Shown: positions 1-64,000 of the stretch, one piece after another
Numbering within the stretch: the stretch's first letter is position 1
Layout: each line of letters begins with the position of its first letter
Assembly (NCBI GenBank): GCA_002784945.1
Contig: PFMD01000024.1
Location: 17,858 to 81,857 of the forward strand
Reading direction: 5' to 3'
Origin: Candidatus Kerfeldbacteria bacterium CG_4_10_14_0_8_um_filter_42_10
GTDB lineage: Bacteria > Patescibacteriota > Patescibacteriia > UM-FILTER-42-10
Length of the DNA stretch: 64,000 bases
Program-made: the position numbers and the translations under genes
Notes under the pieces: generated by a model
What the model saw: the letters and a program-made list of their open reading frames with translations, nothing else
Databases searched by the model: none
What the model was told of the DNA's origin: nothing

Positions 1-68
1 GCTATATTAGAGGAAACGGATATAGCTGCTCTTCTTCTTTGAGGGGTAACACACACTACACACTATCA

Positions 69-1124
69 TCAAAACTGCTTCAAAAACCTCAAATCATTCT
101 CAAAAAGGGCGCGGATATCGGAAATGCGGTGCTTGATCATGGCCGGCCGCTCCACGCCAAAACCGAAGGCGAATCCTTTCCATTTTTTGGAATCATATTT
201 GGCCGCTTTCATCACGTTAGGATGAATCATGCCGCAGCCGCCCATTTCCAGCCAGCCCGTTCCTTTGCAGGTGGGGCAGCCGCGGCCGCCGCAAATGGTG
301 CAGGTAACGTCAAATTCGGCGCCCGGCTCGACAAAAGGGAAATAGGAAATCCGGAAGCGGACTTTTACCTCTTCCTCCAAAAGTTCCCGCATGGCGTAGT
401 GCAAAGTTCCTTTCAAATCGGCAAAAGTGATGCCATGGTCAATAGCAATGCCGTCAAACTGATGAAACATGGGCGTATGAGAAATATCATCGTCGCGGCG
501 GTAGCATTTGCCCGTAGCCATGATTCGAATCGGCGGCTTTCTTTTTTCCATAGTACGCACTTGAGAGATAGATGAGGTATGGGTTCTGAGCAGCAAATCG
601 CCGTATTTCTCCCTTTTCCCTTTTTCCCCTTTCGCTCCTTTAGTTCCTTTTAAATAAAAAGTGTCATGCATATCACGAGCCGGATGATCCGGCGGCACAT
701 TCAAGGCCTGAAAATTGTAGTAATCGTTTTCAATTTCCGGGCCTAAGACCAAATCGTAATTCATGGAACGAAAGACTTCCCAGATTCTTTCAAGCATTTG
801 AGTAATGGGGTGCAGATGGCCGGCAGGCGGAACAATGCCGGGCAAGGTAGGATCAAAAAATTCCGAACTGTCATTGGAGCCGGTTTTGAGTTTTGTTTCC
901 GCTTCTTGAAAAGCTGCCGAAACATCCTTTTTAATTTCATTGACCAGCTTGCCCATAACCGGCCGCAACTCCGCCGAAACATCCTTGATTTGGCGCATGA
1001 CTTTGGTCAGTTTACCTTTGCGGCCCAGATATTCCTTCTCCAGATTGCCTAAAAGCTTGGGATCTTGAATTAATTTAATCTCTTCCAGTACTTTGTTTTT
1101 TAATTGTTCTAATTGTTCTTTCAT
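69..1124 (-). CDS. pheS: Phenylalanine--tRNA ligase alpha subunit
   Basis: 351 aa; class II aaRS motifs FPFVEPGAEFDV and WLEMGGCGMIHPNV, zinc-ribbon CxxC..CxxC; typical PheS N-terminal coiled coil. Confidence 0.9.
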   Translation of the reverse strand: MKEQLEQLKNKVLEEIKLIQDPKLLGNLEKEYLGRKGKLTKVMRQIKDVSAELRPVMGKLVNEIKKDVSAAFQEAETKLKTGSNDSSEFFDPTLPGIVPPAGHLHPITQMLERIWEVFRSMNYDLVLGPEIENDYYNFQALNVPPDHPARDMHDTFYLKGTKGAKGEKGKREKYGDLLLRTHTSSISQVRTMEKRKPPIRIMATGKCYRRDDDISHTPMFHQFDGIAIDHGITFADLKGTLHYAMRELLEEEVKVRFRISYFPFVEPGAEFDVTCTICGGRGCPTCKGTGWLEMGGCGMIHPNVMKAAKYDSKKWKGFAFGFGVERPAMIKHRISDIRALFENDLRFLKQF

Positions 1125-1128
1125 TTTA

Positions 1129-1518
1129 TTATTCGTTTTCTTCCCTGGCTTTTCGGGAAAGAAAGAAAAATTCCAAAAGAGTGAAGCTAAATACTAAAAG
1201 AATCGCGTTCCACCAGGTGAACAGTCGGCTGGACTGCAGGATAAAGGAGATGGTAATTAAAATAGAAAATAAGACCGCTTGCCGTAGAGAAACACCAATG
1301 TGGCGGAAAAGAACGGACTTTCTTACAAAAATCAGGCGGATAAAAAAGCCGACCAGCGACAGCGTGCCCAGTAAAGCCAGAAAAAGGATGATATAGAAAG
1401 AGGCGCGTCCGATCCAACCGGAGCTGTACGGATCAATGTTAAAAAGCACCAGAAACCAGGCTCCCCAACAAATGGCGCTTCCGAATCCCATAATTAGTAA
1501 GTATTTTCTAAGCGACAT
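1129..1518 (-). CDS. Hypothetical integral membrane protein (4 predicted TM helices)
   Basis: 129 aa, strongly hydrophobic segments; 4 nt downstream of pheS on same strand. Confidence 0.45.
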   Translation of the reverse strand: MSLRKYLLIMGFGSAICWGAWFLVLFNIDPYSSGWIGRASFYIILFLALLGTLSLVGFFIRLIFVRKSVLFRHIGVSLRQAVLFSILITISFILQSSRLFTWWNAILLVFSFTLLEFFFLSRKAREENE

Positions 1519-1709
1519 AGATAAAGAAAAAGCTTATCTCCTTTTAGCTGAATTGGGAGAATTTCACTTAATATAATACCAGATTTTCAGGAATAAGTGA
1601 AGTAAAAAACAGGAAACTAAAAAACAAAAAATAGCCTTATTTTTTGGCTAATTTTAGAGGTTTCTTTATGATAGGTACAAGATGAAAGCCGGAAAGCGCT
1701 TCTGCGTTT

Positions 1710-2387
1710 TTATTTCTTGTTTTGACGGCTCTTTTGTTTTAATACTAATTTCAAAAATATTTCAATTTCGGGGTGCAATTCTTTTATTAAAACATGCATA
1801 TCCTGGGTAAATGTTCTGGGAAACTTCTTCATTTCTATTTCTAATTCCGGCAAGGTGTAGAATAGAATTCCCTTAGCTTCTCGGTCAACCGGTCTGATGC
1901 TACCATCGTATATTCCGAAGTAAGCATGGATTTTATTGGCGATTTTTACCATCTTTCCGTCAATAATCTTTTCCATAATATATATTTTGCTGCGGGAGTG
2001 CCTGATTATCGAAATAGTGGTCAAATAATCCTTAAGCAGGATGAGTGTTTTTTTGAAATCTTCCGTATTTTTCAACACAATCGAAGGAGTTTGAAGCTCT
2101 TGCACCGTTTCGACCATAACGGAATAATCAGCGGAGTCGCCGTAACGGACATGACCGCCAATCGATTTGTCTAACAGACCGGCATTATGAGTTTTGTCAT
2201 AGGATCTTTTTTGGACCAGTAGTTCCTGGTGACTATTGAAAATAAAAATATCAATTATATCATTGGCGCGGGTCGGCTTGCCCGTTTTTTTATACACTTC
2301 GATCTGTTCTCGATAAAATTCCTTCCGCTCCATTGGAATAATGGTTTCTGGGTCATCGAGAAGATAAGTATTAATAATTTCACTCAT
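1710..2387 (-). CDS. Nudix-family hydrolase paralog with degenerate Nudix box
   Basis: 225 aa; GLLDKSIGGHV...VETVQELQ aligns to the Nudix box of the 12177..12746 paralog (GLLDASTGGHV...AVKELKEETG) but the RE..EE catalytic glutamates are partly replaced. Confidence 0.5.
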   Translation of the reverse strand: MSEIINTYLLDDPETIIPMERKEFYREQIEVYKKTGKPTRANDIIDIFIFNSHQELLVQKRSYDKTHNAGLLDKSIGGHVRYGDSADYSVMVETVQELQTPSIVLKNTEDFKKTLILLKDYLTTISIIRHSRSKIYIMEKIIDGKMVKIANKIHAYFGIYDGSIRPVDREAKGILFYTLPELEIEMKKFPRTFTQDMHVLIKELHPEIEIFLKLVLKQKSRQNKK

Positions 2388-2393
2388 GGCTTG

Positions 2394-3617
2394 TTAAGTT
2401 TTATTTTCCTTTTTAAAAACCGTGTTAAAGGAGATTCTTTTACTTAGCTCCAACGAGCCGATTTCAAACAGTTTGAAAGCCAGGTAAAATCCGACTGCCA
2501 CGTAAGTAATTATTACCATGATTCCCAAGATGGATTCCCATAAGGAAAGCGCGCCAATAGAACTTCTGAAAATAAGAATCAGAGGCGCGGTAAACGGCGT
2601 GAAGCTGATTACTCGGGCAATAGTGCCGGTTGGTTCGGCAATCAAAATTGAAGCGAAATAAATGGGAAGAATGGAAAGGATGATGAAAACAGAGGAGAAT
2701 TGCTGGGCTTCGCGGTACTTAGGCATGGCCGCCCCGACTCCCACCATAATACTGGACATGAACAAAAAACCGCCGATGGTATAAAAAAGGGCGAGCAATA
2801 CTTGCCCTATGTTCCAATCAACAGCTGACCAGTCAATTTTAATCGGAAAGATATTGGTGGAAACAGCAATAATGCCGGTCAGTAATACCCCAAGCACTGC
2901 CAAAGAAGTAAGCGAAACAAAAGTCAGGCCGATAAGCTTGCCCCAGATCAGCTGCCGGGGGTTGATTACCGAGAGCACCGTTTCAATCATCCGGTTTTCC
3001 TTTTCTTCAGAAACACTGGAAAGCATAAAGCCAGAGGAAAACATTACCAGCAGAAAATAAACCAGCACCGACGCGATGGGGATAATAAAGGTTTCAAAAC
3101 GCTGATCCACCACCTTTCCTTCTTTGTATAAAGTGGAGGATACTTCCAACCTGGAATTAAACAGAGCGACTTTATTCGGATCCTCAATTTCTTGCAAAAG
3201 ACTTTGTTTTAATAAATCCTGGGCTACGGTATTAAAGCGGCCGCGCGAAATCAAGCTGGTATCTTGGGCATACACCTCTATTTTTTTTGATTCCTGAAAA
3301 TCAGTTGGATAAACAAAAGCCGCATCCACCTTTCCGCTTTCCACTTGGGCTACTGCCGTTTCTTTATTTTCGGAGCGTTGGTAGATTCCTAAAAGCAGCT
3401 GGTCACTGATCAAACCCGCCTGGTCCACAATCAAAACGGCATGGACGTTTTTCACCTCTTCCGCCACTTTTTTCTCTACCGAGCTGGCCGATGTTCCCGA
3501 AATGGCCACCAGAATCAAATATACCACCGGAATAATGATAATCATGATCCAAAAAGAGGGTTTTTGGACGACTTTGAGATATTCTTTTTTGGCTACTAGT
3601 AGGATTTTACTTTTCAT
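2394..3617 (-). CDS. ABC-2 type transporter permease
   Basis: 407 aa; N-terminal TM, large extracytoplasmic loop, then 5 C-terminal TM helices; downstream of ABC ATPase gene. Confidence 0.7.
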   Translation of the reverse strand: MKSKILLVAKKEYLKVVQKPSFWIMIIIIPVVYLILVAISGTSASSVEKKVAEEVKNVHAVLIVDQAGLISDQLLLGIYQRSENKETAVAQVESGKVDAAFVYPTDFQESKKIEVYAQDTSLISRGRFNTVAQDLLKQSLLQEIEDPNKVALFNSRLEVSSTLYKEGKVVDQRFETFIIPIASVLVYFLLVMFSSGFMLSSVSEEKENRMIETVLSVINPRQLIWGKLIGLTFVSLTSLAVLGVLLTGIIAVSTNIFPIKIDWSAVDWNIGQVLLALFYTIGGFLFMSSIMVGVGAAMPKYREAQQFSSVFIILSILPIYFASILIAEPTGTIARVISFTPFTAPLILIFRSSIGALSLWESILGIMVIITYVAVGFYLAFKLFEIGSLELSKRISFNTVFKKENKT

Positions 3618-3833
3618 CCCGTTAGAAGCAGATCGCGATCAACTGCGATCTGCACAAATTAATATTAAACTTCTATTTTAATCTTTTATTCTTGATTTAT
3701 CTGTCCCGCGAAGCGATCGCGGCTTCTAACGGGATTCACTTTCAACCAGTTAGTTAATTTAATTAATGAAGAGAGGGGTAGCGGCAAGCCCTCGCTGGCC
3801 GCCCGGGAATAAGACGAAAGCAAGGGCTTTCGT

Positions 3834-4727
3834 CTACCCGGAAACTTGGATGAATATTTCGTTCAAGGAAGGAAGGGTTAGTTCATACTTGATGATTTTT
3901 AGATTCTGGCTCAAAAGGTATTGCAGAATTTCTTGAGACTGGACGTTTTCTTGGGGCAACAGTTCGGCGTAATTGTTTTCAATTTCTTTAGAATGATAAA
4001 GCCGCTCATTTTTGGGCAGATCGCCGGTGAAAGCAACATGGATGCGATTTGTTCCGAACCGCTCTTTTACTTCGTCCACGCCGCCATAGAGAATTTCTTT
4101 GCCGTCTTTAATCATTAACAAGCGATCGGCCAGTTTTTCTACCTCTTCCATCTGGTGGGTAATAAACACAATGGTACTGCCCTGATTTTTCATTTCCATC
4201 AGCAGATCCATCAGCAAGGTTCGATTAACCGGATCTAGGCCCTTGGTCGGCTCGTCTAAAATCAGCAGGTTGGGATTATTAATGATGGTGATTCCCAATT
4301 GCACTTTTTGCTGCTGGCCCGAAGAAAGTTTTTTTACTTTTTCCTTAGCCTTTTCAGAAATGCCTACTTTGGTCAAATAATCCAAAGACCATTTTCGGGC
4401 TTGGGAACTGTCCATCCCTTTTAATTCCCCAAAATAGACCATAGTGTCGATTACTCTTTCCGAAGTGTATAATCCCCGCTCTTCCGGCAGGTAGCCGACT
4501 TCTTGGGACATTGCTTGATTGTATCTTTCCCCGTTAACTAAAAGAGATCCCTTAGTGGGCGCCAGAATATTTAACAGGCACCGGATGGTGGTAGTTTTGC
4601 CCGATCCATTCGCCCCCAACAAAGCAAAAACCTCTCCTTTATTTACCTCGAAAGAAAGGTTGGATACGACCTCATTTTCGCCGAATGATTTAGAGAAATT
4701 TTCTACGTCAATAACCTTTTCCGGCAT
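3834..4727 (-). CDS. ABC transporter ATP-binding protein
   Basis: 297 aa; Walker A GANGSGKTT, signature LSSGQQQKV, Walker B LLILDEPT. Confidence 0.85.
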   Translation of the reverse strand: MPEKVIDVENFSKSFGENEVVSNLSFEVNKGEVFALLGANGSGKTTTIRCLLNILAPTKGSLLVNGERYNQAMSQEVGYLPEERGLYTSERVIDTMVYFGELKGMDSSQARKWSLDYLTKVGISEKAKEKVKKLSSGQQQKVQLGITIINNPNLLILDEPTKGLDPVNRTLLMDLLMEMKNQGSTIVFITHQMEEVEKLADRLLMIKDGKEILYGGVDEVKERFGTNRIHVAFTGDLPKNERLYHSKEIENNYAELLPQENVQSQEILQYLLSQNLKIIKYELTLPSLNEIFIQVSG

Positions 4728-4783
4728 AGGAATTTTTAAATTAATCTAGCTTGATTATTTTATCGTATCATAATTTCGGCAAT

Positions 4784-4819
4784 TGAAAAAGCCCGTCAGA
4801 ACAAACCTGTCTGACGGGC
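4784..4819 (-). terminator. Rho-independent terminator after lipoprotein gene
   Basis: On minus strand GCCCGTCAGACAGGTTTGTTCTGACGGGC followed by TTTTTC; 10-bp perfect stem. Confidence 0.6.
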
Positions 4820-4849
4820 TAGCGGGCGTAATGAGCGAAAAGTAAAGTA

Positions 4850-5407
4850 CTACTTAGGAAAGCGTTGGGCAAGATCCTGCCTGATTTGCTCTTGGAGTTT
4901 CAGGTAACTACCGTCCTGCACGATTGCGAACATGCTTTGGTAGTCAATTTCTCCAAAGGAGTAATTCAGGAAATTCTCGAAATCCTGCCGAGGATCACTG
5001 GTGGTGAGAGAATTCCCTTCCAGAGAATCCAGTGGTCCGCCCGGCCCCAGCACCATTCCGCTGGGCAGATTTTCATGCCAAGAACTGTCGGCAAAGAAAT
5101 CTTCCCTCTCTGACGAATAGAATACGTTCCAGTAGTAACCCGCCAGATACTGGAAAGTGTAGAACTGCACCATGTGCGCCCGTTCCTGATCATCCTGAGT
5201 TTTCGCCGCCATTTCCAACTGTACGGTCCGGTTGTACTCGCCGACCAAGCGGCTGAAAGTCTGGATTTTCTCCGGACGGGAGATTGAGTTGGCGTACTCT
5301 TGTCCCTGCTTGACCGCGATGTCTTGCTGATCGCCCTTCTGGCAACCAAGCAACAAAGATGCCGAAGCGACAATCAACAGAACCAACACTGTCAACACGT
5401 TCTTCAT
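4850..5407 (-). CDS. Hypothetical lipoprotein
   Basis: 185 aa; signal peptide with lipobox LLLGC at residues 19-22. Confidence 0.55.
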   Translation of the reverse strand: MKNVLTVLVLLIVASASLLLGCQKGDQQDIAVKQGQEYANSISRPEKIQTFSRLVGEYNRTVQLEMAAKTQDDQERAHMVQFYTFQYLAGYYWNVFYSSEREDFFADSSWHENLPSGMVLGPGGPLDSLEGNSLTTSDPRQDFENFLNYSFGEIDYQSMFAIVQDGSYLKLQEQIRQDLAQRFPK

Positions 5408-5570
5408 GGACGATCCTCCTTGCTATCTGAAGTTTTAAAACTGCTTTCTTTTTTCAGAGATTAAAGATATCACAAATTATCTTGGTTGTCAATACCTAAT
5501 TCACAAAAATCCCGAATTACAATGTTCGTTGTTTTGTTAGATAGAGCATTAAATTTGAAATACGAATCGT

Positions 5571-5705
5571 AGGGGGCTTGGGGGCGGCACTTTAGCCCAG
5601 GCAAAACGAAACATACAAAGATTGGCGAATCGGCGCTTTGCCGCCCCCAACGCTTTTTGCTACTTTTTGCCTGCCCGCCTCTGGAGGGGCGCCAAAAAGT
5701 AGATA
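5571..5705. other. GC-rich structured intergenic element (nested hairpins)
   Basis: GGGGGCGGCA...TGCCGCCCCC 10-11 bp inverted repeat enclosing ~50 nt, plus CTACTTTTTG...CAAAAAGTAG 10-bp inverted repeat; GC-rich in an AT-rich intergenic region. Confidence 0.4.
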
Positions 5706-5749
5706 TCCCTCTGGTTATAAAAGGAATGAATTCTGGAAAATAATTATCG

Positions 5750-6502
5750 TTATTTTTGCTTTCTAGCCGCTTCCAGGTAGCTGCAGTAATCGCAGCCCGG
5801 AGCCGCTTGGGGCGGGGCTTTTTTATTCAAACATTTGTGAATATCCACTATTGTCTTTTCTACCCAGGAATCATTGCCTTCGTAAGCGATTAAAGTAACG
5901 TCAAATTCCAGCTTGCCATCGAACGCTTCTTTGTCCGCTCGGCCATTGCAGTAGACAAAGTAACCGGTGTTAGAGACAGGATAGCCGTTCTGTCTGAGCA
6001 GCCACTGGTAAACCTCTATCTGTCTTTTGTAGCTGTCTTGCCAATCCTGATCCAGCTCTTTAATTTCTTCCTTTTTAGCGGTGGCTTTATAATCCACCAC
6101 GATATATTCTCCCTTGGAATTTTGCCAAAGATCGTCGATTGCGCCAAAAATCAGAAGATTGGTAGGTGCATGCAAATATTGGATACCGGTGAAATTATGC
6201 CGCCATTGATCCAAATCTTCATGGGGAATGGGAATGGCATCAATCCCGTATTTTTCCATTAAGGGGTGCTGGGTCCCTTGGGCGCGGTGAACATCGAATT
6301 CCTGCTTTAAAAGGGTATCCACCGCCGCGTTTAAATTAAAAGGATACGAAGGCGGCCGGCCCACTCCCCTGACCCGGTCCAAATAAAAGCAGCGCGGGCA
6401 TTCCAAAAACAGATCGATCTTGGAACGCGACACTTTGAACGGTTCCGGAGAATGCGGGCGGTACAGATTGCTTTTGCGGTTAGAGTTGTAGTATTGGGAC
6501 AT
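5750..6502 (-). CDS. PD-(D/E)XK nuclease superfamily protein, Cas4/RecB-like with Cys cluster
   Basis: 250 aa; N-terminal CPRC, central VVDYKA (D..EXK-like), C-terminal CDYCSY: the Cas4/AddB-nuclease Fe-S cysteine pattern. Confidence 0.6.
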   Translation of the reverse strand: MSQYYNSNRKSNLYRPHSPEPFKVSRSKIDLFLECPRCFYLDRVRGVGRPPSYPFNLNAAVDTLLKQEFDVHRAQGTQHPLMEKYGIDAIPIPHEDLDQWRHNFTGIQYLHAPTNLLIFGAIDDLWQNSKGEYIVVDYKATAKKEEIKELDQDWQDSYKRQIEVYQWLLRQNGYPVSNTGYFVYCNGRADKEAFDGKLEFDVTLIAYEGNDSWVEKTIVDIHKCLNKKAPPQAAPGCDYCSYLEAARKQK

Positions 6503-6605
6503 AAGTTACTTTTTAAGTGACTTCATTATAGCTGGTTTTAGGTAGAAATGAAAACCGCGGGAGAAATGGATGCCAATCTCTAATTACTAATATCTTCAGC
6601 CTAAG

Positions 6606-6627
6606 GCTGATCCGCCTTTGGCGGAAA
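6606..6627. repeat. Partial copy of the 28-nt palindromic repeat (GATCCGCCTTTGGCGGAAA)
   Basis: Matches the core of the in-frame repeats at 28011..28038 and 43355..43382. Confidence 0.5.
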
Positions 6628-6721
6628 TTTCTAATCAATTTCTAATGATTCAAATCCCAATGTCCAAAACCCTGCTGATTGTTTGATAATGAACAAGGAT
6701 AGTAAAATAAGCAAAAACAGC

Positions 6722-6885
6722 ATTGGGGTCTGGGGCGACTCTAAGCCAAAAAAAGAAACAGGAGTAGTAATTGGCGCCAAAGCGCATAGTCGCCCCAGCA
6801 GTCCCTTCGACTTCGCTCAGGACAAGTTTGGTTCTTTTGCTGCCAAAAGAACAAGAGCCCAATAGTGGGCAAAATAAAAAACACT
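6722..6885 (+). repeat. Structured ~165-bp repeat, copy A
   Basis: ~85-90% identical to reverse complement of 22930..23093 apart from a 24-nt indel; contains internal hairpins TGGGGCGACT...AGTCGCCCCA and GTTCTTTTG-CTGC-CAAAAGAAC. Confidence 0.75.
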
Positions 6886-6925
6886 TTGACGGCTGGGGAT
6901 TTATTATATTTTTCTCAAATTGTTT

Positions 6926-7957
6926 TTACGGCTGTAAAATGTCTTCGGTTTGCCCGTCGACGGAAATAACTACGCTTTCCACTGTAGGAAACTGTTTCAG
7001 AGTTTCCGTAATTTGGGATCGGATGAACGTTACTAGGCAGGCCCCGCCTACTTGAAATTGCAACTGATTGTTAAAATCCGCTTTCGCCACACCATTTTCA
7101 ATGGTCAGACTTTTAATTTCTACTCCCTGAGGTAAAGTAGTTTTAAACCCCTGCTCTTTTTCCGTTTCAGTCGGCCCTTTCAAAAGTTCGACCAAGGCCG
7201 CTCGCGCCACTGCGGGAGTTTTCCAAATCTTTCGCTCTACTGGAAAAACTTTACTGCAATCAACTGCCGGATTCTGTTGATTATTATCAAAATAGACCTG
7301 AATTTTAGTGGTCTCGGTTAAATCAAATTTAACGGGGATGATTAGCTGATCATTATTAGCTGTAAGACCAGAAGGATTGTTTTTTTCTAAAGTCAGCGTT
7401 CCTTGATCGGAGACCGGCACCGCAAATTCCAGCTGGGCGGTAAAAGGGACAAATTCTTCAGTCATCCAACCCTGTGGTGAGCCTGCCGAACCATTGGACT
7501 GTGCCTGGGCAATGGCAGTGCCTAATTCTTTGCCGTTTGCATCCGTAATTGTTATTGGAAAATCTCCTTCAAAAAACCAACTTCCTCTGGCTCTTCCGGA
7601 AATTTCTAAAGGACTGGCAACGGACGCATTAGGCCTGGGATTATCCACTTGGATTAGGTCGGTCTTTTCCAGCTCATTCCCGATATTCTTGGTGAAAGTG
7701 CGGCCGTCGGCTGTTCGGCATTGTTCCGGATAAATTTCCATTACTATATTCCCCGCGGCGACACAATCATCAAAATTGTCAATTACCGGCCCGCAACCGG
7801 TGGCAGGCATAGCCGCGGTGGGATTGCCGTGTTTGACCCACTGATTATTTTCGCAAAGCCAGTTATCTTCATCACCGCCAATGACAAATCTTAAAACGAA
7901 TACTGCCGCTAAGACAAAGACAATTACTAAAATAATGTTGCGAAGTTGTTTGGACAT
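6926..7957 (-). CDS. Secreted GerMN-domain protein
   Basis: 343 aa; N-terminal signal/TM; C-terminal LVELLKGPTE...GVAKADFNNQ...GGACLV resembles GerMN domain. Confidence 0.5.
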   Translation of the reverse strand: MSKQLRNIILVIVFVLAAVFVLRFVIGGDEDNWLCENNQWVKHGNPTAAMPATGCGPVIDNFDDCVAAGNIVMEIYPEQCRTADGRTFTKNIGNELEKTDLIQVDNPRPNASVASPLEISGRARGSWFFEGDFPITITDANGKELGTAIAQAQSNGSAGSPQGWMTEEFVPFTAQLEFAVPVSDQGTLTLEKNNPSGLTANNDQLIIPVKFDLTETTKIQVYFDNNQQNPAVDCSKVFPVERKIWKTPAVARAALVELLKGPTETEKEQGFKTTLPQGVEIKSLTIENGVAKADFNNQLQFQVGGACLVTFIRSQITETLKQFPTVESVVISVDGQTEDILQP

Positions 7958-7968
7958 AATGATTTTTG

Positions 7969-8385
7969 TTAATGATTAAAATATTTTATCAAGTATTGAT
8001 GGATGCTCGCGGGTAGAAGGCGCGATTTCGGAATCGCGCTTACGGCTAACCAAGTAATGGAGATGTGGCTTTCCTGGCATTTTATTTTCTCAGGATTCAC
8101 GGTTTTTAAAGTGACTTCGTATAACAAATTTATTTCGTGGTGATTTTCTCCGCGCCACTTAAAAAAATTTTCGAATGTTTCCATGAACCGAGAGGTTTTC
8201 ACTACTGCTCCAACTTCCTCCTTAATTTCTCTTTTTAGACATTCTTCCAATGTCTCGCCGTATTCCAAATGCCCCCCGGGCAAATAATGAATTGGCGGCT
8301 GATCGTTGGAAACGCATAATAAAATTTTATCGCTGTTTACGATAATCGCTCTTAAGATTATTTCGATATTTTTAACGGGTTTCAT
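7969..8385 (-). CDS. Nudix hydrolase (MutT-like)
   Basis: 138 aa; Nudix box GGHLEYGETLEECLKREIKEEVG. Confidence 0.75.
   Translation of the reverse strand: MKPVKNIEIILRAIIVNSDKILLCVSNDQPPIHYLPGGHLEYGETLEECLKREIKEEVGAVVKTSRFMETFENFFKWRGENHHEINLLYEVTLKTVNPEKIKCQESHISITWLAVSAIPKSRLLPASIHQYLIKYFNH
8016..8043. repeat. GC-rich hairpin motif GAAGGCGCGATT-TCGG-AATCGCGC, related to 44571..44598
   Basis: 24/28 nt match to the 28-nt perfect palindrome downstream of the clp gene; lies inside the 3' end of the Nudix CDS (encodes SAIPKSRLL). Confidence 0.45.
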
Positions 8386-8433
8386 TATTTACTTTTATTA
8401 CCGGCAACTAGTTGAATAACAATGTCAAAATTC

Positions 8434-9003
8434 TTATTTTTTCAACTCCTCTGAAAAATTTTTTTGAACCTTTTTAACCTTCGGCGCGATCACCACTTGG
8501 CAATAAGCTTGATTAGGATTTCTTTCAAAATAGCGATGATGATATTCCTCCGCTTCATAAAATTTTTCCAGTTTCTTAACTTCCGTCACGATCGGACTGG
8601 TATATTCCTTTTGGATCCGCCCGACATAATCTTTAATTGGACGCGCCTGATCCTCGTCAGAATAAAGGATAATCGAACGGTACTGGGTACCGACATCTCT
8701 GCCCTGCTTGTTCAAGCTGGTCGGATTGTGCATCTTAAAAAATATTTTCAGAATTTTTTCTAAAGATACAATACTAGGATCGTAGTCGAGCTTAACCACT
8801 TCCGCATGGCCGGTATTTCCTTGGCAAACTTCCTCGTAAGTAGGATTTTCTTTTTCCCCTCCGGCATAACCAGGCAGAACGGTTTTAATTCCATTCATCA
8901 TTAAAAAAACCGCTTCGGTACACCAAAAGCAGCCTCCGCCCAGAATGATTGTTTTAAGATTATTTTTCATCTTCAACAAACTCCATGGAAATGGAATTAA
9001 CAC
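8434..9003 (-). CDS. msrA: Peptide methionine sulfoxide reductase MsrA
   Basis: 189 aa; [12 protein letters not shown] and [12 protein letters not shown] motifs. Confidence 0.9.
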
Positions 9004-9325
9004 AGTGACGGGTATTTTTTTCGGTCATTTTCTCCCCTTCAAACACATGCCCTAAATGAGCGCCGCAGTTAACGCATTGGATTTCAATCCGCCGGCCATC
9101 GGGATCAGGCTGTCTTTTAACCGCGCCGGGAATTTCGGCATCAAAGCTGGGCCAGCCGCAACGGGCGTCGAATTTATCATCGGAGCGGTAAAGTTCGGCC
9201 CCGCAGCGCTTGCAGACATAGGTCCCTTTTTCAAAATGCTGATCATATTTTCCGCTGTAAGGCGCTTCGGTTCCTTTATGCACAATCACCGCTTCTTCTT
9301 CAGGAGTCAGTTTTTTTTCAGGCAT
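8960..9325 (-). CDS. msrB: Peptide methionine sulfoxide reductase MsrB
   Basis: 121 aa; CGWPSF, two CxxC pairs, [17 protein letters not shown]; overlaps msrA by 44 nt. Confidence 0.9.
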
Positions 9326-9386
9326 TTTTTAGGATTAAGTTTAATGAATTCTGCTGAGATTGTTGTAATGCAGTTTCTGTAACTTA

Positions 9387-9884
9387 TTAATAATCGTACC
9401 AATCCACCGGATCAATTCTGGTAATGTGCTCGCGGGTTTTCACTTCAACCTTTATTGGATTATGCGAAGGACATTCGTATAACATTCCGCAGGTAACAAA
9501 CTTAGAATAATACGCTTTGTCTTCATTGGTGTACCCAATTTTTTCCCTTCCCTCTTCTACCAAATGGCTAAAAATATAGTAGTCTCCCGGAGGAACATTC
9601 AGTTTGTAGCCTAAGCCATAAGTATAATCATTACTTTCTATCATTTCATAAGTACAGTATAAATCTTCCTTTTCGGTGGTCTCGGCGCAAACGCCCATTG
9701 CCGGTATCGCTTCGCTGGGATAGCTCAAAGAGCCAGAGATAGTTCCCCAATGGGCTCTAGAATCAGGCGGATCGACTTGATATGTTACAGCCGGCACCCT
9801 TTTCAATATTAATGATCCCGCACCGACAACCACAATAAGTAAAAAGATTAAGAGAACGATTACTAATATAAATTTCTTTTTCAT
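9387..9884 (-). CDS. Hypothetical secreted protein
   Basis: 165 aa with N-terminal signal/TM helix. Confidence 0.4.
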   Translation of the reverse strand: MKKKFILVIVLLIFLLIVVVGAGSLILKRVPAVTYQVDPPDSRAHWGTISGSLSYPSEAIPAMGVCAETTEKEDLYCTYEMIESNDYTYGLGYKLNVPPGDYYIFSHLVEEGREKIGYTNEDKAYYSKFVTCGMLYECPSHNPIKVEVKTREHITRIDPVDWYDY

Positions 9885-9891
9885 TTTTTTA

Positions 9892-11250
9892 TTAGCTTAT
9901 GCGAATATAAGACCAGCCCCTAATAAATTCTCTAACGGTGGTCAGCTCTTTTTTATAAGGGTCTAAAACCTTAGCGTCAAGCAAACGGGAATCAATACTT
10001 TGAAGATTATTAGGAGGAATGCCAGGGTTGTCTTCAGTTCCCCCCGATAGTTTTTTAAGCTCTTTGACGATTTCCTCCCATTCCAGATTAGAAATTCCGG
10101 CAGGACGAATCATTAAAGAGGTGTGGTTGAGAAAATTGCCGTATTTCTCTCCGGTAATTGAAAGCATGGCCTCGTGTTTTTGTCCGGGGAGATCGGGATC
10201 ATCGCCCAAACTTAAATGTTGGGATAGATTGCGTTCTAACCATTGCATAGAATCGCCGCACCGGCCGTATTCATTGACATCGACAAAATCGGCGCTGTTC
10301 CCGTCAAAGCCGTGGTCCAAAACGGCCACCACGTGCTGCCACCAAAACTGAGGATGCCAGATTCTGGTCTCGGTTCTGATGTTTTTAATTTGGCCATTGA
10401 ACCATTCCTTCATCTTCTCGCCATCTAAAAGTTTGTCTATCTCTGATTCGGTATAGCGGTACCCCAATCTTTGGCGAATTTTTTCCACTTCTTCGCGGCG
10501 GTCAAACCTTTCTTTAGAGACCAGACTACCGGAAGCGGGATCAAAAGTATAAGTGGTTTCAATATTGCCCTCTACCGAGATAGTTTGGGTAAGAAGCCCA
10601 TTATCATCTTGGACGTCAATTTGGCAATTGCATTCTGGATAATCTCCTTCCGCTGTAATCACTTGGGCATTCTTTTTGCCGCGTAAAAACTTGCTACATT
10701 GATCTTGGCAAGTTAAACCAGTGGCTCCTAAAGTAGATAAGGAAGTATTAGCGTTACTTACCGAAGTGTTAATATTAACATTTTTATTCTGATTTCGGTT
10801 AGCATTACTGTTTAGGGATACATTTGTATTATTATTATTCTTTGGCGCATTTACATTAGAATTTTGTTGAGATTGCTCATTGGGACAAAGTTCATCAAGA
10901 TTGACACAAGCATAGACGCAACCCGGGCAAGCGTCATAATCCGCCGGACGATAACATTCCTTATTAGGATCGGATAAATCTTCAAATTCACTGCCTGAAG
11001 AACCGCAAACGCATTGGCTAGTATAAGACCAGTGAGCATTAGCAACATCATTGCAGTCTGATTGAACACATCCTACGCCGCTCATGGGCTGCCATTCATA
11101 GCCGCTTTGGCAATCTTCTGGCCCTCTGGCTTCGGATCTTACCGGTAGCAAAAGAAAAATTCCCAAAAAAATGCTTATTAATAAAATTCTTTTGTAAAAC
11201 ATAGACTCTATCTTATTGATTAGTAATTGATTACTTTTTCTTTGCTTCAT
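9892..11250 (-). CDS. Secreted Cys-rich protein with Asn/Ser low-complexity linker
   Basis: 452 aa; signal peptide, Cys-rich N-terminal module, NxN/NTS low-complexity tract, globular C-terminal domain. Confidence 0.5.
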   Translation of the reverse strand: MKQRKSNQLLINKIESMFYKRILLISIFLGIFLLLPVRSEARGPEDCQSGYEWQPMSGVGCVQSDCNDVANAHWSYTSQCVCGSSGSEFEDLSDPNKECYRPADYDACPGCVYACVNLDELCPNEQSQQNSNVNAPKNNNNTNVSLNSNANRNQNKNVNINTSVSNANTSLSTLGATGLTCQDQCSKFLRGKKNAQVITAEGDYPECNCQIDVQDDNGLLTQTISVEGNIETTYTFDPASGSLVSKERFDRREEVEKIRQRLGYRYTESEIDKLLDGEKMKEWFNGQIKNIRTETRIWHPQFWWQHVVAVLDHGFDGNSADFVDVNEYGRCGDSMQWLERNLSQHLSLGDDPDLPGQKHEAMLSITGEKYGNFLNHTSLMIRPAGISNLEWEEIVKELKKLSGGTEDNPGIPPNNLQSIDSRLLDAKVLDPYKKELTTVREFIRGWSYIRIS

Positions 11251-11515
11251 CCAAAGTCGCGGATTTCTTTTTTCTAAGATGTAATACTACAAAACAGGTG
11301 ACACAATAAACAACGGTTACTCCAGCCAGATACCAAGCCATTTTGGTCCAATCGGTGTAAAATCCCATTTCACCGTACTCCTCGCCGGTTATGGGATCAA
11401 TTTTATGATATTCCGTAATTGACCGGTTGTAAAAGCTAAGAAAAACCGTGGCAATAATTATTATCCATCCTGTGAAAATTAGGACAATTTTTTTCATATT
11501 AATTTCACCCTCCAA
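11231..11515 (-). CDS. Small membrane protein (2 TM)
   Basis: 94 aa, two hydrophobic helices; overlaps neighbouring genes by a few nt in operon-like fashion. Confidence 0.4.
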   Translation of the reverse strand: MEGEINMKKIVLIFTGWIIIIATVFLSFYNRSITEYHKIDPITGEEYGEMGFYTDWTKMAWYLAGVTVVYCVTCFVVLHLRKKKSATLDEAKKK

Positions 11516-12146
11516 AATCCTTTAATTCCATGCTAGGATCTTCTAACAGCTCAATCTGATCATCTTGCACCATAATCGCCTGCTGGTCCGTAAGCAATTT
11601 AGCCGGATATTTCGCCGCCTGTATTTTTGGCTGGATAATCTGCTCTTCTTCTCGCTTATAATGAGCCAAGATTAAAAAGGGAACCAGATTCATTGCGGTA
11701 AAATCGGTGACTCCGTGACGGTTAAACTTTTTGGGATTCCTCCAAGTGGCCGTCTCAATGGTCGGGCAGGCTACGTAAGCGCCGGCGCTGGAGCCGCAGT
11801 ATACTCCCCCTCTTTCCAGAAATTCTTTCAGCACTTGTTCAAACCCGCTCTCTCGAATACATTTAAGCAGAAAATAGGAATTGCCGCCCAGCATATTGAT
11901 AGCATCCTTGTCTTTCAAAATTTCCCGCAACTCATTGGGGTTTTTTCCTTCGATATCAATATCCTCAAAGTCCCATCCCAATTTCCGCATACGAGTGACA
12001 TGTTTTTGAATATAAGCCGTGTCAGGCACGCTTTTTCCGGCAGTGGTAATATAAGCCCATTTGATTTGATCGCGGGGCTTATCAAAAATTTCGTATTTCC
12101 CGTCAGTAATGTAGGTGCCGCGGGAAGCGAGAAGAAGTTTTTTCAT
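11505..12146 (-). CDS. Peptidase S51 family (dipeptidase E-like)
   Basis: 213 aa; GGNSYFLL and GSSAGA nucleophile-elbow motifs typical of PepE/cyanophycinase family. Confidence 0.7.
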   Translation of the reverse strand: MKKLLLASRGTYITDGKYEIFDKPRDQIKWAYITTAGKSVPDTAYIQKHVTRMRKLGWDFEDIDIEGKNPNELREILKDKDAINMLGGNSYFLLKCIRESGFEQVLKEFLERGGVYCGSSAGAYVACPTIETATWRNPKKFNRHGVTDFTAMNLVPFLILAHYKREEEQIIQPKIQAAKYPAKLLTDQQAIMVQDDQIELLEDPSMELKDFGG

Positions 12147-12176
12147 TGTTTATCGGAATTTATTTATTATCGTTTG

Positions 12177-12746
12177 TCATCTGATGTTTGCCTCCACCAG
12201 TTTTTCTATTTTTCTTAAAATATCCAGCACCTGGTCGCTTAGTAGTGCCGGAATAAACTTCTTCTTATCCTTTTTAGAAGGATTAAAGATTTTTTCCAGC
12301 GGCCAGAATTCCAAGCTGGTGGCTTTGCCTTTCTCAATCTTCAGATCATTTAATTCCCCGTTGTATTCAAAAGCATACACTACCCTAATTACATTATTGG
12401 TCATGTTAGTAACTTGATCATAACTTTTTTGGCGCATTTTAGTTATAAAAACCAAATCAGACGGGTTTGCCTTGATTCCGGTTTCCTCCTTAAGTTCCTT
12501 CACCGCCGTTTTAAGATAATCATCCCCTATTTCCACATGCCCGCCGGTGGAAGCATCCAGCAGACCAGGATAAGTATCTTTATCTCTTGCCCGCTTTTGC
12601 AAAAGAACCCCTTTTTTCCGATTGAAAACCCAAATATGAATTTCGCGATGAAGCAATCCATTTTGATGGATGTTTTCTCTGGTATCCTGACCAATCACCT
12701 GATCATTTTTATCAATAATATTCAGTTTTCGTTTTAATTCGGACAT
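12177..12746 (-). CDS. Nudix hydrolase
   Basis: 189 aa; Nudix box GGHVEIGDDYLKTAVKELKEETG. Confidence 0.8.
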   Translation of the reverse strand: MSELKRKLNIIDKNDQVIGQDTRENIHQNGLLHREIHIWVFNRKKGVLLQKRARDKDTYPGLLDASTGGHVEIGDDYLKTAVKELKEETGIKANPSDLVFITKMRQKSYDQVTNMTNNVIRVVYAFEYNGELNDLKIEKGKATSLEFWPLEKIFNPSKKDKKKFIPALLSDQVLDILRKIEKLVEANIR

Positions 12747-12839
12747 TCTAATTTTGAATTATGTATGTTTTGGAATGGCTGTAAACCTAAAGGTTTTTGC
12801 TACATCTTCTACATCCTACGATTTTCTACCTACTACCTA

Positions 12840-12875
12840 CAAGCTACAAGCTAAAAAGCTACAAGCTAATTCAAA
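12840..12875. repeat. A/T-rich AAGCTA repeat family member (CTACAAGCTACAAGCTAAAAAGCTACAAGCTAA)
   Basis: Shares AGCTAAAAAGCTA(A/C)(G/A)AGCTA core with 29186..29258 and 37425..37500. Confidence 0.5.
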
Positions 12876-15771
12876 CCGCCCGCTCTTCGCAAATCTCCCG
12901 AAAATCGCAAGCGGCGCATTTATAAACAGACGGCGTGGCGGTAAAATCGCCTGTCCTGATTTCTTCAATGTTTTTCTTGATTTTAACCTTTAGCTTTCCG
13001 ACATCCTCCTCATTGGCGGTAAAGGAATATTTTTCGTTGCCGTCGATATAGTAAAAGCTTAACAGCGCCGCTTCTTTTTTAAACACCTCTTTCATGGCCA
13101 AATAGTAAATTAACAGCTGATTATGGTCGATTTGTGATTTCACTTTTGGTTTTTTGCCCGTTTTGTAATCAATAATCTCTACCGTTTCTTGGCCCATTCG
13201 ATCCACACGGTCAATGAATCCGCGCACGGAGTATTCTCCCACTTTTATATTAAACCCTTTTTCCAGGAATTCCGGCGGCCGGAAATTTTTATGATTCTTT
13301 TCGTAAAATTCCTCCAGCATTATTTGGCCCGCTTTTTTCCTTTCCTGCTCGTGCTGTTTGGTATCATACCAATCGTCAATCCAATTGTCTTCGTACAGTT
13401 TGAGCAAATCGGCTTTCGCTGGTTTTTCCCCTTGCTGAATTAAAGTGTAAAAAGCGCGCAGGGTATTATGAACGGATGAACCAAAGCTGTAGGTGTGCCT
13501 GCCGGCCAATACCGGTATTTTCCAAATAAACATGTATTTGTATTGCTTAGGGCAGGTTTCAAAAGCTTTGAACTGGGAAAAACTGAATCTTTCCGGCAAA
13601 GGATATTGGATTTTTTCTTTCTTAGCGGATTTTTTCTGGACAATGTCGAATCCTAAATTCAACTGTTCTACTGGTTTTTCTTTCTCTTCTTTCTTTACTT
13701 TTATTTCGTACAGGAATCGGGAGGGTTTCTTTTTGGTTTTGCCGCCCACATCCAAGGCGGAGGTGAAATAGAGCCCCTCTTTGGCCCGAGTGCAGGCCAC
13801 ATAGAATAATCTTCTTTCTTCTTGCAAATGGACATCTCCTTCAGGCAGGATTTCTTTAATCAAACTATTAGGAACTTCTATTTGCTCTTTTCGTTCAATG
13901 CTGGGAAAGCGCTTATCCACCATATTGGCAATAAATACCTGGGAAAATTCCAACCCCTTGGCGCCGTGAACCGTCATAATCTTCACGCTCTCCGGGCCTT
14001 CTTCTGCTTGGGCCGGGGCCGGATCTTCCCCGATATCAATAATTAACCCCAGCTCGGCCATAAAGTTTTTAACCGTCGGCTCGCTGTGGCTTTTTTCGAA
14101 TTCCTGGATTTTTCTAAAAAACTTGCTGATATTTTGGATTTTCTTGTGGTAATCAGGATCATCCTTGCTGCTCAGTTTTTTCAGATAACCGATCGACTTC
14201 AAAAATTCATAAGCCACTTGCCCCACCGATTTTTCTTTGGCCATTTGGGTCTGCTTTTTGATTAAATCCAAAATAAAGCGGATAACTTCTTTGGTTTTAG
14301 GCTGAATATAGTAAACTTGGTCGATTTGTTCCAATGTCTCGTAGATTGAACAACGTTTACGGTTAGTAAAGTTTAAAATACGAATCAAATCGCGCATATC
14401 AATGTTAAAAGCATCCATCGATAATACCCGAAACAGGCTCGGGCTCTCATGGTAGTTGTCGAGCATCCTGAGCCAGGCAATAACGTCTAGAATCTCCGGC
14501 TGTTGGTAAAGCCCTCGAGCCGCCACGTACTGATAAGGCACTTCTTGATTGATAAACGTTTTTACGAAAATGTCCGCCTGGTTGTTGGCTCGCACTAAAA
14601 TAGCGAAGTCATTCCAGGTCAGTTTCGGATTCTGCCTTTTCAACTTCAGAATTTCCCGCAGAACATCCAGCACTTCATCTTCTTCGGTTTCTGATTCAAT
14701 GTGCTTGATCACCGCTTCGCCTTTTTGCCAGGCTAAAAGCTTTTTGCTGACTCTTTTTATTTTAGGAGCCTTGGCGCCGGTCTTCTTGAGCTGATATTCT
14801 AATCGATTGGGATTGTTTAGTTGGATAAACTGATAGGCTAAATCCAGAATATTCTGCCGAGAGCGGTAGTTTTTAACCAGAATCACCTCCTTGGATTTGG
14901 GAAAATCCTTTTTGAACTCCAAAATATTGCTCATGGAGGCGCCCCGAAAGCGGTAAATGGCCTGATCGTCATCTCCCACCACGGTGAGATTATTTTTAGG
15001 ATAAGCCAAAAGTTTCAGCAATTCGTACTGGGCATGGTTAGTATCTTGGAATTCATCCACCAGAATATATTTGAACTGTTTTCTGAATTTTTCCAAAACC
15101 GTTTTTCTTTTTTGAAACAACTCCAAGGTACGAATAATTAAATCGCCGAAATCAAAGTAGCCGTTTTGATTCAGAAGATCTTGGTATTTTTTATAAGCTT
15201 TAGCGGCTTCTAAAGTCTTTTCGGCCTCTTCTTGTTGATCAGGCTTTAGATTTTTTTTCTTGGTTAAAGATTGGGCGTACTTTAAGTATTCTTCCGGTGA
15301 AATGTTTTCATCCTTTACGCGGGAAAAATGCTGGATCAAGGCTTGGATAAAGCGGGTGGGATTGCCGAGCGGCTTATAATAATTTAATTCAAACTGGTCG
15401 AGATTTTGCTGGATCAAAAGCCATTGTTCCGCCCGAGACAGAATTTGGAATCCGGAATCAAGGCCGATTTCTAAAGCGTAATCCCTTAGAATCCGCTCGC
15501 CAAAGGAATGGAAAGTAGAAACCCATAAATCCACGTAGCCGTAAGGCAATAATTGATCAACTCTTTCTTCCATTTCGCCAGCCGCTTTTTCGGTAAAGGT
15601 AAGGGCCAGGATTTCATCGGGATTCGCTTTTTTCTGCTCAATCAGCCAAGCCAGCCTTTGAGTAATCACGGTAGTCTTTCCCGTACCGGCACCGGCCACA
15701 ATTAAAAGCGGCCCTTCACCATGAGTAACCGCTTTTTTTTGCTCTAGATTAAGCGTTTTGAGGAATTCCAT
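12871..15771 (-). CDS. UvrD/PcrA-family helicase fused to C-terminal PD-(D/E)XK (Cas4/AddB-like) nuclease domain
   Basis: 966 aa; Walker A GAGTGKTT, UvrD helicase motifs (TFH, VDEFQDTN, YRFRGA), C-terminal CPKQYKY...IDYKTGK...CAACDFREIC nuclease/Fe-S cysteine pattern. Confidence 0.85.
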   Translation of the reverse strand: MEFLKTLNLEQKKAVTHGEGPLLIVAGAGTGKTTVITQRLAWLIEQKKANPDEILALTFTEKAAGEMEERVDQLLPYGYVDLWVSTFHSFGERILRDYALEIGLDSGFQILSRAEQWLLIQQNLDQFELNYYKPLGNPTRFIQALIQHFSRVKDENISPEEYLKYAQSLTKKKNLKPDQQEEAEKTLEAAKAYKKYQDLLNQNGYFDFGDLIIRTLELFQKRKTVLEKFRKQFKYILVDEFQDTNHAQYELLKLLAYPKNNLTVVGDDDQAIYRFRGASMSNILEFKKDFPKSKEVILVKNYRSRQNILDLAYQFIQLNNPNRLEYQLKKTGAKAPKIKRVSKKLLAWQKGEAVIKHIESETEEDEVLDVLREILKLKRQNPKLTWNDFAILVRANNQADIFVKTFINQEVPYQYVAARGLYQQPEILDVIAWLRMLDNYHESPSLFRVLSMDAFNIDMRDLIRILNFTNRKRCSIYETLEQIDQVYYIQPKTKEVIRFILDLIKKQTQMAKEKSVGQVAYEFLKSIGYLKKLSSKDDPDYHKKIQNISKFFRKIQEFEKSHSEPTVKNFMAELGLIIDIGEDPAPAQAEEGPESVKIMTVHGAKGLEFSQVFIANMVDKRFPSIERKEQIEVPNSLIKEILPEGDVHLQEERRLFYVACTRAKEGLYFTSALDVGGKTKKKPSRFLYEIKVKKEEKEKPVEQLNLGFDIVQKKSAKKEKIQYPLPERFSFSQFKAFETCPKQYKYMFIWKIPVLAGRHTYSFGSSVHNTLRAFYTLIQQGEKPAKADLLKLYEDNWIDDWYDTKQHEQERKKAGQIMLEEFYEKNHKNFRPPEFLEKGFNIKVGEYSVRGFIDRVDRMGQETVEIIDYKTGKKPKVKSQIDHNQLLIYYLAMKEVFKKEAALLSFYYIDGNEKYSFTANEEDVGKLKVKIKKNIEEIRTGDFTATPSVYKCAACDFREICEERAV

Positions 15772-15858
15772 GAGGTAATTTTAGCACAAAAAGTTCAATG
15801 ATAAAAAGAAATGAAAAAGCAGTCTCGTTTCAAGACTGCTCTGGAAAGTACGGCTGAA

Positions 15859-16464
15859 TCATCGGTTCCGGTCAAACCATCGCTTGATCAGAAGTCCTGC
15901 CTTCTTCTTGACTACGTAGAGTTTTACCTTCTTCTTCAAAATACCTTTCTCTCCAGGCGTCCAATCCATCAAAAATACCGGCAAGACCACGTCTTCTGAC
16001 ACTTCCAAGTGAGCGGTTACTACTTCGTCTGCACGCATAGTAGCCAGAAGCATATCAGAAAGAGAAACTTCCAGCTTGTGCGCTTTGCCGCAATGAATTC
16101 CGTGCGCGATCATCAGAACCGTAGTGCCCTTTTTGAGTTGATGGAATGCCTCTGTCAAATCCCATTTCAACACGACCTGAGCAGCATGAAGGTATTCTTT
16201 GGTCGCAGCGTCAAAACCGCTGTTAGGATCAAGACCCAGAAGAAAACCGCCCCCATTGAGCTTTAGTAAATGTTGCCGCGGATTCACCTCTTTCAGCTTC
16301 ATTTCTAGAAGCAGGGAATAATCGCCATCAGCGCACATGCAGCCGATAATTCCGCCTCGGGCCAGTTCGCGGATTCGCTCATGTTTCATCAGCTGCAATC
16401 CGCCTTCCCGAATGAGCCAATTGACAAACTCCAGTGAATCTTGGATTTCTTGTGATTCAGTCAC
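15859..16464 (-). CDS. Hypothetical protein (no recognisable family)
   Basis: 201 aa; conserved-looking Cys/His patches (GCMCADGD, IAHGIHCGKAH); locally GC-richer than neighbours. Confidence 0.4.
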   Translation of the reverse strand: MTESQEIQDSLEFVNWLIREGGLQLMKHERIRELARGGIIGCMCADGDYSLLLEMKLKEVNPRQHLLKLNGGGFLLGLDPNSGFDAATKEYLHAAQVVLKWDLTEAFHQLKKGTTVLMIAHGIHCGKAHKLEVSLSDMLLATMRADEVVTAHLEVSEDVVLPVFLMDWTPGEKGILKKKVKLYVVKKKAGLLIKRWFDRNR

Positions 16465-16598
16465 AGATTCCCCCTCTGGTTAAGGTTAAAGAACAATGCA
16501 TTTTACCCATCCTAGACCAAAGTTGATTTTAAATCAAGATTGAAAAAACCGGGCTTTTGGAGCCCGGCTTTTCGCGAGGAGGATTGTACTTAGTATTA

Positions 16599-19500
16599 TT
16601 AATTTATGAATTTAGTAAGTACTCCTCCTCTGAACGTTTCATCATAAGCCATGAACCAGTTGCTTACGACAAGCTCGTCATTTTCCACGTTGATTATTCT
16701 GACATTCGGGCCGCCGCCACTTAACGGAGTAACGACCAAGGATGATGTTCCGTCACCATTCAGATCCGCTACTCGAACCGTCATTTCACCGCGGAAATCA
16801 GCGGCATAGGCATAGGTCCAATCAAGGAGGGTCAGCTGGCCTGCGGCATCGTATTCGTAAATCCGCAGATTCGGGCCGCCGTTCTGCAGCGGATAAACCA
16901 CCACCTCCCGATAGGCATCACCGTCTAAATTGGATACTTCTAATCCGACTCCTCCCCTGAAATCATCGGCAAATACCATGGCCCAATCTTTCAGGTCAAA
17001 ATCTTCCGTAGCAGAGTTGTAACTGTAAACTCTTAGGTTAGGACCGCCGTTGGTAGCCGGAGCAACGATTATTTCCGCCTGATCGTCTTTATCTAAATCA
17101 AATACCTTTACTTCCATCAAACCGCGGTAATCATCACTGAAAGGCTGAATCCAATTAATCAGTTCAAAGGCTCCGGTTTCGGAATTATAGCTATAAGCCC
17201 TGATGTTTGCTCCGCCGGCTTCTTCTGGGTAAGTGATAATATCTTTCTGGCCGTCCCCATTAACATCACCAGTAGCAACTAAAACTCCTCCTTGGAATTC
17301 CTCTTGATAAGCCATAAACCAATCGTCCAGTTCTAAAGTACCGTGTATCGAATCATAGTGGAATACTCTGATATTAGGGCCTCCGTCAAGCGGTGAAGTA
17401 ATAACATCCACATTTCCATCACCAGTAACGTCAGCGGTGGCCACGGCAATCTCGCCTTGATATTCCTCTTGATAAGCCATAGTCCAGGCTAACAAATCAA
17501 TCGTACCGGTTTGGGAGTTGTACTTATAAGCGCGCAAGTTCGGGCCGCCGTTTCCTCGCGGCACCACTACCATGTCCTGTTTTCCATCACCGTCCAGATC
17601 AACATTGTTCACCACTTCAATCCCACCGCGGTATCCTTCGTTTAAGACCAGTTCTTGGGCCAGCAAAGTTCCGTCTTTAGCAAAGATTCTTATTTGCGGA
17701 CCGTATCCTTCGCCGTATGGCCAGGCAATAATCTCCATTTCATCATCACCGTTAACGTCGGCGGTCAGAATTCTGAATTCGCCGCGATAGGCTTCAGAGA
17801 AAGCAAAGAACTGGCTTTGTAATTCTCCTTCGGAGTTGAACACCCGAATATGGGGTGAGGAATTTTCGTTGGTAGTGACCGCAATGTCGTATGCAATGCC
17901 GGTTACGGAATCAAGCGGGGTTTCCCCTTCCGGCGAATAAATTATCGTTCGGCTGACCGTATCGGCAGTAAGCAAACCTTTCACGGCGCCTACCAGGATA
18001 GTGTTTTCTCCTTCTAACAGCCCGGCAACATTTTTAGAGAAGCTGCCGGAAGAATCCACCGTAACTTCACCGCTACTTACCCCGTTCAGCCTGACAGTCA
18101 CGATAGCGGCATTATCACTGACCGTACCGGATACCAACACCGAATCAGTAGAAACTGCCGTTCCCTCAGTTGGCGCGGTAACGCCCAACTCTAAATTTTC
18201 TGCATCCGCTGCTCTACCAGGAGTGATGGTACTGAAGGTACTGAAATGATCGGTTTGAATGTTAATTACGTTGTTGTCTTCGTCCACAATCACGCTGGCC
18301 GCACCTTCCCAAATGCCAGAAGTGCTATCAAAATATTCACCGCTCAAATCGCTTTCTAATAATCCCAGGTCTTGAAGCGCTTCTTCAGAATAAGGAATGG
18401 TCAGCGTTACGTTAGAATTAAAGCTTTGAATGGTCGAGCCGTCGTCGCCGCGGACCGTTATTTCATAACCGTACCCCTGCAAAGGCTGGGCGCCGGCCTG
18501 ATAAGCCATTTTAGCGGTAGGTTTAACCGTCAACGTTACGTTACCCTCGGTAGCGAAGGCCCGGGCCGGAGCCTGAATGGCAAAGCCGTCTTCTAATTCT
18601 AAACTGAACGATTGAGTGGAATCAAAGGTAGAGTTGGTTGATTCCGGCATTTCCCCTTGATATTCCAGTTCCAGATCTTGAGTTTTAGTGGCGGCATCAA
18701 CTACCACATCTTTCTGTTCACTAATATAGTAGGAAGTGCCGCTTTCATGAACTGCGCCAATCCGCCAGGTTTCACCTCTAGTCACGGCAATAGTGTAATC
18801 GCCATCGCTGGTAGTTGCTTCGGAATATCCGCCATTGCTGGTGTAAGCATAAATAAATGCTTGATTGTTTTCTGCTTCCAGTGTTACTTGACCGGTAATT
18901 TGAGCGTCGGCCGAGGCAAAAATTACTTCTATATTTTCCGCCGGATCATTGGGGCTGGTATAAACTAACTGCGCTCCGGTAAAGATGTAGCCTAAAGATG
19001 GTGGTAAAGAAGCATGCAGATAATACTCGCCTTCCGGAGCCATTAAGGAAAATACCCCGTTAGCATCCGAGACTGCTTCTAAGGAATCAAATCCGTAGCT
19101 GCTGTAATTATCGTCTCTTTGTTGACCAGCATAGTCCAAAGAAGCATAAACGTGAGCGCCTTCAATTTCATTTCCTTCTTCATCATGAACTACGCCGGAA
19201 ATCGCTGAATCAGCGGCCAGAACGGTAAAATCAAGCGTGATTGTTTCATCTTCTTCTACTGTAACTTTCTTTGATTCCAGGCTAGAGGGCAGATACCCCG
19301 CCCCCGACCAAGGATCAAGCCAATAATCTAAATTCCAGGTGCCCGCGGCAACTTTCAGGGAATAGGTACCATCAGGATTTATCTGACTAAAGGTATTGCC
19401 GCCTTCCGCGCGATCTCCGAAAATTTCTCCCCATAAGCCATAGACGGTGTTACCGTCGGCATCTTTGAATTTGCCCTGAATTTTGGAATTCGTGGGAATC

Positions 19501-22100
19501 ATGGTAATCACCACATCGTCTTTGGTTTGGCCGGATTCAATGTTTACGGAAACCTCGGAATTCTGAATATAATCAGAGTTCCAGTCCATAAAGGCATTCA
19601 GTTCATATTTACCCGCCGGAACATCAAGCGAAAACTGTCCGCTTTCCAACGGCGCTCCTAAAAAGCCGCCGTACCACATGTCGCCTTCTTGAAAATCATC
19701 TCGAGAATTTGAGGCATTAACCCAGCCCCAGCTATTGATTAAATCGCCATCGGCCGTTTCTAAATGCCCCTTGATCGTGGCATCGGCAATTCCCATTTGA
19801 AAATTAACATCGCTAACGGTTCGATTGGCTTGAATAGAAATTTCGGTCGGCGGAGTAATCGGAACGTAACTTGCTCCTTCATCTTCGGGAGAAGCGTTCC
19901 AACTGGGGAAAGCATTCACTTGATAAGTCCCCCCGAACACCAGCATATCGTACTCACCATCGGCATCGGTCATGGCCGAGCCCCAACCGCCGGCTGATTC
20001 GGACCAAGCGTTAAGATTAGCTCCTTCAATCGGCGTTCCATTGGTATCGGTCACCTTGCCGGTGATATGAGCATTCTTTTCTACCAGATTAAGTGTTCCC
20101 AAATCATAAGTTGAATCAGAAATCATCTTTACGGGAGCAATCGCCGGGCCGGCATATTCTTCGCCCTCGCCGGAATAACTCCAGGCCCACATGTTTATTT
20201 CATAGGTATGACCTCCGGCTAATTTCAAGGAGAAGTTGCCGCTACTGTCTACCTGCGCCCAGTTGCCGGTACGGCCGCCTTTCTCCCAAGCGTCAACGTT
20301 TGCCGAAATCATATTGCCCAAAGCGCTGCCGTCGGGCTTCACCAGTTTTCCCGTTAAGGTCGCATCGTATTCGACCACGGTAAAATTGACCGTGTTTGTT
20401 TCACTAATGGAATCGTCTTCGGTAAATTCAATGTACTGCTCAGCGGGAGCGCCCCAATCCGGCTCGCCGCCTGATCCCCAATCCGGCCAGACATTTATTC
20501 CGTAAGATCCTTTGCCAACCCACAGGGTGTATTGGCCTTGCGAATTAGTCTGATCCCAAGCGTATCCGCCATACATTCCCCCTAAGGCCCAGGTGTCGAT
20601 CCGGGCATCCGTTACCGGATTACCGTTGGGATAAGAAACCGTTCCCGTTATTTTCTTTCTGGCGGTGGCTAATTGAATGGGATGGGTATCATAATAAGTA
20701 CTGGTCTGGCCGGCAGTTAATTGGACGCTAAGCGTTTCCGAGGGCAGTAAACCTTCTTGATCAAAGGGAGGGTTAACCTTGACGTAATAAGTTCCGGTGG
20801 CAAAACTTTTATTAACCGTAAATTCGCCATCGGCGTTAGTCTGACCCCAATAACTGTTTTGCCAGCTATAAGAGGAATCGTGCACATCCACTTGCGCGTT
20901 AGTTACCGGACTGCCGGATTCCGTTACCACTTTTCCTTTCATAATTGCCGGCGAAAGATAAAGCGTTCCTACATTAATATTTGATCCAGAATAATTAATG
21001 GTTTGGGTAGCAGGGGCAGCATAATCAGGATAAGAATACTGATCAATCCAAAACTCCAGTTTGTAAGCGCCGTTAGTGGTAATCGCCAGACCGAACGTTC
21101 CATCTTCTGCCGTAGTTCCATACTTGTTAATTGTCCAGTTGTTATTATAAAAACTAAAAGAAGCGTTTGCCACCGGATCGCCGGAAGGCGTTAAAAGCGT
21201 TCCGGTAATATTATTATTCAGAAGATATAAATTACCAAGATTGTTGCTGATATTGGCATTAATCGCCGCCGTCGTAGGGTCCGGCGCAGAATAATTATCC
21301 CCCCAGTAATTCACATTAATATTATAAGTGGCGCTCTGACTGATATTTAAGGAGAAATAACCGTTCTCATCAGTGTTCGCCCAATAAGAATAAGTCCAAT
21401 TATTAGTATAGAGTGAGATGCTGCATTCGCTGGCACAAGGAGTCAGATCCGGTTTTAAAACATAACCAACGACATTCGGGGCTTTATAACTGGCGGCTAA
21501 AGTAACCATGCTGCCAGAATAAGTGAAGGTAATTGGATCAGGAGGAGATTCTCCTTCAAAATTGCCGTAAACCTCAATCGTATATATTCCATTACTCTCC
21601 AGACCGAAAGAAGCCACTCCTAAATTATTAGTAGATTCATATTTCCAAATAGTGTTGTTAGCATCATGCAAATTGACCCCAACGTAACCTGCCGGTGTTA
21701 CCTCGTCAGACATAGTAAGAGTCAGCAGAACGGAAGGTTCCACTAAAGCAACGGTTCCTAAATCATAAACCGGAGTACCTGGCAGATAAACCTGAATGGG
21801 ATCAGGATCTTTATAAGTAGCATGCCCTGCCCAGACTTGAACGGTATAATTGTCAGCGGGCAGATCATTAAAAGTAAAATCTCCGTTCTGATCGGTATAG
21901 GTTGATTGATAATAAGACCAGGTGGCATTTCTCACGTCTACTAAGGCATTAGTTACCGCCGTGGTTTCATCCGGTTCGGTAACAGTACCGGCAAGAGAAG
22001 GATTCTGGGCCGAAGCTTGATTAGGCGCAATGATTAGTAAGGCCAGTCCAAAGAAGAAGATTAATCCGCTATAATTTATAATTTTTTTAATATTGTTCAT
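16599..22100 (-). CDS. Giant secreted protein: N-terminal Ig-like/carboxypeptidase-regulatory-like repeats plus C-terminal FG-GAP beta-propeller
   Basis: 1833 aa; signal peptide; repeated ~90-aa beta-sandwich units; C-terminal third has many DxDGDG calcium-binding FG-GAP repeats (VADLNGDGTSSLVV, DLDGDGKQDMVV, GDVNGDGQKDIIT). Confidence 0.8.
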   Translation of the reverse strand: MNNIKKIINYSGLIFFFGLALLIIAPNQASAQNPSLAGTVTEPDETTAVTNALVDVRNATWSYYQSTYTDQNGDFTFNDLPADNYTVQVWAGHATYKDPDPIQVYLPGTPVYDLGTVALVEPSVLLTLTMSDEVTPAGYVGVNLHDANNTIWKYESTNNLGVASFGLESNGIYTIEVYGNFEGESPPDPITFTYSGSMVTLAASYKAPNVVGYVLKPDLTPCASECSISLYTNNWTYSYWANTDENGYFSLNISQSATYNINVNYWGDNYSAPDPTTAAINANISNNLGNLYLLNNNITGTLLTPSGDPVANASFSFYNNNWTINKYGTTAEDGTFGLAITTNGAYKLEFWIDQYSYPDYAAPATQTINYSGSNINVGTLYLSPAIMKGKVVTESGSPVTNAQVDVHDSSYSWQNSYWGQTNADGEFTVNKSFATGTYYVKVNPPFDQEGLLPSETLSVQLTAGQTSTYYDTHPIQLATARKKITGTVSYPNGNPVTDARIDTWALGGMYGGYAWDQTNSQGQYTLWVGKGSYGINVWPDWGSGGEPDWGAPAEQYIEFTEDDSISETNTVNFTVVEYDATLTGKLVKPDGSALGNMISANVDAWEKGGRTGNWAQVDSSGNFSLKLAGGHTYEINMWAWSYSGEGEEYAGPAIAPVKMISDSTYDLGTLNLVEKNAHITGKVTDTNGTPIEGANLNAWSESAGGWGSAMTDADGEYDMLVFGGTYQVNAFPSWNASPEDEGASYVPITPPTEISIQANRTVSDVNFQMGIADATIKGHLETADGDLINSWGWVNASNSRDDFQEGDMWYGGFLGAPLESGQFSLDVPAGKYELNAFMDWNSDYIQNSEVSVNIESGQTKDDVVITMIPTNSKIQGKFKDADGNTVYGLWGEIFGDRAEGGNTFSQINPDGTYSLKVAAGTWNLDYWLDPWSGAGYLPSSLESKKVTVEEDETITLDFTVLAADSAISGVVHDEEGNEIEGAHVYASLDYAGQQRDDNYSSYGFDSLEAVSDANGVFSLMAPEGEYYLHASLPPSLGYIFTGAQLVYTSPNDPAENIEVIFASADAQITGQVTLEAENNQAFIYAYTSNGGYSEATTSDGDYTIAVTRGETWRIGAVHESGTSYYISEQKDVVVDAATKTQDLELEYQGEMPESTNSTFDSTQSFSLELEDGFAIQAPARAFATEGNVTLTVKPTAKMAYQAGAQPLQGYGYEITVRGDDGSTIQSFNSNVTLTIPYSEEALQDLGLLESDLSGEYFDSTSGIWEGAASVIVDEDNNVINIQTDHFSTFSTITPGRAADAENLELGVTAPTEGTAVSTDSVLVSGTVSDNAAIVTVRLNGVSSGEVTVDSSGSFSKNVAGLLEGENTILVGAVKGLLTADTVSRTIIYSPEGETPLDSVTGIAYDIAVTTNENSSPHIRVFNSEGELQSQFFAFSEAYRGEFRILTADVNGDDEMEIIAWPYGEGYGPQIRIFAKDGTLLAQELVLNEGYRGGIEVVNNVDLDGDGKQDMVVVPRGNGGPNLRAYKYNSQTGTIDLLAWTMAYQEEYQGEIAVATADVTGDGNVDVITSPLDGGPNIRVFHYDSIHGTLELDDWFMAYQEEFQGGVLVATGDVNGDGQKDIITYPEEAGGANIRAYSYNSETGAFELINWIQPFSDDYRGLMEVKVFDLDKDDQAEIIVAPATNGGPNLRVYSYNSATEDFDLKDWAMVFADDFRGGVGLEVSNLDGDAYREVVVYPLQNGGPNLRIYEYDAAGQLTLLDWTYAYAADFRGEMTVRVADLNGDGTSSLVVTPLSGGGPNVRIINVENDELVVSNWFMAYDETFRGGVLTKFIN

Positions 22101-22311
22101 TTTTTTGATTTAATTATTAATTTTTGTTGATAAATAAAAACTGCCTAAAAAGGCAGATTTTTTAATCTTTAATTTTGTTTCGGTTTATGCCCCGCATAGA
22201 CTCGGCGTCTAGCCTAGGCTGGTAAATATGCCCTCCTAGCATATTTTTTGTGGTTATTTATTTTTATTTTCACCTTTATTATAGCGCAAAAAAGGGTTTT
22301 TGTCAACAAAT

Positions 22312-22385
22312 TCCGTTAGAAGCCCAACTTAGCTAGCTTTAATCAATCATAAGAGTTAACACTCTCTAAGGAACGAGCTTCTAGA
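22312..22385. mobile_element. MITE-like empty copy of the CCCGTTAGA terminal-inverted-repeat element
   Basis: TCCGTTAGAAGC at left end, GCTTCTAGACGGGA at right end; 74 bp. Confidence 0.5.
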
Positions 22386-22486
22386 CGGGATAAAAGAATT
22401 GACTAAAAAGCCCTCGGTGATAAGATTACTTACCGATCATTGGAAAAAATCTGCCGGATTTAACAGTCATGAGGGAGGTGATTTAA

Positions 22487-22849
22487 ATGATGGGAGCAAT
22501 GGAATACTCCGTAAGAATAACAGGGGGTATTCTACTAATTACCCTGAGGGGCTCTTTCGAAAAAAACGGAGAGGACTTATTTAAACTAATGATTAAGGAA
22601 AGCCCCTTACTGAGAGAAACGGGACTTAGGGCGATCAAACGAATGGCAGTTGATGTTACTCAAGTAAATTCTACGGATCTTTCCGGAATTTCTGTTTTGG
22701 TCGGGCTACGTGCTCTGGGAGATCAAGCGGGAATAAGTCAACAGCTCGCCGTCATTCTGGGCGACAATTCCAAGATGCGTAAATTGCTCGATCAGACTAA
22801 ACTCGCCACAATTTTTCAGTGCCTCACGTCCGTTGAAGAACTGAACTGA
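22487..22849 (+). CDS. STAS-domain protein (anti-sigma-factor antagonist-like)
   Basis: 120 aa; SpoIIAA-like pattern ...VDVTQVNSTDLSGISVLVGL...; GGGAGGTG RBS 8 nt upstream. Confidence 0.55.
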   Translation: MMGAMEYSVRITGGILLITLRGSFEKNGEDLFKLMIKESPLLRETGLRAIKRMAVDVTQVNSTDLSGISVLVGLRALGDQAGISQQLAVILGDNSKMRKLLDQTKLATIFQCLTSVEELN

Positions 22850-22879
22850 TTCGCCCCGAACAATCTGCGCCCTTTACTA

Positions 22880-22915
22880 AAAGCTGCGGTCACCCGATCA
22901 GCAGCTTTTTCATTT
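22880..22915 (+). terminator. Rho-independent terminator after STAS gene
   Basis: AAAGCTGC-ggtcacccgatca-GCAGCTTT followed by TTTC. Confidence 0.5.
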
Positions 22916-22929
22916 GGAAAGGTAGGGCC

Positions 22930-23093
22930 ATTAAAAATTTTCCATTTCTGACTATTTTTTGCCCCCAGGGCTCTTGTTCTTTTGACAGCAAAAGAACCAA
23001 AACTGCTGGGGCGACTAATGCGCTGTAGCGCCAATTGCCGTTCCTACTTCTTTTTTTGGCTTAGAGTCGCCCCAGACCCCAGCGTCCTTTGGG
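22930..23093 (-). repeat. Structured ~165-bp repeat, copy B (inverted relative to copy A)
   Basis: Reverse complement aligns to 6722..6885 at ~85-90% identity; same internal hairpins. Confidence 0.75.
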
Positions 23094-23382
23094 TTTATAT
23101 CTCTATGTTTACTCGACCATCAAGGGATCCGGCGAACATTGGAAAAATTTAACTAGAATTTGGAGTTAAGAAGGAACGTTCCCCGAAAGGAAAATTTAGC
23201 ACCGTTCAAACCCCACATAGGTGGGTGAGTTTGCTAAATTAGTGACGATGAATCCTAAATTCTCTAAATTTTTCCAGCGAGCCAGTTCTTAGCGCCACAT
23301 TTTGTCTAAAAAGGTGGCGAGGAAGTTTGGTTAAAAGTGGATTCTTCATCCTAAATAGCTTGCATAAAAAAACAACAATTGA

Positions 23383-23410
23383 TAGAATTATTTACTATCA
23401 AATAATTCTA
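23383..23410. promoter_or_regulatory. Palindromic operator-like site overlapping start codon of 23410 gene
   Basis: TAGAATTATTT-actatc-AAATAATTCTA, 11-bp perfect inverted repeat. Confidence 0.4.
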
Positions 23411-24069
23411 TGAAAAGAAACAAAGAATATTTAATTTTCTTAATTTTTATTGTTTTACTGGCAGGAATTGCAATTATTCTTGAGTTCTCAAGCAATCTAT
23501 CAATAATGACTATTCGTGGTCTTGGAAGTATCTCAATACTTATAGCTTTCGTAATAACCACATTTATTAAGAAACTAGATGATGAAATACAAAATAATCG
23601 ATGGAAATATAGATTTGATGAACAAAATCTAAGCGAAAATAGGTATCATTATATTCTTTCCAGAAATTATCTCAATGCAAGTATGCTTTGCGATATTAGA
23701 AAATCACTTCCTCCTCACGATGAAGGATTATCGTTTGCCGCAAAAGAAAGATTGTTTTCTTCATTTAAAGAAATTAAAGAATCAATTACTAACCTAGCTA
23801 GCATTGTCGGAAGGGATTATAGAAAAATAATAGAAAATAAACTTATTGCTATTTTAGAGTCATCAATCGGTGATATTGAAAAAAATCAAAAATTAGAAAT
23901 CATTAGAGGTGACGTTATGAGAGAGGGAGTTAAAGCACTAAACGTTATCTTTAAAGACGAAGAAGAACTGATTCGTAAAAAAGGTAAGCTAGATTATATT
24001 TTTTATGAATTTCAAGTTACTGGTCTTATTTTAATAGGGATTGGCGAAATCCTTAATATAATTTCCTAA
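23410..24069 (+). CDS. Hypothetical membrane-anchored protein (2 N-terminal TM, cytoplasmic helical domain)
   Basis: 219 aa; lies in a markedly AT-rich islet (~30% GC). Confidence 0.5.
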   Translation: MKRNKEYLIFLIFIVLLAGIAIILEFSSNLSIMTIRGLGSISILIAFVITTFIKKLDDEIQNNRWKYRFDEQNLSENRYHYILSRNYLNASMLCDIRKSLPPHDEGLSFAAKERLFSSFKEIKESITNLASIVGRDYRKIIENKLIAILESSIGDIEKNQKLEIIRGDVMREGVKALNVIFKDEEELIRKKGKLDYIFYEFQVTGLILIGIGEILNIIS

Positions 24070-24128
24070 AATTATACAATCAATAACAAAATCACTTCTC
24101 AATAATTTTAAAGTGATTGTTTTGATTA

Positions 24129-24551
24129 CTACTTTACTTCTTCAAACTCTATTTCCCTTTCATTCCCCTTCTCTTTGAGATTGGCAAAATAGAGTTTTAT
24201 TTTTAGATCGGGAAAAATGTCTTGGATTATTTTAGCCGCTTTTTTTAAATCGGCATAATGTTGCACTTTTTCGCTTGCTTCGTTGTCAAACTCTTCGTAT
24301 CCCCCACAGTTCTGATGATTGATGATTATTACTCTAGCAATTTCATGCAGTCGGAATGATTTTTCAATTGAGTCTAGAAGGTAATTTTTTGTATTCTGAT
24401 CATCCGGACGGGAAAGATTTTTGGCTACTCCGGGAACAGTTAAAAGATCATATGATCCTTCTATTCTTAACTCCCTACTAAAATCATGGATAGCGTCTTG
24501 AAACCGAAAATCCATGCAGGTGATAATTAGGGCTTTGGCGCGATGGGACAT
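24129..24551 (-). CDS. Short beta-carbonic-anhydrase-like protein
   Basis: 140 aa; CMDFR (beta-CA CxDxR) and HQNCGG (HxxCG) zinc-ligand motifs, but ~70 aa shorter than canonical beta-CA. Confidence 0.45.
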   Translation of the reverse strand: MSHRAKALIITCMDFRFQDAIHDFSRELRIEGSYDLLTVPGVAKNLSRPDDQNTKNYLLDSIEKSFRLHEIARVIIINHQNCGGYEEFDNEASEKVQHYADLKKAAKIIQDIFPDLKIKLYFANLKEKGNEREIEFEEVK

Positions 24552-24673
24552 AATTTAGTACAATAAGTTTATAATAGGATTATATCATTTTTAACAGAAA
24601 TCAGGAAAATAAAGGTATTTTAGGCTAAAAAGGGCCGCTTTTCCGTTTTTCCACAGAATAAAAATGGCCAGCA

Positions 24674-24702
24674 TTGACATATTTGATTATTTGCTCTAAT
24701 CT
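24674..24702 (+). promoter_or_regulatory. Candidate sigma70-type promoter for the atp operon
   Basis: TTGACA - 17 nt - TAATCT, ~85 nt upstream of atpZ-like start. Confidence 0.3.
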
Positions 24703-24788
24703 ATAGGCGAAAAAATGGCTATTCCAGCATTTTTTTGTTAATTTCAATATTCTTCGCTATTTCAGATTATTTTGGATTAAAGACAGAA

Positions 24789-25142
24789 ATGAAAAAAAGA
24801 AACTCCAACTTATTTACAGAGAAAGACGCGCCTCAAAAGTCCTCTTCAGATAATAATCAAGAGACGGCCTGGTGGCAACCGGCCATGACTATTTTCAGCC
24901 AGGTTACCGGATTAATCGCCGGGCCGATTCTAATTGCTTTATTTGTCGGCAAGGCTTTAGATAAAAAATATAATACCGATCCTTGGATTTTTTTAGGACT
25001 CACGGCCGTGGCTTTCTTCATCTCCAGCATGGGAATAGTCAAAATTGCCGCTAATTATTCCAAGAAAATAGAAAAAGAGCTCGACGCCAAAAAAAAGGAT
25101 TCTGATTCGGCTAAAAATAATTTTAAAAAAGAAAATAAATAA
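24789..25142 (+). CDS. AtpZ/AtpI-like small membrane protein of ATP synthase operon
   Basis: ~117 aa from the internal Met (track ORF starts 24735); WWQPAMTIFSQVTGLIAGPILIALFVGKALDKKY resembles the AtpZ family; immediately upstream of atpB. Confidence 0.5.
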   Translation: MKKRNSNLFTEKDAPQKSSSDNNQETAWWQPAMTIFSQVTGLIAGPILIALFVGKALDKKYNTDPWIFLGLTAVAFFISSMGIVKIAANYSKKIEKELDAKKKDSDSAKNNFKKENK

Positions 25143-25154
25143 CTAACAAAATTA

Positions 25155-26051
25155 ATGGCTACCAACGAACAAACTGAAAATACCATTCCGGCTGCTCATC
25201 AGGAAACTGACGCTTCTGACTCCAATCAGCAGACCGAGACTAACAATCAAGTTTCTCATGAAACGACCTTGTATCCTGAACCGATTTTGGAAATAGGAAA
25301 ATTTACGATTACTAATTCCCTTTTAAATTCTTGGCTGGCCGTTCTCATTATCATCCTGGGAGTATTGGCTTTAAGAAAAAAAATTAAACTGATTCCGCGA
25401 GGCCTTCAAAACTTGTGGGAAATAATTATTGAGGGAGCGTTAAAACTGGCAGACTCCGTTACTAGCGACCGGAAAAAATCAATGAAGATTTTCCCAATTG
25501 TGTTCGCCATATTTATTTTTGTTCTAATCAACAACTGGTTGGGCCTTTTGCCGGGTGTCGGCTCAATTGGATTCATTGAACAGCACGGCGGCACATCGAC
25601 CTTTGCGCCTTTTTTCCGCGGTTCTACCGCCGATTTAAACACTACTCTAGGCTTAGCACTGTTTGCCGTCATTGGCTCCAATATTTTCGGCATCATTACC
25701 ATTGGTTTTTGGAAACATCTTAATAAATTCGTTAACTTGAAATCCTTTGCCGAGATTCCCAAAAAAATCAGAAAAGAACCGTTCATTGTTTTGATTAATC
25801 CGATTAAAGCGTTTGTGGGAATAATTGAACTGGTGGGAGAATTGGCCAAGATCGCCTCACTCTCCTTTCGTCTTTTCGGCAATATTTTTGCCGGTGAGGT
25901 TTTGCTGGCCGCTATGGCGGTAATTTTCGCTTTTATTCTGCCGATCCCTTTTATCTTTTTGGAATTAATTGTTGGCATTGTCCAAGCGCTAATTTTTGCC
26001 ATGTTGACCCTGGTTTACTTCACTATTGCTTCAACCGCGGAAGAACATTAA
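25155..26051 (+). CDS. atpB: F0F1 ATP synthase subunit a
   Basis: 298 aa; multiple TM helices; conserved LSFRLFGNIFAGEVLL with the essential Arg. Confidence 0.85.
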   Translation: MATNEQTENTIPAAHQETDASDSNQQTETNNQVSHETTLYPEPILEIGKFTITNSLLNSWLAVLIIILGVLALRKKIKLIPRGLQNLWEIIIEGALKLADSVTSDRKKSMKIFPIVFAIFIFVLINNWLGLLPGVGSIGFIEQHGGTSTFAPFFRGSTADLNTTLGLALFAVIGSNIFGIITIGFWKHLNKFVNLKSFAEIPKKIRKEPFIVLINPIKAFVGIIELVGELAKIASLSFRLFGNIFAGEVLLAAMAVIFAFILPIPFIFLELIVGIVQALIFAMLTLVYFTIASTAEEH

Positions 26052-26246
26052 AAATAATGTATAATTAATAATTTATAATGTATAATGACATAAATCCTAA
26101 ATTCTCTCCAAAGGCATACTTCAGAGGTGCATCCGCTCGCCTCGCCGGCGAAGCGGGTCCATGGCGGAGATCTTTGCCTTAGGCGTGAGGAGTTTATGAT
26201 TTAATGCTTCAAAAAATTATACATTATACATTATTAATTATTAATT
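26052..26246. repeat. Inverted-repeat-flanked insertion between atpB and atpE (AT-rich ~35-bp arms around a ~130-nt GC-rich core)
   Basis: Arms ATAATGTATAATG...CATTATACATTAT pair perfectly over 13 bp; core begins with the motif AATCCTAAATTCTCT also found at 23247. Confidence 0.55.
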
Positions 26247-26295
26247 GGTTGATAACACCGACTCTAAATCCAAAAAACATAAGTCGAGTAGTTAA

Positions 26296-26529
<234 letters not shown>

Positions 26530-26643
26530 TCCGATTATGGGCAAGAGGATTGGTTTAACCATTCCTCTTGAGATAATCTGATTATTAACAAATACAAAAT
26601 TCAAAATTTTGATCCTAAACAATCCTTTTAAGGCACAGTTTGA

Positions 26644-26708
26644 GAAATTAGAATTTGGGATTTGTAATTTGTTTAGGATTTAGAAATTAGAATTTGGGAT
26701 TTACAAAT
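26644..26708 (+). repeat. Tandem direct repeat 2x GAAATTAGAATTTGGGATTT (period 39) immediately upstream of atpF
   Basis: Two perfect 20-mers; related to the (A)ATCCTAAA/TTTAGGAT motif family. Confidence 0.6.
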
Positions 26709-26710
26709 AT

Positions 26711-27217
26711 ATGGACGAAGTAATAAAAACTTTTCACATCGATTGGAAACTAATGATCGCTCAGTTAATTAATTTGGCTATCGTGATTTTTGTCTTGTGG
26801 AAATTTGCCGTAAAGCCACTGACTAAATTAATGGAAAAAAGATCAAAGGATATTGAGCAAAGCCTCAAGGACGCCAAAAAAATTGAGGAAAACCTGGCCA
26901 AATCAGAAGCGGACAAAGAAAATCAGCTAAAGCAAGCGCGAAAAGAGGCTCAAGCGATTATGGAGAAAGCCAACCAGCAAGAGGAAAGGCAAAGCCGGCA
27001 AATGATCGACGAAACCAAAACCGAAGTGCAAACCATGATTGTCACGGCCAAAGATCAGATCGCTCAAGAAAAGCAACAGATGCTTAAAGAGGCCAAGGCG
27101 GATCTGGGATCATTAGTAATAGAAGCAACGAAAAAAATTTTGGAGAAGACCGGAGCAAAAGAAATCGACGAAAAAATTGTCTCTGATTCACTGAGTCATT
27201 TATCCAATAAAAAGTAA
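26711..27217 (+). CDS. atpF: F0F1 ATP synthase subunit b
   Basis: 168 aa; single N-terminal TM then long charged coiled coil. Confidence 0.75.
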   Translation: MDEVIKTFHIDWKLMIAQLINLAIVIFVLWKFAVKPLTKLMEKRSKDIEQSLKDAKKIEENLAKSEADKENQLKQARKEAQAIMEKANQQEERQSRQMIDETKTEVQTMIVTAKDQIAQEKQQMLKEAKADLGSLVIEATKKILEKTGAKEIDEKIVSDSLSHLSNKK

Positions 27218-27227
27218 TAATTCAGCA

Positions 27228-27629
27228 ATGAAAAGGGTTACGCCAAAACAATATGCCATCGCCTTGTACGAATCAATCAAAGATTCTGAAGGTACGGAAT
27301 TAAACCAAAGGATTCGCAATTTTTTGGAGTTGATTCGAAAAAGAAAAAACATGAAATCGCTTAATAAGATCTATAAGCATTTTGTCGCGGTATATCAAGA
27401 GCGCGAGCAAGTTTTGCAGGCTGAGGTAACCGCCAGCCGCGATCTTGGCAGTAAGGTCAAAAGCGAAATTATTCACTGGCTAAACGAATCTACCGGACGC
27501 ACTGCCACCTTAACGGAACTAATCGATCCAACCATACTCGGCGGAGTAATTGTTAAATTCGGCGACACGGTATGGGATGCCAGCTTAAAAAACAGTTTAA
27601 AAAAACTACAAAATTCCTTTAATAAATAA
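27228..27629 (+). CDS. atpH: F0F1 ATP synthase subunit delta (short form)
   Basis: 133 aa; OSCP-like C-terminal [17 protein letters not shown]; operon position between atpF and atpA. Confidence 0.65.
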
Positions 27630-27649
27630 CCAATAATCTATCAAATCAT

Positions 27650-29185
27650 ATGTCCAGTAAAGACCAAATAGTCCAGCAGTTAAAAAAACAGATTGAAAAT
27701 TTCAAAACAGAGGCTACTTTAGAAAAAGTGGGAACCGTTGTAGAAGTGGGCGACGGCATTGCTAAAATATCCGGGCTTTCCGATTGCATGTCGCAGGAAA
27801 TGTTAGAGTTCGAAAACGGCCAGTTCGGAGTCGCCCTGAATTTAGAAGAAGATAACGTTGGAGCGATAATCTTGGGCGATTATTTGGGAATCGAAGAAGG
27901 TCATAGCGTCAAGACCACCAAGAGGATATTGGAAGTGCCGGTCGGCGAAGCGGTGATTGGCCGGGTGGTTAATCCTTTAGGCCAGGCTTTAGACGGTAAA
28001 GGTGAAATATCCGCCCAAGGCGGATCCGCCTCTGGCGGAAAGTCCTCACTTTTTTATCCGGTAGAAAAAATCGCTCCCCGGGTCATTACCCGAGAAGAAG
28101 TGAATACTCCCTTGCAAACCGGCATTAAAGCGATTGATTCCATGATTCCGATTGGCCGGGGACAAAGGGAATTGATTATCGGCGATCGACAAACCGGCAA
28201 AACGGCTTTGGCGATCGATACGATTATCAACCAGAAGCAGGAAAAAGTAATCTGCATCTATGTTGCCATTGGCCAAAAAGAGTCTAAAATAGCAAAAATT
28301 GTCAATAAACTCCAAGAAGAAGGTGCAATGAAATATACCACGGTAGTGTTGGCCAGCGCTTCGGATCTCGCCTCGCTTTCTTATATCGCCCCTTATGCCG
28401 GCTGTGCCATGGGAGAATACTTTATGGATCAAGGGAAGGATGTTTTGCTGGTTTACGACGATCTTTCTAAACATGCCGTGGCTTATCGCGAAATCTCGCT
28501 GCTTTTAAGAAGACCCCCCAGCCGAGAAGCCTATCCCGGTGATATTTTCTATCTCCATTCCCGGCTTTTGGAACGATCCGCCAAAATGAACAAGAAATAT
28601 GGCGGTGGCTCTTTAACCGCTTTGCCGATTATCGAAACTCAGGCCGGCGATGTTTCCGCTTATATTCCTACCAATGTAATTTCCATTACCGACGGCCAGA
28701 TTTTTCTGGAATCGGATTTATTCTATAAAGGAATCCGCCCCGCTTTAAATACCGGCATTTCGGTTTCCCGGGTCGGCTCGAAAGCCCAAATTAAGGCGAT
28801 GAAAAAAGTGGCCGGCAAGCTTAAGCTGGCCATGGCCCAATATCGCGAGTTGGAAGCTTTCGCCCAGTTCGGGTCGGACTTGGATGAAACCACCCAACAA
28901 CAGTTGAATTTGGGCCGAAGATTGACTGAAATTCTTAAGCAAGGACAGTACGTACCAATGTCCGTAGAGCATCAGGTGGCTATTTTGTATGCTGTCACCA
29001 ACGGCCAGCTTAATGACATTAAAGTGGAAGAAATTGCCAAATTCGAAGAAGAATTCCATAAATATTTAAGCACCAACGGTTTAGAAGTCCTTAAGAAGAT
29101 AAAGGAAAAACAAGAATTAGATGATGCTACTGAAAATCAGTTGAAAAAAGTCATTGAAGATTTTAAAAGAACCTTAGCTTCTTAG
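27650..29185 (+). CDS. atpA: F0F1 ATP synthase subunit alpha
   Basis: 511 aa; GDRQTGKT P-loop and the full alpha-subunit signature; contains the in-frame 28-nt palindromic repeat (AQGGSASGG) at 28011..28038. Confidence 0.95.
28011..28038. repeat. 28-nt palindromic repeat CCGCCCAAGGCGGATCCGCCTCTGGCGG inserted in-frame in atpA
   Basis: Identical 28-mer (reverse complement) at 43355..43382 in glyQS; encodes AQGGSASGG and lengthens a loop relative to E. coli AtpA. Confidence 0.8.
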
Positions 29186-29258
29186 CTTATTAGCCTTTTA
29201 GTCACACCGCACCCGCGACCTAAAAAGCTAAGAAGCTACTTCCTAACACCTAAAACAA
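29186..29258. repeat. A/T-rich AAGCTA inverted-repeat element between atpA and atpG
   Basis: CTTAGCTTATTAGCCTTTTAG ... CTAAAAAGCTAAGAAGCTA; family shared with 12840 and 37425. Confidence 0.5.
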
Positions 29259-30191
29259 ATGCCACAAGCTACAAGAGATATTAAAAGAAGAATAAAATCG
29301 GTCCGCAATACTCACAAAGTTACCAAAGCAATGGAAATGGTTGCGGCGGCTAAAATGCGCAAAGCAGTGAGTAATGTTGTGGCGACCAGAAGTTATAGTA
29401 ACCTGGCTTGGGAACTGGTCAAGAATTTAGCCCGAAGAACCGATTCCAAGTATCATCCTTTGCTGGAGAAAAGAGACAAAATCAAAAAAATCGGAATGGT
29501 TCTGATAACCTCTAACCGGGGCTTGTGCGGCGGATTTAACAATCAGATAATCGACCGGGTCACCCAATATGTCAGGCAACAGAAAGAAGAAGGGGGTATT
29601 GAATCCGACCTGGTAATTATGGGAAAAAAAGGGAGAGAGGCAATGCTTAAAAAGGGCCATACCATTATTGCTGAATTCACAAAACTGGATATCACCAATA
29701 CGATTCCCGAGATCAGGCCGTTAAGCAATTTGATTATCAACGACTATTTAGAAGGAAAATATGACCAGGTAATGATTGCTTACACTGACTTTATTTCTAC
29801 CTTAGTTCAAAAGCCCAGAATTTTAGAACTGTTGCCGATCGAAAAAAGAGAAGAGGATCGGTATCTTGGTCAGGCTAAAACCGGTAAGCTTGAGACGGAA
29901 AAAATCAGCGAGCCTAAAACGCCGTCAATTGAATTCGAATATCTGTTTGAGCCTTCTGCTGATGAAGTGCTGGGTGAATTGTTGCCGCGACTGCTGGAAA
30001 TGCAGATTTACCAAGTTATTTTAGAATCAGATGCCAGCGAACATTCTTCTAGAATGGTGGCGATGCGCAATGCCTCGGATGCCGCGGCTGACATGATTGA
30101 TGGCTTAACTTTGATATTCAACAAGGCCAGGCAGGCCTCCATCACCGCCGAGCTGGCTGATATCAGCGGCGGCCGGATTGCTTTGGAATAA
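29259..30191 (+). CDS. atpG: F0F1 ATP synthase subunit gamma
   Basis: 310 aa; N-terminal IKRRIKSVRNT..KVTKAMEMVAAAKMRKA and C-terminal ITAELADISGG helices. Confidence 0.9.
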   Translation: MPQATRDIKRRIKSVRNTHKVTKAMEMVAAAKMRKAVSNVVATRSYSNLAWELVKNLARRTDSKYHPLLEKRDKIKKIGMVLITSNRGLCGGFNNQIIDRVTQYVRQQKEEGGIESDLVIMGKKGREAMLKKGHTIIAEFTKLDITNTIPEIRPLSNLIINDYLEGKYDQVMIAYTDFISTLVQKPRILELLPIEKREEDRYLGQAKTGKLETEKISEPKTPSIEFEYLFEPSADEVLGELLPRLLEMQIYQVILESDASEHSSRMVAMRNASDAAADMIDGLTLIFNKARQASITAELADISGGRIALE

Positions 30192-30211
30192 ATATAGATT
30201 TTAAATTATAA

Positions 30212-31615
<1,404 letters not shown>

Positions 31616-31673
31616 AAAGCGCAAATACGCATTCGCGCTTTCTGATTCCCAATAACAATTACCATACTAACTT

Positions 31674-32129
31674 ATGCCAAAGATTAAGTTCAAAATCGTC
31701 ACTCCCGAAAAAGTGGTCTATGAAAATGAAATCGACCAAATTACCCTAACCACTAAAATGGGGGAAGTTACCATTCTCCCTAATCACATTCCTTTAGTAA
31801 GCTCCTTGAAGGCCGGCGAAATATTGATTAAAAAGGATGGGCAAGAAATACCCCTGGCCGTTTCCGGAGGATTTGCTGAATTAGCCAACAATAACCTGGT
31901 TATTCTAGCCGATACCGCCGAACGGGTGGAAGAGATCGACGAAGCCCAAGCGGAAGAAGCCAGAAAAAGGGCGGAAGAGTTTCTAAAAAGGCGGGGACAA
32001 GTGGCAGAAGAAGCGGTCGATTACACGGCCCTGGCCGCCAAGCTAGAAAAAGAACTGGCCCGTTTGAAAGTGGTTCGAAAATATCGAAGAAATCGGCCAT
32101 CTCAACCCACTATAAGATTAGAAGAATAA
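31674..32129 (+). CDS. atpC: F0F1 ATP synthase subunit epsilon
   Basis: 151 aa; N-terminal beta-sandwich and C-terminal helical hairpin. Confidence 0.85.
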   Translation: MPKIKFKIVTPEKVVYENEIDQITLTTKMGEVTILPNHIPLVSSLKAGEILIKKDGQEIPLAVSGGFAELANNNLVILADTAERVEEIDEAQAEEARKRAEEFLKRRGQVAEEAVDYTALAAKLEKELARLKVVRKYRRNRPSQPTIRLEE

Positions 32130-32319
32130 AAAATTATTGAGACTAAAGAATAATTCTTTATATTGATAAGGGAAGGATAGGGGTAGATAATACTCTAAAA
32201 TATAACTAATCTTAATTCTGCGTTAGAGGCTTGAATTCAGCTACGGATAAGTTGCGTTAGAAAATACAATATGATATATTATGGATATCAGAATTTATTA
32301 GCATAAAAGATTCCAATTT

Positions 32320-32679
32320 ATGAAAAAAATTCTTTTACTTGCGGGAATAAGCACTTTCTTTGTAATCTTTTTACCCCTTTCGGTAAACGCTTTATCGTTT
32401 TGGGACCCCAGCGGAACTTTAGGTCTTGGATCTGCAGATCTGCAAACTACGGTAATTAAGATTATTCAATGGATTCTGGGCCTGTTGGGATTGGTGGCGG
32501 TAATTATGATTCTTTATGGCGGATTCACTTGGCTGACTTCAGCGGGCAATGAAGAAAAGATTTCCAAAGCGAAAGGAGTGATTACTGCGGCAGTAATCGG
32601 TTTGGTTATAGTTATTTTATCTTGGGCCGTGGTGCGATACGCTCTTAACACTCTTACTAACGTATCTGGAGCCAGTTAA
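32320..32679 (+). CDS. Small secreted two-TM protein, TrbC/VirB2-like pilin family
   Basis: 119 aa; signal peptide then two hydrophobic helices (WILGLLGLVAVIMILYGG ... VITAAVIGLVIVILSWAVV). Confidence 0.45.
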   Translation: MKKILLLAGISTFFVIFLPLSVNALSFWDPSGTLGLGSADLQTTVIKIIQWILGLLGLVAVIMILYGGFTWLTSAGNEEKISKAKGVITAAVIGLVIVILSWAVVRYALNTLTNVSGAS

Positions 32680-32703
32680 GATCAGACCATTAATAACTAA
32701 ATC

Positions 32704-32730
32704 TCCCCGTCAAAGGGGAGGTTTTTGTTA
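32704..32730 (+). terminator. Rho-independent terminator after pilin-like gene
   Basis: CTCCCC-gtcaaa-GGGGAG followed by GTTTTTGTT. Confidence 0.6.
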
Positions 32731-32778
32731 TAAAAATAACCCCGGGCTGACTAAAAAATTGCCAGATCCCGGGGGAAT
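32731..32778 (-). terminator. Convergent terminator for the 32804..33067 minus-strand gene
   Basis: CCCCGGG...CCCGGGG stem; TTATTTTTAT follows on the minus strand. Confidence 0.4.
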
Positions 32779-32803
32779 GCTGAGGCGGCTAACCGCCAAA
32801 AAA

Positions 32804-33067
32804 TCAGAAACCATACGCCATCGCCTCCTCCGTTGCAAGAACATAGCCCTTGCGACCCTCGATTTCAACAGGGAAAAAGAGATTCCCGTTCAACCGCTCG
32901 GGGTCAATATCATGCCCGGTTTTAAAGAGGATCAGGCTCATATGGTCTAACTCTCCCTGAGGCATTTTAAAAACCTCAAAGAGATCAGTGGACTTTTCCA
33001 CTTGATGCGTTTGGAAAGCCTGGTGTGCCCGATTTTTCATTTCCGAAGAAACCCTTACATCATTCAT
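32804..33067 (-). CDS. Hypothetical small protein
   Basis: 87 aa ORF with its own terminator; no recognisable motif. Confidence 0.3.
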   Translation of the reverse strand: MNDVRVSSEMKNRAHQAFQTHQVEKSTDLFEVFKMPQGELDHMSLILFKTGHDIDPERLNGNLFFPVEIEGRKGYVLATEEAMAYGF

Positions 33068-33239
33068 ACGACACCCGTCTTTCTGCTAAAGGAGCATTAT
33101 GTGACTTTTTGTCGAAGTATTTTAGCATAGGTTAAAAATTATGTCAACCCCGTTAGAAATTTATGTTTTAATAGTAAATATTGTTCATACTTAGACGAAA
33201 TTTCCAAAGGGATTAAGGCTAAAAACTTTAAGCCGCTTT

Positions 33240-33959
33240 TTAGACTAATTTTCTCTCATTTACTTCTCTGGTAAATTCCCCCAATATATTTTCGTCTTTC
33301 GGAAAAACAAGCTGAACCGGTTTTCCCTTTCGAATAGTGTCAGTACGGTAAATTTCGAAATCTTCACTGGAAGCTAAAGCACTGGTAGCATCGCCAAAGT
33401 CTATTAAATAAACGTTAAGCTCGTCATTCACCATAATGTTCTCAAGATGGAGATCGCGATGGTATAATCCCGCCTGGTGCGCTAGATCGATTTGTTGCTT
33501 AATGCCATCTTTAATTTTCTGATACTCTTCTTCGGTAAATTTTTTTCCTTCTTGTTCTCTCTGGTCCAGTAATTCTTTAAGATTCGGTCCGTTAATAGTT
33601 TCCATTATAATAAAGTCTTGTGTTTTCTGGCCGTTCCCTTCTTTTCCCTCAATAAGCATCCAAACCTTCGGCACTCTGACTCCCGCCTCATAATATTCCT
33701 GCTGGAGATCAAATTCTCTGCCAGGACTATTAACAGAAGCTTCGGAATTGTAATTAGTTTTGGCGCAAAGCTTTGTTCCAAACGCTGGGTGATCGCTAAA
33801 CCAAACCTCGGCCGCTTTTCCTTTTCCCAGATTTTCCCGGCGCAGGTATTGTTCTTCCAGTATTTTGCGGGCCAGTTTTTCCTGCTGCTTTTTACTAAAT
33901 TCTGGACCAGCCTCCTGTTCAAAATCTTTGGTTACTCTTAGTGCTCCGACTTCATACAT
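33240..33959 (-). CDS. Protein-kinase-like fold protein (atypical kinase)
   Basis: 239 aa; Gly-rich loop LGKGKAAEVW, catalytic loop HRDLHLENIMV, DFG motif IDFGDA. Confidence 0.6.
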   Translation of the reverse strand: MYEVGALRVTKDFEQEAGPEFSKKQQEKLARKILEEQYLRRENLGKGKAAEVWFSDHPAFGTKLCAKTNYNSEASVNSPGREFDLQQEYYEAGVRVPKVWMLIEGKEGNGQKTQDFIIMETINGPNLKELLDQREQEGKKFTEEEYQKIKDGIKQQIDLAHQAGLYHRDLHLENIMVNDELNVYLIDFGDATSALASSEDFEIYRTDTIRKGKPVQLVFPKDENILGEFTREVNERKLV

Positions 33960-34158
33960 ATAATCTATTCATTTTAACAATTATTCCTTGATAGATTTTA
34001 GAAAGATTGGCGCTTTTTCCTTCAGCGTGAAATCCCCGGCCTTTTTTATCCTGAACGGCAATAAAGGTATAATAATCCCCTTTCAACTTATAATCATTCA
34101 GGCAGACGATCAGGAATCCTTTTTGATGTATCTGTTTTTGAAACTGTTTAAATTCCAT
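33952..34158 (-). CDS. Hypothetical small protein
   Basis: 68 aa ORF lying between the rmuC and kinase-like genes and overlapping the kinase start by 8 nt. Confidence 0.3.
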   Translation of the reverse strand: MEFKQFQKQIHQKGFLIVCLNDYKLKGDYYTFIAVQDKKGRGFHAEGKSANLSKIYQGIIVKMNRLYV

Positions 34159-34159
34159 A

Positions 34160-35212
34160 CTATTCTTCTTTAGGTTTCTCGAGCTCGATTGGCTCTACCT
34201 TGCCGCCTTTGTCACTGATTTTAATAACATCTTTATCAACTTTTTTAAATTCTTTGTAAGCCGTATTGTAAGTATTCACCGCGGTACCCAAGTGCTGGCC
34301 TAATTTTTTGAAATATTCTTCGTAGCTTAGCAAGTGTTTGGCCAGCGATTCCACGTTTTTGCGGATCTCTTTGGCCGATTCTTCAATTTGAAGCGCGCGA
34401 AGCCCTTGCAGAACTGTTTGCAAATAGGCCAAGAAGCTGGTGGGCGAAACAATGATAACGTGTTTTTCTTTAAAGGCGTATTCGATTAAATCTCGGGTGG
34501 CAATTTTGACCGCACCCACTTTATTAATTAATAAATCATAGTAAATCGCTTCTGAAGGAATAAACATAAAAGCGAATTCCATGGTATCTTCCTGAGGACG
34601 GACGTATTTGGCCGTTTCGTCAATTCGGTTTTTCAAATCCATTTTAAACTGCTTTTCTAATTGAGCCCGCGCTCCTTCGTCTCTTTCATTTAGGATTCGT
34701 TCATAATTTTCTAAAGTAAACTTAGAATCAATCGGAATAATTTTCTCTTTCACAAAAACCACCGCATCAACAATTTCGCCGTCTTTGAATTTATACTGCA
34801 TTTTGTAGGAATTGGGCGGAAGTACGTTTTTTAACGTTTCTTCCAAATAATATTCTCCCAGCACGCCGCGCTGCTTGGGATTTTTTAAAATGTCCTGGAG
34901 ATTTTGGAGCTGGTCGGTAAAATTCAGCACATTTTTATTAGTTTCATCCAGCTTGGTCAGTCGCTCTGTCACGTCTTGGATTATTTTCGCGGACTGGCCG
35001 AATTGCGACTGCATCATTTTGACCGAATCTCCCATTTTTTGATCCACCACCTTGCTCATTTCTTCCATTCTTTGCTGGAGCAGTAAAAGGCCATCGGAAT
35101 CCTTTTTAGATTCCTGCAGCTCTTTAAATTTATGATTCAATTGAGACATTAGTAATCCGAGGATTAAAACGGCAAAGACAGCAAGAGCAATTATCAAGGT
35201 AACGATGTCCAT
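34160..35212 (-). CDS. rmuC: DNA recombination protein RmuC
   Basis: 350 aa; N-terminal TM anchor, long coiled coil, C-terminal RmuC nuclease-like domain. Confidence 0.75.
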   Translation of the reverse strand: MDIVTLIIALAVFAVLILGLLMSQLNHKFKELQESKKDSDGLLLLQQRMEEMSKVVDQKMGDSVKMMQSQFGQSAKIIQDVTERLTKLDETNKNVLNFTDQLQNLQDILKNPKQRGVLGEYYLEETLKNVLPPNSYKMQYKFKDGEIVDAVVFVKEKIIPIDSKFTLENYERILNERDEGARAQLEKQFKMDLKNRIDETAKYVRPQEDTMEFAFMFIPSEAIYYDLLINKVGAVKIATRDLIEYAFKEKHVIIVSPTSFLAYLQTVLQGLRALQIEESAKEIRKNVESLAKHLLSYEEYFKKLGQHLGTAVNTYNTAYKEFKKVDKDVIKISDKGGKVEPIELEKPKEE

Positions 35213-35287
35213 AGATTTTGATTAATAGATAAGCATTTATAGTATGCTAATAATAACAAAATTAGTGTTGTACTTCAAGTACTGATC

Positions 35288-35315
35288 CACTTTCATGATA
35301 TAGTGCATGAAAGTG
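35288..35315. promoter_or_regulatory. Candidate operator palindrome between TrpR-like gene and rmuC
   Basis: CACTTTCATG-atatagtg-CATGAAAGTG, 10-bp perfect inverted repeat; no T-run follows, so it is unlikely to be a terminator. Confidence 0.4.
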
Positions 35316-35317
35316 TT

Positions 35318-35713
35318 TTATCTCCCAGTTTTTGACCGAATTGCAATCTGATAACCACCACGGCCAAAATGAAGCCACCGTTCTACCCGAGCGATGGTTG
35401 GAAAACCACAATGTAAACGTTTAATAATTTCTTTATAAGTAAATCCATCAACTAGCATCTCAGCGATTAGCAATCGCCTGACTAACATTATTCGCTCCTG
35501 GCGGTTGAGCAAATCCTTAAGAAAATTCTTCATAACTCGCCTACTCTTTAATTGACAAAGTGTATCACAAAGCATATCCATTAATCTCTCTTGATGAGCG
35601 TATGAAATTTTCTTTTCATTATATCGAGACATATTATTTCTTATTAACGCTACCATGCTACAGTGCGTGGTAGTACTTAATAAAATAAAAACGGGCCGTG
35701 TTAGAACGCCCAT
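35318..35713 (-). CDS. TrpR/YerC-family DNA-binding protein
   Basis: Helix-turn-helix region FTYKEIIKRLHCGFPTIARVERWL resembles Trp-repressor/YerC; true start probably the internal Met at 35632 (MSRYNEKK...). Confidence 0.5.
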   Translation of the reverse strand: MGVLTRPVFILLSTTTHCSMVALIRNNMSRYNEKKISYAHQERLMDMLCDTLCQLKSRRVMKNFLKDLLNRQERIMLVRRLLIAEMLVDGFTYKEIIKRLHCGFPTIARVERWLHFGRGGYQIAIRSKTGR

Positions 35714-35781
35714 TTTTTACTTGCATATTTATCCTATCACTTTATTAAATCATGTCAATAGATATCAAACGAAAAATAGTT

Positions 35782-36576
35782 TCATCTCATAAAATAGACT
35801 CCTAAAATTACCAGCGCCAGCGCAATTCGATACCAGACGAACGGCCGATAGTTCTTGGTTTGAATATAACGCAGCAAATATTTGATGCTCAAAAAGCCGG
35901 AAAATGCGGCTACCAGAGCGCCCATAACAACGCCGACGCTGATTCCTTCGTGCAGCAACTCGGGCACTTTAACCAATCCCGCTCCAAAAATAATCGGGGT
36001 GGAAAGCAGAAACGAGAAACGGGCCGCCGCTTCCCGATTAATGTTCCTAAATAAAGCCATAGAAATGGTAGCGCCGGAGCGGGATACTCCGGGAACAATT
36101 GCCACTGCTTGGGAAATACCTATTATAAGACTATCCCAAAGACCTATCTCGCTAAAACTTCGTCCTTTTTTGCCAGCTTTGTCCGCCCAGCCTAAGATTA
36201 ATCCCATTATCGCCAAAGTGCCGGCAATTAAAAGCGGAGCCCGAAAAGAAGTTTCCGCCCAATCATCCAGCAAGTAACCGAACAGCGCTCCGGGCACCGA
36301 GGCAATAACGATCAATCCTAGCATTTTACGATCTTGCTTTAGGGAATCGTTTTGACCTCGTCTAAACAGCGATTTAACCAACCTTATCCAATCTTTCCAA
36401 AAATAAGCCAATACGGCAATTAAGGTTCCCCAATGCAACGCCACATCAAAGGCCAAGCCCGGATCCTTGAAATTAAAAAGCCAGGGCAGAACAACTAAAT
36501 GCCCTGAGCTGGAAATCGGCAGGAATTCGCCTAATCCTTGCGCTAGCCCTAAAATGATTGATTGAATTAATTCCAT
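35782..36576 (-). CDS. uppP: Undecaprenyl-diphosphatase
   Basis: 264 aa; LPISSSGHL and PGVSRSGATI motifs of the BacA/UppP family. Confidence 0.9.
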   Translation of the reverse strand: MELIQSIILGLAQGLGEFLPISSSGHLVVLPWLFNFKDPGLAFDVALHWGTLIAVLAYFWKDWIRLVKSLFRRGQNDSLKQDRKMLGLIVIASVPGALFGYLLDDWAETSFRAPLLIAGTLAIMGLILGWADKAGKKGRSFSEIGLWDSLIIGISQAVAIVPGVSRSGATISMALFRNINREAAARFSFLLSTPIIFGAGLVKVPELLHEGISVGVVMGALVAAFSGFLSIKYLLRYIQTKNYRPFVWYRIALALVILGVYFMR

Positions 36577-36582
36577 AGAATA

Positions 36583-37419
36583 TTAAATTTTAAATAGTTT
36601 CCTTGCATTCTCTGTGGTAACTTTTGCCACTTCTTCAAAGGAGATTCCTTTCAGTTCTGCAATTTTTATGGCGATATATTTAACATAAGCCGGTTCATTT
36701 CTTTTGCCTCGATATGGCTCGGGCGCTAAATAGGGAGCATCCGTCTCTAACAAAATTTTATCCAGGGGCAGTTCCTTGGCAACTTTTTGAATTTCCTTGG
36801 CGTTCTTAAAAGTGACTATCCCGGTAAAGGAAATTAAAAATCCCATTTCAATAAACTGCTGCGCTGTTTTCAGATCGCCGCTATAGCAGTGAATTACCCC
36901 TTTGGCATCAGGGAACTGTTTCAGTATAGCCATAATATCTTGATATACTCCCATGGGATCAGCTTCGGTCCCCCGGCTGTGAATGGTCAGCGGCTTCTTT
37001 AATTCTACCGCCAAAGCAATCTGCTGTTTAAAAACCGCCTCCTGCCTTTTTTTAACCAAATCAAAATCATCGTCTTTGGGAATATGGAAATAATCTAAGC
37101 CGGTTTCTCCAATGGCCACTGTTTTGGGATTTAATCCCAATTCGCGGTATTCCGGTAAATTAAATTCTTCCCTTCGTGACTGAAATGCTATTTCTGATTC
37201 ATCGACGCTTACTTCGTGTAAATGAATCGGATGCAAACCAACGGCGGCGTAAACTCCTTCTTTATAATCCACGGCAATGTTGACCGCTCTTTTGCTGGTG
37301 GTTATCTGACTGCTCACATTAATTAACCATACTCCCGCGCGCAGAGCGCGATCAATCACATCAGGCCCGTCTTCTTTAAAGCCGTTGAAATTAACGTGGG
37401 TATGAGTGTCTATCAACAT
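36583..37419 (-). CDS. tatD: TatD-family metal-dependent hydrolase
   Basis: 278 aa; MLIDTHTHVNF N-terminus, GLHP, ETD motifs. Confidence 0.85.
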   Translation of the reverse strand: MLIDTHTHVNFNGFKEDGPDVIDRALRAGVWLINVSSQITTSKRAVNIAVDYKEGVYAAVGLHPIHLHEVSVDESEIAFQSRREEFNLPEYRELGLNPKTVAIGETGLDYFHIPKDDDFDLVKKRQEAVFKQQIALAVELKKPLTIHSRGTEADPMGVYQDIMAILKQFPDAKGVIHCYSGDLKTAQQFIEMGFLISFTGIVTFKNAKEIQKVAKELPLDKILLETDAPYLAPEPYRGKRNEPAYVKYIAIKIAELKGISFEEVAKVTTENARKLFKI

Positions 37420-37424
37420 AAGAT

Positions 37425-37500
37425 TTTAGGAGTTAGCTTTTTAGCTTGTTAGACATTTTTAGATAACCTAAAAAGCTAATAAGCTAAGAAGCTAAATAAC
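37425..37500. repeat. A/T-rich AAGCTA inverted-repeat element
   Basis: TTAGCTTTTTAGCTTGTTAG ... CCTAAAAAGCTAATAAGCTAAGAAGCTAAAT. Confidence 0.5.
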
Positions 37501-37992
37501 CAAGTCTAATCCTTTAACAACTTCCGGCAATAAAAAAGCGAGTGCTTTGCCGATTCTAGCAAACATCGGTACTAAACTGGAATCACCTAATATTTCCACA
37601 ATTTTATCGGCTAAATCAAAGCGGGTAATGAAAAAAAGGCTGATTCCTAAAAAGAGTATTCCTTCAATAAATCCGAAAATGGCGCCTCCTAAACGATTGA
37701 TCAATCCCAGAAAGGGAATAATCATAGCTATTTTGACAACCTTGTTAATAACATAAAAAATCAATCCAATCAGTTGATTGACGACTACAAATACCAGTAA
37801 AAATGCGGCGATTTTCGCCCAATTGGCATCATTGCCCACTAAACCGGCCAGCGGTTCGTAAAGCCGGCCCGCTACCAGCGCTCCGACCACAATACCCAAA
37901 AGAGTGCCTAAAGAATAAATCAGGCCGCCTTTGAACCCGGAAAAAATAAAACTAATCAGCAAAATAATTAGAATCCAGTCTAAAAAGGTCAT
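37492..37992 (-). CDS. cvpA: CvpA-family membrane protein
   Basis: 4-5 TM helices, MTFLDWILIILLISFIFSGFKGG N-terminus typical of CvpA; start set at the internal Met (track ORF extends to 38070). Confidence 0.55.
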   Translation of the reverse strand: MTFLDWILIILLISFIFSGFKGGLIYSLGTLLGIVVGALVAGRLYEPLAGLVGNDANWAKIAAFLLVFVVVNQLIGLIFYVINKVVKIAMIIPFLGLINRLGGAIFGFIEGILFLGISLFFITRFDLADKIVEILGDSSLVPMFARIGKALAFLLPEVVKGLDLVI

Positions 37993-38009
37993 ATTGTTAT
38001 TCTCTAATA

Positions 38010-38711
38010 TTAAGCTAAGACTTGGGGAAAATCCTTGTTTACTAAATAGAGTTCTATTTTTCCCCCGCAAAATTTTTGAACAAATTGACTAAAATCCTGG
38101 GCCGCTTCTTTTACTTCAATATCTTTGACCGGAGGCAATCCTTCCAGAAATATTACCGCTTTGCTAGTTTCATTAGTCAGTTTCGTCTTTTCCGCCTCGC
38201 GCCAGTTAAAACGGCGGCAAAGCACATCATTGTCTTCATCCACATAGACTACTTCTCCCTTATCAGGATGCTCCGCCGCTTCAGCATGCAACGCCCGGAA
38301 ATTTTCATTGCCCGAGGCCAGAATCAATTCAATATTGCCTTTCACTTTTTTCAAATCCTCTCCACCCACCGGCAAAACATGCTTTAGAGAAATCAGATTG
38401 TAAATATCCACTAATTTGTTGATGGAAGGAATCTCCTCCCCCTTGACCACCCGTTTAGTCAGCGCCTCCACCGAACTGCGGTAATGCGAACCGGCTCCAA
38501 AATCGGTATAGGCTTTGCGCCAGCAAGCAATATTGGGATGCTCGGATACTTTCAGTTCCTTAAAATAGCGGCGGCAATAAGCTTCTTCTTGCCTTAATAA
38601 ATCGGCAATCTCTTTTTCCGGCGTAGAATTGTCGATTTCCTTAAGCACAATCATCACGATGTTGAGCTCCGGAAACAAATTAAAAACTTCGGGCGATACG
38701 GTAAACTTCAT
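38010..38711 (-). CDS. B3/4 (tRNA-binding) domain protein
   Basis: 233 aa; overlaps metG stop by 4 nt; resembles the PheT-like B3/B4 family often encoded next to aaRS genes. Confidence 0.45.
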   Translation of the reverse strand: MKFTVSPEVFNLFPELNIVMIVLKEIDNSTPEKEIADLLRQEEAYCRRYFKELKVSEHPNIACWRKAYTDFGAGSHYRSSVEALTKRVVKGEEIPSINKLVDIYNLISLKHVLPVGGEDLKKVKGNIELILASGNENFRALHAEAAEHPDKGEVVYVDEDNDVLCRRFNWREAEKTKLTNETSKAVIFLEGLPPVKDIEVKEAAQDFSQFVQKFCGGKIELYLVNKDFPQVLA

Positions 38712-40147
38712 TTTTGCATTCTAGGAAATAGGGGTTGTCCTTTGGTGATTTTGGAAGCTAAAAACTTTTTTTGAATAGCCGCGCCGGTCTCCGGCATAAA
38801 CGGTTCAATAGCATTGGCAATGGCCAGAATAGTTCCTGCGGTCTCTTGAAGAAACTTAAGGCGGTTTTCATCATTCACGGCTTTTTCCCAAGGTTTTTCT
38901 TTCTGCAATTTATAATCAAGGTTGTTAATTTCGGATTCAAAAACAGCAATTGCTTCAGTGAATTCCAGTTTCTCTAAATGTCTGGAAACTTCTTTAAAAA
39001 TTAGATCCGATGTCTTCAGCTTTTTATTCAGTTGTCCTCCTCCTTGTTCGATTAAATTCGCCACTCGCGACACTAAATTACCGATGCCATTCGCTAAATA
39101 AGCATTGTATTGTTCATCAAATTTTTCCGCCTTGATATCGCCATCCTGCCCAAAAGGAAATTGGGACAATAAGAGATAACGCGTCGCGTCCGCTCCATAC
39201 TTTTTTACCATTTCATTAGGGTCAATGACGTTGCCTAAAGATTTACTCATTTTTTGGCCGTTGATGGTGAAGAAACCATGCAAAAAAAGCTCTTTGGGCG
39301 GTTTTTCGCCGGCCGCCAGCAAAAGAGCGGGCCAATAGATGCAGTGGAATTTCAGAATGTCCTTAGCCATTAAATGAAGAACGTCGGCCTCAATCCACCA
39401 TTTTTTAAACTCTTTTTCATTGTCACCATAACCGATCGCCGAGACGTAGTTTTGGAGCGCCTCTACCCAGACATAGGTTACCTGCGATTGATCAAACGGC
39501 AAAGGGATTCCCCATTTTACCCTTTCCCGCGATACGGAAAAATCTTCCAGCCCTTGCTGGAACAATCCCAATGTTTCTTTTTTCTTATCTTCCGGCCTGA
39601 TTTTTATTTCATCTTTTTCAATCAGTTCCTTAACTTGAGGAAGATATTTTTTCAGCTTAAAAAAATAGTTCTTTTCCGTGATTTTCTCCGGTACGGTGAG
39701 GTGAATGGGGCACTTGCCGTTAACCAGTTCTTTTTCCGTCAAGAAATTCTCGCAGCCGGTGCAATAGAGCCCTTCGTAGGTTCCTTCGTAAATATCCCCG
39801 TTCTCCCAGAGCTTTTGCATGAATTTGGCCACCGCTTCTTTATGCCGTTGATCAGTAGTTCTGATAAAGTAATCAAAAGAGAGATTCAAGCTTTCAAAAG
39901 TCTTTTTGAATTTTTCACTGTTTTCATCGCATAGCTCCAGGGGAGATTTTCCCGCTTTTTTTGCCGATTCTTCCACTTTGGCGCCATGCTCATCGGTACC
40001 GGTTAAAAAAAACACCTCATCTCCTTTTAAACGATGCCAGCGGGCCAGTACATCCGCCGCGATGGTCGTATAGGCATGCCCGATGTGAGGTTTATCGTTT
40101 ACATAGTATATGGGTGTCGTAATGTAGTACTTGCTTTTTGTTGACAT
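38708..40147 (-). CDS. metG: Methionine--tRNA ligase
   Basis: 479 aa; HIGH-type motif PHIGHAYT, KMSKS, zinc knuckle CTGCENF..C. Confidence 0.9.
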   Translation of the reverse strand: MSTKSKYYITTPIYYVNDKPHIGHAYTTIAADVLARWHRLKGDEVFFLTGTDEHGAKVEESAKKAGKSPLELCDENSEKFKKTFESLNLSFDYFIRTTDQRHKEAVAKFMQKLWENGDIYEGTYEGLYCTGCENFLTEKELVNGKCPIHLTVPEKITEKNYFFKLKKYLPQVKELIEKDEIKIRPEDKKKETLGLFQQGLEDFSVSRERVKWGIPLPFDQSQVTYVWVEALQNYVSAIGYGDNEKEFKKWWIEADVLHLMAKDILKFHCIYWPALLLAAGEKPPKELFLHGFFTINGQKMSKSLGNVIDPNEMVKKYGADATRYLLLSQFPFGQDGDIKAEKFDEQYNAYLANGIGNLVSRVANLIEQGGGQLNKKLKTSDLIFKEVSRHLEKLEFTEAIAVFESEINNLDYKLQKEKPWEKAVNDENRLKFLQETAGTILAIANAIEPFMPETGAAIQKKFLASKITKGQPLFPRMQK

Positions 40148-40335
40148 TAATATGAATTAAATCATCGTATGGTTTTATGTTATATTGTTTTATTGTTAAA
40201 TTGTTAAGGAGACTCAAAACAAACCAATTTGTGAAACAATAAAGCAATATAACAATAAAACAATTGCTTAATTAACTCTTGACTTACAACTGATGATAAT
40301 TATTAATTTATTTTTCAACATTTAAACTTCAATTT

Positions 40336-41391
40336 CTACGTTTCTAATTTTTCTTCTTTCTCTTTCCTTTCTTCAAAAAAATCACTCAGGAATATTTTTA
40401 TAATGGTCGTGGTCGGCACGGCTAAAATAATTCCCACCACTCCGGCAATTTTAGCCCCGATCAACATGACAATAATTACCACGATCGGATTCAGCCCGAC
40501 GCTTTTCTGCATTACTTTGGGAACAATAATTTGATTCTCTAACTGCTGAATAATGATATAAAGAACGACTACCAGCAGCGCTTTAAGGGGAGACATGGCA
40601 AAAGTAAGAAAAACCGCCGGAATCGCGCTAATAATCGGCCCGATGTAAGGAATAAATTCCGTAATGCCCGCGATTAAAGCCAGCACTAAGGCATATTTTA
40701 CTCCTAAAATAGTCAAACCGATAAAGGTGAGGGTAAAAATTATTAAGGACAGGATTAATTGGCCTCTGAGCCATTGGCCCAACTTATGCTGAACTTGATT
40801 GGTTTTTTGAACCAGATAAGGCTGATACTTGCTGGGCGCGATTGAGTGAAAAAACTCTTTGATCCCCGCTTCGCCAATAGTCAGGTAAAATACCATCACC
40901 ATTACGGCAAAGAGACCGATTATACCGCCCAAGAAGCGGGAAGAAAATGTGAAAATTCCGCTTCCTAGCTGGGCTAGGGAATCACTCAAGGAATTCAAGG
41001 AATTCTGGACTGATCCTTCTACGCCATATTTGTTGGAAAAATTTTGAAAAGTGGAATAGAGCTGGACCAACTTATCATAGTATTGCGGGAAAGAACCGGT
41101 AATCTGTTTCACCTGTTCTACAATCGGCGGAACAATCAACATTACCGCTAATGACACTACTCCAATAATCGCTAAATAAACTACCAAAATTCCAATCGCT
41201 CGGGGAATTTTTCTTTTCTGCAAAGCGTCAATCCAGGGATCCAGGGCTGAAGCAATTACTATGGAAATAAATATTATGGCAAGGATATCGCGCACTAGGT
41301 AAAGGAACCCCAATAACAAAAAAATGGCGATTATCTTGATAATTGATCCGGTAGATATGGTTACGTTCATCTTCTGTTTTAGCGGTTCCAT
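40336..41391 (-). CDS. AI-2E family transporter (PerM-like permease)
   Basis: 351 aa; 7-8 TM helices with characteristic long N-terminal TM pair. Confidence 0.7.
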   Translation of the reverse strand: MEPLKQKMNVTISTGSIIKIIAIFLLLGFLYLVRDILAIIFISIVIASALDPWIDALQKRKIPRAIGILVVYLAIIGVVSLAVMLIVPPIVEQVKQITGSFPQYYDKLVQLYSTFQNFSNKYGVEGSVQNSLNSLSDSLAQLGSGIFTFSSRFLGGIIGLFAVMVMVFYLTIGEAGIKEFFHSIAPSKYQPYLVQKTNQVQHKLGQWLRGQLILSLIIFTLTFIGLTILGVKYALVLALIAGITEFIPYIGPIISAIPAVFLTFAMSPLKALLVVVLYIIIQQLENQIIVPKVMQKSVGLNPIVVIIVMLIGAKIAGVVGIILAVPTTTIIKIFLSDFFEERKEKEEKLET

Positions 41392-41441
41392 AAAATCATT
41401 TTAGAATAATTAGAAGCTATTTTTAGTATACCATAAAATAG

Positions 41442-42719
41442 CTATATTTTTAACAGCTTTAGAAATTCTTGCTTAGCCGTGAACGGCCCGATTAAAGCTA
41501 AGTTTATTTTGGAGGTTTGAAAAATATCTTTTGCTACTCGTTGGATATCACCGATTTTTACTTTTTGAATCTTTCTCAATTTTTGTTCCAAAGTCAGTGT
41601 TTTACCGGTCAAAAGCTGTTGAATACCGTACCAGCCGGCGATTTGCTCCGAGTCTTCCATTTCTAAAGTCAGTCTCCCTTTCAAATATTCCTTCGCTTTA
41701 TCCAGTTCTTCTGAAGAAACAGCGGTTTGCTTTATTTTTTTGATTTCTTCCAATATTCTTACGATGGCCTGGCTGATTCTTCGGCGATCCAGCCCGGATT
41801 GGATGACAAAATTTCCGATGTCTTCATATATATTGGCGGACGAACGGATGAAATAACACAATCCCTGCCGCTCCCGAATATTAATAAAGAGCCGGGAACT
41901 CATATTGCCGCCTAAGATAATATTTAAAAGATAAAGCGCTTCCAGATCTTTATGAAAATAGGAATAAGCGGGAAAGCCCAAACAAAGCTGAACCTGCTCC
42001 GTTTTTTTGTATTCCACTTTTGCCCGGGGAGCGTTTTGAATTACTTTCACTTTGGAAAAGGAAGAGGCTTTGTCTTTAGTTCGTTCCCAATTAAAGTGTT
42101 TTTCAATTAAGCGGAATCCTTCTTGAGGATTAATTTTTCCGGAAATTACCACCAGCATGTTGCGGGGATGGTAATATTTTTTTTTGTAACGCATCATCTG
42201 GCTGCGAGTGACTTTTCTGATTACCGCCTTCGGACCGCTGATCAACTGGCCCAGCCGGTTATCTTTTCCATAAAGCAGTTCCTCGAACAAAGAATCCACA
42301 TACGATTGGGGATTATCTTTATACATGTTGATTTCTTCTTCAATCACTCCCCGCTCGCGGTTTAATTCCTTCGGATCAAACAAGGAGTTCTTTAGCATAT
42401 CGGACAAAACGTCAAAAGCGAGCTTCTTTTTTTCGTGATTTACTTTTATATGGTATCCCGTCTGGTCTTTTTGGGTAAAAGCGTTGCATTCCGCGCCCAC
42501 GCCATCTAGTTCTTTGGAAATTTGAAGCGTGGTCGGACGCTTTACAGTGCCCTTAAACATCATATGCTCGATAAAATGAGAGACGCCGTTTAAATTCTGC
42601 GGTTCGTGGCGGGAGCCCACTTTAACCAATACTAAAAGAGTGATTGTTTTGGTATCTTTAAGCGGAGCGACAATGGCTTTCAAACCATTGGGGAATGTTT
42701 TTTTGTAGTAAGGAAGCAT
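41442..42719 (-). CDS. M16-family zinc peptidase (insulinase-like)
   Basis: 425 aa; inverted zinc motif HFIEHMMFKGT. Confidence 0.8.
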   Translation of the reverse strand: MLPYYKKTFPNGLKAIVAPLKDTKTITLLVLVKVGSRHEPQNLNGVSHFIEHMMFKGTVKRPTTLQISKELDGVGAECNAFTQKDQTGYHIKVNHEKKKLAFDVLSDMLKNSLFDPKELNRERGVIEEEINMYKDNPQSYVDSLFEELLYGKDNRLGQLISGPKAVIRKVTRSQMMRYKKKYYHPRNMLVVISGKINPQEGFRLIEKHFNWERTKDKASSFSKVKVIQNAPRAKVEYKKTEQVQLCLGFPAYSYFHKDLEALYLLNIILGGNMSSRLFINIRERQGLCYFIRSSANIYEDIGNFVIQSGLDRRRISQAIVRILEEIKKIKQTAVSSEELDKAKEYLKGRLTLEMEDSEQIAGWYGIQQLLTGKTLTLEQKLRKIQKVKIGDIQRVAKDIFQTSKINLALIGPFTAKQEFLKLLKI

Positions 42720-42744
42720 AGGTTTTGTTTATCACCTTTACAGT

Positions 42745-42788
42745 GGATGGTTGTAGGCGAATTTGGCCAAATTCGCCTACAACCATCC
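42745..42788. repeat. 44-nt perfect palindrome GGATGGTTGTAGGCGAATTTGG|CCAAATTCGCCTACAACCATCC
   Basis: Lies between the glyQS stop and the M16 peptidase start; no T-run follows. Confidence 0.6.
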
Positions 42789-42813
42789 CATTTTAATGAG
42801 GTAACAAATAATA

Positions 42814-44154
42814 TTAGATTTTTTCCTTTAAGTAATTAACCAATTCTTCGATTTTTACCCTCTCCTGCTTCATAGTGTCTCTATCTCGGACAGTCACCGC
42901 TTTGTCTTCTAAAGAATCAAAATCCACGGTGACGCAATAGGGCGTGCCAATTTCATCCTGTCGGCGGTAGCGTTTTCCTATGGAAGCAACTTCATCGTAA
43001 GCCGCCATGAAATTGGGTTGGATTTCTTGATAAATTTCTTTAGCCACTTTTACCAGATTTTCTTTGCGGGACAAAGGCAGTACCGCCACTTTATATGGAG
43101 CCAAATCCTTATGGAGGCGCAGAACTACCTCTTCTTCTTTAATGCTTTCGGTAGTGGTGGTGCGGCCGCCCTTTACTTCGTCATAAGCATCCAGCAGAAA
43201 GGTCAAAGCGGCCCGGTCTACTCCGAATGACGGTTCTATGACGTAAGGAGTGATTTTCTGGTTTGATTCCTGATCATGGTATTCCAGCTTGTGCTGTTTC
43301 AAATCATAATCGGTTCGGTTAGCAATACCCAAAAGTTCCGCCCATCCTTTCTCTCCGCCAGAGGCGGATCCGCCTTGGGCGGAAAAAGGAAATTTGTATT
43401 CAATGTCAACCGTTTCTTTAGCGTAATGAGCCAGTTCTTTTTTCTCTTGAGGACGTTTCTTGATATTTTCTTTTTTAATACCTAAATCTAAAAACCATTG
43501 ATAGGATTGCTCCACCCAATAATCAAACCATTTTTTGTCTTCTTTCGGATCGATAAAATACTCCAGTTCCATCTGTTCAAATTCCCGCGAGCGGAATATA
43601 AAGTTGCCGGGCGTAATTTCATTGCGAAAAGCTTTGCCCACTTGAGCAATGCCAAAGGGCAGCTTTTGGCGCATGGTATCAACAATGTTTTTGAAATTGA
43701 CGAAAATCCCTTGAGCGGTTTCCGGGCGGAGGTAAGCAGCCGAAGCAGAATTTTCTACTGGGCCCACAAAAGTTTTAAACATTAAGTTGAACTCTTTTGC
43801 TTTTTCTAATTCTTTCTTACCGCAATTAGGACACTGACCATTTAAATCTTCTTCCTTAAAACGCTGATGACAACTTTTGCATTCCACCAACTTATCAGCG
43901 AATCCTTTTAAATGCCCTGAAACCTCCCAAGTTTTGGGATTCATTATAATTGCCGAATCCAACCCCACCACATCTGCCCTTTCCTGCACAAACTTTTTCC
44001 ACCACATTTTTTTGATGTTATTTTTCAACTCCACGCCCAAAGGACCGAAATCCCAAAACCCCTGAAGTCCGCCGTAAATTTCCGAGGAAGGAAAAATAAA
44101 CCCTCTTCTCTTCGATAAACTTACAATCTTTTCCATTAAATTTTGTTGAAGCAT
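42814..44154 (-). CDS. glyQS: Glycine--tRNA ligase (homodimeric class II)
   Basis: GlyRS N-terminus MEKIVSLSKRRGFIFPSSEIYGG; start set at MLQQ (track ORF extends 10 codons further, into the GIY-YIG element IR); carries the in-frame 28-nt repeat at 43355..43382. Confidence 0.9.
   Translation of the reverse strand: MLQQNLMEKIVSLSKRRGFIFPSSEIYGGLQGFWDFGPLGVELKNNIKKMWWKKFVQERADVVGLDSAIIMNPKTWEVSGHLKGFADKLVECKSCHQRFKEEDLNGQCPNCGKKELEKAKEFNLMFKTFVGPVENSASAAYLRPETAQGIFVNFKNIVDTMRQKLPFGIAQVGKAFRNEITPGNFIFRSREFEQMELEYFIDPKEDKKWFDYWVEQSYQWFLDLGIKKENIKKRPQEKKELAHYAKETVDIEYKFPFSAQGGSASGGEKGWAELLGIANRTDYDLKQHKLEYHDQESNQKITPYVIEPSFGVDRAALTFLLDAYDEVKGGRTTTTESIKEEEVVLRLHKDLAPYKVAVLPLSRKENLVKVAKEIYQEIQPNFMAAYDEVASIGKRYRRQDEIGTPYCVTVDFDSLEDKAVTVRDRDTMKQERVKIEELVNYLKEKI
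43355..43382. repeat. 28-nt palindromic repeat inserted in-frame in glyQS (encodes AQGGSASGG)
   Basis: Reverse complement is identical to 28011..28038 in atpA. Confidence 0.8.
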
Positions 44155-44158
44155 ATTT

Positions 44159-44443
44159 TTACTTTTTTCTACTCGTCCTCTCAACTTTTTGAGAAAACAA
44201 TTGGTTCTTTAAAGTTCTATAAATCCAATTCTTACCCCAACCAGTTTTTAAAAATTTTTCTCTTTGCGCTGCATCATGCTTATTCCGATGAGCTTCATAA
44301 TACAACAATATAAATGGATGCCTCGACTGCGTAGAAAAATTTTCACCATTATTATGTGAGTTAAACCTCTTACGTAGATCATTTGTCATACCGATATACA
44401 TATTTCCATCTTTTATACTCTGAAGTATATAGACGTACCACAT
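44159..44443 (-). CDS. GIY-YIG nuclease family protein (copy 1)
   Basis: 94 aa; WYVYIL...GNMYIGMTNDLRKRFNSHN; 65% identical over the shared region to the 47868..48083 copy. Confidence 0.75.
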   Translation of the reverse strand: MWYVYILQSIKDGNMYIGMTNDLRKRFNSHNNGENFSTQSRHPFILLYYEAHRNKHDAAQREKFLKTGWGKNWIYRTLKNQLFSQKVERTSRKK

Positions 44444-44465
44444 ATTCTCAAAAAGTTGAGAGGGT
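44177..44465 (-). mobile_element. GIY-YIG cassette bounded by 19-bp hairpin-containing inverted repeats TTCTCAAAAAGTTGAGAGG
   Basis: Left arm 44177..44195 is the reverse complement of right arm 44446..44465; right arm abuts the GIY-YIG start codon; the left arm encodes the protein C-terminus FSQKVER. Confidence 0.6.
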
Positions 44466-44531
44466 AAAACCGCGCCTCTTGGCTAAAGAGACAATTTTTT
44501 CCATTAAATTGTTTTCTTCTCTCTCGATCAT
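44448..44531 (-). pseudogene. Remnant duplicate of the glyQS 5' end (MIEREENNLMEKIVSLAKRRGFTLSTF)
   Basis: 15-aa stretch NLMEKIVSLAKRRGF matches glyQS residues NLMEKIVSLSKRRGF; reading frame terminates inside the cassette inverted repeat. Confidence 0.55.
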
Positions 44532-44570
44532 AATGAATAAATTATACCAATTTTACAGTTTTTACACAAA

Positions 44571-44598
44571 GAAGGCGCGATTCGCGAATCGCGCCTTC
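44571..44598 (-). terminator. 28-nt perfect palindrome GAAGGCGCGATTCG|CGAATCGCGCCTTC downstream of the clp gene
   Basis: 14-bp stem; TTTGTGTAAA follows on the minus strand; related to the 8016..8043 motif. Confidence 0.4.
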
Positions 44599-44618
44599 TA
44601 TAATCCATCGTTAATATC

Positions 44619-47408
44619 TCACAACTCCTCGGCTTTTTCAATTCGAATGGTTCCGCCTTTTTCCAAAACAGCAACATCCCTGCGGCCAACCTTGCCCGAA
44701 AGCATATATTTGGCTAAAGCACTGTCTACTTTATCCTGGATTACTCTTCTTAAAGGCCGAGCTCCAAATTCAGGGTGAAATCCTTCCCGGGCCAGTTCGA
44801 CAATCGCTTCCTGGTCCGCTTTTAGTGTGATTCCCTTTGGAGCAAGCTGGAGGGCGACTTTATTTAATTCCAATTGAGCAATTTGTACTACCTGATCAAA
44901 CGTTAAGGGTTTGAATACGACGATTCCATCAAAGCGGTTCAAAAATTCCGGGCGAAAATAGCCTTTAAGCACCTGGCCTAAAACTTGTTTTTGAATCTGG
45001 TCAGTGGTTAGACCGGCTCGCATCCCTTCTTGAATTTGGGCGGTACCGGCATTAGAGGTAGCGATCAAAATAGCATTGGTAAAATCAATGGTTCTTCCCG
45101 CTCCATCGGTAAGGCGGCCATCGTCCATCACTTGTAAAAAAACATTTAAAATATCAGGATGCGCCTTTTCTAATTCATCCAGCAGTACTAGGGAAAAGGG
45201 TGCAGAACGGACCGCTTCTGTTAAATACCCTCCGGCGCTGGCCCCTTTGTAGCCGGGCGGCGCTCCAATCAAACGGCTGAGCGAGGATTGGTCTTGGTAT
45301 TCCGACATATCCAGCCGGACCATTTTAGTCTCCGCTCCAAAGTAAACTTCCGCCACGGTCTTGGCTAATTCCGTTTTGCCTACGCCGGTGGGGCCGACAA
45401 AAAGAAAATTGGCAATCGGCCGGTTGGTATCTCTAAGCTCAGCCCGGGCTCTTCTTAACGCTTCGGCTACCAAATGCACCGCCTCATCTTGCCCCACTAT
45501 TCGGGCGTGCATCTTTTCTTCTAAATTGATCAGCAGATCTTCTTCTTCCATGGTCACCGTTGTTACCTTTACGTTTGTTTTTTCCGAAAGTACGACGGCC
45601 ACTTCGTTTTTTCCAACAATGGCATTTTCTCCTTTGGTTTCTCGAGTATAAACTGCGGCCTCTTCCATAATATCTAAAGCCTTGGAGGGCAAATAACGAT
45701 CGTGAATATACCGGCGGGAAAGTTTGACGGCGTTTTCAATGGCATCATAAGAAAAGAATACCTTATGGCGATATTCCATTCCGCCGGACCTGGCTTCTAA
45801 TACTTGAATAGCGGCATTGTCATCCATTTCCTCTACTTTAACCACTTGGAAGCGGCGCATAAAGGCATCGTTGTTTTTAAGATAAAGATTAAAGTCGGTT
45901 GTAGTCACAACGCCGATTACTTGAATTAACCCTTGAGATAAGGCGTTGGCTAAAATGCCTGCAGCATCCTGTGCCCCTGCTGTGCTGCTAGCACCCACCA
46001 GATTAGCAATATCATCAATAAATAACGTAACGTTTCCGGCGGAAGTGGCTTCGTTAATTGCGGTCATCATCCGGCCTTCAATTTCCCCTTGGGCATGGGT
46101 GCCGGCAATCAGCCCGCCCGTTTCTAAACTAACCAAGCGCTTATCCTGAAGAACCTTAGGTACGTCTTCGGCGGTCATTCTCTCAGCAATTCCTTCGCCA
46201 ATAATTGTTTTGCCCACACCGGCATCACCGACCATCAGCACGTTACCCAGCCGCTGTTCCAAAATCCTCAAGACTTCATCCATTTCCTTTTCCCGGTCAA
46301 TCAGCGGAAATAAGGCGCCGGCCCGGGCCGCTAAAGTCAGGTCTCTACTAAACTGATCCAACGTAGGAGTGGGCCGCGCCGTCATGGCCCGATTCATAAT
46401 ATTTTTAGGCTTCAGCTGCGCTTTGGAACGGAAGCGGCGCCAACGCTCCTGAAGCAGTTTGGTGATGTGGATCCATTCCGCGACGTTTTTCAACTTATTG
46501 AAATCAACCTCTAAATCATAAAGAATTTCCTGAGCCACTTTATGGGTTTTAGCAATAACAATGAGCAACTCCGTAACATCCACCTTATCCCGACGTAAGC
46601 TGCTTGCTTCAACGTAAGCCATAAAAAGCAGATTGTAGAATTCGGGCGAAAAACCGGTCTGTTCGCCAATAGTGTACTGTTCCTGCTTTAATGCCCTTAT
46701 TACTTTCTGCATTAAAAGTTTTGCGTTTATTCCCATTCGCCCGAAAATCACAGCGCTCTGCTTAAGCGTCAAAAGTGAAGCTAGTAAATGAAGGGAGTGC
46801 ACTTCACTATGTTTTAGCTTTCGCGCCAACTTCCATGACTCTTCGACTAATTTAAGCGCGTCTTCGGTGAAAGTCTTGCTGATATCAATTTTTTTGTCTT
46901 TAGGCAACGATTCTGCCTGGTCGAAAGTTAGCGGTGCGGAGAGAGGCACGGCAGTGGTATAACTTCCTTTTTTCACCGAGTGTTTTAGTTTCTCTTCCTG
47001 ATCGATCCGGTAAAAAATGTAAAGATCTCCTAAAAGACTGATCCAGAATAAAAGCAGACCGGGCTTTTTCAGGTTTAATAAATCAGAAATTGCCGAGATC
47101 TGCTCTAAAGAACGCACGACTTCTAAAAAACCAAGTAAGATTCCTAAGACCGCCAATAAAATCAGCAGGCCGTTAATGGTAATCCGGATTCCCCTTTCCA
47201 GTTTATCTTCTACAATCGAAATAGTATTCATCTTCTTGCCCCAATACAAAGCATCGCCTAGATAATAGGCATATGCTCCCAAGCCGTTGCATTTGGAACA
47301 GCGCACTTCTTCCTTGCTGCTAATTAGGCGCGAATAACCGTTACACCGATCGCAAGGAATAAGCCCAAGAGACTCTTTTTCTGGTTCTTTACTTGTGTAG
47401 AATGCCAT
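44619..47408 (-). CDS. Clp/Hsp100-family double-AAA+ ATPase with N-terminal zinc ribbon and two TM helices
   Basis: 929 aa; CDRCNGY...CSKCNG zinc ribbon; two hydrophobic helices; Clp-N repeats; D1 GDAGVGKT; D2 GPTGVGKT; short D1-D2 linker, so no ClpB-type M domain. Confidence 0.8.
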   Translation of the reverse strand: MAFYTSKEPEKESLGLIPCDRCNGYSRLISSKEEVRCSKCNGLGAYAYYLGDALYWGKKMNTISIVEDKLERGIRITINGLLILLAVLGILLGFLEVVRSLEQISAISDLLNLKKPGLLLFWISLLGDLYIFYRIDQEEKLKHSVKKGSYTTAVPLSAPLTFDQAESLPKDKKIDISKTFTEDALKLVEESWKLARKLKHSEVHSLHLLASLLTLKQSAVIFGRMGINAKLLMQKVIRALKQEQYTIGEQTGFSPEFYNLLFMAYVEASSLRRDKVDVTELLIVIAKTHKVAQEILYDLEVDFNKLKNVAEWIHITKLLQERWRRFRSKAQLKPKNIMNRAMTARPTPTLDQFSRDLTLAARAGALFPLIDREKEMDEVLRILEQRLGNVLMVGDAGVGKTIIGEGIAERMTAEDVPKVLQDKRLVSLETGGLIAGTHAQGEIEGRMMTAINEATSAGNVTLFIDDIANLVGASSTAGAQDAAGILANALSQGLIQVIGVVTTTDFNLYLKNNDAFMRRFQVVKVEEMDDNAAIQVLEARSGGMEYRHKVFFSYDAIENAVKLSRRYIHDRYLPSKALDIMEEAAVYTRETKGENAIVGKNEVAVVLSEKTNVKVTTVTMEEEDLLINLEEKMHARIVGQDEAVHLVAEALRRARAELRDTNRPIANFLFVGPTGVGKTELAKTVAEVYFGAETKMVRLDMSEYQDQSSLSRLIGAPPGYKGASAGGYLTEAVRSAPFSLVLLDELEKAHPDILNVFLQVMDDGRLTDGAGRTIDFTNAILIATSNAGTAQIQEGMRAGLTTDQIQKQVLGQVLKGYFRPEFLNRFDGIVVFKPLTFDQVVQIAQLELNKVALQLAPKGITLKADQEAIVELAREGFHPEFGARPLRRVIQDKVDSALAKYMLSGKVGRRDVAVLEKGGTIRIEKAEEL

Positions 47409-47802
47409 TGATAATGGTAATTAAATGATGCTCCTTAATCTCGGATAATTGGAAAATAATGGAATAGATAATGAAAACGGGTAAAATCAACCAAATAATA
47501 AACAGGATCACCAACACAACAACCCAGATCACCGTGGTCAGCAGTAGAAAAAAGAAATGGAAAATTCTTACAAAAAAACTGATTAACCGGCCGCTGCGCG
47601 AATAGTCGCCATACATCGGCTTAAGCAAATTAGCAAACAGAATCTTTAGGGAAAGCGCTTCGGCTAAAGAAGAAATTTGCCGGCCAATAAAAAACAGCAC
47701 TTTTTTAGTGCCGGTGGTGTACCACCATACTGGAAAATAGAAGATTTTGCCAATCAGCTCAATAAAAACATATTTAAGCGCGTTGATAAACGCATTACTC
47801 AT
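47389..47802 (-). CDS. Hypothetical membrane protein (3-4 TM)
   Basis: 137 aa; start codon directly abuts the CCCGTTAGAG element end. Confidence 0.45.
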   Translation of the reverse strand: MSNAFINALKYVFIELIGKIFYFPVWWYTTGTKKVLFFIGRQISSLAEALSLKILFANLLKPMYGDYSRSGRLISFFVRIFHFFFLLLTTVIWVVVLVILFIIWLILPVFIIYSIIFQLSEIKEHHLITIINGILHK

Positions 47803-48077
47803 CCCGTTAGAGAAAGGAAGCGCTTCAGACGATTTTTTAGATATCTTTTACCCATACCTGATTTTAGTTATTTTTCTCTAGTAAAAGCATCGCCTTTATT
47901 AAAACACGCTTCATAATAAATTAGAATAAATGGCCCACGACCTTTTGTAGAAAGTATCATATTATTGTTATGTTCCTTAAAGCGCTTCCGTAAATCAATA
48001 GTACAACCCGTATACCAATCATTATCTTTTTTACTTTGAATAAGATAAGTATACCACGCTTTGTTTTCTCTAACGGG
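47803..48077 (-). mobile_element. CCCGTTAGA terminal-inverted-repeat element carrying a GIY-YIG gene
   Basis: TCATCCCGTTAGAG at 47799..47812 and CTCTAACGGGACTCAT at 48068..48083 form inverted ends flanking the GIY-YIG ORF. Confidence 0.55.
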
Positions 48078-48083
48078 ACTCAT
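47868..48083 (-). CDS. GIY-YIG nuclease family protein (copy 2, C-terminally shorter)
   Basis: 71 aa; WYTYLIQ...WYTGCTIDLRKRFKEHN; lacks ~20 C-terminal residues present in copy 1. Confidence 0.6.
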   Translation of the reverse strand: MSPVRENKAWYTYLIQSKKDNDWYTGCTIDLRKRFKEHNNNMILSTKGRGPFILIYYEACFNKGDAFTREK

Positions 48084-48172
48084 GAATATATTTTAGCATA
48101 TTTTTGATGAATTGTAAACCCCGTTAGAAACATAGCTTCTCACAAGGATAAGTAAAAAAATGGTTTTAAATT

Positions 48173-48204
48173 AAAAAACTCCGGGGGTTATCCCAGAGTT
48201 TTTT
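48173..48204 (-). terminator. Bidirectional rho-independent terminator
   Basis: AAAAAACTCCGGG-ggttatc-CCAGAGTTTTTT. Confidence 0.55.
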
Positions 48205-48219
48205 AATTGTAATCTGAAA

Positions 48220-48891
48220 TTAACTTATTTTAGATATTTTTTTAATAATTTCATCCGCTGAAGAAAAAAATTCTAGTTCCGCCAGAAATTCTCGGGGTAA
48301 AGTCTCCATATTCATCAAAGTCTGCAGTAAACCGATCCAGTAGTTGCTGATGAATACTAATTGGGGCAGCTGTTCCGGATGATATTTACGGTTATTGATA
48401 TGGGTAATTGCTCTCATTAACATCATTAACGTTCCTAAGCCCCCTCGAAAAATCACGATAATCGGCGCGCAGGTAGCCAAAAGTTCTATGCGCGGCGTGG
48501 GAGCATTCACTACTACGCGGGGACCATATTTGCTAATTTCTTTCTCTAACTCCGGAAAAACAATTCCCAGACTGTTTTCTTTACCTATTTTAGAACTAGC
48601 CTCCATAATACCCGACTTGCGGCCACCGTTCATAACAATTCCTCCGTTTGCTACCACATATTCTGTTATTCTAGCAGCATCTTGTGCCTGAGGATGATCA
48701 GCTTTAATTGTTCCACTACCGTTGATAGAAACTACCAGTCCCTCACTTTCATAAGTCAAAAGGTATTCCTGCGAAGAACCGTGAATAGAAACCCAAGCTT
48801 TAGCGCTTTTCAGCTCCACTTCTTTAATTATTTCACCCAGCAATCTTCTTTTTTTCTTTTGGAATATTTCTTCTAAATTTTGCTTTGCCAT
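48220..48891 (-). CDS. LOG/TIGR00725-family Rossmann-fold protein
   Basis: 223 aa; VMNGGRKSGIMEASSKIG...IVIFRGGLGT motifs of the SLOG superfamily. Confidence 0.5.
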   Translation of the reverse strand: MAKQNLEEIFQKKKRRLLGEIIKEVELKSAKAWVSIHGSSQEYLLTYESEGLVVSINGSGTIKADHPQAQDAARITEYVVANGGIVMNGGRKSGIMEASSKIGKENSLGIVFPELEKEISKYGPRVVVNAPTPRIELLATCAPIIVIFRGGLGTLMMLMRAITHINNRKYHPEQLPQLVFISNYWIGLLQTLMNMETLPREFLAELEFFSSADEIIKKISKIS

Positions 48892-48982
48892 ATTTTTTTG
48901 TATATTGCTTCATTGTTTCACTGTTTCATGGTTCTTTATATGCATCCAACAATGAAACAATGAAGCCATGAATCAATGAAAT

Positions 48983-50227
48983 CTATTCGTATCTTAACGC
49001 ATCTAAAGGATTAATTTTGGCGGCGCGGCGCGCCGGATAATATCCAGTTACTAAACTTACCATAAACGAGACGAATAACACTGCCCCCGCTAAAAGAAGT
49101 GGGGTATAGAAGATATCCACCACTTCGCCGCCTGCTCTTTTGGCAAAATAATTTATTCCGTAATTAGTGCCCTCTCCCAATAAAAATCCGACAATCAGCC
49201 CAATGGTGCCGCCCGTCATCCCGATCAAAACCGCTTCGGTGATAAAAAGGCGGTAAATGTCTTTAGTGGTTGCGCCCAGCGCTTTCATTATTCCAATTTC
49301 TCTGGTTCTTTCCAAAAGAGAAACAGTGAGAGTATTAAGTGAACCCATTGCCGCTACAAACATGGCGATGGCACCGAATAAACCCATGATAATTTCAAAA
49401 ACCAAGAATATTTTGTCGATTTGACCCACGGTATCGGCAATCGAATCAACCTGGTATCCCATTCCTTCAATTTGAGCCCTGACTTCTTTTAGCTTTGATT
49501 CGTCCTCCACTTTAACTCTGGCCATAGAGTACTCTTTTTCCTTTTCCACTTTTACTTTTGCCTCGCTGTAAGTAGGCTCAAAGCCGATACTAACTAAGTA
49601 ATCCAGGGGGGCATAAACTATTGATAACTCATCATCGTCTGCCACAACCCCCTGTGTTTTTACGGTAAGCTCCTTAGAAATTAATTCTTCTTCTTGAGTT
49701 CCTTCAATTTTCTGGGGAACTAATAATTTTAGCTTTAATTCTTTACCGACGGCTTCTTGGGGATCGGCAAATCCGATCAGATCCAGGGTAGTTTTGGTAA
49801 CAATTATTTCTTTAGCGGCCGCATCGGAAAATTCCTGACCGTAATTAACTTTGATGCCTTCCATTGACATAAACTCAGGGTTAATGCCATAAATTGCCAC
49901 ATCCGTAATTGCATCCCCGATCCCGACCTGACCGGAAAGGCTAAGAGAAGGGCTCACATCATTAACATTTTCCATGTTTTGAAATTTGTTTACCACTTCA
50001 TCATCCAATTTTAAAAGAGTGGATTCTCCTTTGCTGACATCTAGAACGGTCAATGCCTCTACATTAGTGATTTGATTTTTAATTAACAGCTGTAAGCCAA
50101 AGCCTAATGATAACAAAAAAACTATCAAAGAAATGCCCACCGCCATTCCTCCAATCGTCAGAACGCTCCTTAACTTTCTTTTGATTAAGTTGGACTGTGA
50201 TATGAATAGAATGTACCCAAATTTCAT
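48983..50227 (-). CDS. ABC transporter permease, FtsX/MacB-like
   Basis: 414 aa; N-terminal TM, ~250-aa extracytoplasmic domain, three C-terminal TM helices. Confidence 0.75.
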   Translation of the reverse strand: MKFGYILFISQSNLIKRKLRSVLTIGGMAVGISLIVFLLSLGFGLQLLIKNQITNVEALTVLDVSKGESTLLKLDDEVVNKFQNMENVNDVSPSLSLSGQVGIGDAITDVAIYGINPEFMSMEGIKVNYGQEFSDAAAKEIIVTKTTLDLIGFADPQEAVGKELKLKLLVPQKIEGTQEEELISKELTVKTQGVVADDDELSIVYAPLDYLVSIGFEPTYSEAKVKVEKEKEYSMARVKVEDESKLKEVRAQIEGMGYQVDSIADTVGQIDKIFLVFEIIMGLFGAIAMFVAAMGSLNTLTVSLLERTREIGIMKALGATTKDIYRLFITEAVLIGMTGGTIGLIVGFLLGEGTNYGINYFAKRAGGEVVDIFYTPLLLAGAVLFVSFMVSLVTGYYPARRAAKINPLDALRYE

Positions 50228-50233
50228 TTTTTT

Positions 50234-51097
50234 CTAAGCCTTAAATGAATTGCTGCCCTCTACTATTTTGCCATCACGGATATAAATAGTCCGGGAACCG
50301 TAAGTGACATAATCAATGTTATGAGTAACCATCAATAGAGTCTTTCTTAAACGTTCGTTAAGGTTCTTGAAAAACTCCATTACTTTGGTGGCTGATTCGG
50401 TATCCAAATTTCCGGTGGGCTCATCGGCTACCAGTATTGGCGGATTAGAGGTGAGGGCTCGCGCCACGCAAACTTTTTGCTGCTGACCGCCGGAAAGTGA
50501 GGTGGGGGCATAATTGGCATGATCATCAACCCCCATTTCTCTAAGCCGGTACCAGGCTTTTTCTAACCTTTCCTTTTTACTTATATTATTGATGGCTAAA
50601 GGAAGAACGACGTTTTGAAGCACGTTTAAAGACCTGATCCAGTCCGCTTTCTGAAAAATAATGCCAAAATTATTGTAACGGAATTTAGCCAGTTTATTCG
50701 GGCTTTTTTTGGTAATATCTTCCCCGCGTATAATCACCTTTCCTGAAGTGGGATACTCTAACCCCAATAAAGTATTCAAAAGGGTAGATTTTCCACTGCC
50801 TGAAGGCCCCAAGATAATTATGAATTCCCGTTCATAAATTTTAACATTGATATCCTTAAGAACGGGGATGAGGTTTTTCCCCACTTGAAAGGATTTATTA
50901 ACATGGACTAATTCAATAATCGGCTTCCTTTTATCTGAGCCGGCGTTGTTTTTGGTTTCGGTATCAAAACTATTTACTGTCTTGACTTGTTCTGCCGAAT
51001 TATTATTGGATTTTTTTTCTCCGTTCTGCTTTCCGTTCTGCTTTCCGTTACCGTTTTTACTATTTTTTTTCGCTTTTAGATTCTCACCGTTAACCAT
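50234..51097 (-). CDS. ABC transporter ATP-binding protein (MacB/LolD-like)
   Basis: 287 aa; GPSGSGKST, LSGGQQQKV, LVADEPTGNLD; N-terminal low-complexity NGKQNGKQNG tract from a short tandem DNA repeat. Confidence 0.85.
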   Translation of the reverse strand: MVNGENLKAKKNSKNGNGKQNGKQNGEKKSNNNSAEQVKTVNSFDTETKNNAGSDKRKPIIELVHVNKSFQVGKNLIPVLKDINVKIYEREFIIILGPSGSGKSTLLNTLLGLEYPTSGKVIIRGEDITKKSPNKLAKFRYNNFGIIFQKADWIRSLNVLQNVVLPLAINNISKKERLEKAWYRLREMGVDDHANYAPTSLSGGQQQKVCVARALTSNPPILVADEPTGNLDTESATKVMEFFKNLNERLRKTLLMVTHNIDYVTYGSRTIYIRDGKIVEGSNSFKA

Positions 51098-51180
51098 TAT
51101 TTTGGATGTTTCCTATGATTAATTTAGCTGAAAATATTATAATTATTATAACATTATTTTTGAAATTTTACAAAAACTAG

Positions 51181-54100
51181 CTAAAACGGCAATCCAATCT
51201 GACCCACCCAGGCAAAGGTTTCTTCTAAGTTAGAAATAACCAGCTGGAGGAAGGATTCTCTTTTGCGGGAGGTTAAAACCGAATAGGAACCGGATTTGGA
51301 TTCATTTCCGGCTTTATCAACGGCCACTACCCGAAAGCGATAGGTCTTGGCCGGAGCCAGTTCCGAGATTACCACTAAATGATCCATGACCAGTTCGGCG
51401 TTTGCTTCCGTCTGTTCGGTGAATTCCGTGCCGGAAAGGCCTACGCCAAATTCTGCCTGAGAAGTGGTTGGTTCGTTGGTTTTCCAATTGACGATGATCT
51501 GGACCGAGGAGGTTTCCCCCGCTCCAATCGTGTTGGATTCGGACTGGATTCCCGTGATTACCGGCGGGGTGGTATCTTCCAGCGTAGTAAAAGTATTCAC
51601 TTCGGATACGGCCTGGTAGCCGAACTGGTCAAAGCCTTTGGTTTTGAACTGGTAGGCGGTAGCATCTTCCAAACCGAATAGGAGAATGGAGTGGGTAGTG
51701 ACCAGGGCGGAGTTGCCTTGAGTTTTAGGGGCAATGGAAGAGTTGTAGTACTCTACTTCCGAAGTGGTAAGAACATTAGTGGTCCAGCTGATTTCGGTCT
51801 GTCCTTCGGATTTGTTTTCAAAGGATATGGAGAGTACTTTCGGAAAAGTCAGAGTAGTAAAGGAATAATCGCTTGATTCCGGGGAATTGCTGGTAGAATC
51901 CAGTCCGGTGGGCCTAAAGTGGTAGGTGGTGCCATCAGTAAGACTGGCAAGCTTCATAGTATGAGTAGTGGTGAGCGAGCCGGAGGTATCGGCCACCGTA
52001 AAGCCATAATCCACGGCAGTTCCATAGTCTAGCTTGGTGGTAGTGGGTTTGTTAGTGGTCCAGGTGATCAGAGCATCAAAGAGCTTAACGTCTGATACCA
52101 CCACTTCTGAGACACGGGGGGCTTCTAGAGTGGTGAAAGTAGCAATGCTGGAGAGAGCGACGTTGCCGTCTTGGTCTCTGGATCGAATCCGATAATAATA
52201 AGTAGTTTTCGATTCTAGTCCTTCCAAAACAACTGTATGTTTTTCACTTTCTTCAATCGTTCCCTGTTCTTCGCCAAATTCTTGAGTTAAACCATATTCT
52301 ACATGCGAATCAGCATTTCTTTCCGTTTCCCAAGTTACGTTTGCGGAAAAGGAATCCGGCGTTACAGTTGGTCCAGAGGTAATCTCTGGAGGGGTAGTAT
52401 ATCTTCCTTCGGGAATGTCTGAAACAGTTGTAGAAGCAGCGGAGGTAGCTCCGGCCGTGTCTTTAGCCTTAACCTTGTAATAGTAGGTTTCCGAGTTATC
52501 CAGACCGACATCCAGGTAGCCGTAGGAAGTGATTTCTGCAATAGATTCAAAGTGATCATCATCATCAACGGACCGTTCGATAATATAGGTGATTTCTTCC
52601 CCATCGGAAGCACTGCTTTGGGTTACTTGTTCCCAAACTAGGGTAATGGAATAAATTTCCGCTTCCCGATTGGAAGAATCGGTAATAATCAATCCGGTAG
52701 GAATCGAGGGGGCTTCAGTCTCCGCCTCAAAATCAATCGAAGCGTAGTTGGAGTAATTAATGTTGTTGTCTTCGTCAATCGCCACCACATAGAAAGTGTT
52801 GGTACCCTGCTGGGTAGCATAGGGGCCGGGGCCGACATATTCGTTGGTGGTATAAGAAACATTTTCTTCCGTAGGAGTGGAGTTGATGGAATAGAAATAG
52901 CCCTGGACCGTCACCCCTTCATCTAAGGGCGGGTCCCAGGTGAACTTAAAGGAGTTTTCCGTGTTGTATTCCGGAGTAACAGCAAGGTTGGTGGGAGCAG
53001 ATAAAGCATCAGCGGTGGTAAAGGTGTAATCGGAAGAATAGCCGGTATTATCATCTTCATCGGTCCATCTCGCCCGGTAATGGTAGGTGGTGTCAGGTTC
53101 CAGGGCAATGAGGGTTACTTCATGGGAAGTGACAAAGTCTTCCTGGCCCTGTTCCTCGCCATAGGAGGTGGCAGTACCGTATTCCACAAAAGAGGAGCCT
53201 TCCCGATCAGTGAGCCATTCTACTGTGGCGGATTGGATCCGGGTGGTTACTCCGGGAGTGCCAACTAAATTAGGCGGTACGTAATATCTTCCCCGGGCCT
53301 GCTCGCAGACTGCCGTGGAGGCGGCGGAGACGGCATTGGCGTTATCCGCTGCTTTGATCCGGTAACAATACCAGGCATTCTGGGTCAGACCGGTATCTAA
53401 GTAACCGGTGCCGGCCACTTGGGATATCTCTGAGTAGTTAACCCCTTCATCTTCGCTTCTTTCCACGTTGTAATGATCAATGCCGGAACCAGTGTTTTCC
53501 GGCTCATCCCAGGTAACAGTTAAGGAGAATTTGTCCTGGGCCCGGTTGGAGGTGTCAGTGACAATTACGCCTACAGGGATACCGGGAGCAGAAGTGTTAG
53601 CGGTGAATTCTATGGAAGAGTAAGCGTTGTAGTTGACGTTGCCGGCCGCATCTTCCGCTACTATGTAAAAAGTGTTGGTGCCCTGCTGGGTAGCGTAGGG
53701 GCCGGGGCCGATAGAGGTAGCAGTGGTAGTGGAGGTATTGAGAGCGGTAGGCAGGGCATTGATGGAATAGTGGTAGCTGGCAATAGAACCGCTGTAGATG
53801 GCCGGAGCACTCCAGGAAAAAGTGAAAGAGTTGGTAGAAGTTGGTTCGGCAGGGTCTACGGCTAAATCTTGGGGTTCGGAAGGAGCCGAGCCGTTGTAAT
53901 AGTAGTTTACTTGGGCATAGGAAGAAGCGAGGTTTCCGGCCTCATCTTTGCTTCGGACATAGAAAACATTAACGTTTTCCTGGTAGGATTCGATGCCAGA
54001 GACGGAGGTGCCGGAGATACAGGTTTCGACGAATCCTTCTTCGCCTGTTTTGTAGCAGTATTCCCCTATTCCGGAATCATCATCTGATCCGGCGGACCAA

Positions 54101-56214
54101 AGGAAGGTGAAGGAATTAACGTTGGAATATCCGGCCGGGTCGGCAGCGGCGATGCCGGGGGAAGTAGGAGCGGTTGAGTCGAATTTGTAGATAAAACCTT
54201 GGTAGGTAGTAGTTACGGTATTACCCACTAAATCGTAGGCTTTTAGGCGAAGATAGTAAGTGTTGCCGGAAGTCAGAGAAGAAAAAGTGCTATTATCCTC
54301 ATTATGGCTGGAACCGTCGTCTTCGGGATCGGCAGAATTATTTAGACCGAAATACACGTAATAGCCGGCCACTCCGGAATCAGGATCAGTAGCGCCTGAC
54401 CAGGTGCAGTAGATATTGTCATCGTTGTACCAGGTATCAGTGGTCAGTTCGGTACCCATGCCCGAATCGGTATAACAGTGAGCCGAGGTAACATTAGAGC
54501 TAGGAGGATCCACATCTTTGAGATAATAGATGGTGATATCGGAAAGAGTGGGGTTGGAAACGCCATCTGTTTGGGTCAAAGTGGCTCTAACTTGAAGATA
54601 CCGATAGGTTTTGTAGGTACTTTGAGGAAACTGGGTTTCTAAGGTAGCGGCAGAAACGCCATATCTGCCGCTGTTGGCATCCTCGTCCGTCATATCATAC
54701 CAAGAAGTCCAGGAAGAACGGTTAGTGGATAACCTCATTTCAAAATCGATATTAGTGTTGGCTGGTATAGTTACCGAGGATTCAAGAGCATTGCCATTGC
54801 CATTATCGCTCCAGCCGCCATTCCAAATAACATCTATGGCATTAGCGTCAGAAGGTGAAGTCCAGGTACCGGAAGATTGAAGCGTGGCGGCTTCGATTCC
54901 TACGGATGTGGAAGGTTCAGGCGATGAATATTTCCTTATCAATTCTTTGCCCGGATAGTTGGTGGTCACGTAGCCGTAATTGCTGTAGAGATCGGCTATT
55001 TCGCCAGTGGTAAGGGTGTGACTATAAACACGCGTCTGATCTATCTTTCCATACCAGTCATATGCGACGCCCGATGACATTGTAAAATTATTGGCAGCGG
55101 GATTGGTATAAGTAGCGGCACCGCAAAGCGAATTATCATAATAAAGATTCGTATTTCCAGTATCAGTAGCAACATTAAAAACATAATGATGAAAATTACC
55201 ATCCGCTGCGTTTGCCGGGATCGTGCAAAATGAATTCGTATCGCCATTCCAAGTATTTAAGCTGATCTTACCATTATAGAAAAATGCGTCCGGTCCGGCG
55301 CCATTCGGTCCAGTTCGCCAAAGCATGCCGTAAGGGTTCGGCGGTACGGCATCAACTACCCACATGGAAATAGCAACTGCCGTCCCAACCGCCGTACTGG
55401 TCGTAATATAATTATTATTGCCTGCAAAATTCCTGGCATTACCGAACTTTCCCGTATCAACAGTCGTGCCGGTAGGCGTTCCTGTGTAATTATTTCCCGA
55501 TGTATCTGCAACATTTCCAGAAGCTTCATCCAAGGTCCACGCGCCAATTACTCCGGTAATCTCCCTAATAAACGTATTCGCTATTGATGATTGACTGGCA
55601 GCCGAACCGCTTCCATAATATAAATAAATACTTTTTGAACTGGAAGCAGGGATTGAAGGCACTTCCACCCAGATTTTAGAAGAAGCGTTATTGCAAGGAC
55701 CATCCAGCCAAAAATCCAAGTTGGTTGAATCATCAGCATCCTTGAACCTGATATCATCACAGTCGCCTTGCATCTTACTGGCCAATATTAAAGCAGCGGT
55801 ATCTAAAGTTAAAGATACTTGATAATTAGTTAAAGTATTAGAGTTACTGCTGTTATTAATAGTAAGGGTTCTTTTGTATTGAGTATTATCCGGCCCGGCT
55901 GAACCAGCCAGTCTCACTTCCCCGCCGCTGATACTTTGGGATACTGCACTAGAGAAGGTTCCTTGATCAAACTGGGCTTGAGTGGTAATGGATTTGAAAT
56001 CCTGAGTAGGAGCGGCTTTAGTGATTGGTCCCTGGTAAAGGAAGACGGCGAGAGCGAGAATCAATAAAACAGAAATACTGGTTTGGATCCAGTATTTTTG
56101 GCGGTAAATCTGAAACTTTTTTTGATATACGCTAAGCGTGGCTAAAGCAGCTTTTAGCTTTCGCTTTAAATCCTTCTCATTGCCACTTTGTTTTTTTTCT
56201 TTCTCCTTCTTCAT
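51181..56214 (-). CDS. Giant membrane-anchored surface protein (DUF2341-like + LamG-like + multiple FN3 domains)
   Basis: 1677 aa; N-terminal TM anchor; DUF2341-like and concanavalin/LamG-like modules; more than 8 FN3-like repeats; C-terminal ~1000 aa closely paralogous to the next gene. Confidence 0.8.
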   Translation of the reverse strand: MKKEKEKKQSGNEKDLKRKLKAALATLSVYQKKFQIYRQKYWIQTSISVLLILALAVFLYQGPITKAAPTQDFKSITTQAQFDQGTFSSAVSQSISGGEVRLAGSAGPDNTQYKRTLTINNSSNSNTLTNYQVSLTLDTAALILASKMQGDCDDIRFKDADDSTNLDFWLDGPCNNASSKIWVEVPSIPASSSKSIYLYYGSGSAASQSSIANTFIREITGVIGAWTLDEASGNVADTSGNNYTGTPTGTTVDTGKFGNARNFAGNNNYITTSTAVGTAVAISMWVVDAVPPNPYGMLWRTGPNGAGPDAFFYNGKISLNTWNGDTNSFCTIPANAADGNFHHYVFNVATDTGNTNLYYDNSLCGAATYTNPAANNFTMSSGVAYDWYGKIDQTRVYSHTLTTGEIADLYSNYGYVTTNYPGKELIRKYSSPEPSTSVGIEAATLQSSGTWTSPSDANAIDVIWNGGWSDNGNGNALESSVTIPANTNIDFEMRLSTNRSSWTSWYDMTDEDANSGRYGVSAATLETQFPQSTYKTYRYLQVRATLTQTDGVSNPTLSDITIYYLKDVDPPSSNVTSAHCYTDSGMGTELTTDTWYNDDNIYCTWSGATDPDSGVAGYYVYFGLNNSADPEDDGSSHNEDNSTFSSLTSGNTYYLRLKAYDLVGNTVTTTYQGFIYKFDSTAPTSPGIAAADPAGYSNVNSFTFLWSAGSDDDSGIGEYCYKTGEEGFVETCISGTSVSGIESYQENVNVFYVRSKDEAGNLASSYAQVNYYYNGSAPSEPQDLAVDPAEPTSTNSFTFSWSAPAIYSGSIASYHYSINALPTALNTSTTTATSIGPGPYATQQGTNTFYIVAEDAAGNVNYNAYSSIEFTANTSAPGIPVGVIVTDTSNRAQDKFSLTVTWDEPENTGSGIDHYNVERSEDEGVNYSEISQVAGTGYLDTGLTQNAWYCYRIKAADNANAVSAASTAVCEQARGRYYVPPNLVGTPGVTTRIQSATVEWLTDREGSSFVEYGTATSYGEEQGQEDFVTSHEVTLIALEPDTTYHYRARWTDEDDNTGYSSDYTFTTADALSAPTNLAVTPEYNTENSFKFTWDPPLDEGVTVQGYFYSINSTPTEENVSYTTNEYVGPGPYATQQGTNTFYVVAIDEDNNINYSNYASIDFEAETEAPSIPTGLIITDSSNREAEIYSITLVWEQVTQSSASDGEEITYIIERSVDDDDHFESIAEITSYGYLDVGLDNSETYYYKVKAKDTAGATSAASTTVSDIPEGRYTTPPEITSGPTVTPDSFSANVTWETERNADSHVEYGLTQEFGEEQGTIEESEKHTVVLEGLESKTTYYYRIRSRDQDGNVALSSIATFTTLEAPRVSEVVVSDVKLFDALITWTTNKPTTTKLDYGTAVDYGFTVADTSGSLTTTHTMKLASLTDGTTYHFRPTGLDSTSNSPESSDYSFTTLTFPKVLSISFENKSEGQTEISWTTNVLTTSEVEYYNSSIAPKTQGNSALVTTHSILLFGLEDATAYQFKTKGFDQFGYQAVSEVNTFTTLEDTTPPVITGIQSESNTIGAGETSSVQIIVNWKTNEPTTSQAEFGVGLSGTEFTEQTEANAELVMDHLVVISELAPAKTYRFRVVAVDKAGNESKSGSYSVLTSRKRESFLQLVISNLEETFAWVGQIGLPF

Positions 56215-56229
56215 TATTCTTACAAAAAC

Positions 56230-59200
56230 CTAGAATGAACCGCCGATCCTTCCAATCCAAGAGAAAGTTTCCTCCAGATTAGAAATAATCAGCTGTAAAA
56301 ATGATTCTCTTTTTCGGGAGGTCAACACGGTATAAGCGCCGGATTTAGTGGTATTTCCCGCTTTATCTCGGGAAACCGCTCTAAAGCGGTAAGTTTTAGC
56401 CGGAGCAAGATCTGAAATAACCACTAAATGATCCATGACCAGTTCGGCGTTTTCATCGGTTTGTTCGGTAAATTCGGTTGCTCCCAAGCCTACTCCGTAT
56501 TCCACCTGAGAAGTAGTCGCCTCATTGGTTTTCCAAGAGATGATGATTTGCACTTTGGATTCTTCACCGGCGCCAATCGTGTTTGATTCCGACTGAATTC
56601 CGCTTACCACTGGCGGAGTGGTATCTTCTAAGGTAGTGAATTCATTCTCATCGGAAACCGCTTCATAGCCGAATTCATCTGATCCTCTCACTTTAAACTT
56701 ATAGAGAGTGGCGTCTTCTAATCCATAAAGAAGAATAACATGCTCTTTCACCATGGCGGTATTACCTTGCGTTTTGGGAGGAATATTTTCACTGTAGTAT
56801 TCCACTTCAGAAGTAGTTGGCACATTAGTGGTCCAAGTCACTTCCGTCTGTCCTTCGGACTGGTTGCGGGAAGAAACGGTTAGAACTTCAGGAAAGGTTA
56901 GAGTGGCAAAGATATAATCATCCGAAGCAATCGGATTGCCGTTGCGGTCTTCACCGCCGATTCTTAAGTGATAAGTAGTGCTGTCAGTTAAACCTTCCAG
57001 CTTAACGGTATGAGTCAGGGCGTAGGATCCGGAAGTATCAGTATAAGTCAAGCCGTAATTAGCCGTAGTGCCGTATTGAATCACGGCCGTTGATTCTTTG
57101 TTAGTTTCCCAACTGATAATTGCATCATACAGTTTAACATCACTGATTTTTACCTCTAATACTCTGGGCGCTTCTAAAGTGGTAAAGCTGTCAATCTCGG
57201 AATAAGCGATATTCTCATCAACGTCAATACTCTTTATTCGATAATAATAGGTGGTTTCCGATTTTAACCCCGTAACTTCAATCTCATGTTTTGCGATTAA
57301 ATCAGCGGTACCTTGTTCTTCCGTTAAATCATTGGCCTTTAAACCAAACTCGACGAAAGAAGAAGCGATTCTTTCCGTTTCCCAAACGATGTCAGCGGAA
57401 AACGAATCCGGCGTGGCGACAGGTGATACGGTAATGGCCGGCGGCTGGGTATAGCGGCCTTCAGGTACTTCTGAAACTATGTCAGTAGCTTTGGATGCCG
57501 CACCGGCTTTGTCTTCTGCAACAACTTTATAGAAATATTCTTTAGAGCTATCAAGACCGGTGTCTAAAAATCCGGTTGAGGTAAATCTGGCAATTTCTGA
57601 AAAACTGTCTTTTTCCCCAACTTTGCGATAAAGAGAATAGTAAACTATTTCAGTTTCATCTTCTGAAGATGACGTTTCATATCCTTCGGGCGGGTCCCAA
57701 GTAATGGTAATGGAATAACGCTTGGCATCACGATCAGAGGAATCGGTAATAGTCACAGCTTGTGGAGGTCCCGGAGGTTCGGTCTCGGCTTCGAAGTCAA
57801 CCGATGCATAATTGGCATAATTGATATTGCCGGAGTCGTCCACCGCCACCACATAAAAAGTATTGATTCCTTGCTGAGTGGCAGCGTCGTAAGGACCAAT
57901 ATAAGTATTGGCGGTAAAAGAGACATTGTCTTCAGTGGGAATATTATTCACCACATAAAAATATCCGGCTACGGTAACACCCTCGTCAGTGGGAGCGCCC
58001 CAGGTAAACTTGAAGCGATTAACAGTGTTGCATTCCGGGTCAACCTCTAGATTGATAGGAGCAGATGGCGCGCCATTGGTAGTAAAAGTGAAATCACTGG
58101 AATAACCGATGTTACCGTCAATATCCACCCATTTGCAGCGGAAATGATAGGTCGTTTCCGGAGTTAAATCAGTCAAAGTAACTTCATGCTCACTAACCAT
58201 ATCAGATGTTCCAGTTTCATTACCGTAGGAAGCTGTTTCCCCATATTCCACAAAAGAAGTCGCCGGATGAGGAATAATGTTTCCTTCTCTATCCTGATCA
58301 TCAAGCGTTAGCCATTCAACCACCGCAGAACGAATTCTGGTTTGAACGCCCGGCTGACCGCTCATAGAAGGGGCGCTCTTAAACTTTCCTTCCGGCTTCA
58401 TTTCTACTAAAGCAGAGTTACCCGAAGCGGCATTTCCCGGACCAATCGCTCTGGTGAAGTAAGTATAAGTAATGGTATTATCAAGGCCCGTATCTAAATA
58501 ACCCAAAGTGGAAGTAGAGGCAATTTTAGTGTAATTATCAGGAGGATCATTTACGGTAGAAGGATTCTGGCAATCCTCTTCACAACGGTAGATATTATAC
58601 AAATCAACTCCCGCTCCTACATCATCCGGTTCATCCCAAGTCAGAGTAATAGAATAACGGCTGGTGGATCGATCAGATGAGTCTGTAGCCTGAATGCTGG
58701 CAGGTACTCCCGGCGCAGTAGAATCAAAAATATAGGTTGCGGTAACATAATTACTGTAATCAATATTATTGATTAAGTCAGTAGCAACGATATAAAGAGT
58801 ATTAGTACCCTGCTGGGTAGCGGCGGAGAACCCTGACAATAAGCGATTGGTTGTCTGGGTATCAGTAGTCCAACCGCCATCCGGACTTGGGGTAGTGCTG
58901 CCGCCTGTATTAGTCCCGCAATTGACAGCGTTTGGCAACTCGTTAATGGTATAACAGTATCTTAAAATATCACTGGCTTCACAAGGCGTTTGTCCTAAAC
59001 AGGTGTCCGGTAAACTCCAGGAAAATGAAAAAGTGTTATTGTTGGTTTGAGATGTTGGTGAAACCACGACGCTCGCCGGAGCGGTAGGAGCTTCGCCGGC
59101 ATAATAGTAAGTGGTGGAAGCGTAACTGGAAGAATAATTACCCGCCCCATCTTTCGCCCGAACATAAAAGGTATTACCTCTGGATTGATAAGCTTGAATG

Positions 59201-62200
59201 CTGGAAACGCTGGTATTGGAAGAAGCGATACAGGTATCTTCCGCGCCTTCGGCTCCGGTTTTATAGCAATAATAAGCCACACTGGAGCCGCCGGTATCAG
59301 AAGAAGCGGTCCAGGAAAAAGCAAAACTATTGGTGGAAGAATAACCAGATGGCGAAACGCTGACTCCCGTGGGATTAGAAGGGCTGATGATATCTAATTT
59401 AAAGGTATAAAGCACCCCTGAAGATAAAGCCGTATTATTATTAATATCCTTGGTCCGGATAATAAGATAATAAGTACCCGAGGTTAAAGCGGAAGCGCTT
59501 TGGGTAGCGGCGTTCCAGGAACCGGTAGTGCCGCCTGAAACAGTATAGAAATTAGTTCCGCTTTTATAGGCCTTATTAGTAGGATCAGCCGCATTATCTA
59601 TCGGATCCAAGCTGCTATTTGTCCCAAAATAAACATAAAATCCATCAACACCAATTCCACCTGAATTATCGGTGGCGGTCCATTCAAAATAGGGATTAGC
59701 ATCATAAGTCCAAGTATTATTACTGATAGAAGTAGCTTTAGTATTATCAGTATAACCCGATGCGGAAGAAGGATTAGTAGGAGCAGTAGCATCTGAATAA
59801 TAACTCAACGTAATATCATTAACTGTCGGGGTGTATATTTGATCGGAGGAAAACGTAACCCGGACTTGCACATACCGCGCTGGCGTAGAGTCAACCGTGT
59901 AGTAATCGGTTGAACCGTACGTGAATTGGTTTGACACCTCATCCCAGTCTGCCCAGTTGGCGTCGTCAGGATCGCTCGAACAGCCAGCGTCAGAGCAGGA
60001 ACGAATTTCGTACTTAAGCGATGTGTTTGTCTGCGTCGTATCATTCACCGTCAGGCCGCCGAAGTCGTAGATCGATCCAAGGTTAAGAATCTGCGAGGTC
60101 CACGTGCCGTTTTGTTCGAACCCTGTTGACGAAGAGGCGGGCACGAATCGAGTCAGTGCCGAAGTATTGTAACCGCGAAAACCGTAGAGAATACCGTTTG
60201 TACCTGTCTCCAGAGCGCCATAATACCAGTATTCGTCATTCGTACTTATCGTACCCCAGCTGTCGCCAGAAATGCTGTATACGTAGACGTTCGTGTTCGC
60301 GTTCGTGCCGGCGACGACGTAAATCAGATCACTGCCGTCATAGGTACACGCGTCGGACTGGTAGATGTTCCCAGGCGCATCGGTAAGCGTCGTCGCTCCG
60401 TCCCACGTCTGGGTGCCGATGTTGAATCGGAAGATATCTGCGGTATTCTGTGCGCGGATCTGGTAGATGTAGTCAGTGCCGCCATCGCTCGCCTTTACCG
60501 CACAGCCACCTTGGTAGACGGCTGCTGGAACAGTTGACGCGACGGTGGACCAGGTATCCGTGGCGATGGTGTACTTGTAGTTTGTTGTCGTATTCTGTCC
60601 GCGGACAGTGTAGATCGCACCGTCCTCGCCGTTGACAAGATTCGCTCCGTAGCCGAGCCACGCCGGTGCGGCGTTGCCATTTGACCACATATTAGTCGCC
60701 ACGTCGTAGATATACATTTTTGACTCATTATCTTTATTGTATGATCCGGCCGCATAAACCTTACCACCCACATAGACAACATCCGAGCCGACATACATAG
60801 GGATCGGGGCGTCCATCAAGCGCTCATGCGTGCCGGTCGAGATCGTGTACTTGTAGAAATCCGTAGTGTTGTTCCCCCGCACGTAGTAAATGGTATCACC
60901 CCCATCGTAGGTGATGCCGCCATAGTAGAAGCCGTTAGACGTCTGGTCGTGCGGGATGCCCGTGTTCAGCCATTTATTGTTTCTTACGTCATAACTGTAG
61001 AAAGAGTACTCATTATACCCACGAAGCATATAAATGATATCTGTGTTTGTATCATAGACCATCCCTGCACTCGATCCGAAGTAGTGTGTTGAGGGAAGAC
61101 TGGCGAGAGGATCCCAGCGGTCATTCAAAATATCATATGAGAAGAAATTATCCGACGCGTAACCACGGGTCGCATAAATAGTACCGTTATTGTAGAGAAG
61201 CGCTCCGCCATACTGGACGTAGAACGGAATGGCTGTTATGTTCGTCCAGGTGTTCGCGCTGACATCATAGCGGAGAAATTGCGACGTACTTGCACCACGC
61301 AGGGCAAAAATGCATCCTAATGCGTCGCTACAGTAAGTACCATTCGGAACAAAGACTGCTGATGAACCGTAGTTGAACGCGTACGACGGAGAGCTCCTTG
61401 TGACCCAACTGTTTCCAGAAATGCTGTACCGGTAAAACTCGGTCGAGTTGTTTGACCGGAACGCAAAGATATAATCACCGCCGTTCCATACCATGGACCC
61501 GCCGTAACCGACGCCGGTGCCGCCGTACGCTTGGAGCGCCGTCCACGTATTTGCGCCGACATTATAGCGGAGGAACTCCGTTGAATTATTGCCAACGAGC
61601 GCGAAGACGCACCCCGAAGCATCCGCACACTGGGTGCCATTCGGGATGTAGGTAATGGTGGTTCCGTAGTATGCGTTCGCCGTGCTGGTGATGTCAGCAA
61701 GCGACGACCATGTTTTTGACGAGATGGTGTACTTGAAAAAACTTTTGGAGTTCACGGATCGGAGAACAAAGATTGTATCATCACCATCGAAGGCCATAGC
61801 TGTATCGTTATACGCCGTTGTTAGTGCTGCTGTGCCGAACGTAGACGGCAGGTCCATCCACAACCCCTCCGCAATAGAGGATAAAGTCATTGCGGTTCCT
61901 GTGCCCGCTGCGGTGTTAACGTTGGAAGATGTTGTCCCGGCCGCTTCAAAGTCTGCCTGGACCGTCCACGTCTGCGTTGAGGCGGGCGATATACCATTAT
62001 AGGTGTATGTAAAACCGGACACCGCCGAAGATGTATTGCCTGCGTTATCCTTTGTCACAATCCGCAGGTAGTACGTCGTACCGCTTACTAAATCCGTGTT
62101 CACCTCGTACGTCGTACCCGTCTGATAGTAGTCCTCGCTCGAGGAAGGGTCAGCCGATCCGTTTGTCGTCCACTGCACGTAGTAGCCGGCAATACCGGAA

Positions 62201-64000
62201 CTTTCGTCCGTTGCTCCGGAAAGTTCAAAGTAGGGATTGGTGTAGTACGCCGAGCTGCCGGACGTTACGGTTGTCGCTTTGCTGGAGTCTGCATAACCCG
62301 TAACGGTCGGGTTCGTTGGATTATCACTGTCCTTCTCATAGGTAATGGTGAAGTCTGAAAGCGTCGGGGTGTTTGTTCCATCGGAAGTAAGCGTGACTTT
62401 AATCTGAACATAGCGCCGCGCGAGTGAAGAAATTGTTCCCCCAGAGATTGCGGCCCACGACGACCAATTGACTTGGTCGGTGGATGTCCGGGAGTAGTAG
62501 GCGATTGATGTTGCTCCAGGCGTCGTCGATGAGGCAGCAAAACTTGTGAACGATTCTACCCATTTTAGGTCAAGCGTATCGGAAATCCACGAAACCGAAT
62601 CCGCGTATTGATTCGTCGACATATCGGCTTTGTAGATTGAGGTTGTGTTGAATCCGCGCAACGCGTAGAGCGTATCCGTGCCAGTATCATAGGTGATGCC
62701 TGTTCCGTAGCCGCTCGTCCGCTCTGGAAAGTCGATTGAGCGCTCCCACGTATCATCCGATATGCTATATCGCCAGAAGTAGTCGCGGTAATCGCCGGAC
62801 GCCGTGTAGATGTAATTCGTTCCGTCGTAGACAATATCATCCGCGTAGTATGTGCTTGTCGGGAGCGACGCCAGCGCTGTCCAGCCCACGCCCGGCTGGT
62901 ACCGGTAGAATTCGCTCCGCCAGTAACCCATAAGTGAATAGACGTAAGTGCCGTCGTTCGTAATCGCCCCTCCCGCGTAAATAGAGTACGGCGGGACCTT
63001 CTCTTCCGCCCAAACGCCGTTATAACTGAAGAAGTGATTGTTGTTGTTCCCTTTCTGGGCGTACACCGTTGCTCCCATACAGGTTACCCCACCGCCATAT
63101 CGGGCGTTCAGCGAGCCCGCCGTCCCTCCTGAATGAGTGGCAGGCATGCTGGTCAACGTGCTCCACGTTCCCCCAGAGATGCTGTAGCTGTAGAAATTCA
63201 GCGTATTATTTCCCCGGAGAGCATAGATCGTTCCATTACCGTTGTAGCAGATCGAGCTACCTTCCCGCATACCGCCGGGGATTACATTCAGCGTCGTCCA
63301 CGCATGCGCATTGATGTCGTACCGCCAGAATGTCGTCGTGTTCTCTCCTTGGGCAACGAAGAGACACCCGTCAACGTCGCTGCAGTCAGCCCCGTTCGGG
63401 ACGAACGAGATCATGCTCCCCTCGTAGCTGTTCCCAACGTTTAAAGGTGTTGAAATTGAGTCCCAGTGTTCGTTGGTAAGATCATACCGCCAAAATTCGG
63501 GAGTGCCATTCCCGCGGATGGCGTACAGGTAGTTGCCGTATCGGAGGAGTGATCCACCGCCATAGACAGTGCCCGGCGCATCCGGCGTATCTGTGATGTT
63601 AACGTCCCACGTTTCTGTGTCTACGTCATATTTAAAGAAATCGTCCGTGTTATATCCGCGGAGCATGTAAACATAACCGTCTGTGGGGTCATAAGCCATT
63701 GAACCGCCGTAGTGGGGCCCGCCAAGCGCGACCGGAATAGTTGTTGCCGTGTACCACTGGCTTTCGGCGATATCGAAACGGAAGAACTCGCGATTGCCGT
63801 TTCCCCGCATAGCAAAAACGCACCCTTGCGCGCACGCAGTCGGATCTCCGTACGATTCATCAACATATTCCAGCGCGTGACCCGTTGTTGTGTAAACCTG
63901 GTATCCCGGTATTGCTGGCAGGGTATCGTCCCAAGTATCGGTCGCAATATTGTATGACCAGAAAGTCGCCGTTGATCTTCCCCGGGCCGCGTAGATAAGA
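56230..64000 (-). CDS. Giant surface protein, 5'-partial (Kelch-like beta-propeller repeats + FN3 domains)
   Basis: More than 2590 aa. The track ORF begins at Met 63810, but the same reading frame is open and still Kelch-like (IYAARGRSTATFWSYNIATDTWD) up to the window edge. N-terminal ~1300 aa consist of ~50-aa Y..RG.N..F..Y....W repeats. Confidence 0.8.
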   Translation of the reverse strand, partial: LIYAARGRSTATFWSYNIATDTWDDTLPAIPGYQVYTTTGHALEYVDESYGDPTACAQGCVFAMRGNGNREFFRFDIAESQWYTATTIPVALGGPHYGGSMAYDPTDGYVYMLRGYNTDDFFKYDVDTETWDVNITDTPDAPGTVYGGGSLLRYGNYLYAIRGNGTPEFWRYDLTNEHWDSISTPLNVGNSYEGSMISFVPNGADCSDVDGCLFVAQGENTTTFWRYDINAHAWTTLNVIPGGMREGSSICYNGNGTIYALRGNNTLNFYSYSISGGTWSTLTSMPATHSGGTAGSLNARYGGGVTCMGATVYAQKGNNNNHFFSYNGVWAEEKVPPYSIYAGGAITNDGTYVYSLMGYWRSEFYRYQPGVGWTALASLPTSTYYADDIVYDGTNYIYTASGDYRDYFWRYSISDDTWERSIDFPERTSGYGTGITYDTGTDTLYALRGFNTTSIYKADMSTNQYADSVSWISDTLDLKWVESFTSFAASSTTPGATSIAYYSRTSTDQVNWSSWAAISGGTISSLARRYVQIKVTLTSDGTNTPTLSDFTITYEKDSDNPTNPTVTGYADSSKATTVTSGSSAYYTNPYFELSGATDESSGIAGYYVQWTTNGSADPSSSEDYYQTGTTYEVNTDLVSGTTYYLRIVTKDNAGNTSSAVSGFTYTYNGISPASTQTWTVQADFEAAGTTSSNVNTAAGTGTAMTLSSIAEGLWMDLPSTFGTAALTTAYNDTAMAFDGDDTIFVLRSVNSKSFFKYTISSKTWSSLADITSTANAYYGTTITYIPNGTQCADASGCVFALVGNNSTEFLRYNVGANTWTALQAYGGTGVGYGGSMVWNGGDYIFAFRSNNSTEFYRYSISGNSWVTRSSPSYAFNYGSSAVFVPNGTYCSDALGCIFALRGASTSQFLRYDVSANTWTNITAIPFYVQYGGALLYNNGTIYATRGYASDNFFSYDILNDRWDPLASLPSTHYFGSSAGMVYDTNTDIIYMLRGYNEYSFYSYDVRNNKWLNTGIPHDQTSNGFYYGGITYDGGDTIYYVRGNNTTDFYKYTISTGTHERLMDAPIPMYVGSDVVYVGGKVYAAGSYNKDNESKMYIYDVATNMWSNGNAAPAWLGYGANLVNGEDGAIYTVRGQNTTTNYKYTIATDTWSTVASTVPAAVYQGGCAVKASDGGTDYIYQIRAQNTADIFRFNIGTQTWDGATTLTDAPGNIYQSDACTYDGSDLIYVVAGTNANTNVYVYSISGDSWGTISTNDEYWYYGALETGTNGILYGFRGYNTSALTRFVPASSSTGFEQNGTWTSQILNLGSIYDFGGLTVNDTTQTNTSLKYEIRSCSDAGCSSDPDDANWADWDEVSNQFTYGSTDYYTVDSTPARYVQVRVTFSSDQIYTPTVNDITLSYYSDATAPTNPSSASGYTDNTKATSISNNTWTYDANPYFEWTATDNSGGIGVDGFYVYFGTNSSLDPIDNAADPTNKAYKSGTNFYTVSGGTTGSWNAATQSASALTSGTYYLIIRTKDINNNTALSSGVLYTFKLDIISPSNPTGVSVSPSGYSSTNSFAFSWTASSDTGGSSVAYYCYKTGAEGAEDTCIASSNTSVSSIQAYQSRGNTFYVRAKDGAGNYSSSYASTTYYYAGEAPTAPASVVVSPTSQTNNNTFSFSWSLPDTCLGQTPCEASDILRYCYTINELPNAVNCGTNTGGSTTPSPDGGWTTDTQTTNRLLSGFSAATQQGTNTLYIVATDLINNIDYSNYVTATYIFDSTAPGVPASIQATDSSDRSTSRYSITLTWDEPDDVGAGVDLYNIYRCEEDCQNPSTVNDPPDNYTKIASTSTLGYLDTGLDNTITYTYFTRAIGPGNAASGNSALVEMKPEGKFKSAPSMSGQPGVQTRIRSAVVEWLTLDDQDREGNIIPHPATSFVEYGETASYGNETGTSDMVSEHEVTLTDLTPETTYHFRCKWVDIDGNIGYSSDFTFTTNGAPSAPINLEVDPECNTVNRFKFTWGAPTDEGVTVAGYFYVVNNIPTEDNVSFTANTYIGPYDAATQQGINTFYVVAVDDSGNINYANYASVDFEAETEPPGPPQAVTITDSSDRDAKRYSITITWDPPEGYETSSSEDETEIVYYSLYRKVGEKDSFSEIARFTSTGFLDTGLDSSKEYFYKVVAEDKAGAASKATDIVSEVPEGRYTQPPAITVSPVATPDSFSADIVWETERIASSFVEFGLKANDLTEEQGTADLIAKHEIEVTGLKSETTYYYRIKSIDVDENIAYSEIDSFTTLEAPRVLEVKISDVKLYDAIISWETNKESTAVIQYGTTANYGLTYTDTSGSYALTHTVKLEGLTDSTTYHLRIGGEDRNGNPIASDDYIFATLTFPEVLTVSSRNQSEGQTEVTWTTNVPTTSEVEYYSENIPPKTQGNTAMVKEHVILLYGLEDATLYKFKVRGSDEFGYEAVSDENEFTTLEDTTPPVVSGIQSESNTIGAGEESKVQIIISWKTNEATTSQVEYGVGLGATEFTEQTDENAELVMDHLVVISDLAPAKTYRFRAVSRDKAGNTTKSGAYTVLTSRKRESFLQLIISNLEETFSWIGRIGGSF

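Follow-up and report, generated by a model that had tools for sequence, protein, structure and literature searches.

A small family of hairpin-forming intergenic elements in Candidatus Kerfeldbacteria, possibly paralogous genes for small non-coding RNAs

Why should a structured, non-coding sequence stand in two inverted copies around 16 kb of ordinary genes? We analyzed a stretch of 64,000 nt (the window) from Candidatus Kerfeldbacteria, a lineage of the Candidate Phyla Radiation (CPR), in which two such copies, here A and B, occur. A sequence-only reading of this DNA had left three explanations: a MITE, a small structured RNA gene present twice, or the inverted ends of an invertible or composite segment. 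The repeat proved to belong to a small family of intergenic elements that form hairpins and had not been described before. Our preferred reading, at a probability of about 0.45, is that these are lineage-specific paralogous genes for small structured, putative non-coding RNAs. Among the three explanations the small RNA gene fits best because two helices are kept by compensatory changes, copy number is low, and an unstructured 5′ module resembles a promoter. "Present twice" has to be amended, as there are at least three copies.

Both inverted copies of ~165 bp lie where they had been described, with slight indel differences beyond a 24-nt indel. Global alignment of core A (6724-6870, plus strand) with the reverse complement of core B (22961-23081) gave 110 matches and 10 mismatches, or 91.7% identity over 120 aligned bases plus small indels, bearing out the ~85-90% that had been claimed apart from the 24-nt indel. 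That indel corresponds to positions 6803-6826, present in A and not in B. A block of 34 nt is 100% identical between the copies (6724-6757, the reverse complement of 23048-23081) and is also 100% identical in the homolog from organism org2; it comprises a G-run, the 5′ strand of helix P1, and the conserved loop segment CTCTAAGCCAAAAAAAGAA. The homologous unit is ~280-300 nt and reaches ~130 nt further on the 5′ side of the core than earlier noted. Copy A spans 6591-6888 on the plus strand (nhmmer with the family HMM, E=8.5e-76, and alignments) and copy B 22931-23212 on the minus strand (nhmmer, E=1.4e-80), with boundaries set by loss of homology alone and fuzzy ends. As had been observed, both copies sit in long intergenic regions (423 and 560 nt), and Pfam confirmed the listed contents of the 16 kb: a Gmad2/Germane secreted protein, MsrA, MsrB, a UvrD-PD-(D/E)XK helicase-nuclease, and a giant FG-GAP protein. 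A NUDIX protein and an S51 peptidase are encoded there as well.

Both hairpins that the sequence-only reading had picked out are present in both cores. The GC-rich helix P1, CTGGGGCGACT-N47/48-AGTCGCCCCAG, pairs 6730-6740 with 6788-6798 in A, where it closes a 47-nt A-rich loop on the plus strand, and 23065-23075 with 23006-23016 in B, on the minus strand. The first 19 nt of this loop (CUCUAAGCCAAAAAAAGAA) are nearly invariant, and the next 12-13 nt form a patch that differs in every copy. In copy A the loop also contains a GCGC-N4-GCGC mini-hairpin (6774-6785, plus strand). Neither the P1 stems nor the first loop segment varies among A, B, and the homologs L005 and L015; the substitutions between copies are located in loops. 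P2, GTTCTTTTG-CTGY-CAAAAGAAC, lies at 6831-6852 on the plus strand in A, with CTGC in its loop, and at 22976-22997 on the minus strand in B. A third hairpin, the GC hairpin P3 (GCCCA-ATAG-TGGGC, 6857-6870 in A, plus strand; 22961-22971 in B, minus strand), resembles a terminator when read on the opposite strand in A, where a T-run comes after it. The P3 sequence differs in B and L015, yet the hairpin is kept; it is absent from L005 and from copies C and D described below.

Other parts come and go between copies. The 24-nt indel is a 24-26-nt module, GTCC-cTTCGACTTCGCTCA-GGAC-aag (6801-6826, plus strand), found in A and L015 and missing from B, C, D, and L005. Since L015, from another genome, also has it, the alignment indicates that the module is carried or missing by copy and is not a private insertion in A. 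The motif inside the module is widespread elsewhere. L005 is a mosaic whose distal module is B-like, whose proximal module is A-like, and whose P2 is C-like. Some 100 nt 5′ of core A, at 6596-6625 on the plus strand, stand two tandem 15-nt mini-palindromes, TCAGCC-TAA-GGCTGA and TCCGCC-TTT-GGCGGA; the same type occurs inside atpA and glyS, and the pair is probably a separate nested element outside the repeat proper.

Are the hairpins maintained? Across 7 distinct sequences, 97.6% of cells were paired. All 11 pairs of P1 were 100% paired, 4 of them changed on both sides; so were the 9 counted pairs of P2, an A/U-rich helix of 9-11 bp, with 5 changed on both sides. Together these 9 pairs give a covariation score of 0.367, against 0.142 in shuffles, a value that 0 of 500 shuffles reached, and controls with slid partners were 43-58% paired. 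The covariation is real but shallow because the set comprises four closely related organisms and one type of site, counted on an alignment fitted to the model. The compensatory changes in P1 and P2 point to selection on structure, to judge from these alignments. These helices are kept in copies that are only ~60% identical, and one loop segment is identical across genomes that have nothing in common in the flanks. One might instead see the copies as inert duplicates whose hairpins arose by chance. This is consistent with the lack of a demonstrated function or known family, but the compensatory changes contradict it, as does a loop segment that stays identical despite unlike flanks, and we regard this explanation as hardly credible.

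The element has no coding frame: a 1-nt indel interrupts the frames in B, and those in L015 have no start codons. ARAGORN found no tRNA or tmRNA gene in the window. A covariance-model search, suggested in the sequence-only reading as a check, returned nothing at gathering score over the whole window with Rfam 15 (4227 models); at E<=10 the only hits around A and B were chance snoRNA and miRNA matches, far under threshold.

A search for further copies was more productive, yielding a third copy in the window and homologs in related groundwater Kerfeldbacteria. Copy C (5486-5725, plus strand; nhmmer E=4.5e-8) is diverged, lies in direct orientation to A, and sits between an ORF at 4850-5407 and a PD-(D/E)XK gene at 5750-6502, both on the minus strand. 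Its P1 is TGGGGGCGGCA/TGCCGCCCCCA (5579-5589/5639-5649, plus strand), and its P2 is CTACTTTTTG...CAAAAAGTAG (5660-5702, plus strand), whose loop holds an extra 16-nt hairpin at 5674-5689. A covariance model from which C and D were left out recovered both, C at 42.7 bits (E about 1e-8) and D, a copy in the syntenic relative L066, at 66.3 bits. Homologs are restricted to related Candidatus Kerfeldbacteria, with 0 matches in phage, plasmid, and viral collections. The window has 3 copies; the Kerfeldbacteria CG08 genome has 1 canonical copy, as does each org2 sample. In the related genomes the copies stand alone, and their loci are unrelated: tsaB/mraZ, tRNA-Gln/dnaX, and STAS/carbonic anhydrase, the last in the syntenic relative.

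The STAS-carbonic anhydrase locus shows how these sites change. In the window it holds copy B, of subtype 1, on the minus strand and an extra gene of 219 aa. The same locus in L066, a relative with ~75-80% nucleotide identity, lacks the 219-aa gene and holds copy D, of subtype 2, on the plus strand, with an inverted 5′ module. Positional polymorphism between related genomes, a mark of MITEs and mobile repeats, is found here, and this part of the MITE explanation stands, along with the non-orthologous sites; terminal inverted repeats, a transposase, and many copies were not found in the 64-kb window.

A selfish repeat is the main rival to the small-RNA reading. By this account the element would be a non-autonomous structured repeat of the BOX/RUP/ERIC/Correia or MITE kind that spreads or is exchanged between intergenic sites, its hairpins mattering as DNA or single-stranded DNA, or incidentally as RNA. 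The five unrelated intergenic contexts in four genomes agree with this, as do the turnover from one subtype and orientation to another between B and D, the modular build (the L005 mosaic, the optional 24-nt module and P3), and the mini-palindromes nested within. The element is antisense to both neighbors in 5 of 6 contexts, as strand-specific insertion would give. However, it lacks terminal inverted repeats: A, B, L005, and L015 show no complementarity between their ends, and the sole inverted repeats are the internal helices. Nor is a target-site duplication evident at its fuzzy ends. Moreover, the 64 kb encode no transposase, integrase, reverse transcriptase, or RAYT, there are 1-3 copies rather than dozens, and no phage, plasmid, or viral sequence matches. 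A 19-nt loop segment that does not vary, together with the compensatory changes, argues for selection beyond mobility. We consider a selfish repeat unlikely, though it deserves serious weight.

Mobile and integrative elements of known kinds were also considered. An IS200/IS605-derived PATE or a REP/RAYT element was rejected, as the end hairpins (H0, P2/P3) are unrelated in sequence and the window has no Y1 transposase. An integron attC site was rejected as well; P1 is a perfect 11-bp stem without RYYYAAC...GTTRRRY core sites, and there is no integrase in the window.

Which strand would be transcribed? The pairing suggests that it is most likely the strand reading CTGGGGCGACT, plus for A and C and minus for B, because of the G-U pairs in P1. 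The only non-Watson-Crick pairs of this helix, in L015 and D, are U-G and G-U on the proposed strand and C-A or A-C on the other. A G-run 5′ of P1 pairs with a U-run or UCCC 3′ of P1 on the proposed strand only, and the G-run duplex is more stable there in 5 of 6 cases. The 5′ module (6636-6723 in A, plus strand), with the near-palindrome TTGTTTGATAATGAACAA, is conserved at the sequence level but shows no common fold (alifold -3.4 kcal/mol). In copy A it contains promoter-like hexamers, TTGTTT-18-TAAAAT, at 6679-6708. By eye, -35/-10-like hexamers are present in the 5′ modules of A, B, and C, the -10-like hexamers of L005 and L015 are poor, and copy D has a TATAAT on the proposed strand 31 nt before P1, just past the terminator of the upstream STAS gene. 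A strict sigma-70 scan of the proposed strand gave no promoter call for any of the copies, the TATAAT in L066 included. The P2 of L005 is called as an intrinsic terminator on the proposed strand, the only copy for which this is so; no U-run follows P2 or P3 on that strand in A, B, or L015. The neighboring genes have their promoters outside the element, so the element, on the opposite strand, sits between a terminator and a promoter.

The opposite strand, on which the reverse complement of CTGGGGCGACT stands, has its own claim. Here the element would be a cis-acting RNA co-directional with the flanking genes, serving as an intergenic terminator or insulator or as an mRNA-processing or stability module. 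Both neighboring genes run along this strand in A, B, C, org2, and org3, and P3 with its T-run is called as a terminator-like hairpin on it. L015 has four C-to-U changes in the mini-hairpin and the GCCAA/UUGGC helix; on this strand only, they leave pairing intact, as G-U pairs. Fold z-scores are slightly better on this strand. However, copy D is inverted relative to the upstream STAS gene in the syntenic relative, and in the window the STAS gene has its own terminator before B, as read directly from the sequence. The U-G and G-U pairs of P1 turn into mismatches on the co-directional strand. P3, the sole terminator-like part, is missing in 3 of 7 sequences. The loops, read this way, are rich in U, the gap between P3 and P2 leaves no space for a promoter, and the neighboring genes are functionally unrelated. 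We judge a cis-acting role improbable.

Could A and B be functional ends, of a programmed invertible segment or of a composite transposon with a 16-kb cargo? The arms are inverted and have a 34-nt identical block in common. Moreover, one metagenome contig (L065, ENA ERZ27293414, 1533 nt) matches the Gmad2 side of A at 100% identity as far as the 34-nt block; the 141 nt beyond the block match the far side of B, again at 100% and with flank specific to B. Such an A/B hybrid is exactly the junction expected of the inverted isomer. However, L065 ends exactly 141 nt, the assembler's k, past the shared block; it apparently comes from a low-coverage assembly and could be a chimera. The reciprocal junction was not found, whereas 15 contigs are colinear with the window, with colinear A in eight samples and colinear B in seven. 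Pfam scans of every ORF between 3.8 and 26 kb found no invertase, recombinase, or IS within the segment or beside it, and the cargo consists of housekeeping genes. A composite transposon was rejected, as the arms are ~290-nt non-coding units and not insertion sequences with transposase genes. With solitary copies elsewhere in related genomes, copy C direct with A, and no recombinase or IS, bounding an invertible or composite segment does not hold up as the purpose of the element, and functional ends of either kind are very improbable. The L065 junction hints at possible recombination between the two inverted copies; such an inversion, should it be real, is apparently incidental.

How might a small RNA of this family work? 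In the reading that we prefer, a 5′ module of ~85-130 nt, which would act as the promoter or regulatory region, precedes a structured part of ~130-150 nt, consisting of P1 with its loop, the optional 24-nt hairpin module, and P2, with P3 in one subtype. P3, a terminator on the opposite strand only, could shield the gene from incoming transcription. Transcription, its strand, and action in trans are all inferred. A protein or a common partner may bind the invariant loop, and the specificity of each paralog may come from its variable patch. Copies would turn over between intergenic sites, and the inverted arrangement of A and B would be incidental, although their shared 34-nt block may permit occasional homologous inversion of the 16 kb. 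A bolder and rather doubtful version is a self-contained mobile small-RNA cassette, made up of a regulatory module and the structured RNA, that moves or is exchanged between terminator-proximal intergenic sites without its own transposase and diversifies via the loop patch, its inverted copies driving real inversions of tens of kb in natural Kerfeldbacteria populations.

How does the element compare with known systems? Multicopy paralogous sRNA families include Qrr1-5 of Vibrio, LhrC1-5 of Listeria, and OmrA/B. The Kerfeldbacteria element resembles them in having few intergenic copies per genome, each with a conserved upstream region, in being restricted to one lineage, and in a conserved fold in which one single-stranded segment is invariant and another segment varies by copy. 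Unlike those families, it is known here from its sequence and has no identified regulator, chaperone, or targets; a canonical promoter and a U-tailed terminator are inconsistent among copies, the sites are non-orthologous, and modules vary between copies. Structured intergenic repeats include BOX, RUP, and SPRITE of Streptococcus, ERIC/IRU of enterobacteria, and Correia/NEMIS of Neisseria. These share with it a size of 100-300 nt, a modular build, stable hairpins, intergenic locations that vary between related genomes, and, sometimes, terminator-like or promoter-like parts. However, these families run to tens to hundreds of copies, and Correia, RUP, and MITEs have terminal inverted repeats and target duplications, whereas the Kerfeldbacteria element has 1-3 copies, no terminal inverted repeats, and an invariant loop. 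Finally, segments that invert between inverted repeats are known from Hin/Gin/Cin-type systems, shufflons, and RecA-mediated inversions. The nearly identical inverted arms and the recombinant junction recall these, but a site-specific recombinase is lacking, the boundary has neither a promoter nor a gene that could be switched, the arms belong to a dispersed family, and the evidence for an isomer is a single short contig.

What would such a family mean for these bacteria? Its practical value is modest for now, with expression and partner putative. It would also be a handy marker of genome rearrangement in natural populations, given that the 16-kb segment may invert and that copies turn over at a syntenic locus. 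CPR bacteria (Patescibacteria) have tiny genomes, and to our knowledge almost no regulatory RNAs have been described in them. A lineage-specific, RNA-like family that is supported by covariation, occupies unusually long intergenic regions, and combines an invariant loop with a copy-specific patch would be a rare candidate for regulation by RNA in these uncultured episymbionts.

We read the hairpin-forming intergenic repeats of this window as a small, lineage-specific family of paralogous structured, putative RNA genes, the best-supported reading, with a probability of roughly 0.45. Two inverted copies about 16 kb apart, as the sequence-only reading had described, have their cores at 6724-6870 on the plus strand (copy A) and 22961-23081 on the minus strand (copy B). 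Between the cores, 110 aligned bases match and 10 do not (91.7%), with one 24-nt indel and a few shorter ones of 1-3 nt; a 34-nt block is 100% identical in both (6724-6757, the reverse complement of 23048-23081). Both hairpins named previously were found in A as well as B, and the gene content in and around the 16 kb is as claimed: Gmad2/Germane, NUDIX, MsrA, MsrB, an S51 peptidase, UvrD-PD-(D/E)XK, and an FG-GAP giant protein. Alignment with homologs shows that similarity continues about 130 nt further 5' in the CTGGGGCGACT orientation, and the unit therefore spans 6591-6888 in A and 22931-23212 in B. The repeat had been described as present twice; A and B are real, but the window also holds a third, far more diverged copy, C, at 5486-5725 on the plus strand (family profile, E=4.5e-8). 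When C was left out of the covariance model, the model still scored it at 42.7 bits and found no other match in the window besides the known copies. C and A are direct repeats with a PD-(D/E)XK gene (5750-6502) between them, and COY66_02045, 02050, and 02055 are consecutive across both copies in the NCBI record, so nothing is annotated there. A tie to the PD-(D/E)XK gene was rejected because the neighbours of other copies are unrelated.

How widely is the repeat distributed? A metagenome scan for the arms of P1, the first hairpin of the structured core, yielded one real homolog, in a second organism (org2; L003 = L005 and other contigs), between the tsaB stop codon and mraZ of the dcw cluster. 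Translation of the element and a protein-database search for miscalled ORFs led to a third organism (L015-L021), identified in the second genome scan as Candidatus Kerfeldbacteria bacterium CG08_land_8_20_14_0_20_40_16, whose copy lies between a hypothetical gene and tRNA-Gln/dnaX. A fourth (org4, L066-L071), with an AtpA 90% identical and flanking genes at 70-84% nucleotide identity, is syntenic with window 24-39 kb and carries copy D between a STAS gene and a carbonic-anhydrase gene. This brings the family to seven distinct sequences in four related organisms. A first genome-collection scan, which required CTGGGGCGACT...AGTCGCCCCAG, returned zero matches; a looser second scan returned only the CG08 genome and one chance terminator, and spurious ORFs across the element, used as a protein-database index, led to the same three loci and no others. 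No true homolog turned up in collections of phages, plasmids, and viruses, and the covariance model threw out 72 pattern matches in viral contigs. The Rfam covariance-model search proposed earlier gave zero matches at the gathering threshold and nothing above chance level at E<=10. The family is absent from Rfam and narrow in distribution.

Other identities for the element were sought. No tRNA or tmRNA was found. Protein coding was rejected on either strand, since no frame is conserved, with a frameshift and a stop in B and no start codons in L015; a hydrophobic peptide resembling a type I toxin (MLFLLILLSLFIIKQ...) is shared by neither B nor L015. The template and variable repeats of a diversity-generating retroelement were also dismissed, since A and B do not differ specifically at adenines and no reverse transcriptase is present.

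Helices P1 and P2 of the core are conserved. With the seven sequences aligned to the model, standard pairs fill 97.6% of cells, and P1 (11 bp) and P2 (9 bp) are paired in 100%, with changes on both sides in 4 P1 pairs and 5 P2 pairs. The double changes and the covariation score (0.367 vs 0.142) were matched by 0 of 500 shuffles, and sliding the partner by 1-3 columns as a control lowered pairing to 43-58%, in a set of few, related sequences whose alignment was fitted to the model. The P1 arms are CTGGGGCGACT/AGTCGCCCCAG in A and B and TGGGGGCGGCA/TGCCGCCCCCA in C, while the P2 arms are GTTCTTTTG/CAAAAGAAC in A, B, and L015, CTACTTTTTTG/CAAAAAAGTAG in L005, CTACTTTTTG/CAAAAAGTAG in C, and CTTCTTTTTG/CAAAAAGAAG in D. 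P3, a GC hairpin seen in A, B, and L015 but not in L005, C, or D, differs in sequence among its three carriers. Within the P1 loop, the initial 19 nt (CTCTAAGCCAAAAAAAGAA) hardly vary, the invariant loop sequence being CUCUAAGCCAAAAAAAGAA, and the following 12-13 nt differ in every copy. A GCGC-N4-GCGC mini-hairpin is without support (85.7% paired, zero double changes), and the conserved 5' module before the core has no conserved helix (alifold only -3.4 kcal/mol). Long-range pairing of the region after hairpin H0 with the variable loop patch was rejected, as it did not beat shuffles.

Which strand would be transcribed? The evidence leans toward the one reading CTGGGGCGACT. On this strand the well-supported P1 has U-G (L015) and G-U (D) as its sole non-Watson-Crick pairs, the loops are A-rich, and, on this strand only, the G-run before P1 can pair with a U-run or UCCC that follows P1. 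An intrinsic terminator is called on it in org2, where AUCUAUUUAUUU comes after P2. Org4 has TATAAT, matched by eye, 31 nt before P1 and just past the upstream STAS terminator, though the promoter scan there did not list it; -35/-10-like hexamers occupy the equivalent place in A, B, and C. The called promoters of neighbouring genes lie outside the element, and the opposite strand therefore sits between terminator and promoter. Against this strand, a strict promoter scan called no promoter on it, no U-tail follows P2 or P3 in A, B, or L015, the weaker helices of L015 survive its four C-to-U changes only on the other strand, and both neighbouring genes run antisense to the proposed strand in five of six contexts, D being the exception. 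Such an orientation would suit a cis element in the sense of the genes, which ranks after a selfish repeat and seems improbable. A replication-linked cause of the orientation bias was discarded, as GC skew merely tracks gene direction.

Several smaller motifs were also noticed. An identical 30-nt double mini-palindrome, TCCGCC-CAAG-GCGGA TCCGCC-TCT-GGCGGA, occurs at 28010-28039 (+) and 43354-43383 (-), in frame within two essential genes (ATP synthase alpha and glycyl-tRNA synthetase), adding about 9-10 residues per protein at sites that are gapped in solved homologs. Hairpins related to it are found 100 nt 5' of copy A (6596-6625) and within the P2 loop of copy C (5674-5689). In this CPR genome, the mini-palindromes resemble Rickettsia palindromic elements, whose insertions are likewise in frame. 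The 24-nt indel module of A (6801-6826) contains TTCGACTTCGCTCAGGAC, a widespread mini-motif that recurs in unrelated viral contigs, most of them high in GC (L030-L049; 20 exact matches), and there often lies within the loop of some longer hairpin or pairs with an inverted copy; it matches no Rfam family, and the string was not found in the literature. Separately, phage contigs (L074-L145, IMG/VR) carry three recurrent, well-conserved units of 65-70 nt, for example L089 582-651 (-), L077 3849-3917 (+), and L076 3092-3156 (-), with a GGGGCGRC/GYCGCCCC closing stem and then an acceptor-end-like ACC or GCC; they are not tRNAs (ARAGORN), belong to no Rfam family, and are unrelated to the Kerfeldbacteria repeat by covariance model.

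Other features of the window and its relatives also stand out. In the CG08 genome, about 200 nt of further hairpin-rich non-coding sequence separate the repeat from tRNA-Gln (L015 2450-2650), with only a sub-threshold Rfam match (AgrB, 25.8 bits vs a threshold of 40); the JGI annotation covers all of it with a single odd 'gene' of 415 nt. Adjacent giant ORFs of 1677 and 2526 aa on the minus strand (51181-63810) have several common stretches, about 74-76% identical and at an offset of 5049-5064 nt, and so look like tandem paralogs. In org2, a 23S_rRNA_IVP gene (four-helix-bundle, Avd-like) follows the dcw genes (L024 11898-12150); such genes are often found with diversity-generating retroelements.

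Could A and B, as one of the earlier readings had it, be the inverted ends of an invertible or composite segment? L065, a 1533-nt contig (ENA ERZ27293414), matches A perfectly on the Gmad2 side, switches inside the 34-nt block and then matches B perfectly for 141 nt, into flank specific to B. It reads as the junction of an inverted 16-kb isomer, a lead and not proof. L065 stops exactly one k-mer (141 nt) past the shared block, contigs are colinear across A in eight samples and across B in seven, and the reciprocal junction was not seen among the contigs examined. We consider a programmed segment of this kind very unlikely. Breaks at 23303-23307 occur in three independent assemblies (L010, L012, L014), in the loop of a hairpin (CGCCAC...GTGGCG, 23290-23320) some 90 nt outside copy B; strain variation or an effect of assembly may lie behind this.

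The main rival to RNA genes is a BOX/MITE-like selfish structured repeat, which we regard as the less probable of the two. No terminal inverted repeats were found at the element, and the 64 kb encode no transposase, recombinase, or reverse transcriptase. The copies occupy unrelated loci, and L005 is pieced together from modules like those of B, A, and C. At the sole locus comparable between genomes, the window has STAS, a terminator, B (minus strand, subtype 1), a 219-aa membrane-protein gene, and carbonic anhydrase; org4 has STAS, a terminator, an inverted 5' module, D (plus strand, subtype 2), and carbonic anhydrase. The 219-aa gene (23410-24069) is absent from the syntenic spot in org4 (L066 594-867), and gene presence, repeat subtype, and repeat orientation all differ together there. 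The unrelated loci, the B/D difference, and the L005 mosaic therefore indicate that these elements turn over. The small-RNA and selfish-repeat readings are not mutually exclusive.

Follow-up and report, generated by a model that had tools for sequence, protein, structure and literature searches.

The atpA and glyQS genes of the window, the whole 64,000-nucleotide stretch of DNA analysed here, carry in frame the same short element. It probably belongs to a widespread family of mobile DNA elements that are miniature, non-autonomous, and defined by their structure, and it is best read as a very small mobile double hairpin, similar in behavior to the Rickettsia palindromic elements (RPEs), that survives where it encodes a flexible loop. 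The sequence-only reading had reported an identical 28-mer in the two genes, and this was found exactly, at 28011–28038 (plus strand) and 43355–43382 (minus strand), with no other match in the window at three or fewer mismatches and 0 expected in 100 shuffles. The repeat is therefore real, but the identical stretch is 30 nt long, TCCGCCCAAGGCGGATCCGCCTCTGGCGGA (Table 1). Copies A and B are 30/30 identical on the coding strand, with the same 10-residue translation, and because glyQS is on the minus strand, they share their orientation relative to the coding strand. What had been taken for a partial intergenic copy at 6606–6627 turned out to be a full-length variant (copy C) in a 423-nt spacer between two minus-strand ORFs (5750–6502 and 6926–7957). 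The insert is not private to the source genome, and its family spans many phyla; no published description of the element was found in the literature searched, in keeping with the initial impression that the family was undescribed.

Table 1. Copies of the element in the window and their host genes
Feature	Position	Strand	Description
Copy A	28010..28039	+	In frame in atpA, residues 121-130 of AtpA; two 15-nt hairpin units; flanks ..GAA ATA / AAG..
Copy A unit 1	28010-28024	+	TCCGCC-CAA-GGCGGA
Copy A unit 2	28025-28039	+	TCCGCC-TCT-GGCGGA
Copy B	43354..43383	-	In frame in glyQS; coding-strand flanks ..CCT TTT / GAG AAA..
Copy C	6596..6625	.	Intergenic full-length 30-nt variant, TCAGCCTAAGGCTGA + TCCGCCTTTGGCGGA
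atpA	27650..29185	+	Host gene, F1 ATP synthase alpha subunit, 511 aa
glyQS-type glycine--tRNA ligase	42814..44184	-	Host gene; longest ORF 456 aa

The unit of the element is a 15-nt hairpin with a 6-bp stem, TCCGCC/GGCGGA, and a 3-nt loop (TCCGCC-NNN-GGCGGA). It usually occurs as a head-to-tail doublet of 30 nt with GGATCC at the center, in which loop 1 is purine-rich (RRA) and loop 2 pyrimidine-rich (TYY); half units and decayed remnants occur beside the full doublets. The units of copy C are TCAGCC-TAA-GGCTGA and TCCGCC-TTT-GGCGGA, with a compensated C>A / G>T change in the first stem, and both the DNA fold and the RNA fold of this copy gave two hairpins. A structure-only scan for two adjacent GC-rich hairpins with 6-bp stems and 3-nt loops returned exactly copies A, B, and C (3 observed vs. 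0.05 sites expected in Markov shuffles). No further copies were found in the 6.7 kb beyond the left end of the window; with 3 copies in about 70 kb, the element is present at a modest density.

The RNA fold of the element reached −19.8 kcal/mol (z = −3.9). RNA folding preferred a single long hairpin, but this structure was rejected in favor of two hairpins on the covariation among variant copies, in which 6 Watson-Crick compensated pairs were counted within a unit and 0 across units. Also set aside was an origin as a perfect palindrome, composed of a unit and its reverse complement: perfect palindromes showed only a weak excess (24 vs. 16 expected, P = 0.03), and complementarity of the middle loop bases is below the chance level. 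There was no match to a known RNA family in the window at the Rfam gathering score, and at E ≤ 1 Rfam gave nothing in the surroundings of copy C and of the Kiritimatiellae composite repeat.

A pattern scan of 596 Gb, with one genome per species and 24 specified bases, detected at least 120 loci, against about 0.004 expected by chance by our own calculation; the 24 stem bases, which the pattern specifies, are identical across phyla. Among the matches listed, the taxon labels were Patescibacteria in 63 cases (about half), the Planctomycetota-Verrucomicrobiota group in 12, Omnitrophota in 10, Ignavibacteria/Bacteroidota in 5, Chloroflexota in 2, and others. All the matches listed are metagenome-assembled genomes, for which a phylum label may in some cases be due to mis-binning; they come from many laboratories and assemblers and include long-read megabase contigs, and the 1.6-Mb Ignavibacteriota and 70%-GC Chloroflexota contigs cannot be Patescibacteria. 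The copies lie in unrelated genes and in intergenic AT-rich DNA, without a common regulatory context. Among the matches listed, 75 of the 126 copies (~60%) are within open frames of at least 200 codons, and the hosts of in-frame copies include DnaG, RpoB, GyrA, Pol III alpha, several aminoacyl-tRNA synthetases, Mur ligases, and others. A phage vector was also considered and rejected, with only 2 matches in 2.9 million viral contigs; isolated phages and the plasmids of cultured hosts gave only partial matches at chance level.

The length of 30 nt is divisible by 3 and no stop codon occurs in the stems, so a copy in codon phase 0 adds (Ser-Ala-x-Gly-Gly)x2. Among the matches listed, 64 of the 75 copies in long open frames sit in frame 0 with no stop and give SAxGGSAxGG. 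Judging by the reading frame, these copies are presumably translated, and the added peptide is flexible and linker-like. In-frame copies are maintained in the surface loops of proteins that are essential, AtpA and GlyRS among them. Those in either of the remaining frames, one of which reads RRRIRLWR, are mostly purged, and dead copies decay into half units and shorter remnants. The proposed lengthening of a loop agreed with the structural comparison. The AtpA insert is a clean 10-residue gap relative to the solved alpha subunit (PDB chain 9nvl_A) and is modeled as coil with pLDDT < 50, and the GlyRS insert is modeled as a beta-hairpin loop, also with pLDDT < 50, between strands 241–248 and 265–273.

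The window comes from Candidatus Kerfeldbacteria bacterium CG_4_10_14_0_8_um_filter_42_10. Its AtpA and GlyRS are 100% identical to the database proteins P0001 and P0121, respectively, and the 440 aa of P0121 imply a glyQS start at 44136. As the sequence-only reading had proposed, the element is an in-frame insertion into housekeeping genes: the closest orthologs (P0002–P0040 for AtpA, P0123/L208 for GlyRS) are without exactly the 10 codons, and the same length difference separates GH57 orthologs. In the nucleotide sequence, the empty AtpA ortholog L124 reads ..GAA ATT/AAG.. where the window has ATA/30/AAG, an exact 30-nt gap, and the empty GlyRS ortholog L208 reads CCT TTT/GAG AAA where the window has TTT/30/GAG, again an exact 30-nt difference. 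In the Omnitrophota GH57 gene, L214 is empty (TTC/AAA) and L081 is filled (TTC/30/AAA); this event is recent, since the pair has 94% amino acid identity and differs at only 24% of 4-fold sites. Exact, unambiguous presence or absence of 30 nt, without target duplication, was therefore observed at three host genes in two phyla.

The AtpA and GlyRS insert is missing from most of 120 homologs. In neighbor-joining trees, the window AtpA insert is nested among insert-free sisters, and AtpA inserts occur in at least 4 separate lineages at the same boundary; only one boundary is used per gene in AtpA, GlyRS, and GH57, across many lineages. The expectation of a lineage-specific insert held for the nearest relatives, in which it is absent, but not beyond them, as other lineages have it at these sites too. 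In GlyRS and GH57, empty sites are interspersed with full, half (SAKGG), and decayed forms. Signs of a life cycle are a solo unit in L209 that shows drift at two synonymous sites and a copy in L211 that a different 33-nt hairpin interrupts. No filled/empty polymorphism was found within 90%-identity protein clusters. The GlyRS relatives obtained from the metagenome scan were only distant genes of other phyla (51–61% identity); 45 of the 80 loci were readable at the insert site, none with the element or an SA.GG-type insert, and most of them read FPF-GW-ELEG. One metagenome locus, L136, has a different 10-residue insert at the same site, STKGRSTDDG.

At empty orthologous sites, the insertion is an exact 30 nt at T-Y^R-A steps. 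Among the matches listed, 61 of 126 copies have TY/RA on both sides, against a background of 2.1%, and direct repeats of 2–7 nt were seen in only 1–2 copies. The 5′ flank has T at position −3 in 70/124 copies and at position −2 in 106/124, and T or C at position −1 in 105/124. The target preference is symmetric, TY preceding and RA following the element, and the flanks are AT-rich. The flanks of L075, L120, L114, L035, and GlyRS prompted the idea that the loop of a pre-existing hairpin is the target, which was not retained, as such insertions accounted for 35% of cases vs. 27% at TY/RA control sites (P = 0.07, not significant). Asymmetric copies on the sense strand of genes were biased in orientation (26 vs. 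9, P = 0.006), and intergenic ones were not significantly so (10 vs. 5); with the bias limited to genes in this way, selection and mechanism cannot be separated.

In distant lineages, the element is found at the same codon boundary as near-identical DNA, with the surrounding synonymous sites saturated. The window AtpA and L121 differ at 0/9 four-fold sites within the element and at 71% of those elsewhere (P = 1.4e-5), and for the GlyRS copies L210 and L211, the values are 0/9 inside and 0.71 outside; the last two share a derived GCC>TCC change, which suggests common descent. In general, intact copies have 0–1 differences at 8–9 four-fold sites, while about 70% of the four-fold sites of their host genes differ, a near invariance that is not predicted by a purely selfish, neutrally decaying insert. 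When we looked for an ancient loop encoded by divergent nucleotides, the opposite was seen, near-identical element DNA in surroundings with ~70% 4-fold differences.

Conservation of this kind, as in the AtpA and GlyRS pairs above, far exceeds what the protein needs and, with the compensated changes that preserve each hairpin, the strong folds, and the identical stems across phyla, it favors a functional nucleic-acid motif under selection, either an RNA structure with a stabilizing or pausing effect on the mRNA or a site, in DNA or RNA, for a conserved protein, the peptide being a tolerated by-product. We consider such a motif unlikely: the nearest relatives do well without the element at all three host sites, many lineages have broken, half, or decayed copies, the locations are unrelated genes and AT-rich intergenic DNA with no regulatory context in common, Rfam gave no match, and the frame-0 filter shows that the reading of the protein limits survival. 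The reuse of one boundary each in AtpA, GlyRS, and GH57 would be explained if an insert of rare origin had spread between orthologs by DNA uptake and homologous recombination or gene conversion, instead of transposition; this would be allele replacement of the type put forward for the GC clusters of yeast mitochondria. Consistent with this, the AtpA copies of separate lineages have in common the uncommon loop pair CAA/TCT (5/126 genome-scan copies, counted in both orientations, CAA/TCT and AGA/TTG), the window and L123 share AAG TCC just downstream of the AtpA insert, and yeast mitochondria offer a documented case of GC clusters being exchanged by recombination in conserved flanks (PMC4478555). 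On the other hand, AtpA genes with the insert resemble one another no more in the codons beside it than over the rest of their length, the window AtpA and GlyRS copies are identical despite unrelated host genes, and the presence of the element in dozens of unrelated genes and intergenic sites of many phyla calls for non-homologous insertion at least initially, which makes spread by recombination quite improbable.

That the insert is an ancient protein loop, handed down vertically in the AtpA and GlyRS of Patescibacteria, has in its favor an apparent vertical inheritance in two Kerfeldbacteria genomes and in the AtpA clade P0049/P0098/P0061. It is a very improbable explanation and one already contradicted by the present results, since the loop is absent in the closest orthologs and in most of the 120 homologs, the same 30 nt are found in unrelated genes and non-coding DNA, and codon choice is invariant where drift would be expected. 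Finally, synthetic constructs make use of GGSASGG-type linkers that contain a BamHI site, GGSASGG in the literature searched is an engineered linker only, and all the matches listed are metagenome assemblies, all of which could point to an assembly, sequencing, or cloning-linker artefact. This is barely credible for a sequence that is found in assemblies from many laboratories and assemblers, long-read megabase contigs included, always within native and differing flanks, in frame and at orthologous positions, and with point variants, compensated changes, half units, and decay all present.

Returning to the reading as a mobile double hairpin, it is the clean gain and loss at matching sites in many uncultivated phyla that makes the element look like a miniature mobile element; identical stems across phyla, which are unusual for non-autonomous elements, and the modest copy density count against mobility. 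Movement would need a trans-acting enzyme that recognizes both hairpins, probably on single-stranded DNA. The leading candidate, which we name tentatively, is a HUH/Y1 "peel-and-paste" transposase of the IS200/IS605-RAYT type, because hairpin recognition, scarless excision, and the lack of a target duplication all follow from its known chemistry. No transposition intermediate, population-level filled/empty polymorphism, or mobilizing enzyme was found in the sequences analysed. Pfam profiling of the 127 ORFs adjoining intergenic copies revealed no enrichment of transposases or nucleases; Y1_Tnp was not among the 25 most frequent of the 161 families matched, and GIY-YIG, in 2/127, was the only hint of an enzyme. 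A single faint Y1_Tnp-like ORF lies beside glyS in L209, without adjacent units; it is not recurrent, and tblastn did not find it in the window or in the 120 loci. More speculatively, and with considerable doubt, an undescribed, horizontally shared enzyme system may act on the 15-nt module and on the other short GC-rich modules found together with it. Such a system would be common to uncultivated groundwater and sediment bacteria and would insert and remove short hairpin DNA scarlessly at T-Y^R-A steps. If so, the modules would form a class of mobile DNA not seen before, below the size of every known transposable unit, and would keep supplying essential proteins of many phyla with natural linker insertions.

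If mobile, the element would be about the smallest transposable unit yet seen in bacteria, and its scarless gain and loss would pose a testable question of enzymology. In-frame "selfish" palindromes, famous from Rickettsia, are not the oddity of one genus, being also present in ATP synthase, aminoacyl-tRNA synthetases, RpoB, GyrA, and DnaG of Patescibacteria, Omnitrophota, and other uncultivated phyla, and identical stems across phyla would mark a network of horizontal exchange among the host organisms. On the practical side, the element makes unrelated proteins look falsely similar over a short stretch, perturbs phylogenomic alignments, and could confuse assemblers and gene callers, and its recurrent insertion points serve as a natural map of the places at which a flexible linker of 5 or 10 residues is tolerated by essential enzymes.

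RPEs, reportedly described by Ogata and co-workers in 2000 as palindromic repeats that are inserted in frame into housekeeping genes and translated, are tolerated on protein surfaces, also have copies in non-coding DNA, measure about 100–150 bp, and are restricted to Rickettsia and relatives, with each family lineage-specific; we know of no transposase for them. The likeness noted in the sequence-only reading holds for behavior, as the present element is also in frame in housekeeping genes, read through, and found in non-coding DNA. It does not extend to size or taxa: the element has 30 nt and a 15-nt unit, with identical stems in many phyla and exact gain and loss at T-Y^R-A without duplication, and its hosts are Patescibacteria, Omnitrophota, the Planctomycetota-Verrucomicrobiota group, and others, not Rickettsiales. 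The resemblance is behavioral only, and size alone makes sequence homology implausible. The coding palindromic repeats of Methanocaldococcus jannaschii, which Suyama and colleagues are said to have reported in 2005, are likewise short and inside ORFs; going by their description, they are set apart as archaeal, lineage-specific, and unrelated in sequence.

REPs, BIMEs, and REPINs resemble the element as short GC-rich hairpins, often in inverted pairs, that are non-autonomous and thought to move as single-stranded DNA hairpins. REPs have a 5′ GT[AG]G foot and a 7–20 bp stem, are extragenic and species-specific, and flank a RAYT gene (PMC6006769). In contrast, the element has a TTY 5′ flank without that foot and a 6-bp stem, ~60% of its copies are in long open frames, its sequence is common to several phyla, and no RAYT association was seen in the most frequent Pfam families of the ORFs adjoining its intergenic copies. 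The miniature derivatives of IS200/IS605 (palindrome-associated transposable elements, PATEs) are like it in that each end is a hairpin, insertion takes place beside a short specific sequence, the target is not duplicated, and excision leaves no scar. However, IS200/IS605 ends have guide tetranucleotides, cleavage sites offset from the hairpins, and a one-sided target (PMC6006769), and an element of two hairpins only has no room for guides and offset cleavage sites; its flank preference is two-sided, unlike the one-sided target of IS608. MITEs, which derive from transposase-bearing elements, differ in having terminal inverted repeats, target-site duplication, and a size of 50–500 bp, against 30 nt and no duplication here.

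Among mitochondrial hairpin elements, some copies are also in frame in coding regions. The double-hairpin elements of Allomyces, the GC clusters of yeast, and the repetitive hairpin-forming elements of sponge are, like the present element, tiny and composed of one or two GC-rich hairpins dispersed in AT-rich DNA, in merged or modular arrays, with no known movers and with exchange between lineages (PMC4478555, citing Paquin et al. 2000; see also PMC2800124). Yeast GC clusters have putative target-site duplications (AG) and are organellar (PMC4478555), as are the other mitochondrial elements, whereas the element described herein resides, without duplication, in bacterial chromosomes of many phyla.

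The 28-nt palindrome of the sequence-only reading was found as an exact match in both atpA and glyQS, once on each strand, and the window holds no further match with up to three mismatches (0 expected by chance). Because identity runs one base further on each side, the shared sequence is a 30-mer, TCCGCCCAAGGCGGATCCGCCTCTGGCGGA. As the glycine--tRNA ligase ORF is on the minus strand, copies A and B have the same orientation relative to the coding strand, and they give one identical 10-residue reading. The third copy, previously called partial, proved to be a complete 30-nt variant. When pairs of neighboring GC-rich hairpins (6-bp stems, 3-nt loops) were sought in the window regardless of sequence, only these three sites were found, where shuffles predict 0.05.

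Coordinates of the 30-nt element, its copies of special interest and neighboring features (L-numbers, DNA loci from other genomes)
Feature	Record	Position	Strand	Remarks
Copy A	window	28010-28039	+	in 511-codon atpA ORF, 27650-29185 (+)
Copy B	window	43354-43383	-	in class II glycine--tRNA ligase ORF, 42814-44184 (-)
Copy C	window	6596-6625		TCAGCCTAAGGCTGA-TCCGCCTTTGGCGGA; 423-nt spacer between two minus-strand ORFs
~160-nt repeat	window	6699-6860; 22968-23106	opposite	79-97% identical
25-nt module TCCCTTCGACTTCGCTCAGGACAAG	window	~6806-6830		missing from the 22968-23106 repeat copy
AT-rich inverted repeat	window	29174-29250; 37466-37495		TTAGCTT-like heptamers; between atpA and atpG, recurring in another spacer
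Terminator-like GC hairpins	window	44570-44600; 8014-8039; 31614-31645		gene ends; related sequence AGAAGGCGCGATTCGCGAATCGCGCCTTCT
76-nt near-perfect palindrome	window	42729-42804		between M16 peptidase gene and glyS
Giant tandem ORFs	window	51181-56214; 56230-63810	-	1677 and 2526 aa
Composite repeat	L005	4569-4764; 6390-6585		Kiritimatiellae
Composite repeat	L050	7176-7366		Kiritimatiellae
Single TCCGCCTCTGGCGGA units	L004	343; 542		beside a module of the composite repeat
Split unit in GlyRS	L211	8150-8210		GCA_018825385.1
208-aa ORF	L209	11336-11962		directly after glyS
Viral-contig copy	L126	390-419		IMG/VR UViG_3300037067_014859

The window AtpA and GlyRS are the database proteins P0001 and P0121 (both 100% matches; source Candidatus Kerfeldbacteria bacterium CG_4_10_14_0_8_um_filter_42_10, Patescibacteria). 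The 10 codons are absent from all the nearest AtpA homologs (83-75% identity; 120 homologs compared), and both inserts are present in a sister Kerfeldbacteria genome. The same AtpA boundary (GEI^K, the caret marking the insertion point) is filled in more distant lineages, namely P0085, P0084 and the clade P0049/P0098/P0061/P0075/P0041/P0110/P0086/P0088, where decayed copies such as FAKGESASGG and SAIGGHASG also occur; on an NJ tree, this distribution requires at least four gains or, alternatively, many exact losses. At the GlyRS site, FPF^(E/D)K, empty sites are interspersed with full copies and with point variants (SSKGGSASGG, SAKGGPASGG, SGGAGSASGG); P0129 and P0141 have an exact half unit, SAKGG, and others carry still shorter remnants or larger inserts with nesting. 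The site KAF^K of an Omnitrophota GH57 glycosidase has the same spectrum. In L211, a 33-nt GC-rich hairpin unlike the element (..GCCTGCC CGCCAGTGCTATGGCAC GGCAGGC..; protein SSHGACPPVLWHGRRGSASGG) splits unit 1 of the GlyRS copy; by its sequence, it is a nested in-frame insertion of another hairpin family.

Three pairs of filled and empty sites were read as DNA, and in all of them the boundaries are unambiguous and free of duplication. In atpA, the empty locus L124 reads GAA ATT^AAG and the window GAA ATA^30 nt^AAG; in GlyRS, the empty L208 (79-82% amino acid identity) reads CCT TTT^GAG AAA and the window CCT TTT^30 nt^GAG AAA; and in GH57, the empty L214 reads ACC TTC^AAA AAC and the filled L081 GCA TTC^30 nt^AAA AAC. 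Since the two GH57 genes are so little diverged (94% protein identity, only 24% of 4-fold sites different), this event is recent. Among 124 copies from genomes other than that of the window, T occupies -2 in 106, T or C -1 in 105, A or G +1 in 100, and A +2 in 96; TY^RA on both sides was found in 61 of 126 copies, against a background of 2.1%. Direct repeats of 2-7 nt were found at just one or two copies.

A 15-nt unit, TCCGCC-NNN-GGCGGA, stands twice in the element, head to tail, and the two units meet at a central GGATCC. Folded as DNA, the window copy has its energy minimum in the two-hairpin form (-12.5 kcal/mol, z=-4.4); RNA folding gives a slight preference (-19.8 kcal/mol) to one long hairpin that contains an internal loop. 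Across all the sequence examined (14 variant copies), six compensated changes that keep Watson-Crick pairing lie inside a unit, for example TCAGCC..GGCTGA (copy C), TTCGCC..GGCGAA (L119), CCCTCC..GGAGGG (L052) and CCCGCC..GGCGGG (L090), and none across units; each unit is therefore an autonomous hairpin, and the two-hairpin fold is preferred over the single long one. The stems are identical across phyla, and whichever strand is read, the first loop has the form RRA and the second the form TYY. In 123 non-redundant copies, complementarity between the middle bases of loops 1 and 2 is rarer than expected by chance (29 versus 49), the 24 perfectly palindromic 30-mers being the exception, and because of this avoidance most copies are asymmetric, reading G..T on one strand and A..C on its complement. 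Within genes, the sense strand favors the A..C orientation (SA[KEQ]GGSASGG) by 26 to 9. Each doublet carries four GGCGGA sites, in both orientations; GGCGGA is recognized by EciI, a type IIS enzyme, and the center GGATCC/GATC is a BamHI/Dam-type site.

Alignment of the window AtpA with an F1 alpha subunit of solved structure leaves a clean 10-residue gap where the insert sits. In the AlphaFold models, residues 121-130 of AtpA are coil and residues 252-261 of GlyRS the tip of a beta-hairpin between strands 241-248 and 265-273, with pLDDT<50 in both. The models support a disordered loop in both proteins, short of proof because they are of only moderate quality (mean pLDDT 67.9 and 69.9, respectively). 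In insert-bearing AtpA, the K-[TS]-[DE]-K that follows the site is replaced by uncharged residues (KSSL, KTLT, KSTT, KTQT), which suggests local co-adaptation of the loop.

The pattern TCCGCCNNNGGCGGATCCGCCNNNGGCGGA, with 24 specified bases, was searched in a collection of one genome per species (596 Gb; ~0.004 chance matches calculated) and matched at least 120 loci. All the matches listed are metagenome-assembled genomes; by record label they comprise Patescibacteria (63 loci), the Planctomycetota-Verrucomicrobiota group (Kiritimatiellae, Lentisphaerae, Verrucomicrobiota, Planctomycetes; 12), 'Gammaproteobacteria' (11, third-party labels judged untrustworthy), unclassified (11), Omnitrophota (10), Ignavibacteria/Bacteroidota (5), Chloroflexota (2) and other named groups (6), with local GC from 30% to 70% and some on 1.6-Mb contigs. 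Among 2.9 million viral contigs, the pattern was found in only two, and searches of isolated phages and of plasmids from cultured bacteria gave partial matches at chance level only. In L126, one of the two viral contigs, a reverse transcriptase ORF of group II intron type with a YADD motif has the element as its last codons. Of 126 copies, 75 lie inside open frames that span 200 codons or more, 64 of them read as SAxGGSAxGG, six as RRRIRLWR-like and five in the remaining frame. The copies are hosted by genuine genes, of which many are essential (DnaG, RpoB, GyrA, Pol III alpha, Asp/Lys-, Met-, Ile- and Cys-tRNA synthetases, Mur ligases, TsaD, ATP synthase).

Other repeats were observed in these regions. 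The ~160-nt window repeat has GC-rich stems (GGGGCGACT..AGTCGCCCC and GGTTCTTTTGC..AAAAGAACC) and no Rfam match; the extra 25-nt module of its 6699-6860 copy resembles another small insertion module. One end of a 195-nt composite repeat in a Kiritimatiellae genome (copies 97% identical) is formed by the 30-mer, and this repeat also contains GTCATTCCGAGCG..GAGGAATCTC and CCCTTCGACTTCGCTCAGGGCA, the latter being a module found in the spacer of the window; single TCCGCCTCTGGCGGA units adjoin it in L004. Several short GC-rich modules seem common to different phyla. Many intergenic 30-mers of other genomes lie within short heptamer tandem repeats (L059, L061, L036, L102). The giant tandem ORFs are paralogous, as segments are 74-76% identical at 5049-nt spacing, and presumably encode large surface proteins.

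Taken together, the observations agree with a non-autonomous mobile element of miniature size whose copies are sifted by selection acting on the host protein: a conserved, structure-constrained 30-nt block is present or absent exactly at T-Y^R-A steps without duplication, has a patchy occurrence in closely related organisms, seen in no fewer than three genes and two phyla, is dispersed over unrelated genes and intergenic DNA of many phyla, survives within genes almost only in the frame encoding a Gly/Ser/Ala linker, and decays into half units and remnants. An ancient conserved loop with divergent nucleotides, which the sequence-only reading had set against its proposal, is effectively excluded: compared with the window, the AtpA inserts of L121, L123 and L122 agree at 30, 29 and 28 of 30 positions, in genes where 67-72% of 4-fold sites differ (window versus L121, 0/9 in the element and 106/149 elsewhere; P=1.4e-5). 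An artefact is likewise effectively excluded. The GlyRS elements of L210 and L211 have a derived GCC>TCC change in common and differ at none of nine 4-fold sites, in genes differing at 71% (P ~1e-5, calculated); in the solo unit of L209, TCG GCC AAA GGC GGC, two synonymous sites have drifted. Such identity of intact copies despite saturated synonymous divergence points to selection on DNA or RNA, repeated re-insertion, or gene conversion from other copies. A functional nucleic-acid motif kept by selection has a small probability, and we give similarly little weight to alleles spread by recombination between orthologous genes, as in yeast mitochondrial GC clusters (PMC4478555), which would account for the repeated use of one boundary per gene across lineages. 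With a mobile element, this reuse may be explained by a T-Y^R-A phase-0 requirement and few tolerated loops.

Movement may involve an HUH/Y1 single-stranded DNA transposase of the IS200/IS605 or RAYT type acting on the hairpins. We rank this mover first, as a tentative possibility, because hairpin dependence, lack of target duplication and scarless loss are outcomes of such enzymes. Against it, substrates of IS200/IS605 and RAYT enzymes are defined by guide sequences, offset cleavage sequences and a GT[AG]G foot (PMC6006769), which the element lacks, its flank preference is two-sided, and no HUH/Y1 gene was found among the 25 most frequent Pfam families of ORFs beside intergenic copies. The 208-aa ORF of L209 combines an HVH (HUH) motif and a weak match to Pfam Y1_Tnp with a low-complexity Ala/Arg/Gly-rich insert; TCCGCC units do not flank it, and it is absent from the other loci.

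The suggestion that the sequence was undescribed is probably right: no description was found in the full texts searched, among which most subscription journals are missing. The likeness to Rickettsia palindromic elements (RPEs) was also borne out, the behavior being that of the RPE scenario at one fifth of the size and in another taxon. Mitochondrial double-hairpin elements and GC clusters behave in the same way, but GC clusters have a putative target duplication and an organellar host, and the element has neither. In shape it equals a very compact REP doublet, although it differs from REPs in foot motif, location and species-specificity, and no RAYT linkage was seen; IS200/IS605 ends, in turn, have guide sequences and a one-sided target. 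Each of these families thus has at least one tested defining feature that the element lacks, and from its sequence it would be an in-frame selfish palindrome, distinguished by minimal size, scarless indels and cross-phylum spread.

What the first reader, a model, noticed from the sequence alone, without database searches (positions are those of the whole stretch)
44619..47408. Clp/Hsp100 unfoldase with N-terminal zinc ribbon and transmembrane anchor
The 929-aa double-AAA+ protein has canonical Clp-N, D1 and D2 modules and a short D1-D2 linker. It is preceded by a CxxC...CxxC zinc ribbon and two hydrophobic helices. Canonical ClpA, ClpB and ClpC are soluble, so a membrane-tethered Clp ATPase would be unusual. 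It is flanked on both sides by GIY-YIG cassettes. I did not find a clear ClpP-docking IGF/LGF loop.
Basis: partly seen in the sequence, partly recalled or inferred. Interest (0 to 1): 0.55.

Follow-up and report, generated by a model that had tools for sequence, protein, structure and literature searches.

The report
Membrane-anchored Clp ATPase with partner gene
This gene encodes a Clp/Hsp100-type protein-unfolding ATPase that, unlike every studied relative, is tethered to the membrane by a zinc knuckle plus two membrane helices and is almost always encoded next to a small membrane protein; the pair is conserved in hundreds of ultra-small CPR (Patescibacteria) genomes and I found no study of it.

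Summary
Window 44619-47408(-) is one real 929-aa gene. Its order is a DnaJ/anti-TRAP-type C4 zinc knuckle, a two-helix membrane hairpin, Clp_N, D1, no M-domain, D2, and no ClpP-docking loop.

More than 70 full-length homologues from independent assemblies (36-89% identity) share this architecture. All named ones are Patescibacteria.

- D1 is not canonical. The Walker-B glutamate is absent in all 74 aligned members and no pore-loop tyrosine is present; D2 is catalytically intact.
- The gene directly upstream (47389-47802, 20-nt overlap) encodes a 137-aa membrane protein that precedes the ATPase in 74 of 76 testable genomic loci. The unit is therefore a two-gene module.

The flanking GIY-YIG genes are strain-specific insertions, not part of the module.

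Canonical ClpB, ClpP and FtsH also occur on CPR contigs that carry the module, so this is an additional paralogue with its own role.

Most likely it is a D2-driven, protease-independent unfoldase or extractase held at the cytoplasmic face of the membrane and working with its partner on membrane-embedded or membrane-crossing proteins. This function is inferred, not shown.

It is a new variant of a known kind. No description was found in the searchable literature.

The parts
47389..47802 (-). Partner gene. It encodes a 137-aa predominantly helical membrane protein with motifs YFPxWWYxxG and KPMYGDYSRSGRxISxxxR (R79 invariant). Its stop overlaps the clp start by 20 nt.
   Evidence: (hydropathy). 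It lies directly upstream of the TM-Clp gene in 74/76 loci. It has no Pfam or NCBIfam match and no PDB fold or sequence match. AF2 pLDDT is 87.4.
44619..47408 (-). TM-Clp gene: the whole 929-aa ORF, stop codon included.
47271..47360 (-). DnaJ/anti-TRAP-type C4 zinc knuckle (aa 17-46; CDRCNG...CSKCNGLG).
   Evidence: The four Cys are conserved in 72-74 of 74 members. 32/43 members hit PF00684 below threshold. The profile hits anti-TRAP and DnaJ CR structures.
47115..47183 (-). Transmembrane helix 1 (aa 76-98).
   Evidence: KD19 maximum is 2.73. 72/74 members reach >=1.6. AF2 models a helix at 62-99.
47007..47063 (-). Transmembrane helix 2 (aa 116-134). It is aromatic-rich, with conserved F121, W122, S124, D128, Y133 and R134.
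   Evidence: AF2 models a helix at 116-140. K+R counts are 4.7 and 5.3 in the cytoplasmic flanks against 1.5 in the loop.
46449..46874 (-). Clp_N double-repeat N-domain (aa 179-320).
   Evidence: Pfam Clp_N hit. It aligns to ClpC residues 5-150.
45627..46364 (-). D1 AAA+ module plus lid (aa 349-594). Walker A GDAGVGKT (394-401) is kept. Walker B is FIDD (no Glu, aa 463-466). The pore loop is AGTHAQGEIE (no Tyr). Arg fingers RR (518-519) are kept.
45609..45647 (-). D1-D2 junction where the M-domain would sit (aa 588-600). It holds only 13 residues.
   Evidence: 72 residues in ClpC, 139 in CPR ClpB. In one search the ClpC M-domain region is left unaligned.
44682..45545 (-). D2 AAA+ motor plus D2-small domain (aa 622-909). 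It has canonical Walker A GPTGVGKT, Walker B LLDELEKAH, pore loop GYKG, sensor 1 N786, Arg finger R825 and sensor 2 GARPLRR.
45006..45020 (-). The turn R-A-G-L-T (aa 797-801), at the position of the ClpA IGL and ClpC [MLV]GF ClpP-docking loop. Here it is a 4-residue turn between two helices.
   Evidence: AF2 secondary structure shows H789-797, a turn, then H802-817.

Best explanation
SHOWN. The ORF is a genuine single gene of a large, Patescibacteria-specific branch of class-I Hsp100/Clp ATPases. Its parts are as follows:
- An N-terminal DnaJ/anti-TRAP-type zinc knuckle.
- A two-helix membrane hairpin. Charge distribution places both ends in the cytoplasm.
- A Clp_N domain.
- A D1 ring that keeps its P-loop but lacks the catalytic Walker-B glutamate and the pore-loop tyrosine.
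- No M-domain.
- A catalytically intact D2.
- No ClpP-docking loop.
The gene overlaps, and is almost invariably preceded by, a gene for a small membrane protein.

INFERRED. ATP-bound but inert D1 modules hold a hexamer together, as NSF-D2 does. Six N-terminal hairpins pin the hexamer to the cytoplasmic face of the membrane. The substrate-entry face (N-domain/D1) therefore points at the bilayer.

The hairpins carry conserved polar residues (S124, D128) and the partner carries an invariant R79. Together they form a membrane module that presents membrane-embedded or membrane-crossing polypeptides. The zinc knuckle may help hold unfolded segments.

D2 then pulls these polypeptides out of the membrane and unfolds them into the cytoplasm, with no built-in or docked protease. 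This is an FtsH-, Msp1- or Cdc48-like extraction activity built on a Clp chassis.
For: Architecture and conservation:
- Domains are documented.
- 74 full-length homologues share the N-module.
- The N-module profile finds 731 cluster representatives, nearly all about 900-940 aa or fragments.
- The zinc-knuckle type is established.

Membrane hairpin and topology:
- Hydropathy and the positive-inside pattern support it.
- AF2 helices support it.
- The flexible stretch between TM2 and the N-domain is only about 20 residues with low pLDDT (aa 150-160), so the N/D1 face must stay near the membrane.

D1 inert, D2 active:
- The Walker-B Glu position is D, N, S, Q or G in 74/74 members, and no pore-loop Tyr is present.
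- All D2 catalytic residues are invariant.
- The AAA+ core superposes on ClpC/ClpB protomers at TM about 0.88 and rmsd 3.3-3.8 A.

No M-domain.

No ClpP loop. The definition of the IGL/F motif is in PMC5540906.

Partner gene:
- It was found in 9/9 first loci.
- It is adjacent in 74/76 GTDB-representative loci, and at least 566 genomes encode it.

A distinct paralogue rather than a replacement:
- A canonical ClpB sits next to the module in L084.
- ClpP and FtsH occur on module-bearing contigs.

Membrane-biogenesis neighbours occur in some lineages: YidC directly upstream in 3 loci and signal peptidase I next to D2-less orthologues.
Against: - No experiment exists, and no substrate or interaction has been shown.
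- No dedicated TM predictor was available. The second helix is only marginal on Kyte-Doolittle.
- 61 of 74 family members have lost the canonical D2 GYxG pore loop. Some lineages carry orthologues without D2 at all. Processive threading therefore cannot be the family-wide conserved activity, although the window protein keeps GYKG.
- The window clade has [A/M]-G-[L/M] exactly where ClpC has [M/L]GF, and ClpP exists in CPR. ClpP docking is therefore not strictly excluded for this clade.
- Apart from the partner gene, the gene context is housekeeping and gives no direct functional pointer.
Confidence: 0.45

Rival explanations
1. Non-threading scaffold or regulator. The conserved job of the family lies in the N-terminal half (zinc knuckle, hairpin, N-domain, inert D1 ring). 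This half would organise or regulate membrane or envelope biogenesis machinery such as YidC, signal peptidase or a WecA-like transferase. D2 would act as a nucleotide switch rather than a translocation motor, as torsin does with LAP1.
For: - 61/74 members lack the D2 GYxG loop, and none has a D1 pore tyrosine.
- D2-less orthologues sit in the same syntenic slot.
- A WecA-like gene lies directly downstream in 16 loci and is fused to the ATPase in P0243.
- YidC or signal peptidase I is adjacent in some lineages.
Against: - The window protein and its clade keep GYKG, the RR fingers and every D2 catalytic residue.
- D2 catalytic residues are invariant in all 74 full-length members, which indicates selection for real ATP turnover.
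- The synteny with envelope genes is confined to particular lineages and is absent from the window.
Confidence: 0.15
2. A membrane-localised stand-alone disaggregase or holdase. It would clear aggregates or misfolded precursors near the membrane, using the DnaJ-type zinc knuckle for substrate binding in place of an M-domain/DnaK link.
For: - D2 is most similar to ClpB (top NCBIfam hit).
- There is no ClpP loop.
- The DnaJ CR-type knuckle belongs to a domain class that binds non-native proteins in DnaJ (established knowledge).
Against: - From my own knowledge, all characterised stand-alone or DnaK-coupled Hsp100 disaggregases (ClpB, Hsp104, ClpG, ClpL) have an M-domain and two active rings. Here the M-domain is absent and D1 is inert.
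- A canonical ClpB already exists in at least one module-bearing genome.
- This model does not explain the dedicated membrane partner.
Confidence: 0.13
3. A membrane-tethered ClpP activator, giving an FtsH-like Clp protease. The short turn [A/M]-G-[L/M] would dock ClpP, and the complex would degrade membrane proteins.
For: - AGL in the window protein aligns with the ClpC [M/L]GF tripeptide.
- Close relatives have MGL.
- ClpP genes occur on CPR contigs carrying the module.
Against: - Across 74 members the first tripeptide position is hydrophobic in only about 7, and the third is L, M or F in a minority. 66%-identical relatives have QGK.
- The segment is 9 residues shorter than the ClpC loop. 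It is modelled as a 4-residue turn between helices, not an extended loop.
- A soluble CPR paralogue carries a proper S-I-G-F loop and is the more plausible ClpP partner.
Confidence: 0.12
4. Assembly or gene-calling artefact: the N-terminal 150-180 aa belong to a separate gene fused by error.
For: None found.
Against: The same continuous architecture and length (about 900-940 aa) recurs in more than 70 homologues from NCBI, JGI, ENA and Logan assemblies, down to 36% identity. There is no stop or frameshift in the window ORF.
Confidence: 0.01

Closest known systems
ClpA (E. coli)
   Same: Clp_N + D1 + D2 with no M-domain. The ClpA model aligns in one uninterrupted stretch. In ClpA, D1 contributes mainly to assembly and D2 is the main motor (PMC5540906).
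   Different: ClpA is soluble. It has an IGL ClpP-docking loop, a catalytically active D1 with a pore-loop tyrosine, and no zinc knuckle. The window protein scores 587 against the ClpA equivalog cut-off of 993.
ClpB / Hsp104
   Same: D2 is most similar to ClpB D2. There is no ClpP docking motif. The AAA+ core superposes at TM about 0.88.
   Different: ClpB has an M-domain of about 120-140 aa (139 in the CPR ClpB of L084 against 13 here). It also has two active rings with pore tyrosines, is soluble, and is coupled to DnaK. A canonical ClpB coexists with the module in L084.
ClpC / ClpE (Firmicutes)
   Same: Best overall sequence and structure match. ClpE also carries an N-terminal zinc-binding motif (PMC8635124, listed).
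   Different: ClpC and ClpE have a half M-domain (72 aa), an [MLV]GF ClpP loop, an active D1 and no membrane anchor. The zinc motif here is DnaJ/anti-TRAP type. No ClpX-type zinc-finger family was among the listed Pfam matches.
FtsH
   Same: A hexameric AAA+ machine anchored by two N-terminal transmembrane helices per subunit, with its entry face toward the membrane. FtsH extracts membrane proteins (established knowledge).
   Different: FtsH has a single classical-clade AAA ring fused to an M41 metalloprotease, plus a periplasmic domain. No protease domain is present here. FtsH is separately encoded in CPR.
Cdc48/p97 with Derlin/Hrd1, and Msp1/ATAD1 (functional analogues only)
   Same: N-domain + low-activity D1 + motor D2 (Cdc48). 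They act at a membrane with small polytopic membrane partners to dislocate proteins. Msp1 is directly anchored by an N-terminal TM helix (established knowledge).
   Different: They belong to a different AAA clade, are eukaryotic, and are recruited via ubiquitin. There is no homology with the N-module or the partner.
NSF D2 / other inert AAA+ rings
   Same: A P-loop is kept but the Walker-B glutamate is replaced (Asp in NSF-D2). Such a ring binds ATP and serves hexamerisation (my own knowledge, not tested here).
   Different: In NSF the inert ring is the second ring, and there is no membrane anchor.
DnaJ cysteine-rich domain / anti-TRAP / BSD2
   Same: CxxCxGxG-type zinc centre. The profile matches 3lcz at E 2.6e-7 and 1exk at E 2.3e-6. 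32/43 members hit PF00684.
   Different: There is only one zinc centre (two CxxCxG motifs), against two in DnaJ. All Pfam scores are below the gathering threshold. To my knowledge fusion of this knuckle to a Clp ATPase is not described.

Membership tests
Class-I Hsp100/Clp ATPases (double AAA+ ring) | Clp_N domain, two AAA+ modules (AAA + AAA_lid_9; AAA_2 + ClpB_D2-small). | tested here: met
   Pfam hits. phmmer against PDB ClpC/ClpB/ClpA gives E 1e-152 to 1e-121. Foldseek TM is about 0.88 to hexamer protomers.
ClpB | Long coiled-coil M-domain inserted in the D1 small domain. | tested here: not met
   13 residues at that position, against 139 in the CPR ClpB of L084. The ClpB model matches in two separate stretches.
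ClpB | NCBIfam equivalog score (TIGR03346 cut-off 1232). | tested here: not met
   Score 630.7. The L084 soluble paralogue scores 1186.9.
ClpA | IGL/F ClpP-docking tripeptide in a helix-loop-helix of D2. | tested here: not met
   R-A-G-L-T forms a 4-residue turn. The first position is hydrophobic in only about 7/74 members. The motif definition is from PMC5540906.
ClpA | NCBIfam equivalog score (TIGR02639 cut-off 993) and an active D1 with a pore-loop Tyr. | tested here: not met
   Score 587. The D1 pore loop is AGTHAQGEIE and Walker B is FIDD.
ClpC | Half M-domain (MecA/UVR region) and an [MLV]GF ClpP loop. | tested here: not met
   ClpC residues 402-459 have no counterpart. There are 13 residues against 72, and the loop is 9 residues shorter.
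ClpX/ClpE-type N-terminal zinc-binding domain | A match to the ClpX-type C4 zinc-finger family. | tested here: not met
   No ClpX-type zinc-finger family was among the listed Pfam matches for the 43 N-modules. The best matches are DnaJ_CXXCXGXG, Anti-TRAP and GRXCR1-2_C.
DnaJ CR / anti-TRAP-type zinc knuckle | Paired CxxCxGxG motifs forming one Zn(Cys)4 centre. | tested here: met
   C19/C22/C37/C40 are conserved in 72-74 of 74 members, G24 in 65/74 and G42 in 54/74. The PDB profile hits 3lcz and 1exk. Metal binding itself was not tested.
FtsH | M41 zinc-metalloprotease domain C-terminal to the AAA module. | tested here: not met
   No Peptidase_M41 hit. A genuine FtsH on L066 shows the M41 domain.
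Integral membrane protein (two-pass hairpin, N-in/C-in) | Two hydrophobic helices long enough to span the bilayer, with the positive-inside rule obeyed. | tested here: inconclusive
   TM1 is clear. TM2 is marginal on Kyte-Doolittle but strong on the Wimley-White scale. K+R counts are 4.7 / 1.5 / 5.3. AF2 models helices. No dedicated predictor or experiment was available.
Two-gene module with the small membrane partner | Partner gene directly upstream on the same strand. | tested here: met
   In the window the genes overlap by 20 nt. Adjacency holds in 74/76 loci. Physical interaction is not testable with these tools.

The most novel reading that the evidence does not exclude
The twelve hairpin helices of a hexamer, together with the partner protein, form a membrane conduit, and the D2 ring is its pulling motor. 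This would be a bacterial retrotranslocon or import motor that draws polypeptides across or out of the membrane into the cytoplasm. In epibiotic, biosynthetically poor CPR cells it could serve to take up host-derived or surface proteins. In logic it would resemble the chloroplast Ycf2-FtsHi import motor or ERAD dislocation. The conserved intramembrane D128 (TM2) and the invariant partner R79 would line or gate the conduit.
Probability: 0.1. Interest if true: 0.9.

Novelty: new variant of a known kind. Interest (0 to 1): 0.62.

Why it matters
Hsp100/Clp machines are textbook soluble unfoldases, and FtsH is the only well-studied bacterial AAA+ machine that is itself anchored in the membrane.

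A phylum-wide, membrane-anchored Clp with one inert ring and a dedicated membrane partner would add a second kind of membrane-bound AAA+ machine. Its lack of a protease link would set it apart from FtsH.

It also gives a handle on membrane-protein quality control, or possibly protein uptake, in CPR bacteria. Their reduced genomes and host-attached lifestyle are poorly understood.

The family offers natural 'mutants' that bear on how double-ring AAA+ motors divide labour:
- Walker-B E to D, N or Q in D1.
- Deleted pore loops.
- D2-less orthologues.

Tried and rejected
- A word-index homology search with the N-terminal 242 aa alone found nothing. The family was recovered only with the full-length query and a profile search.
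This is a weak negative. The same probes did find ClpP on two related contigs.
- A ClpX probe found nothing in 1.37 Mb of CPR loci. This is uninformative.
- The afdb50 fold library was unavailable.
- The partner protein has no fold or sequence match in the PDB and no Pfam or NCBIfam family.
- Five literature searches for a membrane-anchored or CPR-specific Clp returned nothing relevant. A sixth search (ClpP in CPR) found only host ClpP genes and one predicted TM7x Clp protease, which did not settle the question.
- GIY-YIG 'cassettes' as part of the system: rejected. The two are 58%-identical paralogues and one has an in-frame stop. None is present in eight related loci.
- M16 peptidase, GlyRS and AI-2E synteny as a functional link: rejected as lineage-level housekeeping synteny.
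- A split gene as the explanation for the ~600-aa forms: rejected. They end at a natural stop and the downstream genes are unrelated.
Full report
**1. The observation**

The ORF at 44619-47408 on the minus strand is 929 aa with an ATG start, exactly as reported.

Pfam finds Clp_N (aa 193-240), a D1 AAA domain, AAA_lid_9 (531-594), AAA_2 (663-827) and ClpB_D2-small (835-909). NCBIfam places the protein below every equivalog cut-off: ClpB 631 against 1232, ClpA 587 against 993. The ClpA model aligns in one stretch, whereas ClpB, ClpV and ClpK align in two. Against solved structures the best sequence matches are ClpC (E 2e-152), ClpB and ClpA. The ClpC M-domain (residues 402-459) has no counterpart.

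The N-terminal 180 aa hold C19xxC22...C37xxC40. A strongly hydrophobic segment at aa 76-98 has a Kyte-Doolittle 19-residue maximum of 2.73. A second, weaker segment lies at aa 116-134.

The small-protein gene next door is 100% identical to a hypothetical protein of Candidatus Kerfeldbacteria bacterium CG_4_10_14_0_8_um_filter. The window therefore comes from a CPR/Patescibacteria genome bin.

**2. The gene is real and belongs to a large family**

A full-length search returned about 95 proteins of 880-948 aa that cover 95-100% of the query at 36-89% identity. They come from NCBI, JGI, ENA and Logan assemblies. All named ones are Patescibacteria, and they are annotated only as 'ATP-dependent Clp protease ATP-binding subunit', 'AAA family ATPase' or 'hypothetical'. 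Below them the list switches abruptly to ordinary ClpC of other phyla at about 80% coverage.

In a 74-sequence alignment (A1) the four cysteines are present in 72-74 sequences. G24 is present in 65 and G42 in 54. TM2 carries conserved F121, W122, S124, D128 (58/74), Y133 and R134.

A profile of the N-terminal 178 aa, run against 1.84 billion cluster representatives, found 731 proteins at E<=1e-3 and 242 at E<=1e-10. Nearly all are about 900-940 aa or contig-end fragments.

**3. The N-terminal module**

Pfam matches are sub-threshold but consistent. Of 43 N-modules, 32 hit DnaJ_CXXCXGXG, 16 hit Anti-TRAP and 14 hit GRXCR1-2_C. The profile hits anti-TRAP (3lcz, E 2.6e-7), the E. coli DnaJ Cys-rich domain (1exk, E 2.3e-6), DNAJA2 and Ydj1 in the PDB. 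This makes it a single DnaJ-type Zn(Cys)4 knuckle, not the ClpX/ClpE type.

No TM predictor is installed, so I used two hydropathy scales on all 74 members:
- TM1 passes Kyte-Doolittle >=1.6 in 72/74 members.
- TM2 passes in only 28/74 (median 1.52). On the Wimley-White octanol scale, however, it equals TM1 (median 10.6 against 10.9 kcal/mol). The best window in the soluble part scores a median of 3.1.
- Lys+Arg counts are 4.7 before TM1, 1.5 in the 9-30-residue loop, and 5.3 after TM2. This is the positive-inside pattern of an N-in/C-in hairpin.

AlphaFold2 on A1 gave mean pLDDT 83.9 and pTM 0.74. It models small beta elements at 15-18, 45-49 and 52-55, and helices at 62-99 and 116-140 with pLDDT about 83-87. 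Only aa 150-160 are of low confidence before the N-domain.

Both the zinc knuckle and the ATPase body are therefore cytoplasmic, and the N-domain is tied closely to the membrane. This is an inference.

**4. The ATPase body**

Canonical ClpC sequences in the same alignment served as controls, and counts were made over the 74 members.

D1:
- It keeps Walker A (G394, G397 and G399 invariant; K400 >=90%).
- The Walker-B glutamate position is D (37), N (30), S, Q or G, and never E.
- The K-Y-R pore-loop tyrosine is absent everywhere (window: AGTHAQGEIE).
- The RR arginine fingers survive in about 30/74 members, including the window protein.

D2:
- It is catalytically intact in all members: Walker A and D744-E745, N786 and GARPxxR are invariant, and R825 is >=90% conserved.
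- The GYxG pore loop is retained in only 13/74 members, the window clade among them (GYKG). The others carry a 4-6-residue deletion.
- The canonical Gln of GGQLTE is mostly Y, F, L or I.

The M-domain slot holds 13 residues here. It holds 16 in another family member, 71-72 in ClpC and 139 in a CPR ClpB.

At the ClpP-loop position the window has R-A-G-L-T. Gly is common there (61/74), but the first residue is hydrophobic in only about 7/74 members and the third varies (L19, T15, V12, E8...). The segment is 9 residues shorter than in ClpC. It is modelled as a 4-residue turn between helices 789-797 and 802-817. The IGL/F motif and the role of pore tyrosines are defined in PMC5540906.

The AAA+ core superposes on ClpC, ClpB and ClpA hexamer protomers at TM about 0.85-0.89 and rmsd 3.3-4 A.

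**5. The partner gene**

The ORF at 47389-47802(-) encodes a 137-aa, strongly hydrophobic protein with no Pfam or NCBIfam match. Its stop overlaps the clp ATG by 20 nt.

A homologue lies directly upstream of the TM-Clp gene in every one of the first eight related loci, at Clp identities of 36-89%. In L004 two genes intervene.

It is a Patescibacteria-only family of hypothetical proteins. Invariant residues are P24, W26, W27, Y28, G31, P62, M63, G65, G71, I74, S75 and R79. AF2 (pLDDT 87.4) predicts an all-helical protein with no PDB fold or sequence match.

Scanning GTDB species representatives with its motifs found at least 566 genomes. Of the best 80 loci, 76 have room downstream. In 74 of those the next gene on the same strand is an N-module Clp.

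The unit is therefore a two-gene module. The conserved intramembrane Asp (Clp TM2) and the invariant Arg (partner) suggest a functional membrane assembly rather than a passive anchor. This is an inference.

**6. Wider context**

Other neighbours are housekeeping and lineage-dependent:
- GlyRS in 24 of about 60 loci
- a WecA/TagO-like Glycos_transf_4 in 16 loci
- TGT in 14
- L21 in 13
- M16 peptidase in 12

YidC sits directly upstream of the partner in three related loci.

The two GIY-YIG ORFs flanking the module in the window are 58%-identical paralogues, and the upstream one carries an in-frame TAA. None occurs in the related loci. They are strain-specific insertions.

No clpP lies in the window. 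ClpP does occur on two module-bearing CPR contigs and FtsH on one. That is about what single-copy genes would give in 1.37 Mb of sampled DNA.

L084 carries a near-canonical ClpB next to the module. It scores 1187 on TIGR03346 and has KFRGEFE, FIDELHT and GYVG. Notably it also has an S-I-G-F loop.

The TM-Clp is therefore an extra paralogue, not the CPR version of ClpB or ClpC.

**7. Mechanism**

Shown: the architecture, the conservation, the degenerate D1 with an intact D2, the absence of an M-domain and a ClpP loop, and the obligate gene pairing.

Inferred:
- D1 acts as an ATP-bound assembly ring.
- The hexamer is pinned by six hairpins with its N/D1 entry face toward the bilayer.
- The partner and hairpins present membrane-embedded or membrane-crossing polypeptides.
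- D2 extracts or unfolds them into the cytoplasm, without a docked protease.

I put this at about 0.45.

The main uncertainty concerns the family as a whole. Most members have lost the D2 pore tyrosine. D2-less orthologues of about 590-630 aa end at a natural stop at the D1/D2 junction. They occupy the same syntenic slot, with the WecA-like gene downstream, but have no partner gene nearby. This keeps alive a non-threading scaffold or regulator model (0.15).

The remaining rivals are:
- a membrane-localised disaggregase or holdase (0.13)
- a ClpP-coupled membrane protease (0.12)
- a translocation or import motor (0.10, the most novel reading)
- an artefact (0.01)

**8. Comparison and novelty**

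In domain order the protein resembles ClpA. In D2 sequence and lack of a ClpP motif it resembles ClpB. In overall similarity it resembles ClpC. It fails a defining feature of each (see the membership table).

Functionally, the nearest analogues are FtsH, Msp1 and Cdc48-Derlin.

Five full-text searches found no description of a membrane-anchored Clp/Hsp100 or of this CPR family. Subscription-only literature could not be searched.

I rate it a new variant of a known kind, with interest 0.62.

**Limitations**
- No dedicated TM predictor was available.
- Gene calls in the fetched loci come from my own ORF heuristic.
- Taxon labels of some records are unreliable.

Noticed in passing
window 44159-44443(-) and 47826-48083(-): Two 58%-identical small GIY-YIG genes bracket the two-gene module. 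The upstream copy has an in-frame TAA after residue 71, and similarity continues beyond it, so it is a pseudogene or truncated. Neither is present in related loci, which suggests recent selfish-element insertions.
   Followed up: partly
L089 780-2675; L090 2894-4717; L091 767-2590; L092 1688-3469: D2-less orthologues of about 590-630 aa. They consist of the N-module, Clp_N and a very degenerate D1 plus lid, and end at a natural stop at the D1/D2 junction. They share the syntenic slot (WecA-like gene directly downstream), but no partner gene is nearby. In 2 of the 3 distinct proteins (four loci) signal peptidase I lies directly upstream.
   Followed up: partly
L084 7168-9843(-): A soluble CPR Hsp100, divergently adjacent to the module. 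It has a full ClpB-length M-domain (139 aa) and also an S-I-G-F ClpP-type loop. It looks like a natural ClpB/ClpC hybrid and is a plausible ClpP partner.
   Followed up: partly
L057 7570-8283; L066 9258-9971; L061 3673-4380: YidC (60KD_IMP, 237 aa) lies immediately upstream of the partner and TM-Clp genes in three related loci, forming a tight YidC-partner-Clp gene string.
   Followed up: partly
L006 8823-9866, L065 14170-15273 and 14 other loci; protein P0243: A WecA/TagO-like polyprenyl-phosphate GlcNAc-1-P transferase gene lies directly downstream of TM-Clp in 16 of about 85 loci. In one database protein (P0243, 1231 aa) it is fused to the ATPase. Whether that fusion is real or a calling artefact was not checked.
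   Followed up: partly
L057 4536-5114; L066 2-433; L066 2541-4352(-): ClpP (about 60% identical to B. subtilis ClpP) and FtsH genes are present on CPR contigs that carry the module. These organisms therefore have conventional AAA+ protease components as well.
   Followed up: partly
window 44622-44648(-) (aa 921-929) and family C-termini: The family ends at a conserved C-terminus, ...[IV]-E-K-A-x-x-[L/I/F/V]-COOH, with a hydrophobic last residue. It could be a docking tail. This was not explored.
   Followed up: no
window 45216-45263(-) (aa 716-731) and alignment A1: In 61/74 family members the D2 GYxG pore loop is deleted. Meanwhile the Gln of GGQLTE becomes Y, F, L or I (position 728), which may be a relocated substrate-gripping residue.
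   Followed up: partly
L066 6346-9261: The GyrA gene carries an intein (Intein_splicing/HINT hits).
   Followed up: no
window 51181-56214(-), 56230-63810(-), 16599-22100(-): Three giant predicted surface proteins (1677, 2526 and 1833 aa) with fn3, Kelch, DUF2341, CarboxypepD_reg and FG-GAP repeats. A MacB-type ABC transporter pair (48983-51097) and a SLOG/LOG-like protein (48220-48891) lie between them and the module.
   Followed up: no
L001/L002 8831-10534: In the 89%-identical relative, the gene downstream of TM-Clp is a 567-aa Cys-rich repeat protein with an N-terminal TM segment. The window instead has the GIY-YIG gene at that position.
   Followed up: no
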